A stretch of DNA of 64,000 nucleotides from Gemmatimonadota bacterium (lineage in GTDB: Bacteria > Gemmatimonadota > Gemmatimonadetes > Gemmatimonadales > Gemmatimonadaceae), in assembly GCA_021299375.1 (NCBI GenBank), contig JAJTGR010000011.1, positions 43,490-107,489 of the forward strand, given 5' to 3'. This document shows positions 1-64,000 of the stretch, one piece after another. Both the position numbers and the translations under genes were made by a program. How positions within the stretch are numbered: position 1 is the stretch's first letter; every line of letters begins with the position of its first letter. The notes below the pieces were generated by a model. It made no database searches and was not told the origin of the DNA. It worked only from the letters and a program-made list of their open reading frames with translations.

Positions 1-1
1 G

Positions 2-1117
2 GAGTTCCAGCTCGACAAGATCGGCGGCGGCGGGCTGCGCAGCGAGGATCGGCTGGACGTGGTGCTGCTGGGGGTCGGGCAGATCGGTCGCGAGCTGCTG
101 CGCATGCTGCCGCGTACGCGCCGGCGCGTGAAGCCCACCATCGTGGGGCTCATCGATCGCAGCGGCTTCGTGTTCGAGCCGGACGGCCTCTCGCCGCGGC
201 AACTGGCCAAGGCGGTGGACCACAAGGCCGCCGGGCAGGCGCTGGTGTCGTTACCGAGCGCCCACAAGGCAACAGCCGCCGACGCGGTGACGTACATTGG
301 GCGGCATGCGCTGGCCCGGCCGGTCCTCGTGGACGTTACCGCCGACGAAACCCTCCCCGCCCTCCGCAAGGCGATCACCGCCGACATGGACATCGTGCTC
401 GCCAACAAGAAGCCGCTGTCGGCGCCGCGCCCCGAGGTGCAGGCGTTGCACGCCCTCGCGACGCAGCACGGTGTGCGCATCCTGCACGAGACGACGGTGG
501 GCGCCGGGCTGCCCGTCATGGATAGCTACGCCAAGCTCGTGGAAACGGGCGACAAGGTGCTGTGCATCGAAGGGTGCACGAGCGGTACGCTGGGCTTCCT
601 GCTTACCGAAATCGGCCGCGGGCGGCCGTTCAGCGAGGCGCTGCTCGACGCACGTGGGCGGGGCTACACGGAACCTGACCCGCGCGACGACCTGTCCGGC
701 ATGGACGTGGCGCGCAAGGCGCTCATTCTGGCGCGGCTCATCGGCTTTGCCGGCGACCTCACCGACGTGATGGTGGAGTCGCTTGTCCCTGAAGCCTTCC
801 GTACCATGCCAACAGCGAAGTTTCTGGCCACGCTCGCGCACCAGGATGGCATGTGGGCGGCTCGGCAGGCGGCGGCCGAGAAGCAGGGGCGTGTGCTGCG
901 TTACGTGCTGCGGGCCACGCCCAGGAAGGTGCAGGTGGGACTCCAGGCCGTGCCGCCGTCGCACCCGCTGGCTGGGCTGCGTGGCACCGACAACCAGATT
1001 GTCTTCACCACCATGCGCTATCGTGAGCATCCACTCGTGATCACGGGCCCTGGCGCCGGCCCGGCGGTCACCGCGGCCGGTGTGCTCAACGACATTCTTC
1101 AGCTGACTCCGGCGTAA
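2..1117 (+). CDS. thrA: Homoserine dehydrogenase domain, 5'-truncated by the window edge; likely the C-terminal half of bifunctional aspartokinase/homoserine dehydrogenase
   Basis: Frame is open from base 2 (EFQLDKI...). Rossmann motif GVGQIG, then ANKKPL, HETTVGAGLP and GYTEPDPRDDLSGMDVARK as in ThrA/MetL; GPGAG near the C-terminus. Confidence 0.85.
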   Translation, partial: EFQLDKIGGGGLRSEDRLDVVLLGVGQIGRELLRMLPRTRRRVKPTIVGLIDRSGFVFEPDGLSPRQLAKAVDHKAAGQALVSLPSAHKATAADAVTYIGRHALARPVLVDVTADETLPALRKAITADMDIVLANKKPLSAPRPEVQALHALATQHGVRILHETTVGAGLPVMDSYAKLVETGDKVLCIEGCTSGTLGFLLTEIGRGRPFSEALLDARGRGYTEPDPRDDLSGMDVARKALILARLIGFAGDLTDVMVESLVPEAFRTMPTAKFLATLAHQDGMWAARQAAAEKQGRVLRYVLRATPRKVQVGLQAVPPSHPLAGLRGTDNQIVFTTMRYREHPLVITGPGAGPAVTAAGVLNDILQLTPA

Positions 1118-1120
1118 TCC

Positions 1121-2473
1121 ATGGGCGTCTCCGACACGGTCTTTCTTTCGGCGCACGAGGCGCTGGGCCACGCGTGCATCCAGCGGTGCGATGCCTGCGG
1201 GCACGACCTGTCGCCGCTCGATCCGTCCCCGGAGTGCCCGTCGTGCGGGGGGCTGCTGGCCATCATCCATCGCGCGCCGGTGGACGTGATGGGCGCCCCG
1301 CTTTCGGCCAAGGCCATTCAGCACGGCTTCATGCAGCACTGCTGTGCCCTGCCCATGGGACACCCGAGCGGTGTGTGGCGCTTCGAGTCGCTCGTGATGC
1401 CGGGGGCGGGTGACGCGATCACGAGCCACCCCGAGGGGAACACTCCACTCATGGCGCGTCGTCGAGTGTCCGAGTACGCCGGGTGTGATGGCCTCCTGCT
1501 CAAGCATGAGGGATACAATCCGACGGGCTCGTTCAAGGACCGCGGCATGACGGTGGGCACCACGCAGGCGGTGCGGACCGGCGCCACTGCGGTGGCCTGT
1601 GCCAGTACCGGCAACACGTCGGCCGCGCTGGCCAGCTATGCGGCACAGGCGGGGATTCCGGGACTGGTGTTCGTGCCCGCCGGCAAGGTAGCGCTGGGCA
1701 AGATGGCGCAGACGCTGGCCTACGGCGCGAAGACGCTGCTGGTGCGCGGTGACTTCGATGCCTGCCTCAAGCTCGTGCAGGAGGCCTCGCGCGAGCTGGG
1801 CATCTATCTGCTCAACTCCATCAATCCGTGGCGCGTCGAGGGGCAGAAGACCATCGTGCTCGAGCTGCTGCAGCAGCTCGGCTGGGACGCACCCGATTTC
1901 ATCGTGCTGCCGGCGGGGAACCTTGGCAACACCGCGGCCTTCGGGAAGGCGCTGCGCGAGGCGCATGCGCTGGGGTTGATCAGCAGGATTCCTCGTCTGG
2001 TGTCGGTGCAGGCGGCGGGCGCGGCACCGTTCGCCATGGGGTTCCGCGACGGGTTCATCACGCGCCACACCGTGCAGGCGGAGACGATCGCCACGGCCAT
2101 TCGCATTGGCGACCCGGCGTCGTGGGATCGCGCCGTGCGGGCGATTCGCGAGACAAACGGGCTGGTCATCAGCTGCACCGACGACGAGATCGTCGATGCC
2201 AAGGTGGCCATCGACGCCGCCGGCGTGGGGTGCGAGCCGGCCAGTGCGGCGAGCGTGGCCGGTGTGCAGCAGCTGGTGCGCGACGGGGTGATTCGCGATG
2301 GCGACCGCGTGGTGGCGGTGCTCACCGGTCATGTGCTCAAGGATCCGGGGATGCTCGTGGAGCTGCATCAGCAGCGGCCGGATTTCGCGAAGGCCAACCG
2401 GCCCATCGAGATCGACGCGAGCGTGCAGGCCGTGGCCGATGTGATCGCGGGCTCGCGAACGGAGGCGGCATGA
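1121..2473 (+). CDS. thrC: Threonine synthase (PLP-dependent) with N-terminal CxxC..CxxC zinc-ribbon-like segment
   Basis: EGNTPL, NPTGSFKDRG (PLP Lys), CASTGNTSAA, PAGNLGN, EPASAAS, LTGHVLKD. Starts 3 nt after the HSD stop. Confidence 0.93.
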   Translation: MGVSDTVFLSAHEALGHACIQRCDACGHDLSPLDPSPECPSCGGLLAIIHRAPVDVMGAPLSAKAIQHGFMQHCCALPMGHPSGVWRFESLVMPGAGDAITSHPEGNTPLMARRRVSEYAGCDGLLLKHEGYNPTGSFKDRGMTVGTTQAVRTGATAVACASTGNTSAALASYAAQAGIPGLVFVPAGKVALGKMAQTLAYGAKTLLVRGDFDACLKLVQEASRELGIYLLNSINPWRVEGQKTIVLELLQQLGWDAPDFIVLPAGNLGNTAAFGKALREAHALGLISRIPRLVSVQAAGAAPFAMGFRDGFITRHTVQAETIATAIRIGDPASWDRAVRAIRETNGLVISCTDDEIVDAKVAIDAAGVGCEPASAASVAGVQQLVRDGVIRDGDRVVAVLTGHVLKDPGMLVELHQQRPDFAKANRPIEIDASVQAVADVIAGSRTEAA

Positions 2474-3207
2474 ATGCGCTGAGTGCAAGGCGCACCCTCG
2501 TGACCGGGGCATCCAAGCCGCTGGGGGTGGAGCTCGTGAGGCAGAGCCTCATGCGCGGGGACAAGGTGTACGCGGCTTGCCGGAACCCGGCGCGTGTCCC
2601 GATTCTGGCCGACCTGCGCGCCGAGTTCGGGGGGCTCGAACTGCTCGCGCTCGACTTCGCCGATTCGGCCAGTGTGGCCGAGGCGGTGCCGGTGCTGGAA
2701 AGCCTCACCGACTCGCTGGACCTGCTGGTGGTGGCCCCCGCAGATCCGGGCACGCACGAGAAGTTGAGCGATGCCGAGCGTGATGCCCATTTGGATACGC
2801 TCACCGGGACCGGCCTCACGGAGCATTACCGGCGATACGCGGTGGCACCGGTGCTGCTGGTGCGCACCCTGCTGCCGTGGCTGGCCAAGGGCGACGGGGC
2901 GCGCGTGCTCATGGTGACCTCGTGGCTCGGGTCGCTGGCGGGTAAGACGCAGGGCGGTGATTACGCCACCTGCGCCAGCGCAGCGGGGTTGCACATGCTC
3001 ACGCGGGCGCTGGCGCACGACCTTGCCGAGGAGCGCATCGTGGTGTGCCTCGGCAACCCGGGCAACTATGCCACGTCTCCCGACGGTCCGATGTTCCGGG
3101 TACCCATCGACGAGGCGGCGCTGGGGCTGCTGATGCAGACGGAGCGGCTGCCGCTGGCGCGGAGTGGCGCCTACCTCGACTGGACGGGGGCAGAGCGGGC
3201 GTGGTAG
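2470..3207 (+). CDS. CsgA-like short-chain dehydrogenase/reductase with degenerate motifs
   Basis: ATGA overlap with the thrC stop. LVTGASKPLG, VYAACRNP, LDFAD, SWLGSL and LHMLTRALAHDL follow the CsgA-like SDR layout. True start is 2470, not the listed ORF start 1828. Confidence 0.75.
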   Translation: MNALSARRTLVTGASKPLGVELVRQSLMRGDKVYAACRNPARVPILADLRAEFGGLELLALDFADSASVAEAVPVLESLTDSLDLLVVAPADPGTHEKLSDAERDAHLDTLTGTGLTEHYRRYAVAPVLLVRTLLPWLAKGDGARVLMVTSWLGSLAGKTQGGDYATCASAAGLHMLTRALAHDLAEERIVVCLGNPGNYATSPDGPMFRVPIDEAALGLLMQTERLPLARSGAYLDWTGAERAW

Positions 3208-3234
3208 GGCGGAGGCGACGGTGGGGCGGGGGAG

Positions 3235-3414
3235 GGCACGGCGCGAGCTTGAACGGCGCGAGCTGGCACGGCGCGAGCTTGAACAACGCGAGCTGGAACG
3301 GCGCGAGCTGGCACGGCGCGAGCTGGAACAGGGCGAGCTGGAACAGGGCGAGCTGGCACGGCGCGAGCTGGAACAACGCGAGCTGGAACAGCGCGAGGGA
3401 GCACGGCGCGTTGC
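3235..3414. repeat. Tandem 15-bp minisatellite, about 11-12 copies, consensus GG(A/C)ACGGCGCGAGCT
   Basis: Units read directly: 3235 ggcacggcgcgagct, 3250 tgaacggcgcgagct, 3265, 3280, 3295, 3310, 3325 ggaacagggcgagct, 3340, 3355, 3370, 3385; degenerate at 3400. Lies between the SDR stop and the next start. Confidence 0.95.
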
Positions 3415-3441
3415 GGTTGGGCGCGTGCGTGTGACACCGGT

Positions 3442-4863
3442 GTGAGACGCGCGGCAAGTGGGACGCTGGCGTGGGCGTTGGTGTGGGCGCTGATGGGATG
3501 TGCGTCGCGGTCAGCGGAGAAGCCAGGGCCAGCGTTTGCACCGGCGCCGGGGGGGGCGTCGGCGGCGGCGGGAACGCCACGCGCTGGGGTGGTTGGGACG
3601 ACTGCGCTCGCGGTGGTGCCGGTGCGCGTGACGTATGTGCTGCGGGCGCTGGTGCCGCCGCTGGACTCGGTGTTTCCGGCGCGCGATTCGCTGGCGGCAG
3701 CGCGTTGTGCCAATGCGGTGGGGCTGGTGTGCCACCAGTACGTGTATCAGCGCGAGCCGTTCCGGCTGCGCGGCGAGGGCAACCGGCTCCGCATCGAAGC
3801 CGATCTGTCGTATCGCGCCCTGCTTGGCCTGGCGGGCGGCGCCCGCGTGGCGAGCTGCGGCTACGCCCCCCAGACCATGCGCCGCGCCTTGCTGCGCATG
3901 ACCACGGCGCTGTACTGGCGGCGCGACTGGCGCCTTGGCGCCCAGGACACGAAGCTCTCGGCGGTGCTGCGCGACCCGTGTGTGGTGACGCTGTTCGGGG
4001 TCGACGCCACCAGTACGCTGCAGGCGCTGATCGACCGGCAGCTGGCCGCGTTCGCGGTGCAGGCCGACAGCACCATCCCTGTCGTCGGCGATTTTCGGCC
4101 ACTTGCCGACTCGCTGTGGCAGAGCTTTCTCGAGCCCGCGCCGCTCGACTCCACGGGCACCCTGTGGCTGCTGCTCGAGCCCGAGTCCGTGCACGTCACG
4201 CCCTTCGAGGGAGCGGGGGGGAATCTCGCGACCACGCTGATACTGTACGCCCGGCCTCGCGTGGTGGCGGGCGCGCGTCCTCCGGTGCGTCGCCGGCCGT
4301 TGCCGCCGTTGGCGCTGGGGCAGGCACCGCCGGCATTCGTGGTGCCGGTGTCTGTCGAACTGCCTTTCGACGAGCTGGCGCGCCGCGCCACCGCGCTGCT
4401 GGCCGAGGAAACCGCGAACGAGAAGGTGAAGGTGGACAGCGTCGTCGTGCGTGGGGCGGGGGACAGCGTGTTCGTCGACCTCGCGGTGTCCGGCGCGCTC
4501 CGCGGACGACTGGGCATGACCTCGCGTTTGCGGTGGGACGGTACCACCCGCGAGCTTCGGCTGGACGATCTGGCGTGGACGTTGCGCAGTCAGGGGGCGC
4601 TCGCCCGCGCCAAGGCCACGCTGGCGGCGCCGCTCGTGGGGCGTGCCATCCGCCGCGCCACGAACGGCGGGCGCATTTCGCTCGGCGCGCAGCTGGACTC
4701 CGTGCGGGCCGAACTCCTCGTCAAGCTCAACGGCCCGCTGGCCCCCGGCATCATGATGGGCAGCAGTGTGCACGCGGTGCAGATTACCGACGTGACCGCG
4801 ACCGCCAGGGCGTTCGTGGTGCGCGCGCTGCTGACCGGGCAAGGCGGGGTATGGGTCCAATGA
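3442..4863 (+). CDS. DUF4403-like lipoprotein
   Basis: GTG start; hydrophobic signal with lipobox-like LMGC. Size and segments (YWRRDWRL, DPCVVTLFGVDAT, WLLLEPESV) resemble DUF4403 proteins from recall. Confidence 0.6.
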   Translation: MRRAASGTLAWALVWALMGCASRSAEKPGPAFAPAPGGASAAAGTPRAGVVGTTALAVVPVRVTYVLRALVPPLDSVFPARDSLAAARCANAVGLVCHQYVYQREPFRLRGEGNRLRIEADLSYRALLGLAGGARVASCGYAPQTMRRALLRMTTALYWRRDWRLGAQDTKLSAVLRDPCVVTLFGVDATSTLQALIDRQLAAFAVQADSTIPVVGDFRPLADSLWQSFLEPAPLDSTGTLWLLLEPESVHVTPFEGAGGNLATTLILYARPRVVAGARPPVRRRPLPPLALGQAPPAFVVPVSVELPFDELARRATALLAEETANEKVKVDSVVVRGAGDSVFVDLAVSGALRGRLGMTSRLRWDGTTRELRLDDLAWTLRSQGALARAKATLAAPLVGRAIRRATNGGRISLGAQLDSVRAELLVKLNGPLAPGIMMGSSVHAVQITDVTATARAFVVRALLTGQGGVWVQ

Positions 4864-5348
4864 TGCCGAACCTGCAGGAACCGACCGACGACACGCTGCG
4901 CCGTCCGGCGCCCGATTCCGCGTGGGAGCGCGGCTCGCTCGAGGGCCGCTCGACGGCGTCCGGGCCGAACCCTTTTGCACCAGAGCCTGAGCCCGAGCGC
5001 TCAGTGCGACTGCGGTTCGTCACGGGGTTCTACCTGCTGACATCGATCAGCGCGACCGCGCGCGCGGTGCGCCTGGTGCAAACCGTCGTGTCCGACCCCG
5101 GCGAGATGCGTGCGCTGGTCGCCGAGAACGCCGTCTCCATCCTCACCACGCCGCTCACGGCTGCAAGCATGTGGATCACGTGGCGTCTGCTTCGGCAGCG
5201 GCGCCGACTCGGAGCCGTCGTCGCGGCGGTGCCGTTTCTCAACATGCTCGTCGATGCCATCCTGCTCGGCGCGACCGAGTCGTACAATCTGCTGGTCCCC
5301 GCGCTCAGTGTGCTGTTCATCGCCTCCGTCTGGAAGGAACTCGAGTGA
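4860..5348 (+). CDS. Hypothetical membrane protein (about 4 TM segments, 162 aa)
   Basis: ATGA overlap with the upstream stop and GTGA overlap with the next gene; hydrophobic C-terminal two-thirds. Confidence 0.7.
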   Translation: MMPNLQEPTDDTLRRPAPDSAWERGSLEGRSTASGPNPFAPEPEPERSVRLRFVTGFYLLTSISATARAVRLVQTVVSDPGEMRALVAENAVSILTTPLTAASMWITWRLLRQRRRLGAVVAAVPFLNMLVDAILLGATESYNLLVPALSVLFIASVWKELE

Positions 5349-6313
5349 CTCGTTCTCCACACGTGGCCTCGCTTTTCGCGGCGTTCGTCGCGTCGTTCGT
5401 CACGCTGTCGCCGACGCCGTCGGCCGCCCAAGCACGCTCGGCCGCCTCCGACCCCGTGTCGGCCCGCCTGATGCAGCGTCTATCGGTGCTCGCGGCCGAT
5501 TCCATGGAGGGCCGCCGTGCCGGCTCAGCAGGCAGTGCGCGGGCGCGGGCGTGGATCATCGGTGAACTCACGGCCATGGGCGCCAAGCCGGCCGGTGCGA
5601 GTTTCGAGCAGCGCATCAGCCTGCGTCCGCGCCCCGGCAGCACCGACACCGTGGGGGCCAACATCGTGGCCCGGATTCCCGGCACGAAGGGCAGCGGGCC
5701 GGTGCTCGTGCTGAGTGCGCACTACGACCACCTCGGCGTGCGCGACGGGCAGGTATACAACGGCGCCGACGACGATGCGTCGGGGTGTGTGGCGCTGCTG
5801 ACCATCGCCGAGCAGTTGCTCGCGACGCCGCCGGCGCACGACGTGATCCTGGCGTTTTTCGACGCCGAGGAAACGGGCATGGTGGGGTCGCGGGCGTTCG
5901 TGAACACGCCGCCGGTGCCGCTCGAACGCATCGGGGCCAATCTCAATCTTGACATGGTTGGGCGGCAGGACAGCGGGGCGCTCTGGGTGTCGGGCACGGC
6001 CCATCACCCCTCGCTCAAGCCCGTGGCCGACGTGGCGGCGCGAGGGGCGCGCGTCACGGTGCGCTTCGGACACGACACGAAGGGCGGCAAGCCGGGCGAC
6101 GACTGGACCAGCTCGTCGGACCATGCGGCGTTCCACGCCAAGGGCATTCCGTTCCTGTACCTCGGGGTCGAGGACCACCCCGATTATCACAAGCCGGGCG
6201 ACGACGCCGACAAGATCGATCCCGCGTTCTTTCACGGGACGGTCGCGTACGCCGCATCGCTGCTGCGCGAGCTGGACCGGGCTCTGCCGTCGATTGCGGC
6301 GGGGCGCAGATAG
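5345..6313 (+). CDS. Secreted M28 family metallopeptidase
   Basis: GTG at 5345; signal peptide. SAHYDHLG, GADDDASG, FDAEETG, NLDM, SDH and YHKPGD are M28 Zn-ligand motifs. Confidence 0.88.
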   Translation: MTRSPHVASLFAAFVASFVTLSPTPSAAQARSAASDPVSARLMQRLSVLAADSMEGRRAGSAGSARARAWIIGELTAMGAKPAGASFEQRISLRPRPGSTDTVGANIVARIPGTKGSGPVLVLSAHYDHLGVRDGQVYNGADDDASGCVALLTIAEQLLATPPAHDVILAFFDAEETGMVGSRAFVNTPPVPLERIGANLNLDMVGRQDSGALWVSGTAHHPSLKPVADVAARGARVTVRFGHDTKGGKPGDDWTSSSDHAAFHAKGIPFLYLGVEDHPDYHKPGDDADKIDPAFFHGTVAYAASLLRELDRALPSIAAGRR

Positions 6314-6339
6314 CGAGTCCGCGGGCCCGCGAAACAAGG

Positions 6340-6372
6340 AAGGGAGCACACCACCCTGTGGTGCACTCCCTT
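6340..6372 (-). terminator. Intrinsic terminator-like hairpin, fully paired on the minus strand
   Basis: Minus strand AAGGGAG-UG-CACCAC agg GUGGUG-UG-CUCCCUU gives 15 bp with two G-U pairs, followed by CCUUGUUUC. On the plus strand those two positions are C/A mismatches. Confidence 0.6.
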
Positions 6373-6419
6373 GCATTCCCTGCCGGCTCGGTCTCGAACC
6401 CCGAACCGGGAAACCCGTG

Positions 6420-6485
6420 TTACCGGGCGTCGATCAGGAGATCGGTTGCCCAGGACGAGCCGGCAATGGGACAGGCGCTAGACAA
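6420..6485 (-). CDS. Candidate 21-aa small ORF MSSACPIAGSSWATDLLIDAR (TTG start)
   Basis: AGGAGGTGATC (11-nt complement of the 16S 3' end) lies just upstream of TTG, with AGGAGG 7 nt from the start. TAA at 6420-6422, then a minus-strand terminator. Confidence 0.45.
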   Translation of the reverse strand: MSSACPIAGSSWATDLLIDAR

Positions 6486-6836
6486 TTGATCACCTCCTCG
6501 ATGTAGGGTGGTAGTACGGGCTCATGCACCGCGGAACAGGTCTTGGGTCCTCTTCCAACGGGTCCAGCGGTCGTGCCTTGGACGGCGGATGCGGTGGTCG
6601 GCTGGCTGCCGACTCCGGTCCGAACGGCCGGTGCCACGGTCGCTCCTCCGTGACGCACAACATCCTAGGCACCCGCACGCCCGACGGCAAGGAGCAAAAG
6701 TGTGACCCGTCACGCACGGCGTCACCGGAACCCGGATGGCCGCTGGACTCGCCCCCCGACCTGTGACAACGTCTGGCGTGCCCGTTTCGTAGCGCTGGCG
6801 TCGCCCTTCCCGTTCCTCCCCTTCCCGAACCGACCC

Positions 6837-9098
6837 ATGATCGTGTCCGTGACCGTGTCCGTGCCTTGGCGCCGCGCGCCGCTGGCGCTTGCCGCCGTCC
6901 TGTCGCTTGCGCCGTTGGGGCTCACTCCGATGGGGCTCGCTGCCCAGAGCGGGCAGCGCCTCGCCGGCGCGTCCGGCAACGCCGCTGCCCTCACCCCGCT
7001 CCCCAAGGGCCCGCGGGCCATGCTGCTGCGCGACTGGTACCGCGTGGTGAACGTGAGCAGCCCGGCCGTCTCCCCCGACGGCAAGCGAGTCGCGATGACC
7101 GTCACCAAAGCCGTGGAGGCGGACAACCGCCGCCACAGCGAGGTCTGGGTGGTGAACACCGCCGGCGGCGAGCCGCAGCGCTGGACGTCCCCCAGCACCG
7201 AAAGCAGCAACCCACGTTGGTCGCCGGACGGCAAGTACCTGTTCTTCACCTCCCAGCGCGCCGGCGGCCGCGGCAACACGTGGGCCATCCGGCTCGATCA
7301 GCCCAGCGGCGAGGCCGTGCAGGTGGACGGCTACCCCAATGGCTCGATGCCCGCCGACGGCGCGTTTGCGGTGTTCGCCGAGACCGCCGGCGCGGCACCG
7401 GCATCGGCGCCGGCCAACGATCCGTTCGGCCAGATGCCGGTGATGGCGCGCCCGCCCTTCGAGGCCATCACGCGTCCGTCGGCCCCGGCCCGGTTCGATG
7501 GCCGTCACGTGGTGGACATGGCCTACAAGAACAACGCCACCGGCTTCGTGCCCGGCCGGCGTGTGGCGCGCACGTGGCGCCCGCAGCAGCTCTTCCGCCA
7601 GCAGGTGGGTGACACGGCGAAGAAGCAGCTGACCTCGACCCTGTACTCGCATCGCAGCCCGAGCGTCTCGCCCGACGGCAAGTGGGTGGCGTTTATCGCC
7701 GATGCGCGCCTGCGCCCCGATTCCGTGGTGGACCTCGAGCGCGACTCGATCGCCACGCTGCCCTACGACAAGGTGCGCGACGAGGCTGAGCGTAATGATG
7801 CCGACATCTACGTCATCGACGCCGTGAACGGCGGCACGCCGCGCAAGGTGGCCGAGTGGATGGGGGCCGAGTCGGCGATCACCTGGGCGCCCGATGGCAA
7901 GACGCTGGCGTTCATCGGACGGCCGGCACGCACGAAGAGCGCGCGCATCTACACCGTCCCCGTGGCCGGCGGCCAACCGCAGAACCTGCTCGGCGACTGG
8001 CCGTTCGAGCCATCGGACATGGACTGGCTCAAGACCGGTATCCAGTTCACCGCCGACATCGGTGGGCGGGCCGCCGTGCTGCGCGCCGACCCCACGGGCA
8101 AGGCGGCCCCCAAGGAGCTGGTGGGCGGACGCCGCCAGCTGCGCGGCACCAGCTACGACGCCGCCGGCAAGGTCCTGGCGTTCGTGTCGACAAGCATGAC
8201 GAAGCCCACCGAACTGTTCGTCGCCAACGCCGACGGCACCGGTGAGCGTCAGCTCACCGACTTCAACAAGGACGTCAACGCCGACGTGGTGTGGAGCGAC
8301 GCCGAACGGTTCACGTACCGGAGCGTGGGCAATGTGGAGATCGAAGGCTGGCTCATGAAGCCGTACGGCTACGAGCCCGGCAAGACGTATCCCATGGTCC
8401 TCTACATCCACGGCGGCCCGCATTCGGCCTACGGGGAAGGCTGGTTTGACGAGTTCCAGAACCTTGCTGCGCAGGGCATGTTCGTGCTGTTCACCAACCC
8501 GCGTGGATCGAGCGGCTACGGCGCCGACTTCACCTACAGTACGCGCGGCCGCTGGGGCATGGAGGACTACGAGGACCTCATGAAGGCCGTGGACATCGTG
8601 GCCGCCCGCCCCGATGTGGACAGCACCCGCATGGGCGCCACCGGTGGTTCTTACGGCGGCTTCATGACCACGTGGATGGCGACCAAGACGAACCGGTTCC
8701 GCGCCATCCAGACTGATCGCACCATCACCGATTGGACGTACTGGTACGGCTCGAGCGATGCGCAGGGGCTCACCGAGTTCGAGTTCTATGGCAAGCCGTG
8801 GGATAATCAGGCGCTGTACGACACGCTCTCACCTATTCGGTACGTGAACAAGGTGAAGACACCGATGCTCATCGTGCAGAGCGAAGAGGATCATCGCACG
8901 CCGATGGGCAGCGCCGAGATCTGGTTCATGTCGCTCAAGAAGCAGGGCGTGCCGGTGGAGCTCATTCGGTATCCGCGATCGAACCACGATTTGAGCCGAA
9001 CCGGCGAACCGTGGCTGCTGGTGGACCGGCTGGGGCGGTTGCAGCAGTGGTTCGGCTACTGGCTGCAGGGAAAGAAGGCGGACGTGACGCCGAACTGA
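6837..9098 (+). CDS. Secreted S9 family (prolyl oligopeptidase / acylaminoacyl) peptidase with beta-propeller repeats
   Basis: Signal peptide from ATG 6837; SPDGK repeats; YIHGGPH, NPRGSSGYG, GGSYGG nucleophile, SEEDHRT, SNHDLSR. Confidence 0.92.
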   Translation: MIVSVTVSVPWRRAPLALAAVLSLAPLGLTPMGLAAQSGQRLAGASGNAAALTPLPKGPRAMLLRDWYRVVNVSSPAVSPDGKRVAMTVTKAVEADNRRHSEVWVVNTAGGEPQRWTSPSTESSNPRWSPDGKYLFFTSQRAGGRGNTWAIRLDQPSGEAVQVDGYPNGSMPADGAFAVFAETAGAAPASAPANDPFGQMPVMARPPFEAITRPSAPARFDGRHVVDMAYKNNATGFVPGRRVARTWRPQQLFRQQVGDTAKKQLTSTLYSHRSPSVSPDGKWVAFIADARLRPDSVVDLERDSIATLPYDKVRDEAERNDADIYVIDAVNGGTPRKVAEWMGAESAITWAPDGKTLAFIGRPARTKSARIYTVPVAGGQPQNLLGDWPFEPSDMDWLKTGIQFTADIGGRAAVLRADPTGKAAPKELVGGRRQLRGTSYDAAGKVLAFVSTSMTKPTELFVANADGTGERQLTDFNKDVNADVVWSDAERFTYRSVGNVEIEGWLMKPYGYEPGKTYPMVLYIHGGPHSAYGEGWFDEFQNLAAQGMFVLFTNPRGSSGYGADFTYSTRGRWGMEDYEDLMKAVDIVAARPDVDSTRMGATGGSYGGFMTTWMATKTNRFRAIQTDRTITDWTYWYGSSDAQGLTEFEFYGKPWDNQALYDTLSPIRYVNKVKTPMLIVQSEEDHRTPMGSAEIWFMSLKKQGVPVELIRYPRSNHDLSRTGEPWLLVDRLGRLQQWFGYWLQGKKADVTPN

Positions 9099-9135
9099 GT
9101 CCGCCCGTTGCGGCGCAACCCTACGGTGAAAGCCA

Positions 9136-9171
9136 CGCGTGGCCAGCGGGAACGATCCCGCTGGCCACGCG
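9136..9171. terminator. Perfect 16-bp inverted repeat between convergent genes
   Basis: cgcgtggccagcggga-acga-tcccgctggccacgcg; no clear U tract. Confidence 0.55.
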
Positions 9172-9227
9172 CAGCGCGTCCTTGGCGGCCTCGCTGCGAC
9201 TGTCCGGGCCATGAGCTGCGTAGCGCG

Positions 9228-9794
9228 TTACGCGGTGCCCGCCAGCGCCTGCGCTCGCTCCCAGAGCCGGCGAACGCCGTAGGTATCGATCCACCGGTCG
9301 AGGTCGGGCCCACCGACAATCTCCTCATTGACCTCGATCATGCGTGCAATGTCGTGCAAGTGACGATCGGATGCCCCTTGCTGCGCAAATCGTAGCTTGT
9401 AGACAATGACGTAGTCGATCGGCGCAAATCGTACGCGTTCCCCCTGGATCTCGCGCTCGACCGCGTGGGTCAGCGCCCACGTCTGGAACGGGTCGATACC
9501 AGCGAGGTAGATGTCGGCGCGCATCGCGGTGTCGTGGTGAATCACGTTGAAATGACCATGCTCCGCGCGAGCCCGTTCCTCGTCGATGACCGATGCGGGA
9601 GGACAGTAGAACTCGTCCGACGGCCACAGCGACTCGAAGGTCGAGGACGACGTGCGTCCGAGGTGCAGCACCAGATCCACATCGAGTGTCATGCGCGGAT
9701 GCCCGTACACGATGGCGGCAAGTCCACCCGTCACGGCGTAGTCCATGCCGCCGCGATTCAGGCGAGCGATGAACAGGCCAATGAGGCTAGGCAT
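9228..9794 (-). CDS. Nucleotidyltransferase-fold protein (MenT1/DUF6036-like), putative toxin
   Basis: YAVTGGLAAIVYGHPRMTLDVDLV (GG..DxD NTase motif), MRADIYL, VIVYKL, HLHDI. ATG at 9794 overlaps the upstream small ORF by 8 nt. Confidence 0.75.
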   Translation of the reverse strand: MPSLIGLFIARLNRGGMDYAVTGGLAAIVYGHPRMTLDVDLVLHLGRTSSSTFESLWPSDEFYCPPASVIDEERARAEHGHFNVIHHDTAMRADIYLAGIDPFQTWALTHAVEREIQGERVRFAPIDYVIVYKLRFAQQGASDRHLHDIARMIEVNEEIVGGPDLDRWIDTYGVRRLWERAQALAGTA

Positions 9795-9981
9795 CGGTAC
9801 CGCGCATCCGCTCCCGTACTCGTGCGGATACCTGCTCTTCCGACCAGTCCGGGTGGCGCGCCCGGATGCCGCTGGCCAGCACATCACGCGCCTCGGCCCA
9901 CAACGCGTGTGCCACCTCGTACTTCTCATCGGCGGTCATGGCGCGCAGGCGCTCCAGCTGGCGAGCGAGGGCAGCGTTCAT
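9787..9981 (-). CDS. Small helical protein (64 aa), MenA1-like putative antitoxin
   Basis: MNAALARQLERLRAMTADEKYEVAHALWAEARDVLASGIRARHPDWSEEQVSARVRERMRGTDA; overlaps the NTase start. Confidence 0.65.
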   Translation of the reverse strand: MNAALARQLERLRAMTADEKYEVAHALWAEARDVLASGIRARHPDWSEEQVSARVRERMRGTDA

Positions 9982-10080
9982 GCCGCGTAATCTCACTGGG
10001 CGCCAGGCCCGGATGCAAGCAGGCCGTCGGACGCGTATCTCCGGTGCCATCATGTGCCTGAAGTCGCTCAACGGCATTCG

Positions 10081-12525
10081 TCACCGCGTCCAGATCGCAA
10101 TCACGCCGCACCATTTGTTCGCCCCGGCGCCACCGAACTCCAGCGGCAGACGCGCCGCGCCGGCGAACACCTCGATGCCGTGGATCACATCGGGCGGCGG
10201 CAGCTGATTGAGGTCGACCTCGCTGCCGTCGGCGGGTGACAGGCGCACGCCATCGACGAGGATCTGCATCGGGCAGGCCTTGCCTGGTTCGATCAGCGAC
10301 GGTGTGTCGCCGCGTCCGCTGGCCGCGAACACGCCGAGTGCCGAGGCCGTGATTCGCACCGACGAGATGCGCGTGAGCAGCTGCCACGTCTGCACGGGGC
10401 GCCGCCGGTCGATGTCGGCACGGGTAATGGTCGCCGTGGTGGCTCGACTCACACGCCGCGCCTCGAAGGCGTCGACGCGGCCGGGCAGGCGCCGCGCCGC
10501 GATGCGCATCGTGTCCAGCACGGGCGCCGCGGCGGAGCTGAGCACCACGCGCAGATCGGCGGTACTGTCGGCCATCGCGAAGGACACCCGCCCCGCCTGG
10601 AATCCGATGCGCCGCGCCGACACATTCACGGGACCTGGCATCACATCGGGTACGGTGGCGATGCCGAGCAGGTTCGTGACGATGGTGCGTGTCCGCTCGC
10701 GCTGTGCATCGGGCTGGTCGGTGATGTCGAGCGTGACCTCGGGAAGCGGCGTGCTGTCGGCGGTCGTCACCAGCACGCGCATCGCCGGTCGCATGGCTGC
10801 GCCGATGGCCGAGTCTGCAGCGGCATTGGCGGTGAGCACGAGATCCGACGTGGCGACCATGCGCGCGGGATCGATGCGCAGCCGCTGCCGGGCGCCGGCG
10901 TCGCCGCGCGCATTCGCCACCTCCACGGCGAGGTCGGTAGCGCGCGGCACTCCGCAGACGCGCCAGTGCCCCAGGCCATCGGTGGTGGCCCGGCGCGTTT
11001 CCTCGTTCCAGCGAATCGCGTTCGACGCCGCGCTCCGCCCGTCGACGCGCAGGTAGCGCACCGTGACCGTGGCCTCCCGCGTGGGCGCCCCGGCGCTGTC
11101 ACGCACGGTGCCGCGCAGCAAGGCGCTGCCGGCCGTCTCCTCCACCGACGGACACACGCTGCGCAGCAGTGTTGCCAGTGACGGGAGGACCAGCGTATCG
11201 ATGACCGCCTCCCGGCGCGCGAGGAACGGGCGAGTGAGCGGTGGCGCGTCGATCGAGTCGAGCGCAGGATGGGTCACCGCGCCAGCGTAGCGGCCTGCCG
11301 GCAACGGGCCCAGGCGCACCATGCCGTTTGCGGCGCTTACCGCGGTCACGTTGGTGCCCGCCAGGGCGATGGTGACGCCGGACGCGGGAACCGCGGCGTC
11401 GCCGGATACCACCTGCACGCGCACCATCGGCAGCTCGCGCGCATAGAGCAGCGAATCGGCCTGTGTCACGCGGCTCACGTCGCCTCCGGTCTCATGGACT
11501 GCCCGCAGCACCAGCGGCACGGCGCCCACGCGCCCCCCGCGTGTACCGGGTGCGCCCGGACGTGACGCCGGCGCGAACACCGGCAACTGTGCGTGCCACG
11601 TGCTCACGAACCACGCTCCACTCGGCAGCCGCACGAACTCCACGCGACCACCGCCCGGCGCCGTTTCGCTGGCGCCGGGCAGGTCGGCATAGCGGAAGTC
11701 CACGGCGCGCAACTCGGCACTCGCCCGATCGATCCAGACCGTGCCGGCGATGTCGTAACGCCCTCGCTCGCGGCGCGCCGGCGTGAAGGCAATGCGCACG
11801 AGCGCGGCACTGTCGGCCGGTGATGGGGCGAGCGCGAAGCAGTGGTCGTCGGAGAAGGGCTCCGAAAGCAGGACCTCGGGGTCGGGCGCGTAGTACGACA
11901 ACCCGCTCGGGTCCGGGACCACGTAGCCTACACGCGCAAGGCTGTCGGCGGGCAGGCTCTGAAAGACGCGCTGCGTTGAGTGTTCCTCACGCTGCACACG
12001 CTGGTCGCGTATGACACGCCCTGTGGAATCGATGGTGCGCTCGTATACCATCCACGTGCCCGTCAGCGCACGACCGTCGCTGCGCAGCGTGGTGGCCAGC
12101 ATGGCCTTGCGGGCTTCCTCCCACAGCTGCGCCACCACGAGGCCGCTGTCGGGGCGGATGCGGCAGGTGGTGGCGCCGCTGACGGTGACGGCGGCCAGCG
12201 ACACCGGCAGCGAATGGGCGATCAGGGTGACGGTGCGCGTCTCGGTGCCGCCGATGGCGACGGACGGCCCGACGCTCGGCCGGAACCCGATGCGCAGCAC
12301 TTCCGTGGACACGGTACCGGCGTGCGGGAGCCGCAACTGAAAGAACCCGCTCGCCGAGGTCAGCGTGCGCGTCTGTACCCCGGTGACGCTCGTGGCCACC
12401 ACGATGGCCCCGGCGACCGGGGTGGTGCGGTCGGGCAGTACCACCCGGCCGGTGAGCGTCTGTGCGGGGAGCGTGGCCGCGCTGCCGAGGAGGCCGATGA
12501 GCGCGATCCACAGGGCGCGACGCAC
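10081..12525 (-). CDS. Secreted protein with repeated carboxypeptidase-regulatory-like (transthyretin-fold) domains and a C-terminal TonB-plug-like domain
   Basis: Probable GTG start at 12525 with GAGG upstream; signal ending LPA-Q. Repeated LTGRVV..PVAGAIV / LRGTVRDSAGAP / GIATV..RRIGF modules; C-terminus ITRADI..VDGV..IHGIEVF..GVIAIWTR. Confidence 0.75.
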   Translation of the reverse strand: MRRALWIALIGLLGSAATLPAQTLTGRVVLPDRTTPVAGAIVVATSVTGVQTRTLTSASGFFQLRLPHAGTVSTEVLRIGFRPSVGPSVAIGGTETRTVTLIAHSLPVSLAAVTVSGATTCRIRPDSGLVVAQLWEEARKAMLATTLRSDGRALTGTWMVYERTIDSTGRVIRDQRVQREEHSTQRVFQSLPADSLARVGYVVPDPSGLSYYAPDPEVLLSEPFSDDHCFALAPSPADSAALVRIAFTPARRERGRYDIAGTVWIDRASAELRAVDFRYADLPGASETAPGGGRVEFVRLPSGAWFVSTWHAQLPVFAPASRPGAPGTRGGRVGAVPLVLRAVHETGGDVSRVTQADSLLYARELPMVRVQVVSGDAAVPASGVTIALAGTNVTAVSAANGMVRLGPLPAGRYAGAVTHPALDSIDAPPLTRPFLARREAVIDTLVLPSLATLLRSVCPSVEETAGSALLRGTVRDSAGAPTREATVTVRYLRVDGRSAASNAIRWNEETRRATTDGLGHWRVCGVPRATDLAVEVANARGDAGARQRLRIDPARMVATSDLVLTANAAADSAIGAAMRPAMRVLVTTADSTPLPEVTLDITDQPDAQRERTRTIVTNLLGIATVPDVMPGPVNVSARRIGFQAGRVSFAMADSTADLRVVLSSAAAPVLDTMRIAARRLPGRVDAFEARRVSRATTATITRADIDRRRPVQTWQLLTRISSVRITASALGVFAASGRGDTPSLIEPGKACPMQILVDGVRLSPADGSEVDLNQLPPPDVIHGIEVFAGAARLPLEFGGAGANKWCGVIAIWTR

Positions 12526-12548
12526 CGGCGACCTCGGCGTTGTGCGTA

Positions 12549-13196
12549 TCAGACGGCGAAGCAGTAGAACAGCCCTGCGCCACCGGTGGCGCGCAGGTTG
12601 TCCTGCCCGCAGCCGCGCGAGGCGTGCGCCGAGTTCCACGAGGTGGGGTTGGCGCCGCCACCCTGCCGGTCGTGGTGGCCCAGCAGCGCGCTACCCGTGG
12701 CCGCGCTGCTCGTCCAATTGCTGCAGGTGCTGTCGCCGTCACCGGCTTGCACACGGCCGTCGAGGGTGGAGCCGGTGAGGATGTCGTGCGTATTGGGCGT
12801 GTCGCCACGCCCGTTCACCACGGCACCCTTTTCGGTGAGGCTGTGGTCCTTGGAGAGCTTGTTGTTGTCGCTGTGCAGGTCATCGACGCTCGCAGCCACC
12901 ACCACACCCTTGGCGTTCTTCCACGGTCCCGTGCCGATGCGGTCGCGGGCATTCACGGCGGGCTTGCCAGCGATGGCCTGCTGGCTGAGATAGGCACGCC
13001 AGGTCTTGCCACGTACGCCGGCCGCCTCGGCGAGCGTGGCGCAGTGCTTGTCGGCGCCTTCGAGGCCGCCCAGTGCGGCGCCGTTGCCGGGGCCGGCGCT
13101 GGTGATGAAGAACGACAGGTCGGCCTGCAGCCCGGGCGCGACCGGGCTGCCTGCGCTGAGGACGGCGCTGGCGAGGGCAACGTGCAGCGTGAACAT
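12549..13196 (-). CDS. Secreted lectin-like / endostatin (collagen NC1)-like protein, DUF1554-related
   Basis: Signal peptide; FFITS..GGLEGADKHC..KTWRAYLS..ILTGS..TCSNWTS..GLFYCFA pattern. Confidence 0.65.
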   Translation of the reverse strand: MFTLHVALASAVLSAGSPVAPGLQADLSFFITSAGPGNGAALGGLEGADKHCATLAEAAGVRGKTWRAYLSQQAIAGKPAVNARDRIGTGPWKNAKGVVVAASVDDLHSDNNKLSKDHSLTEKGAVVNGRGDTPNTHDILTGSTLDGRVQAGDGDSTCSNWTSSAATGSALLGHHDRQGGGANPTSWNSAHASRGCGQDNLRATGGAGLFYCFAV

Positions 13197-13238
13197 CGGG
13201 GTCGATCTCCTTGGGGGAACGGGGGGTGGTGGGGGACG

Positions 13239-15626
13239 TCAGGGGCGCGGTGTGAGCCGCGTGACCTCGGCGGTGCGGGCGGCGATCGCGGCCGGGGCGT
13301 ACGGCAGCGGCACGAACTGGTTGCGCGTCCACGAAAGGAACAGGTTGGCGTAGAACGGGCTGCGCGGGTCGCCGCTCTGTCCCGGCGTGTTGGTGGCCAC
13401 GGCGGTCTCCCAGTCGGCGAGGTCGATCACGACGCGCAGGCTGGCCCCATGATTCTGGTTGTCGGCGTTGCTGGTGGCCAGCAGGGTGTTGGCGTAGCCA
13501 CCGCGCGCCGCAGGCCCGGGGGATAGCACCCACTGCAGCGAGTCATTCACCAGCGCGTCGAACGGGTGAGCGATACGGCTGTGGTGGAACTTCGGGTCGC
13601 CGTAGCGCCAGGCGGCCATGTCGTCGCCGAACCGCTTGCGGAGATCGCTCACCGCCTCGTTGAAGGCACGGAACAGGATGAAGTTGCGCGCGTCCACCGG
13701 CCGTTCGCCCAGCAGGGAGTCGGGCGCGGTGAGCCACTGCACCGTGCGCGACAGCGGCACGCCGCGCAGTATGGGGCGCACGTCGAGTGGCAGGACGATG
13801 TCCGCGGTGTGCGTCAGCAGGCGGCGCTCCCACGCCGCGTAGAGGGCCGCGCCGCGGGAGTCGGCGTCCATGACGCGGTTCCACGCCAGCAGCGTGTCGC
13901 GCGCCGCCTTCGACGCCGGCGCCGTGAACTCGATGTCGCGCAGCAACGGCACCAGCGCCCGGGCCGGCAGCGACAGCGCATCGTGCTGCAGGGCTGCTGA
14001 CGACGTCACCGTGGCGGCCCGCGTCGTGTCGAGCACCTCCTGCAGCCGGTCATGGCGGTACGGGTCGGACCAGCTGCGCGCCAGCGCATCGAAGCGCGGA
14101 TAGTCCGGCGCCACATTGAACGCGTTGGCGGTGCCCACGAAGCCGCGTGCCGGATTGGTTTCGTGCGGAAGCTGGGCGATGGGGAGGAAGCCGGCCCATT
14201 CGTAGCGGCCGTCCCCGGGCACCGGCACGAGCCCATCCCACGCGCGCCGCACCGGAGCGATGCCGGCGGTTTGCCAGCCGATCGTGCCGCTGGTATCGGC
14301 CCAGATCCAGTTGAGGACCGGCATGTGTGCGTAGGCCAGCGCCGCCCGCGCCTCGTTCCAGGTGCGTGCCTGATCGAGGCGCAGGCTGGCCAAGTACGGC
14401 GCACCACCCACTTCGAGCCAGCCGGCACGCACCGCCACCGCCACGTGCCGGACACTGTCCACGTACAGTACCGGGCCGTGCCGCGTGTAGGGCAGCGTCA
14501 CCGGCACCGGGCGCGCGCCCTTCACGCGCACGCTGTCGCGCCGCAGCTGCAGCGGCTCCCAGCCGGGGCCGTAGCGATACGCGCGGTTCGCCGCGTCCAA
14601 CTGGTACACATACAGGTCCTCGGCGTCGATGCCGAAGATGGTCAGCCCCCAGGCGGCATGCTGGTTGTGCCCGATGGCCACGCCGGGAATGGCCGGCTCC
14701 CCGCCGCCGATGACGTCCCAGCCCGGCGCCTTGAGGTGGACGAGATAGCGCAGCGATGGGACCGTGATCGCGCGGTGCGGATCGTTGGCCACGAGTGGCT
14801 TGCCGCTGGCCGTGCGCGACCCGGATATGACCCAGTTGTTGCTCTCCCAGCGATCCGCGTCACGACCGCCGGAGGAATCGGCCGCGCCCGCCGCCGGGCG
14901 TCGCCAGGTGGTGGCGAGCTCGGTCGCGCGAAAGGACGGCGAACTGCGCGATCCGTTGTAGTCTGCCAGCAGTTGGCCGTCAGTGACCCGCCCCACCACC
15001 TGCGCCACCAGCGAGTCCAGTGTGAGCCGCACCGCAGCCGGCTGGAAACTGCGGCGCCGCTTCACGGCCTCCTCGCCGATCGCACGTACCGCGCGGGCGA
15101 AGGTGGCTTCGTCGCTGGCATTGGAGGCCAACGCGTTGTGTCGCGACACCACCACCTCGGGCGTCCAGTACCCGGGCTCAATGCCCAGCGCAGCGAGATC
15201 GGGGGGCATGAGCGCCGGCTCGGCCCTCACCCGGTCCACCCATGCATTCACGCCAGCCACGAACGCCGAAATGATGCGGTCGCCGCGCGGATGGTAGTGC
15301 ACGAGCTCCTTGGCCATGTCGCCCCGAAAGCGCAGCAGGCGCGCGGCGCGGTCGCGAGCCACCCACCGCGGCCCGAGCGCTTCGGCCATGGTGCCGGTGG
15401 CCTGCCGGCGCCACAGCTCCAGCTGGAAGAGTCGGTCGCGCGCGGCGCTGTAGCCCTGCGCGAAAAACAGGTCATGCTCGTTCTGCGCCTCGATGTGCAC
15501 GATGCCGGCGGAGTCACGGGTGAGCGTGACCGGGGCGCGCAGGCCAGGCACCGTCACGGGTTGCGCCGTAAGCGTCGTGGTGGCCATTGCCAGCGCTGCG
15601 GCGACCATCGTGAATCTCCACACCAT
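13239..15626 (-). CDS. Penicillin acylase family (S45, Ntn-hydrolase)
   Basis: RDSAGIVHIEA, GYSAARDRLFQLE, SNNWVISG (beta-chain N-terminal Ser), ANDPH, NTPGQSGDPRSPFY. Confidence 0.92.
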   Translation of the reverse strand: MVWRFTMVAAALAMATTTLTAQPVTVPGLRAPVTLTRDSAGIVHIEAQNEHDLFFAQGYSAARDRLFQLELWRRQATGTMAEALGPRWVARDRAARLLRFRGDMAKELVHYHPRGDRIISAFVAGVNAWVDRVRAEPALMPPDLAALGIEPGYWTPEVVVSRHNALASNASDEATFARAVRAIGEEAVKRRRSFQPAAVRLTLDSLVAQVVGRVTDGQLLADYNGSRSSPSFRATELATTWRRPAAGAADSSGGRDADRWESNNWVISGSRTASGKPLVANDPHRAITVPSLRYLVHLKAPGWDVIGGGEPAIPGVAIGHNQHAAWGLTIFGIDAEDLYVYQLDAANRAYRYGPGWEPLQLRRDSVRVKGARPVPVTLPYTRHGPVLYVDSVRHVAVAVRAGWLEVGGAPYLASLRLDQARTWNEARAALAYAHMPVLNWIWADTSGTIGWQTAGIAPVRRAWDGLVPVPGDGRYEWAGFLPIAQLPHETNPARGFVGTANAFNVAPDYPRFDALARSWSDPYRHDRLQEVLDTTRAATVTSSAALQHDALSLPARALVPLLRDIEFTAPASKAARDTLLAWNRVMDADSRGAALYAAWERRLLTHTADIVLPLDVRPILRGVPLSRTVQWLTAPDSLLGERPVDARNFILFRAFNEAVSDLRKRFGDDMAAWRYGDPKFHHSRIAHPFDALVNDSLQWVLSPGPAARGGYANTLLATSNADNQNHGASLRVVIDLADWETAVATNTPGQSGDPRSPFYANLFLSWTRNQFVPLPYAPAAIAARTAEVTRLTPRP

Positions 15627-16645
15627 CAGGCCTCCTCTGACGCGAACCGCAGGGCCGCCTCGAACTCGGCCACGATGTCACCGGCGGGGCGGATGTCGTG
15701 CACCGCATCGACACTGCGCCCTGCCTGCCAGTAGTCCTGATTGGCGCCCTCGACGCTCGAGCGCTTGAGCTGGCGCAACGAGCGGAGGGCGTACCAGGTG
15801 CGGATCCAGTGCTTGGTTTTGCGTCCCCTGAAGAGGAGGCGCGAGAGCGGCCCGACGGTGGTGCCCAGCCGTTGCACGTACGGGGTGCGCAGCACCGACA
15901 CCGGCACCCCGGTGAGTCGTTCGGTCAGCACCACATCGCGCGACGTCGCCCGCACGATGGCCTGCTTGTAGGCCGGGTCGGCATTGCACTCGGTGGTGGC
16001 GATGAACCGCGTCCCGAGCTGCACGCCGGCGTAGCCCATCGCCAGCAGCGCACGGAACTGCGACGCTTCGCCCACGCCGCCGGCGGCGACCACCGGCAGG
16101 CCAAGGTCGGCGACTTCGTCGAGCAGGGCGCGGGGATCGCGCGACCCGGTGTGCCCGCCGGCTTCCCGATTCACGGCGACGAGCCCGTCCACGCCGCCGT
16201 CGCGCCCCTTGAGCGCCCATTTGCGCTCGGTGATGTCATGGTACACCACACCGCCGGCGGCATGCACACGGTCGGCCACCCAGCGCGGATTGCCCAGCGA
16301 CGTGAGAAAGAAGCGTACGCCTTCCTCGAGAGCCGTTTCCAGCCAGCGCACCATGCGGTTGTGGTAGGTCTTGCTGGACGCCTCGATGAGCGCGTTGAAG
16401 CCGATCGGTGCCCCGCCGCTCAGCGTGTGGATCTTCCGGAGTCCCTCGCGGAACTCGTAGCCGTGCACGTAGGTGAGCGAAATGGGCTGCACGATGCCGA
16501 GGGCGCCGGCCTTGCTCACGGCGGCCACCAGCTCGGGGTTACTGCACGGGTACATGGGGCCGCAGATGAGCGGCACGCGAATGTGTGCGTGACGCGTGAG
16601 CGGCGTGTCGGCGAGCGATGGGACCGGCGGGGCGGCGGAGGACAT
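15626..16645 (-). CDS. Nitronate monooxygenase / 2-nitropropane dioxygenase family flavoprotein
   Basis: PLICGPM, EAGGHTG, VVAAGGV, GVQLGTRFIATTEC, WQAG. Confidence 0.88.
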   Translation of the reverse strand: MSSAAPPVPSLADTPLTRHAHIRVPLICGPMYPCSNPELVAAVSKAGALGIVQPISLTYVHGYEFREGLRKIHTLSGGAPIGFNALIEASSKTYHNRMVRWLETALEEGVRFFLTSLGNPRWVADRVHAAGGVVYHDITERKWALKGRDGGVDGLVAVNREAGGHTGSRDPRALLDEVADLGLPVVAAGGVGEASQFRALLAMGYAGVQLGTRFIATTECNADPAYKQAIVRATSRDVVLTERLTGVPVSVLRTPYVQRLGTTVGPLSRLLFRGRKTKHWIRTWYALRSLRQLKRSSVEGANQDYWQAGRSVDAVHDIRPAGDIVAEFEAALRFASEEA

Positions 16646-16652
16646 GCGCAAC

Positions 16653-17147
16653 TCAGGTGGTGGGCGCAGGAGGAGACAGACGCCAATGGACGGTGCACTC
16701 GGCCACCACGTCGCCAGCGGCGTCCGTGATGATGGCGCGCACGTCGTGGGTGTGGCTCTCGGTCACGGCGGACGGGGCGTCGGCGTGCGTTTCGCACACG
16801 AGCTGGCCCCGCGCCTTCTTGCGGTATTCGATGGACAGCCCCGTGACGATGCCACGCACCCCCGGAGGGAGCGCCGTCAGCAGCGCCACCCCGCTGGTCA
16901 TTTCGGCCAGGTTGACCAGAGCGACGGCGTGCACCGAGGCCAGGTGATTCCGCACCGCCCGCCGGTCGCGCAGCACCACGCGGGCGTACCCGGGCCGGAC
17001 GTCGGTGTAGACGCCTCCCACGGTGCCCGTGTAGGGGGCTGTGCGGCCGACGGCCCAGCTGAACAGGTGCTTGCCGAGGGGAAGGGGCGCCAGGCGCTGC
17101 CAGTTGGCCAGCAGGGCGCGCCCGGGTGAGGGAAGGGGGGGAACCAT
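16653..17147 (-). CDS. Hotdog-fold thioesterase-like protein (DUF4442/PaaI-like)
   Basis: APYTGT..NHLASVHAVALVNLAEMTSG..LSIEYRKKARG. Confidence 0.8.
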   Translation of the reverse strand: MVPPLPSPGRALLANWQRLAPLPLGKHLFSWAVGRTAPYTGTVGGVYTDVRPGYARVVLRDRRAVRNHLASVHAVALVNLAEMTSGVALLTALPPGVRGIVTGLSIEYRKKARGQLVCETHADAPSAVTESHTHDVRAIITDAAGDVVAECTVHWRLSPPAPTT

Positions 17148-17237
17148 GTCCCGGAGAGGCTACCCCGCATTGCCCGAACCCGCCACCTTTCGAAGCGTTC
17201 ACCTTGCCGACCTCTCTGGCTCCAGGTCACCACCATC

Positions 17238-18437
17238 ATGCCACCGCTGACCGACTTCGCGCGAGCCGCCGGTCTCCTGCTGCTGGCCATTCAGGGCTGG
17301 CTGTTGTTCGTGTTGCTCGTACGCCTTGCGCCGGGCCATTCACGACGTCCCCCGGTCGCGCCGCGCCGTTCCCCGCGCGGCGACACCACGGTGAGTGTCA
17401 TCGTCACCACGCTCAACGAGGTGCACCGCGTGGGCCCGTGTCTCGAAGGGCTCATGCAGCAGCAGGAGCCGCTGCTCGAAGTCCTGGTGGTGGATAGCCG
17501 CTCCACCGACGGCACACGGGAGCTGGTCCAGGCCGCGGCGGCGCGCGACGCGCGCATTCGTCTCGTCACCGACGACCCCCTGCCGCCGGGGTGGGTGGGG
17601 AAGGTGTGGGCCCTCGAGAACGGTCTGCGCGAGGCGAAGGGCGACTGGGTGCTCGGCATCGACGCCGACACCGTGCCGGCGCCGGGGCTCGTGGGCGCCG
17701 TCATCGACGCGGTCGAGCAGGACGGCTATGACGTGGCGAGCTTCTCGCCACAGTTCCGCGATCAGACTCCGACCGAGCGTTTTGTGCAGCCGGCCATGCT
17801 CACCACGCTCGTGTATCGCTGCGGCGCGGCCGGGGCTACTCAGCCGCCGCCCGACCGCGTACTTGCCAATGGGCAGTGCTTCGTGGCCCGACGCGACCTG
17901 CTGCTGCGGCACGGAGGCTACGCGCCCGCGCGAGCCTCGTGGTGCGACGACGTGACGCTCGCGCGGCATCTGGCGCACCATGGCGCCCGGGTGGGCTTCC
18001 TCGACGGCTCGAAGATCATTCAGGTACGCTCGTACGCGTCGTTGTCGGAGATGTGGCGTGAATGGGGGCGCAGCTTCGACCTGAAGGATGCCACTCCCAT
18101 GCGGCGCCGCTGGTTGGATGTGGCGCTGGTGTGGGCGGTGCAGGCGATGCCGCTGCCGCTGCTGCTGGCGATGGGCGTGGCGATGGCTATGGGAGCGCGC
18201 AATCTCGCGGCGTCTCCCGACGCCATGCTCTGGCGGGCGCTGTTGCTGGTGAACGGGTTGGCGCTCTGCATCCGCCTGTTCATGCTCTGGGCCTTGCGCG
18301 GCAGCTACGCCGAGCGCGGGTGGAGCTTCTGGCTCTCCTGGCTCTCGGATATCGCGGCGGCGTGGCGACTCACGCTGAGCACCGCGCGGCGCCCGAAGGC
18401 CTGGCGGGGCCGGGCCTTCGAGTCGCTGCCGGCGTAA
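17238..18437 (+). CDS. Family 2 glycosyltransferase, CruG-like (possible carotenoid glycosyltransferase)
   Basis: VVDSRSTDGT, DDPLPPGWVGKVWAL, DADT (DxD), NGQC, DDVTLAR, WREWGRS. The GT2 family call is secure; carotenoid specificity is inferred. Confidence 0.7.
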   Translation: MPPLTDFARAAGLLLLAIQGWLLFVLLVRLAPGHSRRPPVAPRRSPRGDTTVSVIVTTLNEVHRVGPCLEGLMQQQEPLLEVLVVDSRSTDGTRELVQAAAARDARIRLVTDDPLPPGWVGKVWALENGLREAKGDWVLGIDADTVPAPGLVGAVIDAVEQDGYDVASFSPQFRDQTPTERFVQPAMLTTLVYRCGAAGATQPPPDRVLANGQCFVARRDLLLRHGGYAPARASWCDDVTLARHLAHHGARVGFLDGSKIIQVRSYASLSEMWREWGRSFDLKDATPMRRRWLDVALVWAVQAMPLPLLLAMGVAMAMGARNLAASPDAMLWRALLLVNGLALCIRLFMLWALRGSYAERGWSFWLSWLSDIAAAWRLTLSTARRPKAWRGRAFESLPA

Positions 18438-18746
18438 CGGACGCCGCGCACGAAGGAGGAGAGGGCCCGACCGCCTGTCGACTCCGAGAAAGATCGAGGC
18501 GCCAGAGGCGACGTCGGCGTCCGTGATGCCGGCGGGGGCGAAGGGGACCGTCATCGCCGGTGTGGACACCAGGGCAGCAGCGAAGCTGGTGGCATCACCG
18601 AAGGCGGGCTGGGCGGTCCCACCACCGCTGGCTGCGACGGTCACCACGGCCGCGACGGGGCCGGGGAAAAGACGCCGGGTCGGGCGAACGCGGGACGCAG
18701 GCATCGGGATGTCGTGGCGGGGGGCGAGGGGCCGCCGGCGGGGCCG

Positions 18747-19265
18747 TCAGCGCGCGGCGAGCGCGGCCAGCAGATGCTGCATGAATGCCGGCAAGTCCTT
18801 GGGTACGCGGGCACTCACCAGCCGGTCATCGACCACGGCGGGTTCGTCCACCCAGATCGCGCCCGCGTTCTCGAGGTCGTCCTTGATGCCGAGCGACCCG
18901 GTGAGGCGCCTGCCACGCACGAGGCCGGCCGAGATGAGGATCCACGGGCCGTGGCAGATACTGGCCACGATGCCGCCCGCCTCGTACACGCCGCGCACGA
19001 GCGCGAGTACCGCCGGATCGCGGCGCAGCTTGTCCGGGGCCCAGCCGCCGGGCACGACGATGCCGGCGAGTGGCGATGGGTCCAGATCGCGCACGTGTCC
19101 GTCGACCGTGCAGGGATAGCCATGCTTGCCGCGATAGTGGGCGTCGCCGTTGCCGATCAGCGGGGCGTGGAAGCCTGCCTCCTCGAGGCGCAGCTTGGGA
19201 TACCAGACCTCAAGATCTTCGTACTCGGGGCCGACGAGGACAGGGACGATCCGTGTCTGAGGCAT
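18747..19265 (-). CDS. pfpI: PfpI/DJ-1 family (type 1 glutamine amidotransferase-like) protein
   Basis: YEDLEVWYP, PGGWAPDKLR, ASICHGPW, LVSARVPKDLPAF. Start ATG at 19265. Confidence 0.9.
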   Translation of the reverse strand: MPQTRIVPVLVGPEYEDLEVWYPKLRLEEAGFHAPLIGNGDAHYRGKHGYPCTVDGHVRDLDPSPLAGIVVPGGWAPDKLRRDPAVLALVRGVYEAGGIVASICHGPWILISAGLVRGRRLTGSLGIKDDLENAGAIWVDEPAVVDDRLVSARVPKDLPAFMQHLLAALAAR

Positions 19266-19283
19266 ATGGGTGCAGGTTGCGAG

Positions 19284-19299
19284 GGGCAAAGACGGTGCA
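19284..19299 (+). promoter_or_regulatory. Possible sigma54 -24/-12 element upstream of glnK
   Basis: gGGCAaagacggTGCa: GG at 19285-86 and GC at 19297-98 are correctly spaced; flanking bases match the consensus only partly. Confidence 0.25.
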
Positions 19300-19405
19300 T
19301 GCTGTCAGGAGATGCCATTTTCTGTAACGGAACTTCCCCACGGTGCAGGCCGTTCCTTATCGTCGACCGCCGTGTACAGTGGCCGCCCCCTCGTCCCGAA
19401 CGTTC

Positions 19406-19816
19406 ATGAAGCTGCTTGTCGCCATCATCCGTCCGGAAAAGCTGGCCGATGTCAAACGCGCGTTATTCCAGGTCGGAGTCACGGGCATGACGCTCTCGCG
19501 CGTCAGTGGCCATGGCGGAGAGCGTGACGTGGTGCAGCAGTACCGCGGCGAGTCCGTGGTGCTGGAGTTCCACGAAAAAGTGCGCATCGAGATGGCCTGC
19601 TCGGAAGAGTTCGTGGAGCGTGCCATTCAGGCGATCTGCGACGGGGCGCGCACGGGCGACGTGGGTGACGGCAAGATCTTCGTGTTGCCGCTCGATCACA
19701 CTGTGCGCATCCGCACCGGGGAGCGGGACAACGAGGCGCTCACCGCGGTCAACGCCGACGAGATCATGCGACAGACCCAGCTCGAAATGCGCATCCCCAC
19801 GCTGGGGGATCGTTGA
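19406..19816 (+). CDS. glnK: P-II nitrogen regulatory protein with C-terminal extension
   Basis: AIIRPEK, GMT, YRG, EKVRIE, TGDVGDGKIFV, RIRTGE; lies directly upstream of amtB with stop/start overlap. Confidence 0.92.
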   Translation: MKLLVAIIRPEKLADVKRALFQVGVTGMTLSRVSGHGGERDVVQQYRGESVVLEFHEKVRIEMACSEEFVERAIQAICDGARTGDVGDGKIFVLPLDHTVRIRTGERDNEALTAVNADEIMRQTQLEMRIPTLGDR

Positions 19817-21195
19817 TGTCCATGACGATCGTTCCGGCCATGCCGCTGCTGGCGGCCGGGCAGGCGTCCGCGCCGACCATCTCGGCCGGCGACACGGCGT
19901 GGGTGCTCATCAGTACGGCGCTCGTGCTGCTCATGGTGCCGGGCCTTGCCTTTTTCTACGGCGGGCTCGTTCGCACCAAGAGCGCCCTCAATACCATGCT
20001 GATGAGCCTCGGCGCGCTCGCCGTCGTCACGGTGCAGTGGGTGTTGTTCGGTTACAGCCTCGCCTTCGGGCCGGGGTCATCATGGATCGGCGGTCTTGCG
20101 CACCTTGGCTTCACCGGCGTGACGGCGTTGCCCAACCCGACGTACTCGGCGGCGCTGCCGCATCTGCTGTTTTCGGCGTTTCAGGCGATGTTCGCCGGGA
20201 TCACGGTGGCGCTCTTCTCCGGCGCTATCGTCGACCGGATGCGGTTCACAGCATACCTCGTGTTCGGTGTCCTGTGGACGACGATTGTCTATGACCCGCT
20301 CGCGCACTGGGTGTGGGGCGATGGCGGCTGGCTGCGGATGTTGGGCGCGCTCGACTTCGCTGGCGGGACGGTGGTGCACATCAGTGCCGGCACCACGGCC
20401 ATCGTGCTGGCGCTTGTGCTGGGGCCGCGGCGCGATTTCAAGCGCGTACCGAACGTGCCGCACAACGTGCCCTTCGCGCTGCTGGGGGCGGGGCTCCTCT
20501 GGTTCGGGTGGTTCGGGTTCAACGCGGGGTCGGCGCTCGCGGCCGACGGGATCGCGGCGAATGCGCTCGTCACCACGCATGCCGCGGCGGCGGCGGGGCT
20601 GATCAGCTGGCTGATCCTCGAACTGATCAAGGGCGGGCGGGCCACGGCCGTCGGTGCCGCGACCGGCGCGGTCGTCGGGCTTGTGGCCATCACGCCGGCC
20701 GCGGGGTTCGTCACGCCGCTCGCCGCGCTCGCCATGGGCGCACTGGCTGCGCCGTTTTCGTTCTACGCGCTGCATTACCGCCCCAAGACGCGCCTCGACG
20801 ATACGCTCGACGTGTTCGCGTGCCACGGCGTGGCCGGTATCATGGGGGCCGTGCTCACGGGAGTCTTTGCCTCGAAGGCGGTCAACCCACTTGGGGCGGA
20901 CGGTCTTCTGGCCGGCAATCCGTCGCTGGTCGGGGTGCAGCTGCTGGCGGTAGTTGCCACCATTGCTTTTGCCGGCATCGCCAGCGCCGGCATTCTCTTC
21001 GCCCTGCGGGCCGTGATGCCGCTGCGCGTGCCGGTGGAAGTGGAGGTGCAGGGCATCGACCTCGCCGAGCATGGCGAGGAGGCGTATCACGGCGGGGACC
21101 TCAGCGACCTGACCGGGCGCAAGACGGCTCTCGGCGACGCCGTGGTGCTGCCGGTCACGGAGCTGGGGGCGCGTGCGGTGCCGCGCACCGTGTAG
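19816..21195 (+). CDS. amtB: Ammonium transporter
   Basis: DFAGGTVVHISAG, PHN, LLWFGWFGFNAGS, AITPAAG, DDTLDVFACHG (twin His present). Confidence 0.95.
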   Translation: MSMTIVPAMPLLAAGQASAPTISAGDTAWVLISTALVLLMVPGLAFFYGGLVRTKSALNTMLMSLGALAVVTVQWVLFGYSLAFGPGSSWIGGLAHLGFTGVTALPNPTYSAALPHLLFSAFQAMFAGITVALFSGAIVDRMRFTAYLVFGVLWTTIVYDPLAHWVWGDGGWLRMLGALDFAGGTVVHISAGTTAIVLALVLGPRRDFKRVPNVPHNVPFALLGAGLLWFGWFGFNAGSALAADGIAANALVTTHAAAAAGLISWLILELIKGGRATAVGAATGAVVGLVAITPAAGFVTPLAALAMGALAAPFSFYALHYRPKTRLDDTLDVFACHGVAGIMGAVLTGVFASKAVNPLGADGLLAGNPSLVGVQLLAVVATIAFAGIASAGILFALRAVMPLRVPVEVEVQGIDLAEHGEEAYHGGDLSDLTGRKTALGDAVVLPVTELGARAVPRTV

Positions 21196-21218
21196 GCGGG
21201 TTGGCGCGGCACACGACA

Positions 21219-21255
21219 GAGGGGGGCGCGCTCGTCGAGCGTGCCCCCCTTTTCT
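21219..21255 (+). terminator. Intrinsic terminator after amtB
   Basis: GGGGGGCGCGCTC-gtc-GAGCGTGCCCCCC followed by TTTTCT. Confidence 0.75.
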
Positions 21256-21283
21256 GCTCAGGCAACCGGACCGCGGAGGCGGG

Positions 21284-21448
21284 TCAGCTGTCGAAACCGC
21301 CCTGCTTCTGCTTGAGCCACGACATGGGAATCATGAACAACGGCGACAGGAACAGTCCGAGCAGGATGTTGATCCAGATGAGCGCCATCCAGTAGGCGGT
21401 CATGCCGAACGAGGCCCAGATGGTGCCGAGGGTGCCGTGTGATTCCAC
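21284..21448 (-). CDS. Small membrane protein (54 aa), not in the supplied ORF list
   Basis: GGGAGAG upstream of GTG; MESHGTLGTIWASFGMTAYWMALIWINILLGLFLSPLFMIPMSWLKQKQGGFDS; nearly all codons end in G/C. Confidence 0.7.
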   Translation of the reverse strand: MESHGTLGTIWASFGMTAYWMALIWINILLGLFLSPLFMIPMSWLKQKQGGFDS

Positions 21449-21581
21449 AGTGTCTCTCCCGTGACGATTGCGGGCGCTCGGAGGCGCCGGAAAGGGAAAA
21501 CAGTAGTCGACTGGCCGCGGCAGAGGTAGGGGGGCTGACCGGGAGGTTGACGCCCACCGGTCCCCGGGGCATCAGTCCCGG

Positions 21582-23087
21582 ATGATGCGTTCGTCCCGCG
21601 GCACGGAGCCAGCCGCCTCCCCCGCTCTGCCTCCGGTGCCAACGCCGGTTCCGGCTGCGCCGGTTCCGACCGCGCCGGTGCTGGTGGCGGGCTCGAACGA
21701 CCGCGTCGACCTCGCGGCCGCCGGCTCGGCCGCCGGCTCGGCCGACGAGTTGGCCGACGGCGTCGCCCCCGGCGAGCTCCTGCGGGCCTCCCTGGAGGTG
21801 GCACTCGCCGCCTTGCCGGATCCACTGGTGCTGGCGGTCTCCGGAGGCTGCGACTCGATGGCCCTCCTGTACGCCATGGCACGTTGGGCGCCGGGCCGGA
21901 TCGCCGCCGTAGCCACCTTCGATCATGGCACCGGTGCTTTTGCCACGGAGGCTGCGTCGCTCGTGGCAGCCCAGGCCCGCAAGCTCGGGCTTACCGTCGT
22001 CCGGGAGCGGAGTCGAACACTCGGCCACTCGGAGGCCGCATGGCGTGACGCCCGGTGGCAGTTCCTGCGGCGCATCGCGCGCGGGTTCCAGGCCCGGATC
22101 GCCACGGCGCACACGCGCGACGACCAGCTCGAGACGATCGTGATGCGTGCCCTGCGTGGCAGCGGAGCGCGTGGCCTCGCGGCGCTGGCGGCGCCGTCGT
22201 CCGTGGTGCGGCCCTGGCTCGGTGTGTCGCGCACGGAGCTCGCCCGGTGGGTGGCGGGGGAGGGGCTGCCCTTCCTCGATGACCCCATGAACAGTTCGAG
22301 CCGCTACCTGCGTGGGCGCGTTCGGCACCAGCTGCTGCCGGCCCTCGAAGCGGCGTCTCCCGGATTCCGCGATGCCATGCTCGCCGTCGGCGAGCGGGCG
22401 GCGGCCTGGCGGCGCGACGTCGACGCGCTGCTCGATGCCAGCGGGCTGACGCTGTCGCACCGTGGTACGCGCCTGATCGTGCTGGCGCGACTGCTGGAAC
22501 AGACGACCCCCGACGGACGGGCGGTACTCTGGCCGGCGCTGTGCGCACGGGTCGGCGTGACGCTCGACGCGCATGGAACCCGCGCTGCCGTCCGGTTTAG
22601 CACCAACGGGCGTCTTGGCGCCCACATCACGCTGGCAGGTGGTGCCACCATCCTGCGACGCCGGGACGGTCGCGGGGACGTCTTCGAGGTGCGGTGCCCG
22701 GGAGGATCGGACGCCACGCCGCCCTGCTGGCATGGCGGGGCCGAGGCGTTGCCGGCCCGGTTCGGCGGGTGGCGCTTCCGGCGTCTGGGGGTGGAGCCAT
22801 TGGCCTCCGATACGTGGAGCATCGGGTTGCCCGAAGGCGCCGCGGTCGTCGTGCGCACATGGAAGCGCGGCGATCGCATCCGCACCGCTGGTGCGCCAGC
22901 GGGGCGGCGGGTCACACGATATCTTTCGGAGTTGCAGGTTCCCGTCCTCGATCGTTCGTCGTGGCCTGTCGTGCTGATTGGCGATGAGCTGGCGTGGATT
23001 CCTGGCATTTGTCGCGGCCTCGCGGCACCGTCCCGGCCCGGTCGGCCGGATCTGATCTGGTACCGGTGTGAGCGCGAGTTCGACTGA
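21582..23087 (+). CDS. tilS: tRNA(Ile)-lysidine synthetase (start uncertain; Pro/Ala-rich N-terminus)
   Basis: [42 protein letters not shown], and a C-terminal TilS_C-like segment; tilS-hpt-ftsH synteny. Confidence 0.85.
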
Positions 23088-23640
23088 GTCTTCTGGGGCC
23101 ACCGTGGATCCCCGCCTCGATGGACGCGCGGTCAAGCGCGTGGTGTTCGATGCGGACGCCATCGCGGGCCGTGTCGCGTCGCTGGGCGCGGAGATCACCG
23201 CCGCCTATCCGGACGGGGACTTGCTCGTGCTGGGGTTGCTGAAGGGCAGCTTCATCTTCCTGAGCGACCTCGTACGGCACATCGCGCGGCCGCTGCAGGT
23301 CGATTTCCTCGTGGCATCGTCCTACGGCGATGCCATGGAGTCGAGCGGCGTGGTGCGGCTTCTCTACGATCCGGAAACGGAACTGGAGGGCAAACACATT
23401 CTTCTCGTGGAGGACATCGTCGATTCCGGCCGTACCCTCAGCCGGCTTATCGACCTGCTCGGCGAACGGAAGCCTCGGTCCCTCGAGATCTGTGCGCTGC
23501 TGCACAAGCACATTGCCACGGAGTTGCAGTATCCCACGCGGTTCGTCGGGTTCGATGCGCCGCACGAGTTTCTGGTCGGCTACGGTCTCGACCATGCCGA
23601 GAACTTCCGGCATCTGCCGTACGTCGCCAGCCTGCAGTAA
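23068..23640 (+). CDS. hpt: Hypoxanthine phosphoribosyltransferase
   Basis: [43 protein letters not shown]. Confidence 0.95.
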
Positions 23641-23664
23641 GCCAGTCACCATTTGGCACCGAAC

Positions 23665-25638
<1,974 letters not shown>

Positions 25639-25647
25639 GGGCGCCGG

Positions 25648-27486
25648 GTGCCTCGACCGTCGCCGCCGCGATTCACGCTTCCGTCCACCATCGTCGCCGC
25701 AGTCGTGGCGACGATGGTGCTTTTGGCGACCTATCTCGCCACCAGCGCCCCTGACCTCACGTTCTGGGACGCGAGCGAACTCGCCACCGCGGCCCACACG
25801 CTCGGGATCCCCCATCCGCCCGGGACGCCCCTGTGGGTTCTCCTGGCTAAGGTCTCGGCCATGCTGTTCAGCAGTACGGCTCCCCCCCGCGCCGTCACGT
25901 TGCTCTCGGTGTGGGCCTCGGCACTGGCAGGTGGCGTTGGGGCATGGATGAGCGCCCGGTGGATCGGGTCGCGGGGCGCCGTCGTGGCCGCGGTCCTCGC
26001 TGGGGCCATGCTGACGGTATGGAACAACGCCACCGAGACCGAGGTGTACGCGGTGGCCCTGCTGGCGAGCCTGTGTATGCTGGCCGCTGGCGAGTGGGCC
26101 GGCCGGGCTGAGGTGAGCGCTGACCAGCGGCGGCGGGGCCGGGCACTCCTGGTGTTCATCGCCGCGCTGGCGGTACCCCTGCATCTGAGTGTGCTCGTCG
26201 CTCTGCCGGCGGCGGTCGCGTTCGCGTGGCGAGGGCCACGCCCGTCCGTCCGGGACGGCATGGCGTGGGGGGCCGTCGCGGCGCTTGGGCTGTCGGCGGT
26301 GGTGATCCTGCCGATGCTCTCGCTTCAGAACCCGCGGCTCGACAGCGGCGACCCCGAGACGTGGCGGTCGCTGCTTGGAGTGCTGCGCCGCGAGCAGTAC
26401 AGCGTGGCCGGTCTCTGGCCACGCCAGGCCCCGCTGTGGCTCCAACTGGGCAATGTGTTCCAGTGGGCCGACTGGCAGGTGGCGTTCGGGTTGCACCCAC
26501 TGGCCACCGCGGCGTGGCCGCGGACGGCGCTTTCCGTACTCTGGGGATGGCTCGGCCTGATCGGCCTGCGCACCCTCTGGCACCATGAGGCGCGGGTAGG
26601 CCGCGCCATGGCGGTCCTGCTGCTGTCCGGAACGCTCGGCGTGGTGTGCTGGCTCAACCTCCGCGCCGGGCCAACGTTCGGGGTTGGGGTGCTGCCCGAC
26701 GGTGCGGTGCACGAGGCACGGGAGCGGGACTATTTCTTCGTGTTGGGATTCTGGGCGTGGGGCCTGCTGGCGGGCGCCGGCATCTCCTCGCTGGCGGCGG
26801 CTTTGCGTCGGCGGTGGCCGGCGCCCGTGGCCGTGCTCCCGTTTGCCCTGGCGCTCGTGCCGCTGCTCGCCAATCGCGAGGTCGCCGACCGGCGCCGCGA
26901 GCCGGTCGCCAGCCTGCCGCGCACCTATGCGCGCCTGCTGCTGGAGTCCGTGCCACCCAACGGGGTGCTCATTGCGGCTGGGGACAACGACACGTTTCCG
27001 CTCTGGTACCTGCAGCAGGTCGAGGAGGTGCGGCCGGATGTGTCGATCGTGACGGTCCCGCTGCTTGGCGCCCGGTGGTATCGGGCGGCGCTGGCGGCGG
27101 ACGGCTTGCTGGCCGCCGACCTGGTGCCATCGTGGCTGGGGCTGGGGCGTGCCGTGCGGTCGGTCATGGCCGAGGCGGAAGCAGATGGCCGGGCGGTACG
27201 GGTGAGCGCATCGCTACCCAGGGCAGACCGCCTGCAACTCGATGCCGGTGCGGGGTGGGCGCTGGAAGGGCTGGTCTTCTCCCCTTCGCGCGAACTACCA
27301 GCTGGCAGCACCGGCCTTGACCGTGCGGCGCTGCGCCGCAACGCGGGGCAGGTGCCTCCATCGGCCTTCACCGCGCTGCCGCGAGCCAGTGATCCGGCGG
27401 CCGAAACCGCGCAGACGTTGTTGCGCTGTACGCGGGTCACGACCCTGGCCGATCCGTTACTTGTGTCGGGGTGCAATGGCATCTAA
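25648..27486 (+). CDS. DUF2723 (TMEM260-like) polytopic membrane protein
   Basis: DASELATAAHTLGIPHPPGTPLW, ETEVYA, RERDYFF, GDNDTFPLWYLQ. Confidence 0.8.
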   Translation: MPRPSPPRFTLPSTIVAAVVATMVLLATYLATSAPDLTFWDASELATAAHTLGIPHPPGTPLWVLLAKVSAMLFSSTAPPRAVTLLSVWASALAGGVGAWMSARWIGSRGAVVAAVLAGAMLTVWNNATETEVYAVALLASLCMLAAGEWAGRAEVSADQRRRGRALLVFIAALAVPLHLSVLVALPAAVAFAWRGPRPSVRDGMAWGAVAALGLSAVVILPMLSLQNPRLDSGDPETWRSLLGVLRREQYSVAGLWPRQAPLWLQLGNVFQWADWQVAFGLHPLATAAWPRTALSVLWGWLGLIGLRTLWHHEARVGRAMAVLLLSGTLGVVCWLNLRAGPTFGVGVLPDGAVHEARERDYFFVLGFWAWGLLAGAGISSLAAALRRRWPAPVAVLPFALALVPLLANREVADRRREPVASLPRTYARLLLESVPPNGVLIAAGDNDTFPLWYLQQVEEVRPDVSIVTVPLLGARWYRAALAADGLLAADLVPSWLGLGRAVRSVMAEAEADGRAVRVSASLPRADRLQLDAGAGWALEGLVFSPSRELPAGSTGLDRAALRRNAGQVPPSAFTALPRASDPAAETAQTLLRCTRVTTLADPLLVSGCNGI

Positions 27487-27489
27487 CCT
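27461..27489 (+). promoter_or_regulatory. Possible sigma70 promoter for yggS
   Basis: TTGTGT (27461-66)-N17-TAACCT (27484-89); ATG lies 8 nt downstream. Confidence 0.3.
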
Positions 27490-27497
27490 TATGTGCT

Positions 27498-28193
27498 ATG
27501 CCAATTTCCGACCATGTCGCGACTGCGGTCCAGGAGGCAGTGGCGGAGGCGCGGGCGCGCATCGCCTCCGCCTGCGTACGCGGTGGACATGGGCAGCAGG
27601 TCACCCTGGTGGCGGTCACCAAGACGCACGGGCCTGAGGCCGTCGAAGCCGCATGGGCGGCTGGCGTGACCGACGTGGGCGAAAACAAGGTGCAGGAAGC
27701 CGAGGCCAAGATGGCGCAGGTCTCGGTGCCAGTGCGCTGGCACCTCATCGGTCACCTCCAGCGCAACAAGGTACGGCACGCCCTGCGGTTTTCCCTCATT
27801 CACGGGCTCGACAGCGAACGGCTGGCGGTGGCGCTGCACGAGGAAGCGGTCAAAGCCGACGCCACCATCGAGGTCCTGATGCAGGTCAACGTGAGCGGCG
27901 AAGCGACCAAGAACGGGGTCTCCCCGGCCGAGGTGGCGCCGCTTGCGGAACGCTTGCTCGCCCTGCCGCACCTGCGAGTGCGGGGCGTCATGACCATGGC
28001 GCCGTTCGACGCCGAGGAGCGTGTCGTGCGTACCGTCTTTGCAGGGGCTCGCGACGCCCGCACCGTGTTGCAGCGCGGTGGGCATCCGGCCGACTGGCTG
28101 AGCATGGGCATGTCCGGCGACTACGAGATCGCCGTCGAGGAAGGCGCCACGCACGTGCGACTCGGCACCGTGCTGTTCGGCAGTCGCAGCTGA
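27498..28193 (+). CDS. yggS: Pyridoxal phosphate homeostasis protein YggS
   Basis: LVAVTKT, GENKVQE, WHLIGHLQRNK, QVNVSGE..K.G, GVMTMAP, SMGMSGDY, GATHVRLGT. Confidence 0.95.
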   Translation: MPISDHVATAVQEAVAEARARIASACVRGGHGQQVTLVAVTKTHGPEAVEAAWAAGVTDVGENKVQEAEAKMAQVSVPVRWHLIGHLQRNKVRHALRFSLIHGLDSERLAVALHEEAVKADATIEVLMQVNVSGEATKNGVSPAEVAPLAERLLALPHLRVRGVMTMAPFDAEERVVRTVFAGARDARTVLQRGGHPADWLSMGMSGDYEIAVEEGATHVRLGTVLFGSRS

Positions 28194-28210
28194 CGTAATC
28201 CGGATTCCGT

Positions 28211-28840
28211 ATGACCGACGATGGCCTCCAGGGGTTTCACCTTACCGCGCTCGACGTGCGGCGCTACGATTTCGGCAGCGCGCTGCGCGGCTACGATCGT
28301 GCGCGGGTCGACCAGTTCCGCGAGCAGGTGGCAGATGAACTCGAGCGCCTCGCCCGGCTCAATCAGGAGCTGGATGCCAGGCTGCGTACCTTCGACGAGC
28401 AGCTGAAGGGCTTCCGCGAGCGCGAAAGGGCCTTGAATGACGCGCTGGTCAGCGCCCAGCAGCTTCGTGGCGAGATCCGCGAGCGGGCCGAGCGCGAGGC
28501 GCAGCTGATCGTGCGTGAGGCCCAGCAGGAGGCCGATCGCCAGCTGCAGGGCCTCCGGGACGATGTGCGGCGCGCCCAGGACGATCTGCACCAGCTCTTC
28601 CGAACCCGCCGCAACTACCTCGCCCAGGTGCGACACCAGCTCGAGCGCCAGCTCTCGGAGTTGAATGCGGTCGAGTCCGAACCGGTCCCGGAGTTCACCG
28701 TCAGCCGGCCCTCGCTCGGGACTCCCGCAGGCCCGCTCCTGCCGGAGCCGTCGGTGGCACAGGAGATTCGGGACTTGCCGCCGAAACCGCTGGCGCCAAC
28801 CCCCTCGTGGCTCGACGCGGCGGTCGAGGAGGAACGATGA
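28211..28840 (+). CDS. DivIVA domain protein
   Basis: LTALDVRRYDFGSALRGYDRARVDQF (DivIVA N-terminal domain), then a coiled coil with AEREAQLIVREA. Confidence 0.85.
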   Translation: MTDDGLQGFHLTALDVRRYDFGSALRGYDRARVDQFREQVADELERLARLNQELDARLRTFDEQLKGFRERERALNDALVSAQQLRGEIRERAEREAQLIVREAQQEADRQLQGLRDDVRRAQDDLHQLFRTRRNYLAQVRHQLERQLSELNAVESEPVPEFTVSRPSLGTPAGPLLPEPSVAQEIRDLPPKPLAPTPSWLDAAVEEER

Positions 28841-29745
28841 GCAACGGCGCCCTGCCGGCGTCTCGTCCGCAGCTGCAGTACACGCAGGAGCATACGGCGG
28901 TGGGACTCGGACACCCAGCCCTCGGGCTCCACGCCCGCGAGCGGATCGAGGCGTGTGCCCAGGCAGTCCGTCGGCGTTTCGCGAAGCCGGTGGAGGTCGC
29001 GATCATCCTGGGCACCGGTCTCGGCGGACTGGCCGCAGAGATCGAAGTGGACCAGGTCGTCGCGTATCATGACCTGCCCAACTTCCCGCTTTCGACGGTC
29101 GAGTCGCACGAGGGCCGGCTCTTGTGCGGGTCGCTCGGCGGCAGGACCGTGATCGCCATGCAGGGGCGCTTCCATCGCTACGAGGGCTACTCGCTGCAGC
29201 AGGTGACCTTCCCGGTGCGTGTGCTCCGCGCGCTCGGGGCGGAGACGCTGCTCGTCAGCAACGCCTGTGGCGGGATGCATCCGCTGTGGGCCCCCGGTGA
29301 CCTGATGCTCATCGCCGACCATATCAATCTGCTTGGCGACAATCCGCTCATCGGTCCCAACGACGACCTGCTCGGGCCACGTTTTCCGGACATGTCGGAG
29401 CCATATGACACCACCCTCCGCCACCTGGCGCGTGAGGTCGCGGCAGCCCACGGCATTACCCTGCGCGAAGGCGTGTACGTGGCGGTGCAGGGGCCGAATC
29501 TCGAGACACGGGCCGAGTACCGGTTCCTGCGCGGCATTGGAGCGGACGTGGTCGGTATGTCGACGGTGCCCGAGGTGATCGTTGCGGTGCATGCCGGCAT
29601 GCGGGTCCTCGGGTTGTCCATCATCACCGATCAGTGTCTGCCCGATGCGCTGACGCCCGCGCATCTCCCCGAGATCATCGCCGTGGCCAAGTCGGCTGAG
29701 CCGAAGCTGGCGGCGCTGGTGAAGGGTGTGCTGGCCCGTCTGTAG
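28837..29745 (+). CDS. Purine-nucleoside phosphorylase (trimeric PNP type)
   Basis: IILGTGLG, STVESHEG, QGRFHRYEG, SNACGG, DHIN, GPNLET.AE, GMSTVPE; ATGA overlap. Confidence 0.93.
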   Translation: MSNGALPASRPQLQYTQEHTAVGLGHPALGLHARERIEACAQAVRRRFAKPVEVAIILGTGLGGLAAEIEVDQVVAYHDLPNFPLSTVESHEGRLLCGSLGGRTVIAMQGRFHRYEGYSLQQVTFPVRVLRALGAETLLVSNACGGMHPLWAPGDLMLIADHINLLGDNPLIGPNDDLLGPRFPDMSEPYDTTLRHLAREVAAAHGITLREGVYVAVQGPNLETRAEYRFLRGIGADVVGMSTVPEVIVAVHAGMRVLGLSIITDQCLPDALTPAHLPEIIAVAKSAEPKLAALVKGVLARL

Positions 29746-29788
29746 TGCGTCACTGTCTCCCTCGCCGTTTCCTCCCGCTGCCCAGCTG

Positions 29789-33075
<3,287 letters not shown>

Positions 33076-33076
<1 letters not shown>

Positions 33077-33510
33077 TGGCCGAGTCGAAAGCTGCGTCAC
33101 CGAAAGACGCGAAGAAGCCGAAGCCGATGCCGAAGAAGCAGCTGCAGTACTTCGAGAAGCGGCTGCTCGAAGAGCGCAAGCGCGTCCTCAAGGAGTTGGG
33201 CCACCACAGCGAGACCCTGGGGCCCAACGGCGAGGCGTCGGAGGGAGACACCAGCGCCTACTCGTTCCACATGGCCGATCAGGGGACCGACGCGATGGAG
33301 CGTGAGAAGGCATTTCTGTTCGCCTCGAAGGAGGGCCGATTTCTCTGGCACCTCGATCAGGCGTTGCGTCGCCTGTACAAGGCGCCAGAGACCTTCGGCA
33401 AGTGCCATCAGTGCGGCGAGGACATCGCGTTCGAGCGACTCGATGCGCTGCCGAACGCCCGCTACTGCATCGCGTGCAAGCAGCGCGAGGAAGACGCCAA
33501 GAAGGGATGA
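33076..33510 (+). CDS. TraR/DksA C4 zinc-finger protein
   Basis: Coiled coil with HMADQGTD; CHQC..ERLDALP.ARYCIAC. Confidence 0.9.
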
Positions 33511-33511
33511 C

Positions 33512-34051
33512 GTGAAGGCGATCATCGCATTGCCGGTCTTCCTGGTCGTGGTCATCCTCGACATCATCACCAAGGCCGTGGCCGTGGCGACCTTGTCCCC
33601 GGCCGGTGTGCCGGTTCCCGTCTTCGGTGAGTGGTTCCGATTCGCGCTGGTCTACAATCCCGGCGCCGCATTCGGTCTGCACCTGGGACCCCTCTCGCGC
33701 TGGATCTTCATGGTGCTGACGGCGGGGGCGCTGGTCATACTCGGCCGGCTCTACCGGCAGACCGAGGATGGTGACCTCCGGCGCGTGTTGGCCATCGCGC
33801 TGGTGGCAGCGGGCGCGGTCGGCAACGTGCTGGATCGCATCCGGTCCGAGTTCGGCGTGGTGGACTTCCTCGATGTGGGGATCGGCAGCCATCGGTGGCC
33901 CACCTTCAACATTGCCGATATTGCGGTGAGCAGCGGCGCGTTCCTGCTCGCGCTCGTGCTGTGGAAGGAGGAGCGTCGCGAAGAAGCGGCGCTGGCGGCG
34001 GCCTCGGTGGCGCCGGTGCCGTCGCCCGAATCATCCGACCTCGTTCCGTGA
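33512..34051 (+). CDS. lspA: Lipoprotein signal peptidase II, copy 1
   Basis: LDIITK, YNPGAAFG, GAVGNVLDR, VVDF, FNIAD. Confidence 0.92.
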   Translation: MKAIIALPVFLVVVILDIITKAVAVATLSPAGVPVPVFGEWFRFALVYNPGAAFGLHLGPLSRWIFMVLTAGALVILGRLYRQTEDGDLRRVLAIALVAAGAVGNVLDRIRSEFGVVDFLDVGIGSHRWPTFNIADIAVSSGAFLLALVLWKEERREEAALAAASVAPVPSPESSDLVP

Positions 34052-34058
34052 TCGTTGC

Positions 34059-34637
34059 ATGAAAGTGCATGCCCGTGCTGCCACCGCCTCGGCGGTCATC
34101 AACGACGTCCCTGCTGCCTCGGCCACGCCCCGGTTCTGGGTCATCGTGGTCGTTTGCGTGGTGCTCGACTTCGTCACCAAGGCGCTCGCCGTGAAGCATC
34201 TCGTGCCGCGGCACATGCCGCACGAGATCCTCGGCGACGTGGTGCGCTTCACGCTGGCCTATAACCCAGGCGCCGCCTTCGGCATGCACCTTGGACCGGC
34301 GTCCCGCTGGATCTTCGCGGGGTTGAGCGTCGTGATCGTGGCCGTGCTGCTCCGGGCCACCGCCGACCTGACGCGCGTGTCGCGCATCGCCGCCTTTGGG
34401 GTGCCGGTGGTGATCGGTGGGGCCATCGGGAACCTGCTGGACCGGGTGCGGCTGCGCGAAGGGGTCGTCGATTTCATCGACATCGGCATCGGCACTGTGC
34501 GCTTCTGGACGTTCAACGTGGCCGATACCGCCGTCACGATCGGCGCCGCCTGTCTGGTCATCGCGCTCTGGCAGCAGGACCGGGAGCTGCAGCGTCACCA
34601 GCAACCGCCGCCGCGCGAGTCTCAGGACGTCGGGTGA
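34059..34637 (+). CDS. lspA: Lipoprotein signal peptidase II, copy 2
   Basis: LDFVTK, YNPGAAFG, GAIGNLLDR, VVDF, FNVAD. Confidence 0.92.
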   Translation: MKVHARAATASAVINDVPAASATPRFWVIVVVCVVLDFVTKALAVKHLVPRHMPHEILGDVVRFTLAYNPGAAFGMHLGPASRWIFAGLSVVIVAVLLRATADLTRVSRIAAFGVPVVIGGAIGNLLDRVRLREGVVDFIDIGIGTVRFWTFNVADTAVTIGAACLVIALWQQDRELQRHQQPPPRESQDVG

Positions 34638-35692
34638 CGCCGGCGGCCGATCGAGGGCGGCAGTTCGCGTTCACCATCGGTGAGGCCGAGGGCGCTGACG
34701 CCGGTGAGCGCCTGGACCTGCTGGTGGCGCGCATCGGCGAGCTGTCGCGCGCCCAAGCCGCCACGCTCATCGCCAACGGGCATGTGTTGGTGAGCGGCCG
34801 ACGGGAGCGGGCGTCGTACCGGGGCGAAACGGGCGACGCGGTGCAGGTCACCGTTCCGCCGCCGCCTGGGCGTGACATCGTCGCCGAGCAGATCCCGCTG
34901 GACGTTGTCTACGAGGACGAGCACCTGCTCGTCGTGGACAAACCAGCGGGCATGGTGGTGCATCCGGCGCCGGGGAACTGGTCCGGTACCCTCGTGAATG
35001 CCCTGCTGGGGCGCGGTGAGCCGCTGGCGGAAGGCGGCGGCGAGGAGCGGGCCGGACTCGTGCACCGGCTGGACAAGGACACGTCGGGGCTGCTGGTCGT
35101 GGCCAAGACCGATGCCTCGCACCGGGTACTCAGTACGGCGCTCGCTGCCCGTCAGGTGACGCGGCGCTATGTGGCGGTGTGCTGGGGGCATGTGAACGCC
35201 GACGCGATCACGGTCGACCAGCCGATCGGGCGCGATCCGCGAGACCGGACGCGCATGGCGATCGTCCCGACAGGGAAGGCCGCGCGGACGGATTTCGTGC
35301 GACTGGCCCGCTTCGACGCCGTCGACCTGTTGCGTGCCCACCTGCATTCGGGGCGGACGCACCAGATCCGGGTGCACTTGGCGTCGGTGGGGCATCCCGT
35401 CATCGGGGACGACACCTATGGCGGGGGTGGGGGGCGCCGGTTGGCGGCGCTCCCGCCGCGTCGCCACTTCCTCCATGCGGCTTGGCTCCGCTTCCGGCAC
35501 CCCGTGTCGGGGGCGGTGGTAGACCTGCGATCGCCCCTGCCGCGCGACCTGCGGCATTCGCTCGCCGTGCTCAGCGGCATGCCGGAGCTCGACACGCATG
35601 AGGACCCGCTGGATGTCTTTGGCTTCTATCGCACCGACGAGCCCGCAGCCGGCGCCCGGTCGGACGGTGCCCCCGATGCCCTTGCCGGCTGA
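34634..35692 (+). CDS. RluA/RluD family pseudouridine synthase
   Basis: S4-like N-terminus, VVDKPAGMVVHP, VHRLDKDTSG, SGRTHQIRVH, GDDTYG, FLHA. Confidence 0.93.
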   Translation: MTPAADRGRQFAFTIGEAEGADAGERLDLLVARIGELSRAQAATLIANGHVLVSGRRERASYRGETGDAVQVTVPPPPGRDIVAEQIPLDVVYEDEHLLVVDKPAGMVVHPAPGNWSGTLVNALLGRGEPLAEGGGEERAGLVHRLDKDTSGLLVVAKTDASHRVLSTALAARQVTRRYVAVCWGHVNADAITVDQPIGRDPRDRTRMAIVPTGKAARTDFVRLARFDAVDLLRAHLHSGRTHQIRVHLASVGHPVIGDDTYGGGGGRRLAALPPRRHFLHAAWLRFRHPVSGAVVDLRSPLPRDLRHSLAVLSGMPELDTHEDPLDVFGFYRTDEPAAGARSDGAPDALAG

Positions 35693-36092
35693 GCCAGCCG
35701 AGGGCGACGAGTCACCGCAGTGGCTCGTCGTGGAGGTGGGCCGGGTGCGTTACGGCATTCCGGTCGAGCAGGTGCGCGGCGTGGTGCGGCCGGGGGGGCT
35801 CCGCCCGGTCCCAGGGGCGCCCGTGCAGCAGGCCGGCATCGTGAACGTGCGAGGCGCAATCGTCACCGTCCTGGACCTGGCCGCCATGCAGTCGGGCACC
35901 CGTGCCGTGGCCCCGGGGTCGATCGTCCTGTTGCAGAACGGGGCCCGGCCGATCGGGCTGACCGTCGATGCGGTGCACGATGTCCGCGTGGTGGAGACCG
36001 GGGAGGCTGGTCGCGCCGGCGCCATTGTCCCGCTGGACGCCGTGGCACTGTGCGCCCGGCATCTGCACTCAGGCGAAGCGAGGGAACGGTGA
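35676..36092 (+). CDS. cheW: CheW coupling protein
   Basis: YGIPVEQV..VPGAP...GIVNVRGAIVTVLDL..IGLTVDAV; start overlaps the rluA end. Confidence 0.85.
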   Translation: MPLPAEPAEGDESPQWLVVEVGRVRYGIPVEQVRGVVRPGGLRPVPGAPVQQAGIVNVRGAIVTVLDLAAMQSGTRAVAPGSIVLLQNGARPIGLTVDAVHDVRVVETGEAGRAGAIVPLDAVALCARHLHSGEARER

Positions 36093-36454
36093 GCCGGACA
36101 GTACTCATCTGCGACGATGCGCTCTTCATGCGCACCATGGTCGGGGATATCCTCACTCAGGCGGGATTCGAGGTCGTGGGCGAGGCGGAAACCGGGGTGC
36201 AGGCGGTGGAGAAGTACAAGCATCTCCGCCCCGATCTCGTGACCATGGACATCGTGATGCCCGATCTGGGCGGGATCGACGCCGTGCGCGAAATCACGAA
36301 GCATGATCCGTCGGCACGCATCCTCATGTGCAGTGCCATGGGGCAGCAGGCGCTGGTGGTCGAAGCCATTCAGGCCGGGGCCAAGGACTTCGTCGTCAAG
36401 CCGTTCCAGCCCAGTCGCGTGCTGGAGGCGGTGACCCGCGTGCTCGCCGCCTGA
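36089..36454 (+). CDS. cheY: CheY response regulator (Bacillus/Thermotoga-like)
   Basis: ICDDALFMR, TMDIVMP (phospho-Asp), MCSAMGQQ, VVKPF; GTGA overlap. Confidence 0.93.
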   Translation: MSRTVLICDDALFMRTMVGDILTQAGFEVVGEAETGVQAVEKYKHLRPDLVTMDIVMPDLGGIDAVREITKHDPSARILMCSAMGQQALVVEAIQAGAKDFVVKPFQPSRVLEAVTRVLAA

Positions 36455-36479
36455 CGGCGGACCAGCCGGGATCGCCGAC

Positions 36480-38429
36480 ATGGACGCGGCGCGCTACGCC
36501 GCGCTTTTTCGCACCGAGTCCGCCGAACAGCTCGCGGAGATCGACGCGGCGCTGCTGTTGCTTGAGCACGCGCCGCAGCGGACCGACGCGCCAGCGCTCA
36601 TCGCCACGCTGTTTCGTGGCATGCACACCATCAAGGGCATGGCGGCGGCGATGGGCTACGGCGCCGTGGAGCGGCTGGCTCACGCCCTCGAGTCGCGCTG
36701 TGAAGCGCTGCGCGCCGGCAGCGAGCCGCTCGATTCCGGTGTGCTGACGCTGCTCTTCGAAGCGACCGGGGCGATGCGGGAGGCGATCGCCGATGCCACG
36801 GCCGGTGAGCCGCGCGGGGAAACGGAGGCCCACAGCGCCGCCGTTACCGAGCGGCTCGTCCGCCACGGCCCTTCGCGGACGCCGGTACGTGCCGCCGCGG
36901 AGGCCCCGCTGCCGAGCGTCGGCGCGGTGCGACCCACCTCGGCCGCGGACGACTCACGGGACAGACCGGAGGTCGACACCGCGAATGTGCGCCATGTGGA
37001 CGTGCGGCTTACCGACGACTGCCCGCTCAAAGGGGTGCGCGCCATGCTGGTGCTGGCCCGGCTGCAGCAGGTGGGCCTCGTGCGCGGCGCGCATCCGGCG
37101 CAGGAGACGTGGCAGGATGACGGCTTCGACGGCCGCTTTCGCGTCACCCTCGTCACCGGGGCGACGGATGACGCCATCACGGAGGCGGCTCGGAGTGCCG
37201 GCGACGTCGAGCGCGTGCAGGTACGCCGGCCGGCGGTGGCCGCGGCCCGGTCCGCCGCCGTCGCGACGGTAACGGCGCCCGCGGCGCACACCGTCCGCAT
37301 CGACGCCGGCCGACTTGACACGCTGCTGGATCTCGTCGGCGAGCTGGTCATCACCCGCGACCGCCTGCTGCGCGCACTCGAAGCCACCGAGCATCCCGAT
37401 CGCGAGGTACTGCGCGCCGCCCGAGACTCGGCGCGGCTGGTGGGGGCGCTGGAGGAGGAAGTCCTGCAGGCACGGCTGCTGCCGGTGGGACAGGTCTTCG
37501 ACCGGTTTCCGCGTCTGGTGCGCGATCTGGCGCACGATCTCGGCAAGACCGTGCGTCTGGTGACGGAAGGGCGGGAGATCGAGCTCGATCGTTCCGTCCT
37601 CGACGCCATTGGTGAACTGCTGCTGCACCTGCTGCGGAACGCCATCGACCACGGCATCGAGGCGCCCGCCGTACGGCGGGCCGCCGGGAAACCGGCGGAG
37701 GGAGAACTGGTGCTGCGGGCCGCGCGCGAACGGACGTCGGTGGTCGTGCAGGTGCAGGACGATGGCCGCGGTATCGACCGCACCGAGGTCTTGCGCCGTG
37801 CACGGGACCTGGGACTGGTGCCTGCCGATGTCCAGGCGCTCGACGACGACCGCCTGCGTGCCGTGATCGCCCACCCCGGCTTCTCGACGGCGCGCGAAGT
37901 CACGCGGGTCTCGGGACGCGGTGTCGGCGTCGACGTGGTGAACACGCGGGTGCGGGCCCTCGGCGGCCAGATGGAGCTGGAGTCGATCGACGGGGTTGGC
38001 ACCGTCGTCACGCTGCGCCTGCCCATCACGCTCGCCATCACTCGGGCCCTGCTGGTGGAGGTCGCCGGCACGATCTTCGCCCTCCCGGCCGCGCATGTCG
38101 ATGAGGCGGTGGCGTATCACGCCACCCAACGGACGCGTCACGGCGGCGGTCCGGCCGTCACCATCCGCGACGAGATCCTTCCGCTGGTGGCCCTTGGCGA
38201 ACGGTTCGCCCTGTGCGAGTCGTCGTCGGAGGCGCGCGAGCAGCATCTGGCGATCGTCGAGAGTGGGGGGAAGCGGGCCGCCTTGCTCGTCGACGCGCTG
38301 GTGGCGCAGCAGGACATCGTCGTCAAGCCGCTCGACCTCGTCAGGGGGGCTGCGCCGTGGTTCAGCGGTGCCACCGTGCTCGGTGACGGCAGCCCCGCGC
38401 TCATCGTCGATGTCGGGAGTGTGGTATGA
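36480..38429 (+). CDS. cheA: CheA histidine kinase (Hpt, P2, dimerisation, HATPase, CheW-like domains)
   Basis: FRGMHTIKGMA, VRIDAGRLDTLLDLVGELVI, LRNAIDHGIE, DDGRGID, PGFST, SGRGVG.DVV, QQDIVVKPL. Confidence 0.95.
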   Translation: MDAARYAALFRTESAEQLAEIDAALLLLEHAPQRTDAPALIATLFRGMHTIKGMAAAMGYGAVERLAHALESRCEALRAGSEPLDSGVLTLLFEATGAMREAIADATAGEPRGETEAHSAAVTERLVRHGPSRTPVRAAAEAPLPSVGAVRPTSAADDSRDRPEVDTANVRHVDVRLTDDCPLKGVRAMLVLARLQQVGLVRGAHPAQETWQDDGFDGRFRVTLVTGATDDAITEAARSAGDVERVQVRRPAVAAARSAAVATVTAPAAHTVRIDAGRLDTLLDLVGELVITRDRLLRALEATEHPDREVLRAARDSARLVGALEEEVLQARLLPVGQVFDRFPRLVRDLAHDLGKTVRLVTEGREIELDRSVLDAIGELLLHLLRNAIDHGIEAPAVRRAAGKPAEGELVLRAARERTSVVVQVQDDGRGIDRTEVLRRARDLGLVPADVQALDDDRLRAVIAHPGFSTAREVTRVSGRGVGVDVVNTRVRALGGQMELESIDGVGTVVTLRLPITLAITRALLVEVAGTIFALPAAHVDEAVAYHATQRTRHGGGPAVTIRDEILPLVALGERFALCESSSEAREQHLAIVESGGKRAALLVDALVAQQDIVVKPLDLVRGAAPWFSGATVLGDGSPALIVDVGSVV

Positions 38430-39115
38430 ACGCAGACCCCCAGAACACCACCACCGTGCCGGCCTCAGATGGGCGTCCGGCGCGCGGAGCACCGATGGCA
38501 ACGATCCGGTCACTCAAGGCCATCCAACTCGACGCGCTACGCGAGACGGCGAACATCGGGGCCGGGCATGCGGCCACGGCGCTCTCGCAGCTGACCGGGA
38601 GCCCCATCCTCATCAAGGTGCCCGCCATCAGTGTTGCAAGCATCGAGGCGCTGCCCGTGCGCTTTGCGCCCGACGAGGAGCCGGTCGCAGCCGTGCTCCT
38701 GCAGATGCTCGGGGACCTCACCGGCCGCACCGTGCTGGTGTTCCCCAAACCCACCGTGCTGCGCCTTGCGGAGCTCATGCTGCGCCGGCCGGTCGGCTCC
38801 TCGGTGGCCTTCAGTGAGCTCGAGACCTCGGCGATCAAGGAACTGGGCAACATCCTGAGTGGCGCCTACATGAACGCGCTCAGCGACTTCCTCGGCATGC
38901 TGCTGCTGCCCTCCCCGCCCACGCTCGTGATCGACATGTCGACGGCGGTGCTGACGAGTGCGTTCGGCGAGTTTGCCGCCGACCCCGACGCCGTGCTGTG
39001 CGTGGAGAGCGAGTTCCTGATCACCGAGATGAACCAGACGCTGCGGGGCTTCTTCCTGATGTTGCCGGACCCGGCGTCGCTGCAGGTGATGCTGCGCGCG
39101 CTGCGCCTCGCCTGA
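38426..39115 (+). CDS. cheC: CheC phosphatase
   Basis: Two ExxN sites: DALRETANIGAGHAATALS and SAIKELGNIL. Confidence 0.92.
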   Translation: MNADPQNTTTVPASDGRPARGAPMATIRSLKAIQLDALRETANIGAGHAATALSQLTGSPILIKVPAISVASIEALPVRFAPDEEPVAAVLLQMLGDLTGRTVLVFPKPTVLRLAELMLRRPVGSSVAFSELETSAIKELGNILSGAYMNALSDFLGMLLLPSPPTLVIDMSTAVLTSAFGEFAADPDAVLCVESEFLITEMNQTLRGFFLMLPDPASLQVMLRALRLA

Positions 39116-39130
39116 CGCGGCGGCTCGTCG

Positions 39131-41818
39131 ATGTCGTCCGCCGTCCCCGCCGGGCGCGACCTCGATCTGCTGCGTGCCATGCTCGACCGCGTGGACCAGC
39201 AGGATCCGGGGGCGTTCAACAACCTCGGAGTGCTCTACCACGCGCGGGGACTCCACCGGGAAGCGGTGGACGCGTTCCTGCGCGCCCTGGCGCTCGATCC
39301 GCGTATGCGGCCGGCGGCCCGCAACCTCGAAGTGGCAGCCGCCCGGCCCGGGGCCTGCGACGACCGGCTGGCCCGCCTGGATGCGCGCATCGCCACCGAC
39401 CCCGACGATCGGGCGGCACAGCGGGAGCGCGCCCAGCTCCTGCGCCTCATTGGCCGGACTGACGACGCCGTACGCCTGTTCGATGCGCTCATCGCGGAAG
39501 ATCCCGATGATGGCGATGCCCTGTTCGAACGCGGCTGCATCGAACAGCGCGCCGGGGACTTGCGCCGGGCGCAGCGCTGGTTCGAGCGTGCGGTGAACGC
39601 GGGAGCGCGCGGAGGCGCGCGGCTGCATCTCGCGGAGGTGCTCTTTCAGCGCGGCAAGAACGAACAGGCGCTCGACGTCCTGGATCGCCTGCTGGCCCAC
39701 GCCCCCGACGAAGCGGAAGCGCACCTGCTGCGCGGTTTTGTCCTGGGCGAGATGGGGCGCCACGAAGCCGCGATGATCGCGGCGCGGCGGGCGAAAGCCC
39801 TCAATCCGGCGCTGCAGACGCTGCACGCTGACCTGTCCATCGATCCCACCGCCGGGGTGGCTGGCGGTCTCGCCGGCGCCACCGCGCTGGCCGGACCGTC
39901 CGGGCCCGTCATGGCGCCGTCGTCGGAGGCGGCCTTGGCGCGCTACGGTCTCGGTCTGGCGTTCCGGCAGCGCGGGTACTTCCGCGAGGCGCGGGCGGAG
40001 TTCGCGCGTGCGCTGGCGCACGGCGAAGACGCGAGGCTGGTGCGCCACGCGCTCGCTGAACTCGACCTGCTTGACGGTGCCTCGTCGGCGGCGCGGGAGC
40101 GCTACGAGACGCTGCTGGCCGAGGAGGAGACCGCGCGATGGTGGAACGAGCATGGCGTCGCGCTGCACCAGGCCGGCGAGGTGGACGGCGCGGCGGACAG
40201 CTACCGTCGCGCCCTGCGGCTCGATCCCCGCCACGCCCTCGCGTACAACAATCTCGGGGTAGCCCTCGCTGATCGTCGGGATTCGAGCGTTGCGCGCGAC
40301 GCCTTGGCGCGCGCCGGCGAACTCGATCCGTCGCTGCTGCTGGCGCGCCTGAACCTCGGGCGCTGGCACGCGCAGCGCGGGGAGGCACTCACGGCGCTCG
40401 ACCTGTTGCGTGAGCTCGTGGCGTTCCATCCGCGCGAGGCCGACGCGTGGCATACCCTCGGCGTGGTGCTCGCGCAGTTGCGTCGTCCCGAGGAGGCCCG
40501 TGACGCCCTCGTGCAGGCCATCGAGCAGCAGCCCAAACATGCCGATGCGCGCTTCGCTCTGGCGCAGGTGCTGGAGACATTGGGCGACCCTGACGGGGCG
40601 ACCCGCGAGATGCAGCAGGCGCTGGGCCTGGCGAGCGTGCGGCGTGACCTCCATCTGGTCGTGGGAATCGACCTGCAGCGCGAATGTCCGGAGGCCGTGG
40701 GATCGATCGACCTGCTGCGGCTCGGTGGGGGCACCCCGCTTGCCGGTGTGGCACTCGATGCGGACACGGTCGGGGCGCTGCTGCCGGAGCGCATGCTGGC
40801 CTCCGCGCTTGCGGTCGAGACGGAACCGGCGACGTGGGTCGGCGAGCGCGCGCGACGCGCCTGTGACCTCGCGGATGGCTTCGGTGCACGGACGCTGCAT
40901 GGGGAGGCGGTGGAACGCTATCGGGCTGCGCGCACACTGCTGGAGGCCCACGACGATGCCGCCGCGCTGGCGGTATGGCGCCGGGCTGCGATTGGCGAAG
41001 CACGGGCACTGTGTCTGCTGCAGCAGGCACCGGAAGCGCGTCCCCTGCTGAAGCGACTGGGCGCTGTTTCGCCAACGGACCCTGAGGTGCTGGTGTTGTA
41101 TGCGGCGGCCACGGCCGACGATGAATCGGTGGGAAGTGACGAGGCACGGCGTGAGCTGGTGCGCACGGCGCTCCTGCGGCTGCTCTCGCAGCCGGTGTCG
41201 AGCGCGGCCCTGCTGCACTACGCGGGAGACATCGCGTCCCGCTTCCCCGACCCCGGGGTGGCTCTCGCGTGTTACCGGCGGGCGCTGGCCTGCGATCCCG
41301 CGCGACCGACGCCGCGGGTGGCCATTGCGCGGCTGTTGCGCACTCGGGGGGACCTGCTCGCGGCCCGTCTCGAGCTGGTGGCGGCGCTGGCGACGGCGCC
41401 GCACTGGCGCGAGGCGCTGCTGGAGCTGGCGCGCGTTCATCGGACCGCCTCGCGCCTGCCCGACGCGCGCGTGGTGCTCGTACGCCACCTCACGCGGGTG
41501 CCAACCGACCTCGAGGCCCTCGACCTGTTGGCCGAAGTCCTGATCGCCGAAGAGCGGCAGGATGACGCCCGTGTGGTCGTGGCGCGCCTGCTGCGCCACG
41601 ATCCCGACCGGCCGGCGGCACTGTGGTTCGACAGCCTGCTGCTCACGGAGCAGTCTCGGTGGCGTGAGGCGCACGCACGGTGGACTCGACTCGCGACGGT
41701 GCCGGACGGTGGCGCGTGGGCCGAACGGGCCCAGGCCGCCCTCACGCGGGCAGCCCAGCTGGCCGGCGGGCGGTCAACCCCTGCATGCGGCACGTCCGCC
41801 ATCGAACGGGTGGCGTGA
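39131..41818 (+). CDS. Large cytoplasmic TPR repeat protein (895 aa)
   Basis: Many TPR-type units (AFNNLGVLY..A...F.RAL.LDP; AYNNLGVAL; AWHTLG); no signal peptide seen. Confidence 0.85.
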   Translation: MSSAVPAGRDLDLLRAMLDRVDQQDPGAFNNLGVLYHARGLHREAVDAFLRALALDPRMRPAARNLEVAAARPGACDDRLARLDARIATDPDDRAAQRERAQLLRLIGRTDDAVRLFDALIAEDPDDGDALFERGCIEQRAGDLRRAQRWFERAVNAGARGGARLHLAEVLFQRGKNEQALDVLDRLLAHAPDEAEAHLLRGFVLGEMGRHEAAMIAARRAKALNPALQTLHADLSIDPTAGVAGGLAGATALAGPSGPVMAPSSEAALARYGLGLAFRQRGYFREARAEFARALAHGEDARLVRHALAELDLLDGASSAARERYETLLAEEETARWWNEHGVALHQAGEVDGAADSYRRALRLDPRHALAYNNLGVALADRRDSSVARDALARAGELDPSLLLARLNLGRWHAQRGEALTALDLLRELVAFHPREADAWHTLGVVLAQLRRPEEARDALVQAIEQQPKHADARFALAQVLETLGDPDGATREMQQALGLASVRRDLHLVVGIDLQRECPEAVGSIDLLRLGGGTPLAGVALDADTVGALLPERMLASALAVETEPATWVGERARRACDLADGFGARTLHGEAVERYRAARTLLEAHDDAAALAVWRRAAIGEARALCLLQQAPEARPLLKRLGAVSPTDPEVLVLYAAATADDESVGSDEARRELVRTALLRLLSQPVSSAALLHYAGDIASRFPDPGVALACYRRALACDPARPTPRVAIARLLRTRGDLLAARLELVAALATAPHWREALLELARVHRTASRLPDARVVLVRHLTRVPTDLEALDLLAEVLIAEERQDDARVVVARLLRHDPDRPAALWFDSLLLTEQSRWREAHARWTRLATVPDGGAWAERAQAALTRAAQLAGGRSTPACGTSAIERVA

Positions 41819-41819
41819 C

Positions 41820-42836
41820 ATGAGCATCGAGGGTCGGCTGCGTGACCTGAGCCTCATCGAGGTGCTGCAACTGCTGGCGCTCGGGCGGAAGACGGGGACA
41901 CTGCACTGCCATGCACCGCTGCAGGGCCGGTACGGGCGGCTGGTGTTCGATCAGGGCGCGATCCTTGATGCCGCGGTGACGGCATCGCCGGACGTGGCCT
42001 CAGGCCCGTGTCCCAACCGTCGCGCGGGCGACACCAAGGCGGTCGAGGATGCCGTGCTCGACGTGCTGCTCTGGCGTGACGGCACCTTCCGGTTCGCCGC
42101 CGGGGAGCCGACCGCGCCGACCACGGGCGTTCGTCTTGCAGTCGACCCGATTCTCATGGAGGGAGCGCTGCGCGCCGAGGGCTGGCGGCGCATCGAGGCG
42201 CGGGTGCCGCACGCGCGGGTCATTCCGACCTTCGTGGACATCGAGCCGCAGCAGCTGCCGCTGTTGCGCCTGACGCCACCGCAGTGGGAAATTCTGACCC
42301 GCGTCGATGGCCAGCGGGACCTCATGGCGCTTGCCGAGGCGATGCAGCGGGAGCTGACGGAGGTGGCGGAACTGGTGCACGACCTGATCGGCGCCGGGCT
42401 GCTGACGCTGCGCGAAGCGCAAGCGCCGCCGCGCCGAAATCCCACCCCGCCGGCCGGGCCGGCGTTCGTGCCCCAGACTGAACCGTCAACCGGACCCGTC
42501 GTGATGGTGACGCCGGCACCCGCCGATGACGAGGACGACGCAGAGGACGACGTCCACGAGGACTCGCTCTTCGACCCCATCGCCGTCGGCGCCGCGGTTG
42601 CGCCCGCCCCCGTTGAACCGTCCTTGCCTCGAGAGCAGGACGGGGCGGAGGCGCCGGCACTGCATGGGCCCACGTTGTGCCGGCACGGTGACGCACTCGC
42701 CCGCCGGGGTGACTTCCTGGGCGCCCTTGCGTACTGGAATGCCGCCTTGCGGGCGCCGGTGCCCGCAGCCGACGCGGAGCGCATCCGCGAGGTTGCGGCC
42801 CTCGCCGCGCGCCTGCACGCGCTGCTGCATCCGTAG
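41820..42836 (+). CDS. DUF4388 (PATAN-related) domain protein with HTH-like middle and acidic linker
   Basis: MSIEGRLRDLSLIEVLQLL...KTGTL..G.ILDA..LLW.DGTFRF; then WEILTRVDG....LAE; DDEDDAEDD. Confidence 0.8.
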   Translation: MSIEGRLRDLSLIEVLQLLALGRKTGTLHCHAPLQGRYGRLVFDQGAILDAAVTASPDVASGPCPNRRAGDTKAVEDAVLDVLLWRDGTFRFAAGEPTAPTTGVRLAVDPILMEGALRAEGWRRIEARVPHARVIPTFVDIEPQQLPLLRLTPPQWEILTRVDGQRDLMALAEAMQRELTEVAELVHDLIGAGLLTLREAQAPPRRNPTPPAGPAFVPQTEPSTGPVVMVTPAPADDEDDAEDDVHEDSLFDPIAVGAAVAPAPVEPSLPREQDGAEAPALHGPTLCRHGDALARRGDFLGALAYWNAALRAPVPAADAERIREVAALAARLHALLHP

Positions 42837-42906
42837 CGGCGCGCCTTCGAAATAGCAGGACACACCGGCGCAGTGGTCGGTGTGCGGCGAGGAGAGGAGC
42901 GGGCGT

Positions 42907-43599
42907 ATGCCCATTGTCGATCACGCCACGCGGCTGATCACCTGCAAGCTGGTCTACTACGGTCCGGGCCGGTCGGGAAAGACCACCAATCTGACCTACC
43001 TGCATTCGGCGCTGCCGAGCGGGCAGGTGGGCTCGCTCACGTCGCTGGCCACGCGTCGTGACCGCACGCTCTTCTTCGACTACCTGCCGGTGGACCTTGG
43101 CAGGGTGGGGGCCTATCAGGTCCGCTTTCAGATCTACACGGTGCCGGGGCAGCCGTACTACAAGTCCATCCGCCAGCTCGTGCTGCACGGCGCCGATGGC
43201 GTGGCGTTCGTGGCCGACAGCGAGCGGCACCGCTGGGACGACAACCTGGAGAGCCTGCAGGACATGCACGCCAACCTCGCCGAACACGGCGTCGACGCGC
43301 GCGACCTGCCCATCGTCATGCAGTACAACAAGCAGGACCTGCCGCCGTCCCTGGCGGCCAGCGTTGCCGAGCTGTCGGTGGCGCTGAACTTCCGCGGGGT
43401 GCCCGAATTTGCGGCCGATGCACTCACCGGGGCGGGCGTGTTCGACACCTTGCGGAGCCTCGGGGTGCGGGTGATGCGGCGACTGGGCGCCGACGAGGGC
43501 ACCGCGAGCGGTCGTCGTGCCGAGCGGGCGCTGCGCACACGGCTGAGTACGCCGGTGCTCGCCGGTGACGACCACGAACTGCCTGAGGTGGCCGCGTGA
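42907..43599 (+). CDS. mglA: MglA-like small GTPase
   Basis: KLVYYGPGRSGKTTNL, DRTLFFDY, YTVPGQ, GADGVAFVADS, QYNKQDL, GVFDTL. Confidence 0.88.
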   Translation: MPIVDHATRLITCKLVYYGPGRSGKTTNLTYLHSALPSGQVGSLTSLATRRDRTLFFDYLPVDLGRVGAYQVRFQIYTVPGQPYYKSIRQLVLHGADGVAFVADSERHRWDDNLESLQDMHANLAEHGVDARDLPIVMQYNKQDLPPSLAASVAELSVALNFRGVPEFAADALTGAGVFDTLRSLGVRVMRRLGADEGTASGRRAERALRTRLSTPVLAGDDHELPEVAA

Positions 43600-45332
43600 C
43601 ACCTGAGCAGCCGGTCGATCGTGCCCTACGTTTCGAAACGTTCGTGGTGGGCTCGTCGAACAGGCTCGCCACTTCGGCCGCCCGTGCTGTCGCCGAGGCG
43701 CCCGCGCAGTCGTACAACCCGCTGTTCGTGTACGGCGCCTCGGGGTGCGGCAAGACCCATCTGGTGGCCGCGATCGCCAACCGCGCCTCGGAGGTGCATC
43801 CCGCGTTGCGCGTGCGCTTCTCGTCCGGCGAGGAGGTTGCCGACCACCTGCATCGCGTCATTGCCAGCGGCCAACCGCAGCTGTTTCTCTCCGACTACCA
43901 GCCGGTCGACCTGCTCATCCTCGATGATGTGCAGTTCCTCACCGGCCAGCGCGAGACGCAGAGCGAGCTCTTGCGGTTGCTCAACGCGCTGTTGCAGGGC
44001 GGCCAGCAGCTCGTGCTCACCAGTGACCGACAGCCGTCGGAGATTGCCGACGTCGACCAGCGCCTCCTGTCGCGCCTCGCCGGGGGCCTGGTCGTCGATG
44101 TCGGAGCGCCGGACTTCGAGATGCGCCTCGCCATCCTGCGCAACGTGTCGCAGGCGCGCACCGTGACCTTCGCCGATGGGGTGCTCGAGGCCGTGGCCCG
44201 CCTGCCGTTCGCCAACGTGCGCGAGCTCAAGGGGGCGCTCAACAAGCTCACCGCATACCAGCAACTCGAGGGGATGCCCATCTCCGCTGGCGATGTGCGG
44301 GCGGTGCTGGGTGAGGGGGGGGCATCAGCGCTGCCCGAGCGCATCGAGGCGATCATCCCGGCCGGCACCGACTACGACGGCTTTCTGGCCGATGTGCTGC
44401 AGGAGGTCGAATTGCGCGTGGAGCCGTGGCGCGTACGGCTCGGCGAAGCCATTGCCCGGTGGAAGCCCGACGGCTGGAGCGTAGCGGTGCTCGAGCGGGC
44501 CATGGCCCTGCCCATGGCGCCGGACGTGGAGGGGTTGCTGCAGGCCTATGCCGGGGCCGTGGCCCATCTCCAGGGCCTCGAGGCCCAGGCGGCAACGATC
44601 GATCCGGCGCTGCGCGGGCATGCGGCGTTTCGCGACGTGGAGGCCATTCCGGCGGCCCAGCAGCTGGTGCAGCAGGCCATGGCCTCGGCGCTCCCGCTCC
44701 CGGCGCCGTCGCCGGCATTCACGCGCGCCTCGCTCGACGCGGGGCCGGAACACCAGTTGGTGCTCCGAGCCATCGATGCCGTGATCGACGAACCGGGGCA
44801 GCGCTACAACCCACTGCTGCTGCACGGGCCGAGTGGTAGCGGCAAGACGCACAGTGCCCACGCCATCGGCAACGCCATGCGCGCGCGCTGGCCCGACCGG
44901 ATCGTGGCGTGCCTCTCCGCCGCCGTCTTTGTGGAGGAGCTGATCGCCGCGATGCAGGAGGGCGGCACGGAACGGTGGCGGGGGCGCTATCGCCGCGCCG
45001 ATGTGTTCATCCTCGACGATATTCAGCTGCTCGAGGGCAAGGAGCGCACCCAGGAGGAGCTGTTTCACCTGTTCAATCACCTCGTGGGGCGCGGCAGCCA
45101 GGTCGTGCTCACCAGCGACCGCGCGCCTCGCACGCTGCTGGGGCTTGCCGACCGCCTGCGTTCGCGCTTCGAGGGAGGGCTGGTGGCTGCCTTGCCGGCG
45201 CGGGAGCGTCCGCGGCTCGAACAACTCATCGCCCGCGCTCCGGGCGAGCGTGACCACTTCTTCGAAGATCGCGAGAAGACGATCTGGGCGTGGCCCGACC
45301 TCGGTGGCCGGCTGATCGAGGAGTACCGATGA
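43596..45332 (+). CDS. Protein with two DnaA/Hda-type AAA+ modules and no DNA-binding domain IV
   Basis: Module 1: YNPLFVYGASGCGKTHL, LLILDDVQ, TSDRQP, RLLSRLAGG, NVRELKGAL. Module 2: YNPLLLHGPSGSGKTH, FILDDIQ, TSDRAP, RLRSRFEGG. Confidence 0.88.
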   Translation: MTPEQPVDRALRFETFVVGSSNRLATSAARAVAEAPAQSYNPLFVYGASGCGKTHLVAAIANRASEVHPALRVRFSSGEEVADHLHRVIASGQPQLFLSDYQPVDLLILDDVQFLTGQRETQSELLRLLNALLQGGQQLVLTSDRQPSEIADVDQRLLSRLAGGLVVDVGAPDFEMRLAILRNVSQARTVTFADGVLEAVARLPFANVRELKGALNKLTAYQQLEGMPISAGDVRAVLGEGGASALPERIEAIIPAGTDYDGFLADVLQEVELRVEPWRVRLGEAIARWKPDGWSVAVLERAMALPMAPDVEGLLQAYAGAVAHLQGLEAQAATIDPALRGHAAFRDVEAIPAAQQLVQQAMASALPLPAPSPAFTRASLDAGPEHQLVLRAIDAVIDEPGQRYNPLLLHGPSGSGKTHSAHAIGNAMRARWPDRIVACLSAAVFVEELIAAMQEGGTERWRGRYRRADVFILDDIQLLEGKERTQEELFHLFNHLVGRGSQVVLTSDRAPRTLLGLADRLRSRFEGGLVAALPARERPRLEQLIARAPGERDHFFEDREKTIWAWPDLGGRLIEEYR

Positions 45333-45345
45333 TCGGACCACGCTG

Positions 45346-47037
45346 ATGGCCATTCGCGGCAACCTGAGTGAAGCCAATCTCGCCGACGTGCTGCAACTGC
45401 TCGCGCTGGGCCAGAAGACCGGCTGCTTGAGCATGGCGCGCGAGGGCAGTTTTGGCAGCATCCACTTCGCCGATGGGCGCGTCGTGCACGCCGGCCTCGT
45501 CAACCGGCGCGACCGGCTCGGTGACCGGCTCGTGCGCCTTGGCGTGATCGACGCCGACGAGCTGGCTCGCCTGGCCGCCGAGGTGGCGCCGCAGGACGAG
45601 CGGGAACTCGCCCAGACGCTGCTCCGGTCGGGGCGCGTGGACCGCGACGTGCTGCTCACCGAGTACCGCGTGCACGTGGAGGAGGCTGTCTATCATCTCC
45701 TCTCGTGGACGCATGGCACCTTCACGTTCGAGCCCGATGACGAGGCGGTCCTCGAACCGCCGTTGCTCTCGGTGAGCGCGGACTCGCTGCTGCTGGAGGG
45801 GGCGCGCCGTGTCGACGAGTGGACGCTCATCGCCAAGAAGATCCCCAGTCTCGACCTTATCTTCGAGCTGGACGGACCGCGCCTCACCCAGCGCGAGACG
45901 CCGCTCAGCCCCGAGCAGGAGCGCCTCCTCCCATTGCTCGACGGGCTGCAGGACGTGCAGGCCATCATCGAGCGCTCGGGCCTCGGGGAGTTCGACGTGG
46001 GCAAGGCGTTGTACGGTCTGCTCACCGCCGGCTACGTGCAGCGCGTGGGGCGCAGTGCGGCGCGCCATCAACCGCCGCCGGAAAGCCGCGTGGCTGAGCA
46101 TCGCAACCTGGGCGTGGCCTTCTACAGGACGGGGTTGCTGGAGGAGGCGCAGCGCGAATTCCGGCGTGTGCTGGAGCTGCGCGACGCCGACGGCGTCGCC
46201 CGCTTTCACCTCGGGCTGGTGCAGGCGCGGCGCGGTGAGTGGCAGGCCGCCACGGACACCTTTCGCCGGGCCGCCAGCGAGCCGGACGCGCCGGTGGCGG
46301 TGTACCACAACCTTGCCTTCGCGCTCGAGCAGTGCGGTGACCTCGACGGTGCGCGCCAGGCGCTGGCAGACGCGCAGGCTCGCGCCGGCTCGACGCCCGA
46401 TCCGCGCATCGCGCTGTCCCGCGCGTTCCTGCACCTGCAGGCCGGTGCGATGCCGGAGGCTGACGCCGCCCTCGCCGAGGCGCGGGCGCATTGGGGCGCC
46501 CGGCAGCCGTCGGCGGCGTGGTTCCATGCTGCCGGCCTGTCGGCCGCACTGGCCGGGGACGCCGTCCGTGCCGCCGCGGTCCTCGAGGAAGGCCTCGCCG
46601 TCCATCCGCACGCCGTGGCGCTGCACAACAATCTCGCCGTGGTGCAGGAGCGATGTGGGAGCTACGAGCTGGCTGCCCGTACCCTCGAGCACGCGTTGCT
46701 CGCCGACGCCAGCTGTGCGCACCTGCACAAGAACCTCGGCGATTACCTCTACCGCGCGCAGCGTTACGACGAGGCGTTCGACGCCTTCGTTCGGGTGAGC
46801 CGGCTGGCGCCGGCACACGGCCCCGACGTCCATCTCAAGCGTGGCAACATCCATTACCGGCGGGGGGAGCTCGAGGAGGCGCGGCGCGCGTGGCAGGAGG
46901 CCCTGTCGCTTGATCCGGGCAACCGCATCGTGCAGGCGAACCTGTCGGCGCTGCCGCCGGCCCCCTTCCCACCGCTCTCGGCGACGACGCCGAGCGATGG
47001 CACCGTGGCCGTCTTCGCGGTGGCCTCGGAGACGTGA
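45346..47037 (+). CDS. DUF4388 domain + TPR repeat protein
   Basis: MAIRGNLSEANLADVLQLL...KTGCL..GRVVHA..LLSWTHGTFTF; C-terminal TPRs (HRNLGVAFY, YHNLAFA, LHNNLAV, LHKNLGDY). Confidence 0.85.
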   Translation: MAIRGNLSEANLADVLQLLALGQKTGCLSMAREGSFGSIHFADGRVVHAGLVNRRDRLGDRLVRLGVIDADELARLAAEVAPQDERELAQTLLRSGRVDRDVLLTEYRVHVEEAVYHLLSWTHGTFTFEPDDEAVLEPPLLSVSADSLLLEGARRVDEWTLIAKKIPSLDLIFELDGPRLTQRETPLSPEQERLLPLLDGLQDVQAIIERSGLGEFDVGKALYGLLTAGYVQRVGRSAARHQPPPESRVAEHRNLGVAFYRTGLLEEAQREFRRVLELRDADGVARFHLGLVQARRGEWQAATDTFRRAASEPDAPVAVYHNLAFALEQCGDLDGARQALADAQARAGSTPDPRIALSRAFLHLQAGAMPEADAALAEARAHWGARQPSAAWFHAAGLSAALAGDAVRAAAVLEEGLAVHPHAVALHNNLAVVQERCGSYELAARTLEHALLADASCAHLHKNLGDYLYRAQRYDEAFDAFVRVSRLAPAHGPDVHLKRGNIHYRRGELEEARRAWQEALSLDPGNRIVQANLSALPPAPFPPLSATTPSDGTVAVFAVASET

Positions 47038-47507
47038 CGCAGATCGTCGTGGGCATCTCCGAGCTCGCCGTGGCCGCCGGACAGGCGTCTCTCGTCACCC
47101 TTGGGCTGGGCTCCTGCGTGGCGATTGCGCTCCACGTCGCCGACCAGCAGGTAGGCGGCCTGGCGCACGTGCTGCTGCCACACGCGCTGCACACCGACAC
47201 GCCACCAGGCAAGGTGCCCGCCCTGGCGGTGCCGGCCATGGTCGCCCGCATGCGCGCATTGGGTGCGTCGGGGCGCATCGAGGCTCGGCTGGTGGGCGGG
47301 GCGTCGATGTTCGCGGCGCTGCTGCCAGTCGGCAGCGAAGGGCTGGGCGTCCGCAACGTGGTGGCGGCACGCACGGCCTGCCACGCGGCCGACGTCCCGG
47401 TCGTGGGGGAGCTCACCGGCGGTGAGACGGGACGCTCGGTGTTCTTTTGCGTGCAGTCCGGACGCCTGCAGGTGCGCACTGTGTGGGGTGACGATGTCGT
47501 CCTCTGA
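47034..47507 (+). CDS. cheD: CheD receptor glutamine deamidase
   Basis: TLGLGSCVAI (catalytic Cys), GLAHVLLP (His), LVGGASMF, GVRN, GG..GRSV. Confidence 0.85.
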   Translation: MTQIVVGISELAVAAGQASLVTLGLGSCVAIALHVADQQVGGLAHVLLPHALHTDTPPGKVPALAVPAMVARMRALGASGRIEARLVGGASMFAALLPVGSEGLGVRNVVAARTACHAADVPVVGELTGGETGRSVFFCVQSGRLQVRTVWGDDVVL

Positions 47508-48636
47508 CTCCGCCACACCGACGCGAGATCGGCGGCGGGTGCTCGTCGTCGACGACAGTGCCTTCATGCGCCGCCTCGTGAGCGATGTGGTACAGGAGAG
47601 CGGCGAGTTCGAGGTGGTGGGTACGGCCCGCGACGGGCACGATGCGCTCCGTCAGGTGGCGGCGCTCGATCCCGACCTCGTCACCCTGGACGTGGACATG
47701 CCCGGACTCGACGGGTTGGCGGCGCTCGAGGCCATCATGCGCACGCGTCCACGGCCGGTCGTGATGCTCAGCGCGGGCGGAAGCGACGGCGGCGTGGACG
47801 CGACGCTGCGCGCCCTCGAGCGCGGGGCCGTCGACTTCGTGCGCAAACCGTCAGGGGCCATCAGTCTCGACCTGGATGCGGTGCGTGATCAGCTGGTACA
47901 GGCGCTGCGGGCGGCTGCCACCGTGCATCTGTCGCACCCTACGGAGCGCCCTCGGGCTCCGGTCGCGTCGCGCGGCCCGGTGGTCATGGAGTCGGGTGCC
48001 CCGCTGATCGGGGGGCGCCATACACCCCAGCCCCCTGCGGCGGTGGTGTGCATTGCCGCCTCCACCGGTGGACCGGCCGCGCTGGCCCGTGTGGTACCCC
48101 TGCTGCCGGCGTGGTCGGACGTGGCAGTGCTCATCGTGCAGCACATGCCTCCGGGGTTCACGGCCAGCTTTGCGCGGCGGCTCGATGGGCAATCCCGCCT
48201 TCGGGTGGCCGAAGCCGTGCATGGCGAGCCGCTGCGAGCCGGGCATGCCTACGTGGCGCCGGGCGGGTTGCATCTGCTGGTGCAGGGCTCGGCGCAGGCC
48301 CCGCGGATTGCGCTCAGCGAGGAGGCGCCGCTTTGGGGGGTGCGGCCCGCCGCCGATCTCCTCTTCCGGTCGGTCGCGGCGCTATATGGCCCGCGCGCGC
48401 TCGGCGTGGTGATGACGGGAATGGGCTGCGACGGGGCTGAGGGACTGATGGCCGTGCGTACCGCCGGTGGCGGCGCCCTCGTTCAGGACGTCGCGTCATC
48501 GGTCATCCCGGGTATGCCGCAAGCGGCCGTGCGGCATGCCGGCGTCGATGCGGAAGTACCGCTCGAGGAACTGGCCGGTGCCATGGCGGCGCAGCTGGAA
48601 GCACGGCGCGCTGCCGGTTGGTGTGCATCCGCCTGA
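47494..48636 (+). CDS. cheB: CheB methylesterase with receiver domain
   Basis: VLVVDDSAFMR, TLDVDMP; catalytic ASTGG, VQHMP, TGMGCDG. Confidence 0.93.
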   Translation: MSSSDSATPTRDRRRVLVVDDSAFMRRLVSDVVQESGEFEVVGTARDGHDALRQVAALDPDLVTLDVDMPGLDGLAALEAIMRTRPRPVVMLSAGGSDGGVDATLRALERGAVDFVRKPSGAISLDLDAVRDQLVQALRAAATVHLSHPTERPRAPVASRGPVVMESGAPLIGGRHTPQPPAAVVCIAASTGGPAALARVVPLLPAWSDVAVLIVQHMPPGFTASFARRLDGQSRLRVAEAVHGEPLRAGHAYVAPGGLHLLVQGSAQAPRIALSEEAPLWGVRPAADLLFRSVAALYGPRALGVVMTGMGCDGAEGLMAVRTAGGGALVQDVASSVIPGMPQAAVRHAGVDAEVPLEELAGAMAAQLEARRAAGWCASA

Positions 48637-48655
48637 CGCGCCCGGAGCACGCCGC

Positions 48656-49120
48656 ATGACCAGCCCATTTCGATCGCTGGCGGGACCGGCCTCCCGCCGC
48701 CGCGCGCGGTCGGTGGTGGAGCGCTCCACCTTCGTGATTGTCGAGCTGCGGGGCGAGCGCTTTGCCCTGCCGGTCGAGCTCGTCGAACGCGTCGTGCGCA
48801 TGCCGGCAGGCTTGCGGCACGTGCGCGTGGCGGATCAGGACCTGGCGCTGATCGAAACCGGTTCGCTGCTGGGCCTCGCACCGGCCGCCGGCAAGGCGGC
48901 GCCGACCCGCACCCTGATCGTGCGGGACCGATCGCACTGGTGGGCGCTGGAGGTCGACGCCGTGATCGAGGTCTGTGCCGTCGAGACGGCGACGATCACG
49001 CCGTGTCCGGCAGACGCGTCGGGCACCCGCCGCGGGGCGCGCGTCGCTACGTTTGAACGGCCTGGCCAGACCATCGTGGTGCTCGATCTTCTTCGCCTCC
49101 TTCCGGATGTTGCGTCGTGA
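48656..49120 (+). CDS. Divergent CheW-like protein
   Basis: FVIVELRGERFALPVELVERV..WALEVDAVIEV..IVVLDL; lacks the G.xNxRG motif. Confidence 0.7.
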   Translation: MTSPFRSLAGPASRRRARSVVERSTFVIVELRGERFALPVELVERVVRMPAGLRHVRVADQDLALIETGSLLGLAPAAGKAAPTRTLIVRDRSHWWALEVDAVIEVCAVETATITPCPADASGTRRGARVATFERPGQTIVVLDLLRLLPDVAS

Positions 49121-50016
49121 CCGTCCCGGTCTCTCCGTCTGATCCTGCCGGTTCCTCGCTTGCCGCGCGCCTGGCGCGGCTGCAGGCGGTGCTCGCCGCA
49201 GCCGGTACGGACGCCGCGGAGTGGCTCCCGCCCGAGCGCCGTGCCCAGCTCAAGCAGGATATCATCGCGCTGTTTCGCGATGCCGAAGTCGCGCTGGCCG
49301 AGGCGCAGGCGGCCAAGGACGGGGCGAAGCGGCTGGCCGAGCAGTGGAAGCAGCTCAGTGCCGGCGGTGGGGAGCCGACGAAGCCCGCGTCGGCGTCTGG
49401 GCCGTCGCGGCTCGATCACCTCGGGGCGTCAACCTACCTCGAAAAGGGGTGGTCACTGATTTCCGTGGAGGACGCGGTCGGGGCCGAAGCGGCCCTGCGC
49501 CGGGCTCTGGAGCTGGTGCCCGGGCACCTCGAAGGCGAAGCGCTGCTCGGCTGGGCGCAGATGCTACGTGAGCAATTCGACGAGGCCCGCACGACCATCG
49601 AGGGCATTCTGGCACGAGACCCCAGTCATGCCCTCGCCCGCACCAATCTCGGGTACATCGCCCTGCGCGGCGGCCACCACGGCGAGGCCATCGAGCAGCT
49701 CACACAGGCGATTGCTGCGGGGACTGACCGCAAGGCCACGTTATACGCGCATCTCTACCTCGGGATGGTCTATCGCGAGCGCGAGATGTTCGATGACGCG
49801 GAGCAGTACTTCCGCAAGGCGCTGGCGCTCGGACCCAACTTGCTGCAAGCGTGGTACGAACTCGGGTTCACATTCTGGCGCAGCGGCCGAGGGGCCGAGG
49901 CGATGACGGCGTGGAAAACCGGCGCCGAGGCCAACAAGTTCAGTCCATGGGGCAAACGGTGCGGGGCCGTGGTGACCGCGGTGGAGCAGGGAGGCGAGCC
50001 GCCGGGCGACGCGTAG
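49117..50016 (+). CDS. N-terminal coiled coil + TPR repeat protein
   Basis: GTGA overlap; heptad segment QLKQDIIALFRDAE..AKRLAEQW; TPRs (ARTNLGYI, AHLYLGMVY, AWYELG). Confidence 0.82.
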   Translation: MTVPVSPSDPAGSSLAARLARLQAVLAAAGTDAAEWLPPERRAQLKQDIIALFRDAEVALAEAQAAKDGAKRLAEQWKQLSAGGGEPTKPASASGPSRLDHLGASTYLEKGWSLISVEDAVGAEAALRRALELVPGHLEGEALLGWAQMLREQFDEARTTIEGILARDPSHALARTNLGYIALRGGHHGEAIEQLTQAIAAGTDRKATLYAHLYLGMVYREREMFDDAEQYFRKALALGPNLLQAWYELGFTFWRSGRGAEAMTAWKTGAEANKFSPWGKRCGAVVTAVEQGGEPPGDA

Positions 50017-50030
50017 TCGGCGGTCGCCCC

Positions 50031-51233
50031 GTGGCGCCCTGGTGGGTCCTGCCGTTCCGCCATGCGGCTTTCCGGCTCGCGCCGTTTCGGTTCGCGTGGC
50101 TGCAGCTCGCGCGGTTCAGTCTCCTTCGGTCGCAGCTCGCGACGCCCACGCCAGCGCCCCTCCGCGTCCTCCTCGCCGCTGCACTCGTCACCGCGTTCGC
50201 CCTGACCCCCGTCCCGTCGTCCGCGAGGGCCCAGGTGGTCTCCATCCCCACCGCCGGCATCCGCCTCGACGGCGGCCGCTTCACCGTGGTGGCCGACCGG
50301 CAGGACGTGCGGTTGGCCACGGCCTTGCTGGCGGCGGCGCAGCGGCGCGACACCTTCCCGGGGTTGCCGCGGCCCCAGGCGCGGGTGCTGATCGCGGTGG
50401 CACCGGATGCCGAACGCTTTCGCGCCTGGGTCGGGCCGTTCGCCCCGGAATGGGGGGCGGCTATCGCTTTTCCCGACGAGCAACGCCTGGTGATGCAGGG
50501 TGGACGGGCCGGGTCGGACGCCGGCGATCCGCTGATCGTGCTGCGCCACGAACTGGCGCACCTGGCGCTCCACGAGGTCATGGGGCCGCTGCCGCCCCGC
50601 TGGTTCGACGAAGGCTACGCCAGTGTGGCCGCCGGGGAATTCACCCGCGAGCAGGCCTTTGAAACGTCGCTCGGCATGGTATGGCGCACACTGCCATCGC
50701 TGGACGCGCTCGAGCGCGGGTTTCGCGGTGGCGGCATGGAGGCCTCGTGGAGTTATGCCATGGCCCACCGCATCGTGAGTGAGCTCGACCAGCTGGGCGG
50801 CCCCATGGGGCTCACCAACCTGTTCACGTACTGGAAAGACAGCGGGTCGTTCGAGAAGGCGGTGCGCGGTGCCTACGGCATGACCGGCGACGCGTTCGAG
50901 AAGCACTGGCAGCAGCAGACGCGGCGCCGGTACGGCGCGCTGGCGCTGGTGACCAACGTGTCAGCGGCGGTCGGCCTGTTCGCCATCGTGCTGGTGCCGC
51001 TGTTCATCAGCCGGCGGCGGCGCGACCGGCGCAAGCTCGAGGCGATGCGCACCGCCGACGCCCTGCAGGAGGCGGCAGCTCGGGACAGTGCGTTGCAGGC
51101 CATGCTCGACGCCGGGAACCCCCAGGTGGGCTCAATCGACGAGTCCGCCGCGCCACCTCAGGTCACGTCCGGATCGGACACCCACGATGAACCCTTGCCC
51201 GGGGTGGCCGTGTCCCGGTATCCTGCGGCATGA
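50031..51233 (+). CDS. Peptidase MA-like (HExxH) domain protein, exported with a C-terminal membrane anchor
   Basis: Signal-like LRVLLAAALV..ARAQ; PEWGAAIA, LRHELAH, PRWFDEGYA; TM segment then RRRRDRRK. Start is uncertain. Confidence 0.75.
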   Translation: MAPWWVLPFRHAAFRLAPFRFAWLQLARFSLLRSQLATPTPAPLRVLLAAALVTAFALTPVPSSARAQVVSIPTAGIRLDGGRFTVVADRQDVRLATALLAAAQRRDTFPGLPRPQARVLIAVAPDAERFRAWVGPFAPEWGAAIAFPDEQRLVMQGGRAGSDAGDPLIVLRHELAHLALHEVMGPLPPRWFDEGYASVAAGEFTREQAFETSLGMVWRTLPSLDALERGFRGGGMEASWSYAMAHRIVSELDQLGGPMGLTNLFTYWKDSGSFEKAVRGAYGMTGDAFEKHWQQQTRRRYGALALVTNVSAAVGLFAIVLVPLFISRRRRDRRKLEAMRTADALQEAAARDSALQAMLDAGNPQVGSIDESAAPPQVTSGSDTHDEPLPGVAVSRYPAA

Positions 51234-51400
51234 CCCCGATCGCCCCCCCCCGCTCCCGCGCCCTCCTCTATTGGGGAGTCGCTGCGGCGTCCCTCCTGCT
51301 CGGCTATCTCGACCTGGCGCGCGGCGGCGAGACGATCGCGCCCATCCTGCTCGTGCTCGGCTACGTCGTACTGGTCCCGCTGGCCATCCTCAAGGGCTGA
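51230..51400 (+). CDS. Small two-TM membrane protein (56 aa), DUF3098-like; not in the supplied ORF list
   Basis: ATGA overlap; MTPIAPPRSRALLYWGVAAASLLLGYLDLARGGETIAPILLVLGYVVLVPLAILKG. Confidence 0.7.
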   Translation: MTPIAPPRSRALLYWGVAAASLLLGYLDLARGGETIAPILLVLGYVVLVPLAILKG

Positions 51401-51560
51401 CCGGTACGTTCGGCCGGCTCGTCTCGGCCTACGCATGCGCGAGCGACCAGGGATCAGCGCCCGCCGAACGTGACAATCCGGTTAAGTTCCGGCTCAGCCG
51501 GGAACCGCGCCCCCCCACCGCAGTAGTTTTTCCGTAGCTGGTGTGGGGCGGGCGCTCGCA

Positions 51561-51634
51561 GGGCGAATAGCTCAGCTGGTTAGAGCACCTGTCTTACACA
51601 CAGGGGGTCGGGGGTTCGAATCCCTCTTCGCCCA
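51561..51634 (+). tRNA. tRNA-Val (anticodon TAC); CCA not encoded
   Basis: Acceptor stem GGGCGAA/TTCGCCC plus discriminator A; D arm agctcagctggttagagc; anticodon stem cctgt-ctTACac-acagg; T loop GTTCGAATC. Confidence 0.97.
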
Positions 51635-51800
51635 TGACGTCCAGACCTCGCCGGCCGCCCGCGTGGTTGCCATGCGAAGTCCAGACTCGCAGTTTATGCA
51701 TTCCCCCCCCAGACCCGCGTGGCTTGCGCACGGCCAACGGGTGGTCTCATCTCCCCGGCAACGGGGACCCACGGTTTCCGGTGCGGAGGTTACGACATTG

Positions 51801-53501
51801 ATGTCACGGCATTTCCAGGCGATCGCCGGGTTCGGATTGGCTCTCGGTGGCACCCTCGTGCCTTCGGTGGCCTCGGCCCAGTACAACCGGGTCCCCGACC
51901 CCAACGCGACGCGCGTCATGGTCGCCGTGTTCCGCTCCGGCGAGAAGGGTCTGGGGGTACAGGCCGCCGACGCGGTGCGCTCGCGCATGACCAGCGAGTT
52001 CCCGTTCAAGCAGGTCTACGTGCTGCCCAAGCAGGACCTCACGGCCACGCTGGAGGCTTCGGGCTTCCCGGTCACGGAAGCGCTCGAGCCGCACGATCAG
52101 AAGGCGCTGGCCACGCTGCTCCGCGCCGATGAGTACATCACCGGCACCGTCACCAAGGCCGAAGCGGGCGTGAAGCTTGAGGCGGCCCTCGTGCTCGCCC
52201 GTGACAACTCGCTCGTGCAGCCGCTCGGCACCTACGAGGCCAAGAGCGTGGGCGACGCCTCGAAGCTCGTCTCCACCGAGCTCAAGGAAGCCCGCAAGCA
52301 GCTCGAGTTCGAGAAGAAGTGCACCAACGCCGGCCGGCAGGGCCAGTACGACGCGGCCATTGCCGCCGCCAAAGAGGGCATCGCGGCGTACCCCAAGGCC
52401 ACACTGGTGCGCATCTGCTGGGCCAACGTGCTCATCACGCAGAAGGCGCCGGCAGAGCAGATGCTCGACATCTCCAAGCAGATCGTCGACATCGACCCCA
52501 AGAGCCGTCCGGGCCTCGCCATCCTCGCCCAGGCCTACCGCGACACCAAGCAGAGCGACTCGGCGGTGGTGACGCTCACCCGCCTGCTCTCCACCGACCC
52601 GAAGAACCCGCGCCTGCAGAAGGACGTGGTGGAAGCGCTGGCGGTGCTGGCGAACCCGAAGGTGGCGCGTCCCGTGATCGACGAAGCCGTACAGGCCAAC
52701 CCGGGCGATCCGGAGCTGCTGCGCACGCGCTGGCTCATCCTGCTTTCCACGCGCGATTTCAAGGAGGCGTTCGCGCAGGGTGACGAGCTGGTAAAGCTCG
52801 ATACGGCGTTCGCCGACACGACCTACTTCATCCGGACGGCGGCGGCCTATGCGGCCGACAGCCAGTTCCAGAAGTCGGCGGAAACGGCCTCCAAGGGCGT
52901 GGCCAAGTTCCCGGGGCACCCGGGGCTGACCTATTCGCAGATCGTTGCCCTCCGCCAGGCAGGCCAGAATCAGCAGGCGCTCGAGGCGCTCGAGAAGGCC
53001 ATCGCCGCCAAGGTGGTGGTCGAGAACGGTGGCTTCCTGCGCCTGACGCTGCTCAAGGAGCTCAATCGCACCGCCGAGGTCCTGCCCGCCGCCAAGGCAT
53101 TGATCGCCGCTGGCGACACCTCGACCGCGACCCGCGCCATGGTACTCCAGATGGGCAACGAGCAGCGCACGGCTGCGTCGAAGTCGAACGCGCCCGATGA
53201 CTACAAGCTGGCCATCGAGACGCTCAAGTACGCGGACGAGGTGACGACGGGTGCCAGCAAGGCGCAGGCGCAGTTCCTTCTCGGGGCGACCTACGTTGCG
53301 TTCGGCCAGGTGAAGCTGCAGGAGTCGCAGGCTGCGAAGGCCTGTGCCCCGGCCAAGGAAGCGAAGGACATGTTCGTCGAAGCGCAGATCATGCTGCCGA
53401 AGGGCGGGTCGTTTGCGCCCGACGCGATGCGCCAGCTCATGGGAGCGGTGATGCAGCTCGATCCGTCGGCCGACCAGTTCATCAAGGCCTTCTGCAAGTA
53501 A
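51801..53501 (+). CDS. Secreted TPR-containing protein
   Basis: GGAGGT upstream; signal peptide ending ASA-Q; helical TPR-like repeats; strong G/C third-position bias. TTG 51798 is an alternative start. Confidence 0.75.
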   Translation: MSRHFQAIAGFGLALGGTLVPSVASAQYNRVPDPNATRVMVAVFRSGEKGLGVQAADAVRSRMTSEFPFKQVYVLPKQDLTATLEASGFPVTEALEPHDQKALATLLRADEYITGTVTKAEAGVKLEAALVLARDNSLVQPLGTYEAKSVGDASKLVSTELKEARKQLEFEKKCTNAGRQGQYDAAIAAAKEGIAAYPKATLVRICWANVLITQKAPAEQMLDISKQIVDIDPKSRPGLAILAQAYRDTKQSDSAVVTLTRLLSTDPKNPRLQKDVVEALAVLANPKVARPVIDEAVQANPGDPELLRTRWLILLSTRDFKEAFAQGDELVKLDTAFADTTYFIRTAAAYAADSQFQKSAETASKGVAKFPGHPGLTYSQIVALRQAGQNQQALEALEKAIAAKVVVENGGFLRLTLLKELNRTAEVLPAAKALIAAGDTSTATRAMVLQMGNEQRTAASKSNAPDDYKLAIETLKYADEVTTGASKAQAQFLLGATYVAFGQVKLQESQAAKACAPAKEAKDMFVEAQIMLPKGGSFAPDAMRQLMGAVMQLDPSADQFIKAFCK

Positions 53502-53517
53502 GGCCGCGATCTGAGGT

Positions 53518-53557
53518 ACGGGCCCGCCGTCTCGCGACGGCGGGCCCGTTCGCTTTT
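53518..53557 (+). terminator. Intrinsic terminator
   Basis: acgggcccgccgtc-tcgc-gacggcgggcccgt (14-bp perfect stem) followed by tcgctttt. Confidence 0.8.
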
Positions 53558-53645
53558 CCGATGGCCCGCGGCGTGGTCGGCAACACGACAATCACATCCA
53601 TGCGACCACACGGGTAATGCACAATTTCGCACGACTCGGCGTCGC

Positions 53646-53675
53646 TTGACGCTGCCGTCCGCACTTCACTAACAT
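53646..53675 (+). promoter_or_regulatory. Probable sigma70 promoter of the dcw cluster
   Basis: TTGACG (53646-51)-N18-TAACAT (53670-75), between the terminator and rsmH. Confidence 0.45.
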
Positions 53676-53743
53676 GCCCCCTCGCCACGCTTCCCGACGC
53701 GCCTGCCGAGGCGCCCCGACGTACCCATGACGCGCCTGCTCGT

Positions 53744-54709
53744 TTGCCCAATCCGCGCGTGAGCCCGGCCCGAACGCTTTCCTCCGCCCGCGGCAGCGCC
53801 TATCACGTCCCCGTGCTGCTCGCCGAAATCGAGGCGCTGCTGCTCGGTGCACGGACGGTGCTCGACTGCACGCTCGGCGGCGGCGGTCACGCCTCGGCGT
53901 TTCTCGACCGCGGCATGCGCGTCACCGGCATCGATCGCGACCCGCGCGCGCTTGCGGCCGCACGCGAGCGCTTGGCCGATTACGAGCGCGCCGGCCAGTT
54001 CCGCACCCTCCTCGGCAACTATGCCGACCTCAGCGGCGCCGGTCTCGCCTACTCCGAGAAGTTCGACGCCATTCTGCTCGACCTCGGCGTCTCGTCGCAC
54101 CAGTTCGACGATGCCTCGCGTGGCTTCACCTTCCGCGAAGGGGCCCCGCTCGACATGCGCATGGGCACCGACGCCGATCTCGATGCGGCCGAACTGCTGA
54201 ACACCATCGACGAAGTCGACCTGTCGGCGCTGCTGCGCGCCTACGCCGACGAGCCGCGCGCCGCGAGGATGGCCCGCGAGATCGTGCGCCGGCGTGAACG
54301 CCGCCCGTTTGCCACCGCCGATGATCTCGTCGACGCGATCCGCGCCGTGCTCGGCCCGCGCAGTGGCGCGCCGGACTTCGCCCGCATCTTCCAGGCGGTG
54401 CGCATTGCCGTGAACGACGAACTGGCGGGGCTCGAGCGCGCGCTCCCGGCGCTGCGCGACCGGCTCACCCCCGGCGGCGTGCTGGCCATCATCTCGTATC
54501 ACTCGGGCGAGGACCGCCTGGTGAAGAACGCCTTTCGCGACTGGAGCGCGAGCTGCATCTGCCCGCCCAAGCACGTGGTGTGCACCTGCCGCGGCGTCGC
54601 CCTCGGCGAGACGCTCACGCGGCGGCCCATCAGCGCCACCGACGAGGAAATCGAACTCAACGTCCGCGCGCGCAGCGCTCGCCTGCGCGCTTGGCGCTCG
54701 GCGCGCTGA
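53744..54709 (+). CDS. rsmH: 16S rRNA m4C1402 methyltransferase (start uncertain)
   Basis: YHVPVLL, DCTLGGGGHA, IDRD, LDLGVSSHQ, GPLDMRM-like APLDMRM, FQAVRIAVN, ISYHSGEDRLVK, RARSARLR. Confidence 0.95.
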   Translation: MPNPRVSPARTLSSARGSAYHVPVLLAEIEALLLGARTVLDCTLGGGGHASAFLDRGMRVTGIDRDPRALAAARERLADYERAGQFRTLLGNYADLSGAGLAYSEKFDAILLDLGVSSHQFDDASRGFTFREGAPLDMRMGTDADLDAAELLNTIDEVDLSALLRAYADEPRAARMAREIVRRRERRPFATADDLVDAIRAVLGPRSGAPDFARIFQAVRIAVNDELAGLERALPALRDRLTPGGVLAIISYHSGEDRLVKNAFRDWSASCICPPKHVVCTCRGVALGETLTRRPISATDEEIELNVRARSARLRAWRSAR

Positions 54710-55062
54710 TGGCGGCCACGCGCACCCGCCGCGCGTTGGCGCGTGGTCAGCTCAAAGGGCGGGCCATGGTGGCAATCGGCCTTGGCGTGTTCGTGCTGGT
54801 CGCGGTCGCCGCGGTGTGGCGTCGGAGCACGGGCCATGCCACCGAGCGGGCCATGGACCGACTGCGCCTCGAGCAGCGTGCGCTGCATGCCGAGCAGCAA
54901 GGTCTCGAAAACGAGTTGCGTCGGTTGACGAGTCGGCGCACGGTCGTGGAGCAGGCAGAGCGCCGACTTGGCATGCACGTGGCCACCGAAACCCAGACCC
55001 GGCTACTGGCTGCGCCTGTGGCGACGGGTGCTGACGCCGCGTTGCGGGACTCGACGCCGTGA
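54709..55062 (+). CDS. ftsL: FtsL-like cell division protein
   Basis: Basic N-terminus, single TM, coiled coil, AERRLGM; located between rsmH and ftsI. Confidence 0.75.
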   Translation: MAATRTRRALARGQLKGRAMVAIGLGVFVLVAVAAVWRRSTGHATERAMDRLRLEQRALHAEQQGLENELRRLTSRRTVVEQAERRLGMHVATETQTRLLAAPVATGADAALRDSTP

Positions 55063-57227
55063 CTGGCATGCCGCCGCATTCCATCGACGGCGATGACGCG
55101 GTCGTCTCGGCGCCCAACGACGGCGCCGCACTTCCGGTCAGCCGCTGGCGGGCGTCCCTCATCCACCTGTCCCTCGTGCTGTTTGCGGCGGCCGTGGTCG
55201 CGCAGGCGGCGCGCATCCAGATCGTCGAGCACGGCAAGTGGCAGCGCGTGGCGGCCACCCAGCAGGTGCGCGATCTGGCGGTGGCGCCACCGCGCGGGGC
55301 CATTGTTGACGCCACGGGTAGCGTGCTGGTGGAGACGCGCGAGCAGGTGCAGCTCATCATCGAGCCGCAGAACCTCAAACCGGTGGTGCGCACTGGCGCC
55401 GATGGGACGAAAGACACGGTCCAGACGCGCGCCGAGGTGCGCCGCGGCCTCAGGGCGCTGCGCGTGCCCGAGGAGTGGATTCGTCGCGGCCTCGATCCCG
55501 AGCGGAAGTGGGTCGAGCTGCCGCAGCGGTACGCGCCGGCGGACGTCGAGCGCTTCAAGGGGCTGCCGGGCGTGCGTACGCAGTCGCTGCTGACGCGCAT
55601 CAACTCCACGCCGGAGGGTTTGCGGGGGATCGTCGGCGCCCTGGACCGGGAGGGCAAGCCCACCGGTGGCATCGAACTCGAACTCGACCCATTCCTGCGC
55701 GGTGAGGAAGGACATGCGTCGGTCGTACTCGATGGGCTGGGGGGACGCTTCGGCTCGCCGATGCTCGACCCCGTGGAAGCACGGCCGGGACACACGGTCG
55801 CCCTGACCATCAACCAAGCGTTGCAGGAGATCGCCGAAGAGGCGCTCGCCGATGCCCGGCAGCGCACCGGCGCGAGCGGCGGTGACGTGCTCATCCTCGA
55901 TCCGCAGGATGGCGCCATCCTTGCGCTGGCGGGCGTACGCAACGGCAAGGCGGCGCTGACCAGCACCCCGCTGGCCGAGGCCTACGAGCCGGGCTCCATC
56001 ATGAAGCCGTTCGTGGTGGCGCGACTGCTCGACGTCGGACGCGCGACGCCCGATGAGGAGATCAACACCGAGAATGGCCTGTGGCGCTACGCCAACCGGC
56101 CGCTCACTGACACGCACAAGGCCGAGCGCCTGTCGGTGCGCGACGTGATGCGGTTCTCGAGCAACATCGGCACCGCCAAGCTGGCCCTCCGCTTTACGCC
56201 GCGCGAACAGTTCGAGGTGCTGCGCGACTTCGGCTTCGGCAGCTACACGGGCGTGCAGTATCCGGCGGAGTCGCGCGGCGCGTTGCCGCTGCCGTCCACG
56301 TGGCAGCCGGTGACCGCGACGCGCGTACCCATCGGGTACGGGGTGTCGGCGACGCCCCTCCAACTGGCGGCCGCCTATGCCGCCATCGCCAATGGCGGCG
56401 AACTGCTGCAACCAGCGCTGGTGCGTGAAGTGCGCGACGCCCAGGGAGCGGTGGTGCTGCAGCACCATCGACGGGTGGTGCGTCGTGTCATCGCGTCCCG
56501 GACCGCGGCCCTGATGCGCGAGATGCTCAAGAGCGTGGTGGACAGTGGCACGGCCACCGCCGCCGACCTCGCGAGCTTCGATGTGGCGGGCAAGTCCGGC
56601 ACAGCGCGACGCGCCCGCGAAGGCTCTCGCGGCTACGACATCGGCCGGTACAATTCGAGCTTCGCCGGCATGTTTCCCGCCGAGAACCCGCAATACGTCA
56701 TCGTGGCGCGTCTCATCGACACCGAGGGGCAGTACTACGGCGGCATCGTGTCGGGCTCCATGGTGAATCGCATTCTGCAGGCGGCGCTCGCCACCCAGGA
56801 CGCGTCCCTCGACCGTGAAGCGCTCGCTCGCGTCGCGCGGCCGATGCCGGTGGTCGAACCCCAACCGCGCACGCCTGCGCAGGAGCGCATCGCTGCCCGC
56901 GACTCGGCGCGGCGCGATTCCCTCCGGGCGCCGCGACCCCCCAAAGCTGAACCGCTCCCGGGGCCGGCGCGCATCGTTGTTGAGCTCCCGCTGACGACGG
57001 ACCCGCGCGTGAAGACGGCCGGCACGGGGCTGCGCGCCGAGGTGGCCGGCGACCTGCGTCCCATCCCGTCGGTCTACGGGCTGGACGTTCGGCAGGCGGC
57101 CCGTGCGTTGCACGCCGCCGGGTTCCAGGTGCGCGTGGTACAGGGAGCCGAAGTGCGCACACGGCCTGCCGCCGGCGAGGTGCTGCGCACCGGCTCCACC
57201 GTGCAACTGGCGATGCCGCGCCCATGA
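55059..57227 (+). CDS. ftsI: Class B PBP (FtsI/PBP3) with C-terminal PASTA-like domain
   Basis: PPRGAIVD, YEPGSIMK (SxxK), SSN, GKSGTA, GYG..ATPLQLA. Confidence 0.92.
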   Translation: MTGMPPHSIDGDDAVVSAPNDGAALPVSRWRASLIHLSLVLFAAAVVAQAARIQIVEHGKWQRVAATQQVRDLAVAPPRGAIVDATGSVLVETREQVQLIIEPQNLKPVVRTGADGTKDTVQTRAEVRRGLRALRVPEEWIRRGLDPERKWVELPQRYAPADVERFKGLPGVRTQSLLTRINSTPEGLRGIVGALDREGKPTGGIELELDPFLRGEEGHASVVLDGLGGRFGSPMLDPVEARPGHTVALTINQALQEIAEEALADARQRTGASGGDVLILDPQDGAILALAGVRNGKAALTSTPLAEAYEPGSIMKPFVVARLLDVGRATPDEEINTENGLWRYANRPLTDTHKAERLSVRDVMRFSSNIGTAKLALRFTPREQFEVLRDFGFGSYTGVQYPAESRGALPLPSTWQPVTATRVPIGYGVSATPLQLAAAYAAIANGGELLQPALVREVRDAQGAVVLQHHRRVVRRVIASRTAALMREMLKSVVDSGTATAADLASFDVAGKSGTARRAREGSRGYDIGRYNSSFAGMFPAENPQYVIVARLIDTEGQYYGGIVSGSMVNRILQAALATQDASLDREALARVARPMPVVEPQPRTPAQERIAARDSARRDSLRAPRPPKAEPLPGPARIVVELPLTTDPRVKTAGTGLRAEVAGDLRPIPSVYGLDVRQAARALHAAGFQVRVVQGAEVRTRPAAGEVLRTGSTVQLAMPRP

Positions 57228-58792
57228 GTGCCGATGCCGTGCGCAGTCCGACTCCCGTACCCGTGGCGCGCGTGCTGGACGCCCTGCGCGATGCCGGACT
57301 GCTGGTGGCGCAGGCGGAGGCCGTGCCCGCGACCATTACCGACCTCGTGGACGACAGTCGGCGCGTGACGCCAGGGAGTGCGTTTCTGGCCGTGAAGGGG
57401 GCCGCGCAGGACGGCCATGCCTGGTTGCCGGCCGCGGCCGATCGGGGCGCCACGCTGGCGCTGGTCGAGGACGCGGATGCCGCGATGTCGGCCGGGGTGC
57501 CGTGGGTGCAGGTGCGCGACGGTCGGCGGGCTGCAGCCATTGCCGCCGCGGCGTTTTACGACTGGCCGGCGCGGGCGCTCACGTTGGTGGGCGTGACCGG
57601 CACCAACGGCAAGACCACGACGGTGGGGCTCCTGCGCCACCTGCTCGACGCGCCGGGCCATCCGGCGGCGTCCATCGGGACGCTCGGCGTGTTGTTGGGA
57701 AGCGCGGGGGCGCCCTTGCCCGGCGGCTTCGGCCTCACCACGCCGGGGCCGGTGGAGTTGCAGCGCCTGCTGCGCACGCTCGTCGATCGGGGCGTGAAGG
57801 CGGTGGCCATGGAGACGTCGTCGCACGCGCTTGATCAGCGGCGCGTGGAGGGGCTGTCGTTTGCCGCGGCGGTGTTCACGAACCTCACCCGCGACCATCT
57901 CGACTACCATGGCACCATGGAGGCCTACCGGGCCGCCAAGCTGCGTCTGGTGGGGTTGCTGGCGCGTGATGGCGTGGCCGTGTTCAACGCCGACGACCCC
58001 GCATGGCGCGGGGTGACCAACGCCCCGCGCGCGATCATCTTCGGCACCGAGCGTGGGGCCGACGTGGCGGTCGACGTGACGGCGCGCGACCTCGCGTACG
58101 TGAGCGACGGCAGCCGCTTCCTGCTGGTGACGCCGACCGGCGCGCAGCACGTCGCCTTGCCGCTGATTGGTGACTTCAACGTCGCCAACGCCCTCGCGGC
58201 TGCCGCCGCCGCGCTCGCCTTGGGCATGTCGGTCACGGATATCGCGCAGAAGCTTTCGCAGGCGCCGCAGGTGCCGGGGCGCCTCGAGAGGCTGTCCACC
58301 GCGCCGACCGTGCTACGCGATTACGCCCATACGCCCGATGCGCTCGAACGCGCGCTGCAGGCGGTGCGCCCGTTCACGCGGGCGCCCGGCGCGGAGGCAG
58401 CGGGCCGGCTGATCGTGCTCTTCGGCTGCGGGGGCGATCGCGACCGCGGCAAGCGACCCGAAATGGGACGCATCGCCGAGGCCCTGGCCGATGTGGTGAT
58501 TGTCACCAGCGACAACCCGCGTACGGAAGACCCCGAGCGTATTCTCGACGACATCGAGGCGGGCATGACGCGCCACGAGCATCTGCGCATTGCCGATCGC
58601 TTCGACGCCATTCGCCGGGCCTTGCAGGTGGCGAAACCTGGCGACGTGGTCGTGCTGGCGGGGAAGGGCCATGAGACCTATCAGATTCGTGGCACCACGT
58701 CGTATCCCTTTGACGAGCAGGTGATCGTGCAGGAGCTTCGTGCGGCCATGGCCGCCAGTGGGCGCGTCGTGAATGGGGAGTCCGGCGCATGA
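57224..58792 (+). CDS. murE: UDP-MurNAc-tripeptide synthetase (meso-DAP type)
   Basis: GVTGTNGKTTT, METSSH, TNLTRDHLDYH, DYAHTPD, GCGGDRD, SDNPR, AGKGHE. Confidence 0.96.
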   Translation: MSADAVRSPTPVPVARVLDALRDAGLLVAQAEAVPATITDLVDDSRRVTPGSAFLAVKGAAQDGHAWLPAAADRGATLALVEDADAAMSAGVPWVQVRDGRRAAAIAAAAFYDWPARALTLVGVTGTNGKTTTVGLLRHLLDAPGHPAASIGTLGVLLGSAGAPLPGGFGLTTPGPVELQRLLRTLVDRGVKAVAMETSSHALDQRRVEGLSFAAAVFTNLTRDHLDYHGTMEAYRAAKLRLVGLLARDGVAVFNADDPAWRGVTNAPRAIIFGTERGADVAVDVTARDLAYVSDGSRFLLVTPTGAQHVALPLIGDFNVANALAAAAAALALGMSVTDIAQKLSQAPQVPGRLERLSTAPTVLRDYAHTPDALERALQAVRPFTRAPGAEAAGRLIVLFGCGGDRDRGKRPEMGRIAEALADVVIVTSDNPRTEDPERILDDIEAGMTRHEHLRIADRFDAIRRALQVAKPGDVVVLAGKGHETYQIRGTTSYPFDEQVIVQELRAAMAASGRVVNGESGA

Positions 58793-60198
58793 GCGCGTTC
58801 ACGACGGCCGGGACGGCCTTCGCGGCCGTGCCCGCCGTGGGGCCGGCCCACGCCCATCCGTACTGGACCTTTGAACGGGTGGCTCAGGCCCTGGGTACCG
58901 GGCCGTCCATGCCGAACGCGCTCGCGGGCATTGGCACCGACACGCGCGCGCTGCAGCGCGGCGAGGTGTTCGTGGCCCTGCGCGGTGAGCGCTACGATGC
59001 CCACGACTTTCTCGCGGCGGCGCGCGACGCGGGTGCGGCGGCGTTCGTGGTCAGCGATCCGGCGAAAGCCGCTGGCCTCGGGGTACCCACCTACGTGGTG
59101 CCCGATACGCTGGTGGCGCTCGGTCAGTTGGCCACCGCCTGGCGCCGGGCGTGGGGGCGCAGCGTGATCGCCGTGGCGGGCTCCAACGGCAAGACGAGTA
59201 CCAAGGAGCTGCTGAAGGCCGCGCTCGGGCGCACGTTCACCGTGCATGCCACGGCGGGCAATCTCAACAACCTGATCGGTGTGCCGCTCACGTTGCTGGC
59301 CATTCCGAGTGACGCCGAGATTGCGGTGGTGGAGCTGGGCACCAACGTGCCCGGTGAAGTCGCCGCCCTGCGCGCGATCGCGGCGCCCGATGTGGCGGTG
59401 CTCACCAGCATCGGCGAGGAGCACCTCGAAGGACTGGGGGATCTGGCGGGTGTGCTGCGCGAGGAGACCGAGGTGTTCCACGGCGTCACGCTGGCCGTGG
59501 TACCGTCGGCGCACCCCGAGGTCGAACCCATCGCCCGGCAGCGCGCGCGGGCGGTCATCAGCGCCGGCCTCGCCGAGGCGTCGGTGGTGCCCGAGGCGTG
59601 GGGACTGGACGAGCAGGGGTGCCCCTGGCTCGAGGTGCAGGGCGCGCGGCTGTCGGTGCCGTTGCGCGGGGCGCACCAGGCCGCGAACGCCATGCTGGCC
59701 GTGGCTACGGCGCAGGCGTGCGGTGTGCCACTCGACGAGGCGGCCGCCGGGCTCGCGGCCATGACCGTGCCGGGCATGCGCGGCACATGGGAAGCGATCG
59801 GCCAGGCCGTGCTGCTCAACGATGCCTACAATGCGAACCCGCCGTCGATGCGGGCGGCGCTCGACCTGCTCGGGCAAGTGGGCGGTGGCCGGCAGCGGGT
59901 GGCCATTCTCGGCACCATGCGCGAACTTGGTCGCCACGCCGAAGCGCAGCACCGGGCCGTGGCCCGTGCCGCGCTGGCCTCCCGGGCGGACCTCATCGCC
60001 GGCGTCGGCGAGTTCGCCGCGGCGTTTGCCGATGTGGCGCCCGACGACCCCCGGGTGGTGGCCAATGTCGACCTCGATGCGCTGTGGATGTTGCTCGAAC
60101 CGCGTCTGCAGCGTGACGCCGTGATCCTGCTCAAGGCGTCGCGCGGCATGCGCCTCGAGCGCCTCGTTCCCCGCCTCACCACCTGGGCCGCTGTCTAG
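58789..60198 (+). CDS. murF: UDP-MurNAc-pentapeptide synthetase
   Basis: TDTR, AGSNGKTSTKE, NLNNLIGVP, ELG, EHLEG, NDAYNANP.SM, LGTMRELG, KASRG. Confidence 0.95.
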   Translation: MSAFTTAGTAFAAVPAVGPAHAHPYWTFERVAQALGTGPSMPNALAGIGTDTRALQRGEVFVALRGERYDAHDFLAAARDAGAAAFVVSDPAKAAGLGVPTYVVPDTLVALGQLATAWRRAWGRSVIAVAGSNGKTSTKELLKAALGRTFTVHATAGNLNNLIGVPLTLLAIPSDAEIAVVELGTNVPGEVAALRAIAAPDVAVLTSIGEEHLEGLGDLAGVLREETEVFHGVTLAVVPSAHPEVEPIARQRARAVISAGLAEASVVPEAWGLDEQGCPWLEVQGARLSVPLRGAHQAANAMLAVATAQACGVPLDEAAAGLAAMTVPGMRGTWEAIGQAVLLNDAYNANPPSMRAALDLLGQVGGGRQRVAILGTMRELGRHAEAQHRAVARAALASRADLIAGVGEFAAAFADVAPDDPRVVANVDLDALWMLLEPRLQRDAVILLKASRGMRLERLVPRLTTWAAV

Positions 60199-61340
60199 TG
60201 CTCTACGTCCTGCTGCAGCCGTTCGCGCGCCACATCAGCGTGCTGAACCTCCTCAACTACATCACCTTCCGCGCGGCGGCCGCCTTCGTCTCGGCGCTCC
60301 TGGTGTGCTTCGTGTTCGGCCCCGCCATCATCCGTCGGTTGCGGGCCATGTCGGTGCACCAGGTCGTGCGGGCGGGTACCCCCGACTCGCATGCGGGCAA
60401 GGGCACCACCCCCACCATGGGCGGCCTGATCATCCTTTTGGCGACGTTCCTGCCGGTGCTGCTGTGGGCCCGGCTCGACAATCGCTACGTGCTGCTGGCG
60501 GTAGCGGTCACGGTATGGATGGGGGCCATCGGTTTCCTCGACGACTACCTCAAGCTCAAGCAGAAGCGCGAGGGGAAAAAGAACGAAGGGCTCGTGGAAC
60601 GCTACAAGCTGGCCGGGCAGGTGCTCTGCGGTCTCGGACTCGGCACGTATCTCCTGCTCGACCCCATCAGCACCCTGCCGGGCGCGAGCACCACGCTGCC
60701 GTTCTTCAAGTACGTGCTGGTGGTGCCGGCCGTCGCGTGGGCCGCCTGGCTGTACATCCCGTGGGTCACGTTCATTCTCACCGGCGTGAGCAACGCGGTG
60801 AACCTCACCGACGGCCTCGATGGCCTGTCGTCGGGGCTGGTGGCCATTGCCGTGCTGACGCTCGGGCTGTTTGCCTACCTGCTTGGCCGCGTCGATGCGA
60901 GCCGGTATCTGCAACTCTTCTACCTGCCCGGGGCCGGGGAACTCACGGTCTTCTGTGCGGCGGTCGTGGGGGCGTGCATAGGCTTTCTCTGGTACAATGC
61001 ACATCCGGCACAGGTGTTCATGGGCGACACCGGCTCGCTGGCGCTCGGTGGGGCGGTGGGTGCGATTGCGATCCTGCTCAAGAGCGAGTTCCTGCTGCTC
61101 ATCGTGGGCGCCGTGTTCGTGGCCGAAACGCTGTCGGTCATTATCCAGCGCACGGTGTTCAAGTACCGCCGTCGCCGGTACGGGCTGGCCTATGCGCAGC
61201 AACACCGGGTGTTTCGCCGGGCGCCGCTGCACCATCACTTCGAGATGATCGGGTGGCCGGAGACACAGGTGGTGGTACGCTTCTGGATCATCGGGGTGTT
61301 GTGCGCGATCCTCGCGCTCAGTACGCTCAAGCTGCGCTGA
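60198..61340 (+). CDS. mraY: Phospho-MurNAc-pentapeptide translocase
   Basis: KGTTPTMGG, GFLDDY, NAVNLTDGLDGL, PAQVFMGDTGS, APLHHHFE, WPETQVV.RFW. Confidence 0.97.
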   Translation: MLYVLLQPFARHISVLNLLNYITFRAAAAFVSALLVCFVFGPAIIRRLRAMSVHQVVRAGTPDSHAGKGTTPTMGGLIILLATFLPVLLWARLDNRYVLLAVAVTVWMGAIGFLDDYLKLKQKREGKKNEGLVERYKLAGQVLCGLGLGTYLLLDPISTLPGASTTLPFFKYVLVVPAVAWAAWLYIPWVTFILTGVSNAVNLTDGLDGLSSGLVAIAVLTLGLFAYLLGRVDASRYLQLFYLPGAGELTVFCAAVVGACIGFLWYNAHPAQVFMGDTGSLALGGAVGAIAILLKSEFLLLIVGAVFVAETLSVIIQRTVFKYRRRRYGLAYAQQHRVFRRAPLHHHFEMIGWPETQVVVRFWIIGVLCAILALSTLKLR

Positions 61341-61354
61341 CGGAGGGGGGCTGC

Positions 61355-62785
61355 ATGGCTGACACCCGCCTGCCGCAGGAGATCGCGTCGCTCGTGGCCC
61401 GGCGCTTGGCCGAGCGCCGTGGCGAGTTCGCCGTGATCGGCCTCGGGCGCAGTGGCGTGGCCGCGGCCTGCCTGCTGCGCAAGGCGGGACTGTCCGTGTA
61501 CGCGTCGGATGCGTCGGGCAGTGACGCGGTACGGGTGGCGGCGGCGCAGTTGGAGCGGGAGGGGGCCAGCGTCGACGTGGGCACACACAACCTCGATCGC
61601 ATCGCGCAGGCCGAGGTTGTGGTGGTGAGCCCTGGCGTGCCGCCCACGGCGGCGCCCCTGCGGGCCGCGGAAGCCGCGGGTGTGCCGGTGGTGAGCGAGG
61701 TGGAGATCGCCCTGCGCCTGGCGCCCGGGCTGCGCTACATCGCCGTCACCGGGACGAACGGCAAGACCACCACGACCGCGCTTGTCGGGCATCTGTTGCG
61801 GGCCCTCGGGCATGACGCCCCCGAGGTGGGGAACATCGGCACCCCGGTGTCGGAGCTGCCGTTGCGCGCCGAACCGCCGGCGTGGGCGGCCCTCGAGATG
61901 TCGTCGTTCCAGCTGCACGACACCCCGGGCATCATGCCCGACGTGGGCGTGCTCACGACGCTGAGTCCCGATCATCTCGATCGGTACCCGGACGTGGCCG
62001 CGTATTATGCCGACAAGAAGCGGCTGTTTGCCAACGCGGCGCCCACATCGCGGTGGGTGACCACCGCTGACAACGCGGACGTGCCCGAACTCATTCGCGG
62101 GGTGCCAGGGCAGTGGCACCACTTTTCAACGGTGCGCCGTGACGTGGACGCCTGGTACGATCGGGAAGCGGGGGTGCTGCATGTGCTGGGGGCCCCGCTC
62201 GTGCGGCGCGGTGACGTCGCGCTGGCGGGAGACCACAACGTGGGCAATGTGCTGGCCGCAGTGCTGGCGGTCATGATCGCCGACCCGTCCCATCGCACCG
62301 CCACGGCGCGCACGACGCTGGCCGCCGCTGTGCGGACCTTTCGCGCGTTGCCGCACCGCCTCGAGCCGGTGGAGGACTCGCACACGGTGCTCTGGCTGAA
62401 CGACTCGAAGGCCACAAACGTGGCCTCCACGCTGGTCGCCCTTGCCGGCATGACGCGGCCCACGGTGGTGCTGCTGGGCGGCCGGCACAAGGGCGAACCG
62501 TACACGACGCTCGTGCCGGAGCTGCTGCGCACCGCGCGGGCGGTGCTGGCCTACGGTGCGGCGGGTGCGTTGATCACCGCCGACCTCGAGGCTCCACTGC
62601 ACGGGCGTGTGCCGGTGGAGCACATGGGCGACGCGTCGTTCCGCGCCGTGGTGCAGCGCGCCCGGGCTCTTGCGCGACCCGGCGACGTCATCCTGCTGTC
62701 GCCCGCCTGCTCCAGCTACGATATGTTCGCCAACTACGAAGAGCGGGGCCGGGCGTTTGCAGCCCTCGCGCGGGAGCTTGCCTGA
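61355..62785 (+). CDS. murD: UDP-MurNAc-L-Ala:D-Glu ligase
   Basis: GLGRSG, SPGVP, TGTNGKTTTT, GNIG, EMSSFQL, PDHLDRY, HRLE, NDSKATN, LSPACSSYDMF.NYEERG. Confidence 0.96.
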   Translation: MADTRLPQEIASLVARRLAERRGEFAVIGLGRSGVAAACLLRKAGLSVYASDASGSDAVRVAAAQLEREGASVDVGTHNLDRIAQAEVVVVSPGVPPTAAPLRAAEAAGVPVVSEVEIALRLAPGLRYIAVTGTNGKTTTTALVGHLLRALGHDAPEVGNIGTPVSELPLRAEPPAWAALEMSSFQLHDTPGIMPDVGVLTTLSPDHLDRYPDVAAYYADKKRLFANAAPTSRWVTTADNADVPELIRGVPGQWHHFSTVRRDVDAWYDREAGVLHVLGAPLVRRGDVALAGDHNVGNVLAAVLAVMIADPSHRTATARTTLAAAVRTFRALPHRLEPVEDSHTVLWLNDSKATNVASTLVALAGMTRPTVVLLGGRHKGEPYTTLVPELLRTARAVLAYGAAGALITADLEAPLHGRVPVEHMGDASFRAVVQRARALARPGDVILLSPACSSYDMFANYEERGRAFAALARELA

Positions 62786-63963
62786 TGGACGCGACGACCA
62801 GGGAACGCTGGCGCATGACCGTCGAGGCGCGGGCCCTCGTGCTGGTCACGGCCGTGCTCGTGGCCGTTGGTCTGGCGGTGCTGTACAGCGCAAGCGCCCT
62901 GCAGGCGGTGTCCAAGGGCAGCCCGGGCCACTTCTTCCTCTTGCGGCAGGCGCTCGGTGTCGCGGTGGGCGCGGTGGCGTTTGCCGTGCTGGCCAAGCTG
63001 GACGCCGAGCACTGGCGCCGCTGGGCGTGGCCCATCATGGGGCTCGGGCTGTTCCTGATGCTTGCCGTGTTCATCCCCGGTCTCAACGCGTACGGGAAGG
63101 AGTTCCATGGGGCTCGCCGCTACCTGTTTGGCGGGTCGCTGCAGCCATCGGAGTTCGCCAAGTTCGCAATCCTGGTGTGGACACCCATGCTCATCGTGAA
63201 GAAGGGCCCGGCGCTCCGGCAATTCGGCAAGGGGCTGGTGCCCTTTGCCATCGTGATCGGCGCGTTGTGTGTGCTGGCGGCGAGCGAGCCCGACATCTCC
63301 ATGGCCATCACCTACGCGTTGCTGTTGGCGGTGCTCCTGTTCGCGGGCGGCTGCCGTCTCGCGCATCTGGCGCTCGCGGGGAGCGTGGCCCTGTTCGCGC
63401 TGGGTGCCGTGGCCATGTCCAAGCCGCACGTCCGCGAGCGTGTGCGCAGCTTCCTCGCCGGGGAACAGGTTACGACCGAGCGCGTGGCGAGTACGGGCGA
63501 TCAGCAATACCAGTCGCTGGTCGCGGTCGGCTCGGGAGGCCTGCTGGGGGTGGGCTTCAGTCAGGGCAATCAGCAGCGTGGCTGGCTGCCGCTCGCCTAC
63601 AACGACTTCATCGGCTCGATCGTCGGCGAGGAACTTGGCTTCGTCGGGCTTGCCGGCATCACGCTGGCGTTCGCGCTCTACGGCTGGCTCGGCTTCCGCA
63701 TCGCGCGGCAGGCCCGAAGTCCGTACTGCGCGCTGCTCGCCATCGGCCTGACCTTCACCACCGTGTTCACGGCTTTCGTGCATCTCGGGGTGGTCATCGG
63801 CCTGGTGTTCAACACCGGCCTCACGTTGCCGTTTGTCTCCTACGGGCGGTCGAACCTGCTGCTCACCCTCGCCATGACCGGTATGCTGGTCAACATTGGC
63901 AGCACTCGGGAACGAGTGTACGGCGTGGCGGCTACCGACCCGCTGGCGCCGTCGCTCGCATGA
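62785..63963 (+). CDS. ftsW: Peptidoglycan polymerase FtsW (SEDS)
   Basis: LYSAS, GARRY..GSLQPSEFAK, EPD, YQS..A.GSGG, LP.AYNDFI.SIVGEELG, GLTLPFVSYG. Confidence 0.93.
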   Translation: MDATTRERWRMTVEARALVLVTAVLVAVGLAVLYSASALQAVSKGSPGHFFLLRQALGVAVGAVAFAVLAKLDAEHWRRWAWPIMGLGLFLMLAVFIPGLNAYGKEFHGARRYLFGGSLQPSEFAKFAILVWTPMLIVKKGPALRQFGKGLVPFAIVIGALCVLAASEPDISMAITYALLLAVLLFAGGCRLAHLALAGSVALFALGAVAMSKPHVRERVRSFLAGEQVTTERVASTGDQQYQSLVAVGSGGLLGVGFSQGNQQRGWLPLAYNDFIGSIVGEELGFVGLAGITLAFALYGWLGFRIARQARSPYCALLAIGLTFTTVFTAFVHLGVVIGLVFNTGLTLPFVSYGRSNLLLTLAMTGMLVNIGSTRERVYGVAATDPLAPSLA

Positions 63964-64000
63964 CGGCCGTGCGGGTGCTGTTCGCCGGGGGCGGCACCGG
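63960..64000 (+). CDS. murG: MurG N-terminus (runs off the window edge)
   Basis: ATGA overlap with the ftsW stop; MTAVRVLFAGGGT(G); canonical position in dcw. Confidence 0.85.
   Translation, partial: MTAVRVLFAGGGT

Follow-up and report, generated by a model that had tools for sequence, protein, structure and literature searches.

We have analysed a 64-kb window (the whole stretch of DNA under study) from a freshwater Gemmatimonas, and describe in it an array of 15 co-directional genes (35676-51400) that is conserved across the Gemmatimonadota and is, apparently, undescribed. We read the array, with a probability of about one half, as a three-layer signalling and positioning system, in which a chemosensory (Che) set would act through the GTPase MglA on a core formed by a DnaA-type ATPase, with a polar envelope machine as output. 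The core layer consists of DnaA2x (a tandem DnaA-domain-III ATPase that lacks a DNA-binding domain), a PATAN/TPR protein and a membrane MA peptidase with its 56-aa membrane protein. The MglA layer comprises the scaffold TPR895, a PATAN protein and MglA, joined by Roadblock genes in most relatives. The third layer is a receptor-less che set, with CheW, CheY, CheA and CheC encoded upstream and CheD, CheB and another CheW downstream.

Organization of the array

The features are listed in Table 1. Intergenic gaps do not exceed 70 bp anywhere in the array, and seven start/stop junctions overlap (36089, 38426, 43596, 47034, 47494, 49117 and 51230), six of them by 4 bp and one by 14 bp. The junctions between che and other genes are tight, with a 15-bp gap between cheC and TPR895 and a 4-bp overlap between PATAN_TPR and cheD. 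A preliminary description had claimed a co-oriented gene run coupled by overlaps; the 15 same-strand genes and all seven overlaps are present in the sequence, and its domain calls are all upheld by Pfam and NCBIfam.

Table 1. Genes and signals of the array and its immediate surroundings
Feature	Position	Strand	Evidence and remarks
rluD-like pseudouridine synthase	34634..35692	+	PseudoU_synth_2 and S4
cheW, first copy	35676..36092	+	CheW, E 1.1e-18; alternative ATG 35598; 4-bp overlap with cheY
cheY, single-domain response regulator	36089..36454	+	Response_reg, E 1.2e-30
cheA	36480..38429	+	Hpt, P2, dimerisation, HATPase and CheW; five Pfam domains above cutoff
cheC, CheY-P phosphatase	38426..39115	+	CheC, E 6.2e-22; both ExxN motifs
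TPR895, 895-aa all-TPR scaffold	39131..41818	+	many TPR families; cytoplasmic, no TM segment
PATAN (DUF4388) protein	41820..42836	+	DUF4388, E 1.9e-19; Pro-rich linker, short C-terminal TPR-like repeat
mglA, Ras-like GTPase	42907..43599	+	PDB MglA 5ymx/6h17/3t12, E 1e-53 to 3e-60, full length
dnaA2x, tandem DnaA-domain-III AAA+ ATPase	43596..45332	+	Bac_DnaA twice, E 1.4e-96
PATAN_TPR, PATAN with helical insertion and C-terminal TPR array	45346..47037	+	DUF4388, E 2.8e-32; TPRs
cheD, receptor deamidase, CheC partner	47034..47507	+	CheD, E 1.8e-15; 4-bp overlap with upstream non-che gene
cheB methylesterase	47494..48636	+	REC and CheB_methylest, E 4.3e-59
cheW, second copy	48656..49120	+	CheW, E 1.6e-12
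299-aa TPR protein	49117..50016	+	TPR families; N-terminal coiled-coil-like region
Peptidase_MA_2 zinc metallopeptidase	50031..51233	+	E 3.2e-13; HELAH
56-aa hydrophobic membrane protein	51230..51400	+	tblastn E < 1e-6
tRNA-Val(TAC)	51561..51634	+	ARAGORN; neighbour, outside system
Secreted TPR protein, ~565 aa	51804..53501	+	TPR families
Terminator-like hairpin	53518..53549	+	14-bp stem, 12 GC, T-rich tail; sole strong one regionally

The array is flanked by divIVA-ileS-lspA-rluD upstream and by the dcw division cluster (rsmH-ftsL-ftsI-mur) downstream. The boundary gene rluD is invariant, lying immediately 5' of the array in all 57 loci that reach that far, while adjacency to dcw is missing in the minimal-core lineages. 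The ~565-aa TPR protein, whose N-terminus is signal-peptide-like (MSRHFQAIAGFGLALGGTLVPSVASAQ), is by synteny a conserved 3' neighbour in Gemmatimonadales, and its membership of the system is uncertain. Its start was placed at about 51804; a mechanically called ORF from 51543 crosses the tRNA-Val gene and was rejected.

The hairpin that follows this gene is succeeded by a promoter-like site (53646-53675) ahead of rsmH. No terminator signal above chance was found 5' of 53518 in the array region, and the other predicted terminator and promoter sites in the region occur at the frequency expected from shuffles. Read-size contigs from lake metatranscriptomes bridge cheW/cheY, PATAN/mglA and dnaA2x/PATAN_TPR, at very low depth and possibly with DNA present, and in G. 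phototrophica the cheW and cheB of the cluster are expressed at average levels.

Chemosensory genes

By its composition the che set is probably of the flagellar F1 type, Bacillus/Thermotoga-like. The acceptor residues of CheY are intact (DD, D54, S82 and K104), and CheY is the best-conserved protein of the array, with 84% identity to its counterpart in one relative (L026) as against 46% for DnaA2x there. The NCBIfam CheA models match the array CheA with scores under their cutoffs. The 64-kb window contains no gene for an MCP, CheR or Roadblock/MglB anywhere along its length; most relatives carry a copy of cheR before cheD. The preliminary description had stressed that cheC and cheD are usually adjacent, which we regard as a weak argument.

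These genes could be the ordinary chemotaxis set of a polar flagellum, merely co-transcribed with an unrelated MglA/DnaA2x module that was inserted into an ancestral che operon and so came to share its transcription unit. We consider this unlikely, even though the parts are typical of F1 systems (a CheA with P2, CheC, CheD, a single-domain CheY and two CheW), CheC and CheD find their best NCBIfam models in CheC_Thtogales and CheD_Thtga, the flagellum of Gemmatimonas is single and polar (PMC9862903), and the absence of receptors from the cluster is shared by many flagellar systems with dispersed MCPs. Against it, the coding sequences overlap at che/non-che junctions, and the gene reported to rise together with an MCP gene on addition of calcium to G. 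phototrophica, when flagellar genes were co-activated as well, is a second cheA outside the cluster (RS15835; PMC9862903). Patterns of gene loss, given below, bear on the same question.

MglA and its neighbours

The array MglA matches Myxococcus and Thermus MglA along its full length (E 3.4e-60 to PDB 5ymx), and its earlier identification as MglA is thus sound: it is a true MglA, with E 3e-60 to the Myxococcus protein. Its sequence motifs are the P-loop GPGRSGKT, RDRTLFFD with the intrinsic Arg, NKQD and the family signature TVPGQ, and the protein ends in a clade-specific C-terminal tail of ~35 aa. The mglA stop overlaps the dnaA2x start by 4 bp. In most relatives three Roadblock/LC7 genes, one of them for a putative GAP of the MglB type, precede mglA; the cluster described here is without them. 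The position of TPR895 is conserved in locus types B, C and D.

The tandem DnaA-type ATPase

The preliminary description had called a DnaA-like protein with two AAA+ domains, and Bac_DnaA does match DnaA2x twice. A full domain III, lid included, occupies residues 1-240; a helical domain, for which Foldseek gave no fold match in the PDB, spans residues 260-365; and a second AAA+ core, lacking the lid, spans residues 384-535. A tail motif, EKTIWAWPDLGGRLIEE, follows, with the family-specific consensus EKxxWxWPxLxxRIIEE. The two halves are 40% identical. DnaA2x matches 8bv3 with E 1.8e-50, and in its AF2 model (pLDDT 88.9) the N-half superimposes on domain III of B. subtilis DnaA with a TM score of 0.91 (Foldseek). 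This half keeps Walker A and B, sensor I, the Arg finger and sensor II in 87 of 87 loci. Box VII (RLRSRFEGG) is near-universal in the second half, even where Walker A and B have decayed.

The N-half is so DnaA-like (~40% identity, gapless) that DnaA2x may have a DNA- or DnaA-directed role. One could therefore suppose a regulator of replication or the cell cycle, in which DnaA2x joins genuine DnaA or binds single-stranded origin DNA as an Hda-like donor of an Arg finger, and the PATAN/TPR, MglA and Che proteins couple initiation or origin anchoring to polarity and environment in these budding bacteria. In favour of this are the score of the N-half on the DnaA equivalog model TIGR00362 (427 bits, cutoff 343.9), the inclusion of the initiator-specific motif region in the gapless alignment to B. 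subtilis domain III, the retained box VII, as expected of an Arg-finger donor, the location between divIVA-ileS-lspA-rluD and dcw, and a canonical DnaA encoded separately elsewhere in the genome (GEMMAAP_RS00010). However, DnaA2x has no DnaA domain I, II or IV, no clamp-binding motif was seen at its N-terminus, no replication protein is among its invariant partners (a PATAN/TPR protein and a periplasmic peptidase), other domain-IV-less DnaA ATPases are located in pilus loci, and the minimal-core lineages lack the dcw neighbourhood. A replication role is thus quite improbable.

Partners of the ATPase in the core

PATAN_TPR follows DnaA2x in all 76 of 76 loci, and the MA peptidase is found in all 56 loci whose downstream sequence extends far enough. 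The most probable start codon of the peptidase is GTG 50031, not 49851. An N-terminal signal/TM segment and a C-terminal TM segment, the latter with a basic cytoplasmic tail of ~75 aa behind it, predict a periplasmic location for its catalytic domain. The 299-aa TPR protein precedes it in types C and D and in L010, and the 56-aa membrane ORF follows it in most type C/D loci (more than 40 relatives, 71-84% identity).

The invariance of this tailed membrane peptidase, with divIVA upstream and rsmH-ftsL-ftsI-mur downstream, would also suit an envelope, division or budding module, in which the core positions the peptidase at the pole or septum while MglA and Che modulate it. The cyanobacterial PATAN protein PatA localises to division sites, and the name Gemmatimonas itself refers to budding. 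We nevertheless hold such a module to be rather doubtful: the flanking order may be plain inherited housekeeping synteny, the MA peptidase has no known substrate or structural relative, and the cluster contains no peptidoglycan enzyme.

Conservation and nested gene loss

Among species-representative genomes there are 557 confirmed DnaA2x relatives, the best 80 of which are all from Gemmatimonadota, as are all named matches in protein searches. We mapped 87 species-level loci, all Gemmatimonadota. The gene order is shared with Gemmatimonas phototrophica and with genomes in which DnaA2x is only 40-60% identical. The neighbourhood survey suggested by the preliminary description finds the internal and che genes syntenic even between distant members of the phylum. 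CheA together with CheY/CheC occurs in 37 of the 57 loci that reach rluD, and MglA in 36 of those 37. The interleaving of che and core genes is unchanged among these loci, with tight or overlapping junctions; such two-sided interleaving, kept down to about 40% protein identity, argues against mere juxtaposition.

The core was never lost, which is partly true by construction because DnaA2x was the retrieval bait. The window itself holds a reduced form of the array, without the three Roadblock/LC7 genes and cheR. One locus (L005) has lost CheA, CheW, CheR, CheD and CheB; its retained CheY and CheC adjoin TPR895, PATAN, Roadblock and MglA, and this attachment to the MglA layer despite the other losses is not what juxtaposition would predict. 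Another (L083) keeps the MglA layer with zero che genes. A congener (L010, 74-89% identity) retains the core but has neither che block, nor TPR895, PATAN or MglA; their joint loss also speaks against juxtaposition. In a neighbour-joining tree without bootstrap, on which the loss scenario is based, 17 minimal-core loci are monophyletic, and 5 of the 17 carry a vestigial Roadblock gene.

In all, 18 loci have the core without any che or mglA gene. The core is thus more than an accessory of a chemosensory cluster and has a function of its own, not necessarily in polarity; that it works without che genes is also a point for juxtaposition. The nested losses, Che first and the MglA layer next with the core kept, fit a signal flow from Che through MglA to the core. 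A single pathway, as first proposed, is supported in part, by the synteny and the nested losses, but the DnaA-type core is independent of Che and MglA and the window contains a reduced variant.

A possible pathway and its output

We infer the protein-protein steps of the three-layer array, the direction of its signal flow and its output. CheA would be controlled by receptors encoded elsewhere. CheY~P, reset by CheC, would act on the TPR/PATAN/MglA layer and so determine where MglA is located or its nucleotide state; this link of CheY to the MglA/ATPase layer we infer from gene order only. MglA-GTP, with the PATAN/TPR adaptors, could then control ATP-dependent self-assembly of DnaA2x at the membrane peptidase, and the assembly would place or activate polar envelope machinery, of which type IV pili are the most probable candidate. 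In Myxococcus there is a precedent in the route from Frz through RomR to MglA/MglB (PMC3441718); the MglA/MglB-PATAN neighbourhood is another (PMC4316618).

Control of type IV pili or polarity is the favoured output by analogy, because domain-IV-less MshEN-DnaA ATPases adjoin pilB-pilT in other phyla. Such MshEN-fused proteins lie directly upstream of pilB-pilT-pilS-pilR in two loci (L088, L093) and between pilD and pilB in a third (L089); the sources are labelled as Hydrogenedentota, Nitrospiraceae and FCB-group MAGs. Their DnaA domains are 31-39% identical to DnaA2x as against 34-45% to genuine DnaA; being no closer to DnaA2x, they supply the pilus link by analogy only and are not specifically related to it. 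A TPR895 homologue (blastp 4e-56) lies directly 5' of a tandem-DnaA homologue in an unrelated locus (L090), and L092 holds a TPR-DnaA fusion. Genes for PilT, PilT/U, GspE and prepilins are present and expressed in G. phototrophica. Neither the window nor any of the 20-kb loci mapped in the Gemmatimonadota contains type IV pilus genes. A precedent comes from Synechocystis, where PATAN regulators use their PATAN domain to bind the pilus motor proteins PilB1 and PilC (bioRxiv 10.1101/2021.06.11.447907).

Comparison with known systems

No published description of a Che/MglA/tandem-DnaA array was found in the literature, which bears out the preliminary statement that no system of this composition had been described. 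MglA/MglB-PATAN gene neighbourhoods, in which MglA and Roadblock genes adjoin PATAN genes as in the fuller arrays of most relatives, were reportedly noted by Makarova et al. in 2006. In Wuichet and Sogaard-Andersen 2015 (PMC4316618), Gemmatimonadetes are among the Group 1 MglA lineages, PATAN neighbours of MglA are only occasional, and the MglA genes that have been characterised, in Myxococcus and Bdellovibrio, lie apart from those of their interaction partners; a term search of its text returned no 'chemotaxis', 'CheA' or 'DnaA', and 'chemosensory' for Frz only.

DnaA2x shares with DnaA and Hda the domain III fold and all nucleotide motifs (~40% identity to B. subtilis domain III). It differs in having two domain III modules in one chain with a helical domain between them, in being encoded beside PATAN/TPR and MglA, and in scoring 144.9 on the Hda equivalog model, the cutoff of which is 194.8. 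The uncharacterised MshEN-DnaA proteins are likewise DnaA ATPases without domain IV, sometimes in tandem and with pilus-related interaction modules, but they are fused to MshEN and have neither a PATAN/TPR partner nor the DnaA2x tail motif.

The CheC/CheD pair is shared with F1 chemotaxis of Bacillus and Thermotoga, and the order CheW-CheY-CheA-CheC with the Myxococcus Dif genes (difC-difD-difE-difG), although the array is without the receptor DifA and without DifB. The cyanobacterial Tax/Pix/Hmp systems also combine a chemosensory pathway with PATAN proteins (PatA-type PATAN-REC, controlling type IV pili). There PATAN is fused to a receiver, and neither MglA nor a DnaA-type ATPase is encoded in the clusters, whereas the PATAN domains of the array are free-standing or joined to TPRs, CheY is separate and pilus genes are not adjacent.

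The array also resembles Frz of Myxococcus xanthus, where a CheA/CheW/CheY-type pathway and MglA with Roadblock-type regulators switch polarity, and where phylogenomics suggests an MglAB core with chemosensory input added later (PMC3441718). Frz, however, is of the ACF class with its own receptor FrzCD, and the array che set is F1-like and receptor-less. The Myxococcus connector is RomR/FrzZ/FrzX; with no visible RomR-like gene in the array, CheY with CheC is the sole candidate. The window cluster is without MglB, unlike the MglA/MglB module, which in turn includes neither a DnaA-type ATPase nor a PATAN/TPR partner or MA peptidase. Finally, the Frz and Mgl modules of Myxococcus lie in separate loci, whereas those of the Gemmatimonadota form one interleaved array.

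Gene content and chromosomal setting of the array

The array is real and ancient within the Gemmatimonadota, and it is apparently undescribed: literature searches found no account of the cluster, in keeping with the preliminary description, which knew of no system of such composition. All 15 ORFs carry the domains named in that description and have GC3 values of 0.80-0.90; the window has a G+C content of 70%, so that six-frame ORF lists are crowded. Every one of the seven start/stop overlaps reported earlier is present, and the gaps between genes of the array reach at most 70 bp. The features discussed here are collected in the following table.

Coordinates of the features discussed. Positions refer to the window unless a locus from another genome (L number) is named; DnaA2x, PATAN_TPR, PATAN1, TPR895, TPR299 and orf56 are the names used in the text.
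Feature	Sequence	Position	Remarks
Array of 15 genes	window	35676-51400	plus strand
Upstream che block: CheW, CheY, CheA (Hpt-P2-dimerisation-HATPase-CheW), CheC	window		plus strand; Pfam/NCBIfam
Internal gene: 895-aa TPR protein (TPR895)	window	39131-41818	plus strand
Internal gene: DUF4388/PATAN protein (PATAN1)	window	41820-42836	plus strand
Internal gene: small GTPase (MglA)	window		plus strand
C-terminal tail of MglA	window	43480-43599	
Internal gene: protein with two Bac_DnaA domains (DnaA2x)	window	43596-45332	plus strand
Site of lost second lid of DnaA2x	window	45200-45332	
Internal gene: PATAN+TPR protein (PATAN_TPR)	window	45346-47037	plus strand
Downstream genes: CheD, CheB, second CheW	window		plus strand
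Downstream gene: 299-aa TPR protein (TPR299)	window	49117-50016	plus strand
Downstream gene: Peptidase_MA_2	window	from 50031	plus strand; probable GTG start
Downstream gene: 56-aa hydrophobic ORF (orf56)	window	51230-51400	plus strand
yggS-divIVA-...-ileS-lspA-rluD	window	27393-35692	upstream flank
Tandem lspA copies	window	33302-34051, 34059-34637	
tRNA-Val	window	51561-51634	
Secreted TPR protein	window	near 51804	true start
Terminator-like hairpin	window	53518-53549	
Promoter-like site	window	53646-53675	
rsmH-ftsL-ftsI-murE-murF-mraY	window	53744-61340	downstream flank
ExeA-like AAA_22 gene	L004	15934-16731	
Natural deletion variant	L010	8648-15548	Gemmatimonas species
MshEN-DnaA gene and pilB-pilT-pilS-pilR	L088	2901-10496	
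MshEN-DnaA gene and pilB-pilT-pilS-pilR	L093	4491-12530	
MshEN-DnaA gene between pilD and pilB	L089	1738-16490	
Tandem-DnaA homologue and neighbours	L090	3765-12094	

The case for a single transcription unit is weak but consistent. Tight gene packing argues for it, and the one convincing terminator-like hairpin lies 3' of the secreted TPR gene (14-bp stem, 12 GC pairs), with a promoter-like site between it and rsmH. A promoter/terminator scan inside the array gave chance-level matches only and is uninformative on internal promoters. In lake metatranscriptomes of very low depth, read-size contigs cover the array and cross three junctions; in G. phototrophica the cheW and cheB of the cluster are expressed at ordinary levels.

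Housekeeping genes flank the array on both sides: tilS, hpt, ftsH, yggS, divIVA, ileS, two lspA copies and rluD upstream, and tRNA-Val, the gene for a secreted TPR protein, rsmH, ftsI, murE, murF and mraY downstream. From yggS to rluD, the upstream genes stand in the order seen distally in the division/cell-wall region of Bacillus. Each tandem lspA (signal peptidase II) encodes a full Peptidase_A8 domain, and the doubling is common to the window, G. phototrophica and a further locus, L003. On inspection of the ORFs, none resembling mraZ was seen in 53501-53744. A mechanically listed 652-aa ORF from 51543 begins within or across tRNA-Val; its ~30 N-terminal residues are what translating a tRNA gene typically yields. 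A defence system or mobile element was rejected as an explanation of the array, which occupies a fixed chromosomal site between housekeeping genes phylum-wide and shows no shift in base composition.

MglA, PATAN, peptidase and chemosensory genes

The small GTPase had been taken for an MglA and proves to be a genuine one, matching Myxococcus MglA (5ymx) over its full length (residues 2-194, E 3.4e-60). The MglA signatures seen in the alignment are YTVPGQ (TxPGQ, with Thr for Asp in PM3), the intrinsic Arg in RDRTLFFD, and NKQD. The 64-kb window contains no gene for a Roadblock/LC7 GAP (MglB); most relatives have three Roadblock genes ahead of mglA, their Roadblock/LC7 identity confirmed by Pfam, and G. 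phototrophica has two elsewhere in its genome. Within the Gemmatimonas clade, the absence of Roadblock genes from the cluster coincides with a conserved C-terminal tail of 25-60 aa on MglA, GA(E/D)DGTxxxxRAxxALRTP..., found in the window and in loci L001, L003, L008-L016 and L040; the MglA of relatives with MglB stops directly after the G domain.

The PATAN domain (PF14332/DUF4388) is matched with E values of 1.9e-19 in PATAN1 and 2.8e-32 in PATAN_TPR. PatA-type response regulators have PATAN fused to a receiver, whereas neither PATAN protein here matches Response_reg. PDB sequence searches with the PATAN protein, PATAN_TPR and the peptidase returned nothing informative. The peptidase has a HELAH motif, a signal/TM segment at its N-terminus and a TM segment near its C-terminus, beyond which extends a cytoplasmic tail of ~75 aa that is basic. 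From this layout the catalytic domain is predicted to be periplasmic.

CheW, CheY, CheB and the CheC/CheD pair are all present in the array. All five Pfam domains of CheA score above cutoff and its Hpt domain contains HTIKG; the CheY acceptor residues (DD, D54, S82, K104) are all there, and two ExxN motifs occur in CheC. The set looks F1-like both by its composition and by its best NCBIfam models, which are those of Thermotogales CheC and CheD. CheR is absent from the whole 64-kb window, and cheR stands ahead of cheD in 26 of 58 relatives' loci. No methyl-accepting receptor was found in the window or the 87 loci by tblastn with the MCP signalling core as query; the MCPs of G. phototrophica are encoded elsewhere in its genome. 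Several relatives, for example locus L004, have a gene for an ExeA/GspA/MshM-like AAA_22 ATPase between cheB and cheW, which the window lacks.

A tandem DnaA-type ATPase

A double DnaA-type ATPase had been recognized in the array, and DnaA2x does contain two Bac_DnaA domains, the second half being 40% identical to the first. Residues 5-231 align without gaps to domain III of B. subtilis DnaA (E 1.8e-50), the protein scores above the cutoff of the NCBI DnaA equivalog (427 bits; cutoff 343.9), and the domain III features Walker A/B, sensor I/II and box VII are present. Pfam finds neither domain I (DnaA_N) nor the domain IV helix-turn-helix (Bac_DnaA_C) in DnaA2x, and domain II is also absent. 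Lacking domains I and IV, it is no orthologue of DnaA; a canonical DnaA is encoded elsewhere in G. phototrophica. Hda consists of a single domain III with a clamp-binding motif, whereas DnaA2x is a tandem protein that scores below the TIGR03420 cutoff (144.9; cutoff 194.8), and no QL[SP]LPL-like clamp motif was seen by eye at its N-terminus. A role directed at DnaA or at replication, which the close match to initiator domain III might suggest, seems to us unlikely for a protein so built.

An AlphaFold2 model of DnaA2x (pLDDT 88.9) opens with a complete domain III, lid included (residues 1-240), from which a disordered linker leads to a helical domain (260-365); a second AAA+ core, lidless (384-535), and a disordered tail make up the rest. 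By Foldseek the model comes closest to domain III of B. subtilis DnaA (TM 0.91), and the middle helical domain has no PDB match. All nucleotide-handling motifs of the N-half are preserved in every locus. In the C-half, Walker A/B is kept in most loci with Che and MglA and is gone in ~25 others, while box VII (RLRSRFEGG) and a tail motif, EKxxWxWPxLxxRIIEE, persist almost everywhere, which suggests that the C-half may serve mainly as an Arg-finger donor or assembly partner for the DnaA-type ATP site. In the Gemmatimonas clade, DnaA2x is ~578 aa long and its second AAA+ module no longer has a lid; other lineages keep that lid (~650 aa).

Databases annotate these proteins only as "DnaA/Hda family". 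They represent a new protein family, a tandem of DnaA domain III without DNA-binding domains, that is universal among the sampled Gemmatimonadota (loci fetched with DnaA2x as bait) and poses the question of what role an initiator-type ATPase plays apart from replication.

Distribution and evolution

A locus search seeded with five DnaA2x sequences and taking one genome per species gave 557 confirmed relatives, the best 80 of which are all Gemmatimonadota. The nearest named homologues all belong to Gemmatimonas or Gemmatimonadaceae (G. phototrophica, 76%), and a profile built from the most distant members matched only sequences labelled Gemmatimonadota, Longimicrobiales among these. The window sequence itself is found in many lake-water metagenomes. 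Tblastn mapping and gene calls with Pfam sorted the 87 loci into four forms.

Architectures of the DnaA2x loci.
Type	Gene order or content	Loci
A	rluD-(small Roadblock in 5/17)-dnaA2x-PATAN_TPR-peptidase	17 loci
B	MglA layer (TPR895, PATAN, MglA) without CheA	L083 (che genes all absent); L005 (cheY-cheC the sole che genes left)
C	rluD-cheW-cheY-cheA-cheC-TPR895-PATAN-[TPR+Roadblock]-[MglB-like Roadblock]-[Roadblock with C-terminal extension]-mglA-dnaA2x-PATAN_TPR-cheR-cheD-cheB-(ExeA-like AAA_22)-(cheW)-TPR299-peptidase-orf56-TPR-rsmH	commonest: L004, most loci
D	type C less the three Roadblock genes and cheR	the window, G. phototrophica, 8 further Gemmatimonas-clade loci

PATAN_TPR comes next after DnaA2x in 76 of 76 loci, and the peptidase was found in 56 of 56. 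Among the 57 loci that reach rluD, CheA occurs in 37; two have the MglA layer without CheA and 18 have neither. MglA is carried by 36 of the 37 CheA loci, and synteny of the internal genes with the che genes thus holds in the Gemmatimonadota. The arrangement could reflect mere co-location with a flagellar chemotaxis system, with no signalling between them; we consider this improbable. G. phototrophica bears a polar flagellum and encodes another CheA outside the cluster (PMC9862903). One Gemmatimonas species (L010; 74-89% protein identity to the window) lacks both che blocks, TPR895, PATAN and mglA: rluD is followed after 366 bp by an intact dnaA2x-PATAN_TPR-TPR299-peptidase-orf56, a natural deletion in a congeneric MAG.

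By neighbour-joining, the N-halves of DnaA2x form one clade and so do the C-halves, save for one long-branch true DnaA; the duplication is thus older than all sampled lineages. The N-half and C-half trees agree, and both place the 17 minimal-core (type A) loci in a single derived clade, whose sister loci retain MglA and mostly Che as well. That position, with the second Walker A/B decayed in exactly the type A lineages and a vestigial Roadblock gene in some, reverses the idea of an ancestral minimal core to which layers accrued later, which was dropped. The most economical account is an old, full array pared down on several independent occasions, and it stays provisional because the neighbour-joining tree has no bootstrap support.

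Possible links to type IV pili

Neither the window nor the Gemmatimonadota loci contain any pilus gene, whether pilB, pilT, pilC or another. Among the best library matches of DnaA2x are DnaA ATPases with MshEN, which is the N-domain of PilB/MshE, as a fusion partner. These proteins (at least 548, labelled Hydrogenedentota, Nitrospiraceae or FCB group) combine MshEN with one or two DnaA ATPase domains, lack domain IV, and are annotated only as DnaA/Hda or ATP-binding; we found no description of them in the literature. Their genes lie directly 5' of pilB-pilT-pilS-pilR in two loci (L088, L093) and between pilD and pilB in a third (L089), which suggests that the theme may reach well past the Gemmatimonadota. 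A single clade of non-replicative DnaA proteins was considered and dropped, since an identity table shows no special affinity of MshEN-DnaA domains to DnaA2x; the pilus link is consequently an analogy and not a homology-based transfer.

Locus L090, whose context is not of the Gemmatimonadota type, has a tandem-DnaA homologue of full length, with a TPR895 homologue before the DnaA gene and two bactofilin genes 5 kb off; MglA, PATAN and che genes are absent. Elsewhere, L092 encodes a TPR-DnaA fusion and, 5 kb from it, a PilT-like protein, and L091 has a DnaA2x-PATAN gene pair. G. phototrophica encodes and expresses PilT, PilT/U, GspE and prepilins. PATAN regulators of Synechocystis bind the pilus motor (bioRxiv 10.1101/2021.06.11.447907), and gene neighbourhoods of MglA/MglB with PATAN were noted in an earlier paper (PMC4316618).

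A proposed layered pathway and its relation to known systems

The preliminary description had proposed that the array encodes one pathway. The idea is supported in part, and a layered version of it is favoured; what changes is the standing of the window, which is a reduced variant of a system whose constant heart is the DnaA-type trio of DnaA2x, PATAN_TPR and the peptidase. We give a probability of roughly 0.5 to a pathway running from the Che genes through MglA, TPR and PATAN proteins to this core, as gene content and order suggest. Chemosensory input, via CheY and CheC, would act on the MglA/TPR/PATAN switch, and the switch would govern the DnaA-type ATPase, the PATAN-TPR adaptor and the membrane peptidase. 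By analogy, control of a type IV pilus or polar machine is the favoured, though unproven, output. A division or budding role, for which the neighbouring divIVA and ftsI might speak, is in our judgement unlikely.

More tentatively, the DnaA-derived tandem AAA+ ATPase may have moved off replication to become the ATP-driven assembly element of a polarity or positioning machine, switched by MglA/MglB and tuned by a complete phosphorelay of chemotaxis type, all in one operon. If true, it would form, with the MshEN-DnaA proteins encoded next to pilB/pilT in other phyla, a class of DnaA-type ATPases not recognised before, which would act outside replication in regulating type IV pili or polar envelope machines.

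Only in Myxococcus, to our knowledge, is an MglA polarity switch known to be under chemosensory control. There, Frz acts on MglA via RomR (PMC3441718). The Frz-RomR-MglAB circuit includes RomR (REC, Pro-rich linker and conserved C-terminus), the dual-REC FrzZ and the receptor FrzCD, whereas none of these three is found in the array, where CheY and CheB are the sole REC proteins. The Myxococcus parts are scattered, and connecting them needed years of genetics. The Gemmatimonadota array offers a natural wiring diagram, with candidate input, switch and effector adjacent across the whole phylum and a hierarchy of layers already hinted at by natural deletion variants, and it is testable in cultured carriers, G. 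phototrophica, for which a transcriptome is published, and G. groenlandica.

Follow-up and report, generated by a model that had tools for sequence, protein, structure and literature searches.

What does an ATPase built from two DnaA-type modules do when its gene lies between those of a Ras-like GTPase and a PATAN-TPR protein, with chemosensory genes on either side? The question is raised by a 64-kb stretch of DNA (the window) of contig JAJTGR010000011.1 from a Gemmatimonadota bacterium (GCA_021299375.1), which encodes a protein that we call dDnaA (Table 1). To our knowledge, the ATPases of the initiator clade of AAA+ proteins (DnaA, Hda, DnaC/IstB, ORC/Cdc6) have almost no known jobs beyond replication and transposition. 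Because dDnaA is kept across the Gemmatimonadota inside a cell-polarity/chemosensory cluster, its role is probably that of a signalling switch as yet uncharacterised, and not that of a replication initiator.

Table 1. Parts of dDnaA and the genes of its conserved block, in positions of the window
Feature	Position	Strand	Description	Source
dDnaA, tandem DnaA-type AAA+ ATPase	43596..45332	+	578 aa, GTG start	ORF, two Bac_DnaA stretches
dDnaA module 1, residues 8-238	43617..44309	+	complete DnaA domain III: AAA+ core, two-helix initiator-specific motif, lid with sensor II arginine	
Flexible linker, residues 242-273	44319..44414	+	pLDDT < 50; gap-rich alignment columns	
Family-specific helical domain, residues 274-365	44415..44690	+	pLDDT > 90	
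dDnaA module 2, residues 377-547	44724..45236	+	DnaA-type AAA+ core, initiator-specific motif, Walker A/B, sensor I, box VII arginine	
Conserved C-terminal tail, residues 555-578	45258..45329	+	EK-x-[VI]W-x-WP...R[LIV][IV]EE	
Upstream che genes, block	35598..39115	+		Pfam
CheW	35598-36092	+		Pfam
CheY	36089-36454	+		read from ORF translation
CheA	36480-38429	+		Pfam
CheC/CheX	38426-39115	+		Pfam
Large TPR protein	39131..41818	+	895 aa; position conserved in related loci	TPR families
Second PATAN (DUF4388) protein	41820..42836	+	start refined	PF14332, E 1.9e-19
MglA-family Ras-like GTPase	42907..43599	+	translationally coupled to dDnaA	
PATAN (DUF4388)-TPR protein	45346..47037	+		PF14332, E 2.8e-32, plus TPRs
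Downstream che genes, block	47034..49120	+	starts refined	Pfam
CheD	47034-47507	+		Pfam
CheB	47494-48636	+		Pfam
CheW-like	48656-49120	+		Pfam
TPR protein	49117-50016	+		Pfam
Peptidase_MA_2 protein	49851-51233 (ORF)	+	true start probably later	Pfam
TPR protein	51543-53501	+		Pfam

Two DnaA-type modules and the missing initiator domains

The first-pass annotation had proposed two tandem DnaA-type modules, and Bac_DnaA (PF00308) indeed matches the protein in two stretches (E 1.4e-96, Pfam). A motif script recovered every motif of that annotation at exactly the coordinates claimed: the Walker A sequences GASGCGKT (43734-43757) and GPSGSGKT (44826-44849), YNPL at residues 40-43 and 404-407, ILDD at 108-111 and 472-475, TSDR at 142-145 and 506-509, RLLSRL at 156-161 and RLRSRF at 520-525, NVRELKGAL at 207-215 in module 1 only, and the tail FFEDREKTIWAWPDLGGRLIEEYR at 555-578. 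Homologues cover 99-100% of dDnaA. In the predicted structure each module carries two helices inserted between beta2 and beta3, as is typical of the initiator clade: helices 78-90 and 95-101 between strands 73-77 and 106-110, and again helices 442-454 and 458-466 between strands 437-441 and 470-474. The feature set of DnaA domain III is thus found twice in one chain, with sensor II in module 1 only.

The resemblance to DnaA is well above chance. Module 1 matches domain III of B. subtilis DnaA with an E of 1.8e-50, its identity to canonical DnaA domain III is 38-44%, and its AlphaFold2 model superposes on 8bv3 with a TM score of 0.93 and an rmsd of 1.6 Å (Foldseek); the best-ranking fold matches are all DnaA. 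With DnaA (8bv3, 2z4r, 2hcb, 3r8f) both modules share the AAA+ fold, Walker A/B, sensor I, the box VII arginine and the initiator-specific motif, and module 1 also shares the lid with the sensor II arginine.

In DnaA, domain I serves interaction with the helicase and self-interaction, and domain IV is the helix-turn-helix for DnaA boxes. By Pfam, AlphaFold2 and Foldseek, dDnaA has neither of them, nor in particular the HTH (PF08299): neither Bac_DnaA_C nor DnaA_N is among the best 25 of 33 Pfam families at E<=0.01, and module 1 begins at residue 8, with no DnaA_N family among the Pfam matches listed. Their absence had already been noted from the sequence, and it stands after Pfam and fold comparison, including a search by structure prediction for a C-terminal domain IV, which found no such domain. 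Lacking domains I and IV, dDnaA cannot recognise DnaA boxes. It also differs from DnaA in having two modules per chain, in its novel helical domain, in the conserved tail at its C-terminus, and in the position of its gene in a polarity/chemosensory operon instead of a dnaN/oriC neighbourhood.

It is hardly credible, given this architecture, that dDnaA is the real DnaA of its genome, a broken copy, or a helper ATPase of the IS21 type (IstB). Its summed TIGR00362 (DnaA) score of 427 does exceed the cut-off of 343.9, because the two modules add up, and several members of the family are labelled 'chromosomal replication initiator protein' in JGI and UniRef; however, domains I and IV are absent by sequence and by fold. 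A canonical dnaA is presumably present elsewhere in Gemmatimonas genomes. IstB_IS21 matches dDnaA with an E of 6.9e-24 (Pfam), but the score on the IstB NCBIfam model NF038214 is 110.6, below the cut-off of 200, and no transposase is adjacent to the gene. The conservation of architecture and synteny across 579 genome matches rules out a pseudogene or a mobile element. A role in a defence system was also considered and discarded, PADLOC giving generic P-loop matches only.

Hda deserves closer comparison. It consists of just one module, roughly 230-250 residues long, with an N-terminal beta-clamp-binding motif and an arginine finger, and it acts as a regulator, not as an initiator; dDnaA resembles Hda and HdaA in being a DnaA-derived AAA+ protein with an arginine finger and without a DNA-binding domain. 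It could therefore be asked whether dDnaA regulates true DnaA, capping or joining DnaA-ATP filaments via its arginine fingers as Hda does, which would tie initiation both to the cell-division genes nearby and to the polarity or chemosensory state. We consider this unlikely. The surfaces of DnaA self-association are kept, both as box VII arginines (R160 in 32/45 homologues, R524 in 36/45) and as the initiator-specific motif, and the similarity of module 1 to canonical domain III also speaks for such a role. Nevertheless, dDnaA is tandem, has a different gene neighbourhood (see below) and scores 144.9 on the Hda model TIGR03420 (cut-off 194.8) and 45-49 on the HdaA models (cut-off about 300), and no N-terminal clamp-binding motif (QL[SD]LF-like) is conserved in the family alignment; the sequence QPQLFL at residues 93-98 lies within a helix and is not conserved.

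Asymmetric modules, a helical domain and a conserved tail

Conservation, counted over 45 sequences, is distributed unequally between the modules. In module 1 the Walker residues K53 and D110 occur in all 45 homologues and D111 in 43, and the sensor II arginine R209 is found in 42, whereas K417 of module 2 is kept in 36 and D474 in 37. Walker A/B of module 2 is degenerate in several lineages, the P-loops of some members clearly so, while module 1 is invariant; the second ATP site is the dispensable one. Module 2 has a single lid helix and no sensor II by predicted secondary structure. The statement of the first-pass annotation that only module 1 carries the lid is correct for the clade of the window but does not extend to homologues of about 650 residues, in which the family alignment has a full lid after module 2; the lid-less form is a derived, clade-specific loss. 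Both modules seem to descend from one ancient internal duplication, which a neighbour-joining tree of the modules places before the diversification of the family. The tree is crude and draws degenerate module 2 sequences to DnaA, probably by long-branch attraction, and for this reason it is used only for the relative age of the duplication.

Two modules per chain, one conserved and the other more degenerate, are also found in type II tandem AAA+ proteins (p97/Cdc48, NSF), and such pairing is a common division of labour. However, p97/Cdc48 and NSF belong to the classic hexameric-ring clade and dDnaA to the initiator clade, and its initiator-specific motif predicts open or spiral assemblies rather than closed rings. 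A p97-like double ring was rejected, as the two modules together superpose badly (rmsd > 19 Å, Foldseek). AlphaFold2 does not place the modules reliably against each other (pTM 0.52), so that a head-to-tail arrangement is proposed by analogy with DnaA filaments.

Module 2 retains two further segments of DnaA character, a K-E-R-T-Q segment that follows Walker B (R484 in 27/45, Q486 in 35/45) and a W-R-x-R-Y-R helix (W461 in 42/45, R462 and R464 in 38/45), which correspond, in the light of work on A. aeolicus and E. coli, to regions of DnaA that contact ssDNA. The retention of K-E-R-T-Q makes a nucleic-acid ligand possible, and the two segments together could be read as the means by which dDnaA anchors the polarity complex on ssDNA or on the nucleoid, via ATP-dependent DnaA-like filaments on nucleic acid. 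We regard such tethering as quite improbable: the residues in question are not kept in module 1, a dsDNA-binding domain for filament nucleation is missing, and the same motifs serve self-association of DnaA and hence do not identify DNA binding.

The linker between the modules varies in length across the family and is followed by a helical domain of about 90 residues (consensus W-R..EAI-RW..EG..T-RLE ... FRDP-R..EAE-LL). This domain has no match among PDB folds (best E 3.8, Foldseek), and a Pfam scan of residues 241-388 and 529-578 found no family at E<=10. It had been considered as a degenerate or cryptic domain IV, an idea that was dropped for want of a Pfam or PDB fold match. The tail, EK-x-VW-x-WP...RLIEE, is well conserved (E560 in 42/45, K561 in 40/45, W566 in 43/45, P567 in 40/45, E575 in 39/45); its pLDDT is low, and it does not dock in cis in the predicted structure. 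It is likely to be a partner-binding peptide motif.

The gene neighbourhood of dDnaA

A genome scan with a 12-sequence alignment as query returned 579 matches, the named ones only from Gemmatimonadota, and identities within the family range from 76% down to about 30%. No canonical Gemmatimonadota DnaA is among the closest single-module matches, of which those with a name belong to Chloroflexota and Planctomycetota, while one (P0165) clearly stems from an organism of low GC content. The sequencing runs found to contain the dDnaA sequence are all lake metagenomes, and the RNA runs linked to these samples contain none of it.

The GTGA overlap between the dDnaA start and the stop of the upstream mglA gene, on which the first-pass annotation had based a coupling to MglA, is real, and the GTPase is a true MglA homologue (full-length match to M. 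xanthus MglA 5ymx, E 3.4e-60, with the YTVPGQ and GKT motifs in the alignment). It should be noted, however, that MglA is directly upstream of dDnaA in 65/69 related loci, and that the gene directly downstream encodes PATAN-TPR in 71/71, and in the minimal loci too. Thus the translational coupling stands, but the invariant neighbour is the PATAN-TPR gene rather than mglA. CheA is encoded upstream in 47/49 loci and Peptidase_MA downstream in 44/45.

The Che core and adaptation proteins of the window are CheW, CheY, CheA, CheC/X, CheD, CheB and the CheW-like protein. By tblastn the 64 kb contain no CheR, which is found in the related loci L081 and L085, and no Roadblock/LC7 (MglB) gene either, the queries being six Roadblock proteins encoded in related loci; an MCP signal domain is absent from the window genes scanned, which lie before 17238 or between 25638 and 61340. 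At its 3' end the conserved block closes with the genes at 49117..53501, just before mraW. It is always placed between ileS-lspA-rluD and the dcw cluster, so that the synteny may partly be phylogenetic inertia within one phylum.

The proximity of divIVA, which the block adjoins, and of the dcw cluster might be taken in favour of the regulation of true DnaA considered above. Against it, the conserved neighbours (mglA, PATAN and che genes) are all of the signalling/polarity type and include neither dnaN nor any other replication gene, and related DnaA modules are fused to REC, TPR and MshEN domains. These fusions are a tandem of DnaA modules with a receiver domain, encoded beside Hpt/REC genes; a TPR region with a DnaA module; and MshEN with DnaA modules, where the locus also encodes a prepilin peptidase and a PilB-like ATPase.

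Neighbourhoods of MglA/MglB and PATAN genes are known as polarity-related (PMC4316618). The dDnaA locus is like the MglA/MglB polarity system in having a true MglA homologue, PATAN proteins and a Che-type pathway, and deeper dDnaA lineages carry Roadblock/MglB genes as well; it is unlike that system in that all components lie in one operon and in that the clade of the window has no local MglB. We know of no described MglA system that contains a DnaA-like AAA+ ATPase, and neither such a case nor a paper on dDnaA was found in the literature searched.

Deep-branching loci have one to three extra Roadblock genes between PATAN-TPR and MglA, and minimal loci consist of Roadblock, dDnaA, PATAN/TPR and Peptidase_MA, without MglA or che genes. 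It might thus be argued that dDnaA is in essence an AAA+ machine regulated by Roadblock and independent of MglA, to which MglA and Che were added later. In L083, L086 and L050 a Roadblock gene directly precedes dDnaA (gaps of 1 to about 85 nt) and MglA is missing, and the Gemmatimonas MAG L003 has kept dDnaA and PATAN-TPR after loss of the entire che/MglA block. Nevertheless, we doubt this reading, since the clade of the window has kept MglA and has no Roadblock gene in the 64 kb, and since the inspected MglA-less proteins (P0195, P0263 and that of L050) carry a P-loop in module 2 that is degenerate or has its K replaced by R, and may therefore work differently; in addition, the contact between Roadblock and the AAA+ protein is presumed.

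A possible assembly switch of a polarity module

The loss of domains I and IV, together with a gene position in a signalling operon and not near dnaN/oriC, makes a repurposed switch or scaffold the best reading. We put it at slightly better than even odds (about 55%) that dDnaA is a non-initiator descendant of DnaA that acts in a conserved Gemmatimonadota polarity module as an assembly switch or scaffold governed by ATP. What survives of the MglA-coupled switch originally suggested is an ATPase of the DnaA clade that lacks domains I and IV and is encoded in a signalling operon; MglA as its fixed partner does not survive, as it is not invariant.

In such a switch, module 1 with its Walker A/B, sensor I and sensor II lid would be the conserved nucleotide sensor and hydrolysis site, and module 2, mainly regulatory or structural, might contribute an arginine finger and a head-to-tail interface like that of DnaA filaments, either inside a single molecule or from one molecule to the next. 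The oligomeric or conformational state of dDnaA would then follow from its nucleotide state, and the C-terminal tail could recruit a TPR or PATAN partner. The PATAN-TPR protein would be the constant partner, Roadblock/MglB and the MglA GTPase frequent ones, and the Che-type pathway (CheA/W/Y/B/C/D) would feed the polarity module in most lineages. We infer these three elements, namely ATP-driven assembly, docking of the tail to TPRs and an output in polarity, from the architecture of the protein and its neighbours.

A much broader scenario is conceivable but unlikely in its entirety. Polar or pilus-type machinery could have acquired its cytoplasmic assembly switches repeatedly from DnaA-type AAA+ modules, in dDnaA, the receiver-fused proteins and the MshEN-fused giants of a pilus-type locus; direct regulation of a tandem AAA+ protein by Roadblock/LC7 in Gemmatimonadota could be a bacterial counterpart of the Roadblock-dynein pair; and DnaA-like open filaments could be a polarity landmark that ties Che and MglA to the adjacent cell-division genes.

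A practical consequence is that dDnaA can mislead the prediction of origins and the counting of dnaA genes in Gemmatimonadota MAGs, because the summed score of its modules passes the cut-off of the DnaA equivalog and because JGI and UniRef carry initiator labels. If the proposed function is true, dDnaA would be a new kind of component of bacterial polarity modules, with connections to PATAN, Roadblock, MglA and Che proteins, and it would offer a tractable example of how the ATP switch of the replication initiator has been re-used.

Architecture and conservation of the tandem DnaA-like protein

The presence of two DnaA-type AAA+ modules within one open reading frame is correct and far above chance: the Pfam model Bac_DnaA matches the protein in two stretches (E 1.4e-96), the two halves align to one another with a local BLOSUM62 score of 255, and the best solved relative is domain III of B. 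subtilis DnaA (E 1.8e-50, query residues 5-231). All motifs named in the first-pass annotation were located by script at the positions assigned to them, namely two Walker A boxes, two copies each of YNPL, ILDD and TSDR, the RLLSRL and RLRSRF segments, the C-terminal tail, and NVRELKGAL, which is confined to module 1; the GTGA overlap with the upstream gene is likewise real. Neither Bac_DnaA_C nor DnaA_N was found among the best 25 of the 33 Pfam families that match the protein.

An AlphaFold2 model built on the 45-sequence family alignment has a mean pLDDT of 89 but a pTM of 0.52, so that the domains are reliable and their relative placement is not. In the model, each module has a pair of helices inserted between beta2 and beta3, the initiator-specific motif that marks the DnaA/ORC clade, and module 1 superposes on DnaA domain III (8bv3, TM 0.93, rmsd 1.6 A; Foldseek). 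Tandem ATPases of the p97 type fit poorly (rmsd > 19 A; Foldseek). The helical domain between the modules, modelled alone with a pLDDT of 86.5, has no match in the PDB (best E 3.8) or in Pfam at E<=10 and thus is not a hidden domain IV; the search for a cryptic domain IV by structure prediction found none. Module 2 carries DnaA-like K-E-R-T-Q and W-R-x-R-Y-R segments, which we take to be the ssDNA contact in DnaA, and which would suit a nucleic-acid tether, a role that we regard as quite improbable.

Features of the locus, in gene order, and of the encoded protein (genes in window positions, domains in residues of the 578-aa protein)
Feature	Position	Strand	Remark
Upstream flank: yggS-like, divIVA, purine-nucleoside-phosphorylase-family gene, ileS, two lspA copies, rluD	27471-35692	+
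Small ORF upstream of lspA pair	33004-33510
Tandem lspA genes (signal peptidase II)	33302-34051; 34059-34637	+
Che cluster	35598-53501	+
CheW, CheY, CheA, CheC/X		+
895-aa TPR protein, PATAN protein		+
MglA	42907-43599	+
Tandem DnaA-like gene	43596-45332	+	578 aa, GTG start; ORF call
PATAN-TPR protein		+
CheD, CheB, CheW-like protein		+
TPR protein, Peptidase_MA_2 protein, second TPR protein	49851-51233 (Peptidase_MA_2)	+
Downstream flank: mraW, ftsI, murE, murF, mraY	53744-61340	+
Region of gene loss	41820-43599		compared with L081 7807-9397, L085 7585-9337
Module 1, AAA+ core and lid	residues about 8-238		AlphaFold2
Disordered stretch	residues 242-273		AlphaFold2
Helical domain	residues 274-365		AlphaFold2; confident, merging into module 2 without a confidence break
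Module 2, core and single lid helix (538-547)	residues 377-547		AlphaFold2
C-terminal tail			AlphaFold2; low confidence

Within the same 45 sequences, module 1 retains K53 of Walker A in 45/45, D110 and D111 of Walker B in 45/45 and 43/45, R209 of sensor II in 42/45 and the arginine finger R160 in 32/45; in module 2, K417 of Walker A is found in 36/45, D474 of Walker B in 37/45 and the arginine finger R524 in 36/45. One sub-family has plainly ruined module 2 P-loops, for example 'SPDGAAAR' and 'SESPEKT'. The claim that module 2 has no lid holds for the window protein but not for the family, because in homologues of roughly 650 aa module 2 is followed by a complete lid with an S-x-R motif; the lid-less form is therefore derived by loss, in the Gemmatimonas-level clade and in a few others. 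The tail is also conserved (E560 42/45, K561 40/45, W566 43/45, P567 40/45, E575 39/45) and, being undocked in the monomer model, resembles a peptide motif that a partner would bind; its acidic end reminds us of the C-terminal peptides that TPRs bind. A rough neighbour-joining tree groups module 1, module 2 and canonical DnaAs mostly separately (largest pure clades 38/45, 34/45 and 13/14, respectively), and modules 1 and 2 are on average 36% and 32% identical to DnaA, which is consistent with one ancient internal duplication.

Gene neighbourhood in the window and in related loci

The neighbouring genes are all encoded on the + strand and tightly packed. The upstream GTPase proves to be a true homologue of MglA: it aligns full-length with the M. 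xanthus protein (E 3.4e-60) and extends about 35 residues past the C-terminal end of that alignment. No MCP receptor was found among the window genes scanned, and tblastn detected neither CheR nor a Roadblock/MglB gene anywhere in the 64-kb window. The polarity/che block thus sits inserted between the two flanking gene groups, which in other bacteria border the division-cell wall cluster; the gap of 243 bp before mraW leaves no room for mraZ. The tandem lspA genes recur in a Gemmatimonas MAG (L003), where a DksA/TraR-like zinc-finger ORF matches the small ORF upstream of the pair. As called, the Peptidase_MA_2 ORF shares 165 nt with the TPR gene before it, and close to its N-terminus lies a hydrophobic stretch that resembles a signal peptide (LRVLLAAALVTAFALTPVPSSARAQ); the protein may thus be an exported one, and translation probably begins further downstream than called.

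The position next to division genes and the retained arginine fingers would agree with an Hda-like regulator of true DnaA; however, the protein has no clamp motif and no replication gene is among its neighbours, and we consider such a role unlikely.

Comparison of the window proteins with 80 related loci by tblastn revealed a PATAN-TPR gene directly downstream in 71/71 loci, MglA directly upstream in 65/69, CheA upstream in 47/49 and Peptidase_MA downstream in 44/45. Deep-branching members (33-46% identity; L081, L085) share this operon and add to it CheR, which follows the PATAN-TPR gene, and, between that gene and MglA, one to three Roadblock genes. The TPR/Roadblock and Roadblock genes that deeper lineages carry between the PATAN gene and mglA are absent from the Gemmatimonas-level clade, which, judged from this comparison, has lost them. 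In L003 (74% identity), rluD is followed directly by the ATPase gene and the entire che/MglA block is absent, and in L050 a Roadblock gene lies directly upstream and MglA is absent. The sub-family with degenerate module 2 has minimal loci: L086 reads ileS-rluD-Roadblock-dDnaA (the tandem ATPase)-PATAN/TPR-Peptidase_MA, without MglA or che genes, and L083 and L084 are similar, the PATAN gene beginning right after the ATPase gene. Thus, the conserved core is the tandem ATPase with PATAN-TPR, usually accompanied by Roadblock and/or MglA, around which the Che genes make up an outer layer. An ATPase that Roadblock proteins regulate independently of MglA would agree with the minimal loci, but seems to us an improbable description.

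Relatives, fusions and database names

Proteins of other families combine related modules with further domains: in P0221, two DnaA modules are followed by a receiver domain at the C-terminus, and the locus includes phosphorelay genes (Hpt and REC); P0227 has TPR repeats and one DnaA module; and the giant P0182 and P0186 join MshEN to DnaA modules, their locus also encoding a prepilin peptidase and a PilB-like MshEN-T2SSE ATPase. Modules joined to two-component, TPR and pilus-type signalling parts point away from replication. Around a receiver-fused tandem gene in L087 (9249-11465) lie two REC genes and two Hpt genes, together with genes for a hybrid histidine kinase and an HD-domain response regulator. 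A JGI metagenome contig (L088, genes 1738-16490) encodes a prepilin peptidase, a PilB-like MshEN-T2SSE ATPase, an MshEN protein with two DnaA modules (921 aa), an MshEN plus DnaA-module protein (1876 aa), a further MshEN protein (421 aa) and a single-module DnaA-like protein of 246 aa; there, DnaA-type modules have apparently been put to new use in pilus- or secretion-type machinery. PADLOC gives no indication of a defence role, its matches being to generic P-loops only.

Among named relatives, those from Gemmatimonas are closest (76% identity in G. phototrophica, 73% in G. groenlandica), and metagenomes from lakes and fresh water contain the window sequence. When 50%-identity representatives were searched exhaustively, many clusters with two modules emerged, some of them as low as about 30% identity, and a scan of one genome per species found relatives in 579 genomes, the best 80 of which are labelled Gemmatimonadota except for one 'Myxococcales' MAG, two 'bacterium' MAGs and 'Bacterium HR33'. 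The 'Myxococcales' MAG (L069, DASWGQ010000203.1) carries a 46%-identical tandem ATPase in Gemmatimonadales-type gene order, and its label may be a binning or labelling error.

Databases already contain members of the family, named generically or wrongly, and the family is uncharacterised; no description of the protein was found in the literature searched. NCBI names are 'DnaA ATPase domain-containing protein' or 'DnaA/Hda family protein', and JGI/IMG and UniRef call some members (including P0011, P0019, P0049, P0122 and P0208) 'chromosomal replication initiator protein'. The latter is explained by NCBIfam: the summed TIGR00362 score of 427 passes the DnaA cut-off of 343.9 only because two modules add up. 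The Hda model (144.9 against 194.8) and the IstB model (110.6 against 200) fail. Both the domain analysis and the synteny kept across the phylum contradict the readings as real DnaA, pseudogene or IS21 helper, which are extremely improbable. The closest single-module DnaAs retrieved come from other phyla; canonical dnaA is presumably present in the same genomes. Where dnaA is counted or origins are predicted in Gemmatimonadota genomes, such DnaA names could be misleading.

A putative switch in a polarity module

MglA/MglB have been linked to PATAN proteins, and Group 1 MglA has been placed in Gemmatimonadetes, in a study that does not mention a DnaA-like ATPase (PMC4316618). Architecture, conservation pattern and synteny of the tandem protein are established, and the best reading of its function, with a probability of roughly 0.55, is that of an ATP-dependent assembly switch or scaffold, not an initiator, within a Che-fed PATAN/Roadblock/MglA polarity module. 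The first-pass interpretation is borne out in part: a signalling switch or scaffold remains the favoured role, and the DnaA-binding regulator proposed beside it is less probable. By analogy with DnaA filaments and from the gene neighbourhood, we infer ATP-driven assembly, the target of the tail and the cellular output. Module 1 would act as the nucleotide sensor, module 2 might be a regulatory or structural partner supplying a DnaA-style arginine-finger interface, and the tail would recruit a TPR/PATAN partner.

What the first reader, a model, noticed from the sequence alone, without database searches (positions are those of the whole stretch)
42907..43599. MglA-like GTPase without an adjacent MglB/roadblock GAP
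Seen: intact G motifs including the intrinsic Arg (DRTLFFD) and catalytic Gln (TVPGQ). The flanking genes are DUF4388 and the DnaA-like ATPase, and no roadblock-sized ORF lies in the cluster. It has its own SD (GAGGAG) after a hairpin at about 42863-42887, and a roughly 35-aa C-terminal tail. Known: M. xanthus-type MglA is normally encoded next to its GAP, mglB. Inference: its regulator is encoded elsewhere, or a neighbouring DUF4388, TPR or AAA+ protein substitutes.
Basis: partly seen in the sequence, partly recalled or inferred. Interest (0 to 1): 0.62.

Follow-up and report, generated by a model that had tools for sequence, protein, structure and literature searches.

The report
MglA paralogue that lost its MglB
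This gene is a real, intact second copy of the MglA polarity GTPase inside a chemotaxis-like operon. It lacks an adjacent MglB partner only because the genus Gemmatimonas deleted three Roadblock genes, one of them an MglB paralogue, that sit right in front of the same gene in related genera.

Summary
Window 42907-43599(+) encodes a 230-aa Group-1 MglA GTPase, called MglA2 here, with all catalytic motifs. Neither the window nor its contig holds a Roadblock/LC7 gene.

This case is already catalogued. Table S2 of Wuichet & Sogaard-Andersen 2015 lists G. aurantiaca GAU_1409 as 'PATAN>MglA>-PATAN>' (229 aa), beside a canonical 'MglB>MglA>' pair. This genome also has that canonical mglBA operon, on another contig.

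- In 22 of 24 loci fetched from other Gemmatimonadales genera and neighbouring orders, the orthologous MglA2 is directly preceded by three Roadblock genes. The nearest one is an MglB paralogue.
- In the window and 28 further loci that carry the Gemmatimonas-type MglA2, that roughly 2-kb trio is absent and a 70-nt spacer with a stem-loop remains.
- Gemmatimonas MglA2 sits on a very long stem branch. The stem changes are concentrated in the N-terminal strand, switch I and the interswitch, which includes the face that binds MglB in solved MglA structures.
- Most of these proteins carry a variable C-terminal tail, and the gene has since been under strong purifying selection.

So the orphan state is a secondary loss. 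Who now stimulates GTP hydrolysis is unresolved; the housekeeping MglB is the only MglB-type protein left. The scan has reported the Roadblock-containing form of this operon several times on other DNA. Interest is moderate to low.

The parts
42907..43599 (+). mglA2: 230-aa Group-1 MglA-family small GTPase, the finding itself
   Evidence: Translation. PDB MglA 5ymx E 3.4e-60. 53% identical to the genome's canonical MglA. dN/dS 0.06-0.15 within the genus.
42961..42984 (+). P-loop GPGRSGKT (aa 19-26). Arg22 lies at the position of Ras Gly13 and M. xanthus MglA Leu22.
   Evidence: GPGRSGKT in all 42 MglA2 sequences and in 51 of 52 MglA2 loci (one reads GPGRAGKT), with or without Roadblock genes. 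The position equivalence comes from PMC3000849.
43060..43080 (+). G2 / beta2 DRTLFFD (aa 52-58): intrinsic Arg53, Mg-binding Thr54, and Phe56/Phe57 of the MglB-binding strand
   Evidence: Roles of the residues come from PMC4316618 and PMC6785124.
43138..43152 (+). G3 TVPGQ (aa 78-82) with catalytic Gln82
   Evidence: This is the Group-1 signature per PMC4316618.
43327..43338 (+). G4 NKQD (aa 141-144)
43489..43596 (+). C-terminal tail (aa 195-230), variable in length, with a semi-conserved GA(E/D)(D/E)GT..G.RA..ALRTP start. Seen in most Gemmatimonas-type orthologues, which lack the Roadblock genes.
   Evidence: Tails listed. MglA2 lengths are 200-271 aa without Roadblock genes and 198-213 aa (one of 232) with them. 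The AF2 model was too poor to place the tail.
42861..42884 (+). Stem-loop in the 70-nt PATAN1-mglA2 spacer, at the place where relatives carry the three Roadblock genes
   Evidence: Fold z = -1.75. No terminator call. Stem-loops with other sequences recur in orthologues.
42889..42899 (+). Shine-Dalgarno-like GAGGAGAGGAG
   Evidence: Read from the sequence.
41820..42836 (+). PATAN1: DUF4388/PATAN-domain protein, 338 aa
   Evidence: Pfam PF14332 E 1.9e-19. One of only two PATAN genes in the genome.
43596..45332 (+). Tandem DnaA-type AAA+ protein, 578 aa. Its GTG start overlaps the mglA2 stop (GTGA).
   Evidence: Pfam Bac_DnaA matched in two stretches, E 1.4e-96. Syntenic in every locus that reaches that far except L094.
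45346..47037 (+). PATAN-TPR protein, 563 aa
   Evidence: Pfam DUF4388 E 2.8e-32 plus TPR.
35598..41818 (+). Upstream part of the operon: CheW (35598-36092), CheY (about 36089-36454), CheA (36480-38429), CheC/X (38426-39115), 895-aa TPR protein (39131-41818)
   Evidence: Pfam. Synteny in 8 of 8 loci from three families.
47034..51233 (+). Downstream part of the operon: CheD (47034-47507), CheB (about 47494-48636), second CheW (ends 49120), TPR protein (49117-50016), MA-type peptidase (ends 51233)
   Evidence: Pfam, NCBIfam.

Best explanation
The gene encodes MglA2, a catalytically intact Group-1 MglA-type small GTPase. It is a fixed component of a Gemmatimonadota chemosensory-polarity operon:

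CheW-CheY-CheA-CheC - TPR - PATAN - [RobA-RobB-RobC] - MglA2 - tandem DnaA-type AAA+ - PATAN/TPR - CheD-CheB-CheW.

Shown:
- In most Gemmatimonadales and neighbouring orders, three Roadblock/LC7 genes lie directly upstream of MglA2. The nearest, RobC, is an MglB paralogue.
- In the genus Gemmatimonas, which includes this genome, that roughly 2-kb trio is absent, so MglA2 appears as an 'orphan'.
- On the Gemmatimonas stem MglA2 changed unusually fast. The changes are concentrated in the N-terminal strand, the insert/switch I stretch and the interswitch, which includes the face that contacts MglB in solved MglA-MglB complexes.
- Most Gemmatimonas-type orthologues carry a variable C-terminal tail, which the fetched Roadblock-bearing orthologues lack.
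- The protein has since been held by strong purifying selection with Arg53, Thr54 and Gln82 intact.

Inferred:
- MglA2 still cycles between GTP and GDP.
- It is the switch or output node through which this MCP-less Che pathway, together with the PATAN and TPR proteins, sets the position or activity of a polar machine. Type IV pili are the most likely target.
- The ancestral GAP was RobC. In Gemmatimonas the GAP role has either passed to the housekeeping MglB or to an operon neighbour, or the GTPase now relies on slow intrinsic hydrolysis. This step is open.
For: Identity:
- PDB MglA E 3.4e-60.
- Group-1 motifs present.

The genome holds two MglA copies:
- MglA1 lies in an mglBA operon on C78.
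- MglA1 groups with M. xanthus MglA (support 99) and MglA2 forms a separate clade (support 99).

Conservation:
- The operon is syntenic in 8 of 8 loci from three families.
- MglA2 was found in most Gemmatimonadales genomes sampled and in three other families of the class.

Roadblock trio:
- Pfam Robl_LC7 matches three ORFs between PATAN1 and MglA2 in L025.
- RobC's best PDB match is M. xanthus MglB, E 3e-9.
- HMMs find all three genes in 22 of 24 loci that carry Roadblock genes, and none in the window plus 28 other Gemmatimonas-type loci.
- No relocated copy exists anywhere in the genome.

Burst of change:
- The stem branch is 1.19 substitutions per site, against 0.03-0.4 for typical branches.
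- MglA2 core identity is 62% between Gemmatimonas and other genera of its own family. Those genera are 76% identical to other families.
- MglA1 shows no such drop: 80% against 82%.
- 15 of 41 conserved sites changed in beta0, the insert/switch I stretch and the interswitch, against 9 of 83 elsewhere (Fisher p = 0.0013).

Function retained: dN/dS 0.06-0.15.

Context for a pilus target:
- The genome's only two PATAN genes flank mglA2.
- PATAN domains bind PilB and PilC in Synechocystis.
- Adjacent PilB-like and PilT-like ATPase genes are present.
- Two other CheA clusters exist, one on the contig that carries FliM.

Literature: the G. aurantiaca entry with the same layout is in PMC4316618 Table S2.
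Against: - There are no biochemical or genetic data for any member of this clade.
- The link to type IV pili rests on context and analogy only.
- The interface-enrichment test concerns a single branch, and I chose the regions after reading the MglA-MglB structure papers.
- Phe56, Phe57 and Leu64 of the MglB-binding strand are kept, so MglB binding is not excluded.
- Two other lineages that lost the trio (G121, G141) show no comparable divergence. Loss therefore does not by itself force the burst.
- The AF2 model was unusable.
Confidence: 0.72

Rival explanations
1. Shared GAP. The housekeeping MglB of the mglBA operon on contig C78 now serves both MglA1 and MglA2. The cluster copy became redundant and was deleted.
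For: - Canonical MglB is present and strongly MglB-like, including the acidic C-terminal helix (6izw E 9.5e-39).
- It is the only hit of the RobC profile in the genome (E 5e-21).
- MglA2 keeps Arg53, Gln82, Phe56, Phe57 and Leu64, and a basic residue at the position of Lys181.
Against: - The stem substitutions (F59Y, I67V, S68G, G69A, F70Y, T72V, V83P) move away from the residues shared by MglA1 and M. xanthus MglA, not toward them.
- Lys185 of the helix-binding pocket is lost.
- M. xanthus SofG, also Group 1 with the Arg, is not stimulated by MglB (PMC4316618).
- Canonical MglB shows no marked change in Gemmatimonas.
Confidence: 0.3
2. Neighbour substitution. A PATAN, TPR or tandem DnaA-type AAA+ protein of the operon has taken over GAP and/or GEF control of MglA2 in Gemmatimonas.
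For: - The mglA2 stop overlaps the start of the AAA+ gene.
- Both PATAN genes of the genome flank mglA2.
- TPR proteins are known MglA partners: SgmX in M. xanthus and Bd2492 in Bdellovibrio (my own knowledge; the SgmX context appears in PMC11580455).
Against: - These neighbours are equally present where the Roadblock trio is retained, so they are not specific to the orphan state.
- No GAP activity is known for any of these folds toward MglA.
Confidence: 0.15
3. GAP-independent switch. After the loss, Gemmatimonas MglA2 works with intrinsic (slow or self-stimulated) hydrolysis, possibly helped by the new C-terminal tail.
For: - The burst of change falls in the region that includes the MglB-binding face.
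- The tail is common in the Gemmatimonas-type lineage and was not seen in the fetched Roadblock-bearing orthologues.
- Orphan MglA proteins with no known GAP exist: SofG and Bdellovibrio MglA.
Against: - The tail is absent or very short in several Gemmatimonas-type orthologues (200-205 aa) and is poorly conserved.
- P-loop Arg22 cannot explain independence, because it is also invariant in the orthologues that keep Roadblock genes.
Confidence: 0.2
4. Decaying remnant. With its partners gone, mglA2 is on its way to becoming a pseudogene and the long branch reflects relaxed selection.
For: A long stem branch. A degenerate relative that has lost Thr54 and Gln82 exists in metagenomes (P0140).
Against: - dN/dS is 0.06-0.15 across ten pairwise comparisons within the genus.
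- All G motifs are invariant in 26 orthologues.
- The frame is intact and coupled to the next gene in every genome examined.
Confidence: 0.03

Closest known systems
Gemmatimonas aurantiaca T-27 GAU_1409 neighbourhood ('PATAN>MglA>-PATAN>', MglA of 229 aa), catalogued as an uncoupled Group-1 MglA in Wuichet & Sogaard-Andersen 2015 (PMC4316618, Table S2)
   Same: Same genus, same length class, same gene order (PATAN, MglA, one gene, PATAN), and the same companion 'MglB>MglA>' pair with a 225-aa MglA elsewhere in the genome.
   Different: The paper gives only a table row. It does not mention the Che genes, the tandem DnaA-type ATPase, or the fact that relatives carry three Roadblock genes at this spot.
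M. xanthus MglA/MglB polarity module controlled by the Frz chemosensory system
   Same: A Group-1 MglA with intrinsic Arg and Gln. An MglB-type Roadblock partner is present ancestrally (RobC). It is linked to a CheA/CheW/CheY pathway.
   Different: Here the GTPase sits inside the che operon, which is not the case in M. xanthus. The operon has no MCP or CheR and adds PATAN, TPR and tandem DnaA-AAA+ genes. In this genus the MglB paralogue is deleted. MglA2 is a clade separate from the M. xanthus type, and the genome's MglA1 is the true counterpart.
Orphan Group-1 MglA proteins: M. xanthus SofG and Bdellovibrio bacteriovorus MglA
   Same: No MglB gene nearby and functionally important. SofG keeps the intrinsic Arg yet is not stimulated by MglB. 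Both act on type IV pili.
   Different: MglA2 has no N-terminal extension and only a short variable tail. Gly21 is intact (from memory, Bdellovibrio MglA carries a substitution there). Its orphan state can be traced to a datable deletion of a cognate MglB paralogue.
Cyanobacterial Tax/Pix chemosensory systems with PATAN-REC (PatA-type) regulators
   Same: A Che-type pathway whose output uses PATAN domains. These bind PilB1 and PilC and set the direction of pilus-driven movement.
   Different: Here the PATAN domains are fused to TPR or helix-turn-helix-like regions, not to a receiver domain, and a small GTPase is part of the module.

Membership tests
MglA family, Group 1 (Wuichet & Sogaard-Andersen 2015) | P-loop GxxxxGK[ST] | tested here: met
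   GPGRSGKT at aa 19-26, invariant in orthologues.
MglA family, Group 1 (Wuichet & Sogaard-Andersen 2015) | Intrinsic arginine next to the conserved G2 threonine | tested here: met
   Arg53-Thr54 in DRTLFFD. The criterion is quoted.
MglA family, Group 1 (Wuichet & Sogaard-Andersen 2015) | G3 motif TVPGQ (Thr in place of the usual Asp, plus the catalytic Gln) | tested here: met
   TVPGQ at aa 78-82. The criterion is quoted.
MglA family, Group 1 (Wuichet & Sogaard-Andersen 2015) | Full-length sequence similarity to experimentally characterised MglA | tested here: met
   5ymx E 3.4e-60 and 3t12 E 1.1e-53, covering residues 2-194.
MglA family, Group 1 (Wuichet & Sogaard-Andersen 2015) | GTP binding, and hydrolysis stimulated by an MglB dimer | not testable with these tools
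   Needs purified proteins.
Coupled MglA-MglB system (an MglB gene within four genes) | A Roadblock/LC7 MglB homologue encoded within four genes of mglA | tested here: not met
   No Robl_LC7 hit on contig C1. No RobA/B/C hit in the window. The feature is met in 22 of 24 loci that carry Roadblock genes, from other genera and families.
Orphan MglA of the SofG type | N- and C-terminal extensions around the GTPase domain | tested here: not met
   The GTPase domain starts at residue 2. There is only a 36-aa variable C-terminal tail.
Frz-like chemosensory control of MglA | A complete Che pathway (MCP, CheW, CheA, CheY-type output, CheR, CheB) acting on the GTPase module | tested here: inconclusive
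   CheW (two copies), CheY, CheA, CheC, CheD and CheB are in the operon. There is no MCP or CheR in it; eight MCP and three CheR genes lie on other contigs. A functional link is not testable here.

The most novel reading that the evidence does not exclude
Gemmatimonas is a natural 'GAP-deletion' experiment. After losing its cognate MglB paralogue and two further Roadblock proteins, MglA2 was remodelled on its MglB-binding face. It is now controlled in a way not known for any MglA. The candidates are the translationally coupled tandem DnaA-type AAA+ ATPase acting as its regulator or recycler, and its own new C-terminal tail. Either would be a first example of an ATPase-governed or self-governed bacterial Ras-like polarity switch.
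Probability: 0.12. Interest if true: 0.7.

Novelty: new member of a known kind. Interest (0 to 1): 0.38.

Why it matters
Orphan MglA GTPases are a recognised but poorly understood class: 59 of 449 family members in the 2015 survey, of which only SofG and Bdellovibrio MglA have been studied.

Here the orphan state can be traced to a specific event, the deletion of an MglB paralogue and two other Roadblock genes in one genus. Close relatives still carry the full set. Gemmatimonas species that carry this operon are in culture: G. phototrophica and G. groenlandica carry the linked DnaA-type ATPase gene, and G. aurantiaca has the catalogued layout.

This gives a matched pair of natural systems for asking how a bacterial Ras-like switch copes with losing its GAP, and which surface residues encode partner specificity. 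It does not change the general picture of MglA biology.

Tried and rejected
1. P-loop Arg22 (the Ras Gly13 position) as the reason for GAP independence. Rejected: GPGRSGKT is equally invariant in orthologues that keep the Roadblock trio, and Arg at this position occurs in 19 of 150 distant representatives.

2. The orphan Roadblock plus receiver-domain pair on contig C6 as the missing partner.
- It is present in 40 of 41 relatives, whatever their MglA2 status.
- Genomes that have the cluster trio carry it as well, so it is not a relocated copy.
- It resembles MglB only weakly.
- It is not excluded, but nothing supports it.

3. Apparent absence of MglA2 in four genomes of the genus. At least two look like contig-end artefacts: the PATAN-TPR gene sits at a contig start in G007, and on a different contig from MglA1 in G001.

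4. The upstream stem-loop as an intrinsic terminator. There is no U-tract and no terminator call.

5. AlphaFold2 on 26 orthologues gave mean pLDDT 47.7. It could not be used to place the tail or Arg22, so no fold search was run.

6. Searches that gave no view beyond the phylum.
- The search for homologous proteins with the DnaA-type protein returned only close Gemmatimonas relatives.
- The listing of cluster members gave no taxonomy for the distant MglA2-like representatives.
- The distribution outside Gemmatimonadota was therefore not established.

7. Canonical MglB co-adaptation. Its identity pattern shows no clear genus-specific acceleration.

Full report
**1. What is there**

Window 42907-43599(+) is an ORF of 230 codons.
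- An ATG start is preceded by GAGGAGAGGAG (42889-42899).
- The TGA stop overlaps the GTG start of the next gene (GTGA at 43596-43599).
- The product carries every motif of a Group-1 MglA GTPase: P-loop GPGRSGKT (aa 19-26), DRTLFFD with the intrinsic Arg53 and Thr54, TVPGQ with Gln82, and NKQD.
- Residues 2-194 align to solved M. xanthus MglA (5ymx, E 3.4e-60) and T. thermophilus MglA (3t12, E 1.1e-53).
- The last 36 residues have no counterpart in those proteins.
- According to Wuichet & Sogaard-Andersen 2015 (PMC4316618), the Arg next to the G2 Thr and the TVPGQ G3 motif define Group 1.

**2. The neighbourhood**

Pfam and NCBIfam give one co-oriented row:

| Gene | Coordinates |
|---|---|
| CheW | 35598-36092 |
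| CheY | to 36454 |
| CheA | 36480-38429 |
| CheC/X | 38426-39115 |
| 895-aa TPR protein | 39131-41818 |
| PATAN/DUF4388 protein | 41820-42836 |
| MglA2 | 42907-43599 |
| protein with two DnaA-type AAA+ modules | 43596-45332 |
| PATAN-TPR protein | 45346-47037 |
| CheD, CheB, second CheW, TPR protein, MA-type peptidase | 47034-51233 |

- No Roadblock/LC7 gene lies on the window's contig. Pfam Robl_LC7 hits only C78, C6 and, weakly, C112.
- The genome (a Gemmatimonas, by the record titles) has exactly two MglA-family genes and exactly two PATAN genes, both flanking mglA2.
- The second MglA, called MglA1 here, is 225 aa and 53% identical to MglA2. It sits directly after a 162-aa MglB on contig C78.
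- That MglB matches M. xanthus MglB at E 9.5e-39, including the acidic C-terminal helix.

**3. Already in the literature**

[quoted passage not shown] This is the same pair of genes with the same layout.
- The paper counts 59 uncoupled ('orphan') MglA proteins among 449.
- It names SofG and Bdellovibrio MglA as the only ones studied.
- I found no paper that deals with MglA function in Gemmatimonas.

**4. The main new result: the orphan state is a deletion**

A tblastn comparison of eight orthologous loci showed the whole operon conserved across three families. It also showed about 2 kb of extra DNA between PATAN1 and MglA2 everywhere except in the genus Gemmatimonas.

In locus L025 that stretch holds three ORFs with Robl_LC7 matches:

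| ORF | Description | Pfam Robl_LC7 score |
|---|---|---|
| RobA | TPR-Roadblock fusion | 23.4 bits |
| RobB | 117-aa Roadblock protein | 34.9 bits |
| RobC | about 150-aa Roadblock protein, immediately upstream of MglA2 | 21.5 bits |

- RobC's best PDB matches are the MglB proteins of M. xanthus (E 3e-9) and T. thermophilus.
- RobC ends in an MglB-like motif, DFEADLNRSLTSLF.

I built profile HMMs for the three proteins and scanned 60 loci.
- All three genes are present, in the same order, in 22 of 24 loci that carry Roadblock genes. These come from other genera of Gemmatimonadaceae, from two further families of the order, and from three families of other orders.
- None is present in the window or in 28 other loci that carry the Gemmatimonas-type MglA2.
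- Scanning every six-frame ORF of the whole genome found no relocated copy. The RobC profile hits only canonical MglB (E 5e-21), the RobB profile hits the C6 Roadblock protein (E 2e-7) and MglB, and RobA hits nothing.
- Three other lineages (G121, G141, and partly G078) also lack the trio. In the MglA2 tree, G121 is sister to a Roadblock-bearing genome (support 97), so losses happened more than once.

**5. What happened to the GTPase**

- In a tree rooted on MglA1 and M. xanthus MglA, the Gemmatimonas MglA2 clade is nested among Roadblock-bearing lineages. Its stem is 1.19 substitutions per site, against 0.03-0.4 for typical branches.
- MglA2 core identity is 62% between Gemmatimonas and other genera of its own family. 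Those genera are 76% identical to other families. MglA1 shows no such drop (80% against 82%).
- Of 124 positions conserved within both groups, 24 differ between them. Fifteen of 41 lie in the N-terminal strand, the insert/switch I stretch or the beta2-interswitch-beta3 region, against 9 of 83 elsewhere (Fisher p = 0.0013; one branch, regions chosen from the literature).
- These regions include the elements that contact the MglB Roadblock core and C-terminal helix in the M. xanthus complex: Phe56, Phe57, Phe59, Leu64, Ile67, Lys181 and Lys185 (PMC6785124).
- The changes F59Y, I67V, S68G, G69A, F70Y, T72V and V83P move away from residues shared by MglA1, M. xanthus MglA and the Roadblock-bearing MglA2 orthologues.
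- Phe56, Phe57 and Leu64 are kept.
- The C-terminal tail is common in the Gemmatimonas-type lineage and varies in length: 200-271 aa, against 198-213 aa (one of 232) in the Roadblock-bearing loci.
- Within the genus the GTPase core has dN/dS 0.06-0.15, and all G motifs are invariant in 26 orthologues. The gene is not decaying.

**6. Deeper placement**

Among 150 representatives from a 1.8-billion-protein library, MglA2 forms its own well-supported clade with a handful of clusters. MglA1 groups with M. xanthus MglA. MglA2 is therefore an old paralogue, not a recent copy of MglA1.

In a sample of 151 Gemmatimonadota genomes at least 90% complete:
- MglA2-type matches occur in most Gemmatimonadales and in three further families of the class.
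- Other families of the class have only one MglA or none.
- The other classes sampled have none.

**7. Likely function (inference)**

- The genome has three CheA genes. One lies on the contig that carries FliM, and another sits beside an MCP and a CheR. The window's MCP-less cluster is therefore probably not the flagellar pathway.
- PATAN domains are the output domains of cyanobacterial chemosensory systems and bind PilB1 and PilC.
- Adjacent PilB-like and PilT-like ATPase genes are present.
- Characterised MglA proteins sort pilus motors.

I therefore read MglA2 as the nucleotide switch through which this Che pathway, with its PATAN and TPR partners, positions or activates a polar machine, most likely type IV pili. 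In the ancestral design RobC is the GAP.

For Gemmatimonas I weigh the alternatives as follows:

| Who controls hydrolysis in Gemmatimonas | Weight |
|---|---|
| Housekeeping MglB, shared with MglA1 | about 0.3 |
| GAP-independent | about 0.2 |
| An operon neighbour | about 0.15 |
| Unknown | remainder |

**8. Minor points of the finding**

- The stem-loop at 42861-42884 exists but is only marginally more stable than shuffles (z = -1.75), and it is not terminator-like.
- Stem-loops of different sequence recur at the same place in many orthologues: 28 of 36 fold better than shuffles, though these are related sequences. It may be an intercistronic processing or stability element at the deletion site.
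- P-loop Arg22 corresponds to Ras Gly13 and M. xanthus Leu22. It is a clade-wide trait and unrelated to the loss.

**9. Relation to earlier notes of this scan**

The Roadblock-containing form of the operon has been reported several times on other Gemmatimonadota DNA, and a related block has been reported in Rokubacteria. I found the Roadblock trio before reading those notes, and they agree with it. What is specific to this window is the deletion of the trio and its consequences for MglA2.

**10. Verdict**

- The gene is a member of a known and catalogued class.
- The added value is the evolutionary explanation and a clean experimental contrast.
- Interest is 0.38.

Noticed in passing
L001:646-1323(-) = G000 contig C78, about 69.9-70.5 kb: The canonical MglA1 of Gemmatimonadales (225 aa) carries an insertion of about 30 aa between G4 and G5 (NPGWEVTDPTRMRPLADPFRPGEFLVSQLPTGEWVERVPYFE) that M. 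xanthus and Thermus MglA lack. It is present in all 15 orthologues collected.
   Followed up: partly
L002:1447-2294(+) = G000 contig C6, about 18.6-19.5 kb: An orphan 131-aa Roadblock/LC7 protein is immediately followed by a 144-aa receiver-domain protein. The Roadblock gene was found in 40 of 41 relatives searched. It is only remotely MglB-like and has no GTPase next to it.
   Followed up: partly
Proteins P0127, P0133, P0143 and about 130 more: Most of the nearest non-Gemmatimonadota relatives of MglA2 are 300-700-aa proteins. They have an N-terminal Group-1 MglA domain followed by long Pro/Ala-rich, probably disordered extensions, some ending in predicted membrane helices. Their origin and context are unknown.
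   Followed up: no
Protein P0140: An MglA2-clade relative from metagenomes has lost Thr54 and the TVPGQ Gln (GRTHAFEY, RTMSGE), which suggests a pseudo-GTPase variant. An earlier scan note reports a similar case.
   Followed up: no
Protein P0216: A 354-aa metagenomic gene call reads from MglA2 into the N-terminus of the DnaA-type ATPase. This is probably a frameshift or gene-calling artefact, but it confirms the tight linkage of the two genes elsewhere.
   Followed up: no
window 33302-34637 (+): Two consecutive ORFs both match lipoprotein signal peptidase LspA (TIGR00077, E 7e-24 and 1.5e-27), which looks like a tandem duplication.
   Followed up: no
L094 (G141:C3:454400-460400): In this genome MglA2 has neither the Roadblock trio nor the DnaA-type ATPase beside it, and a PATAN match lies downstream instead. 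This is a rearranged version of the cluster.
   Followed up: no
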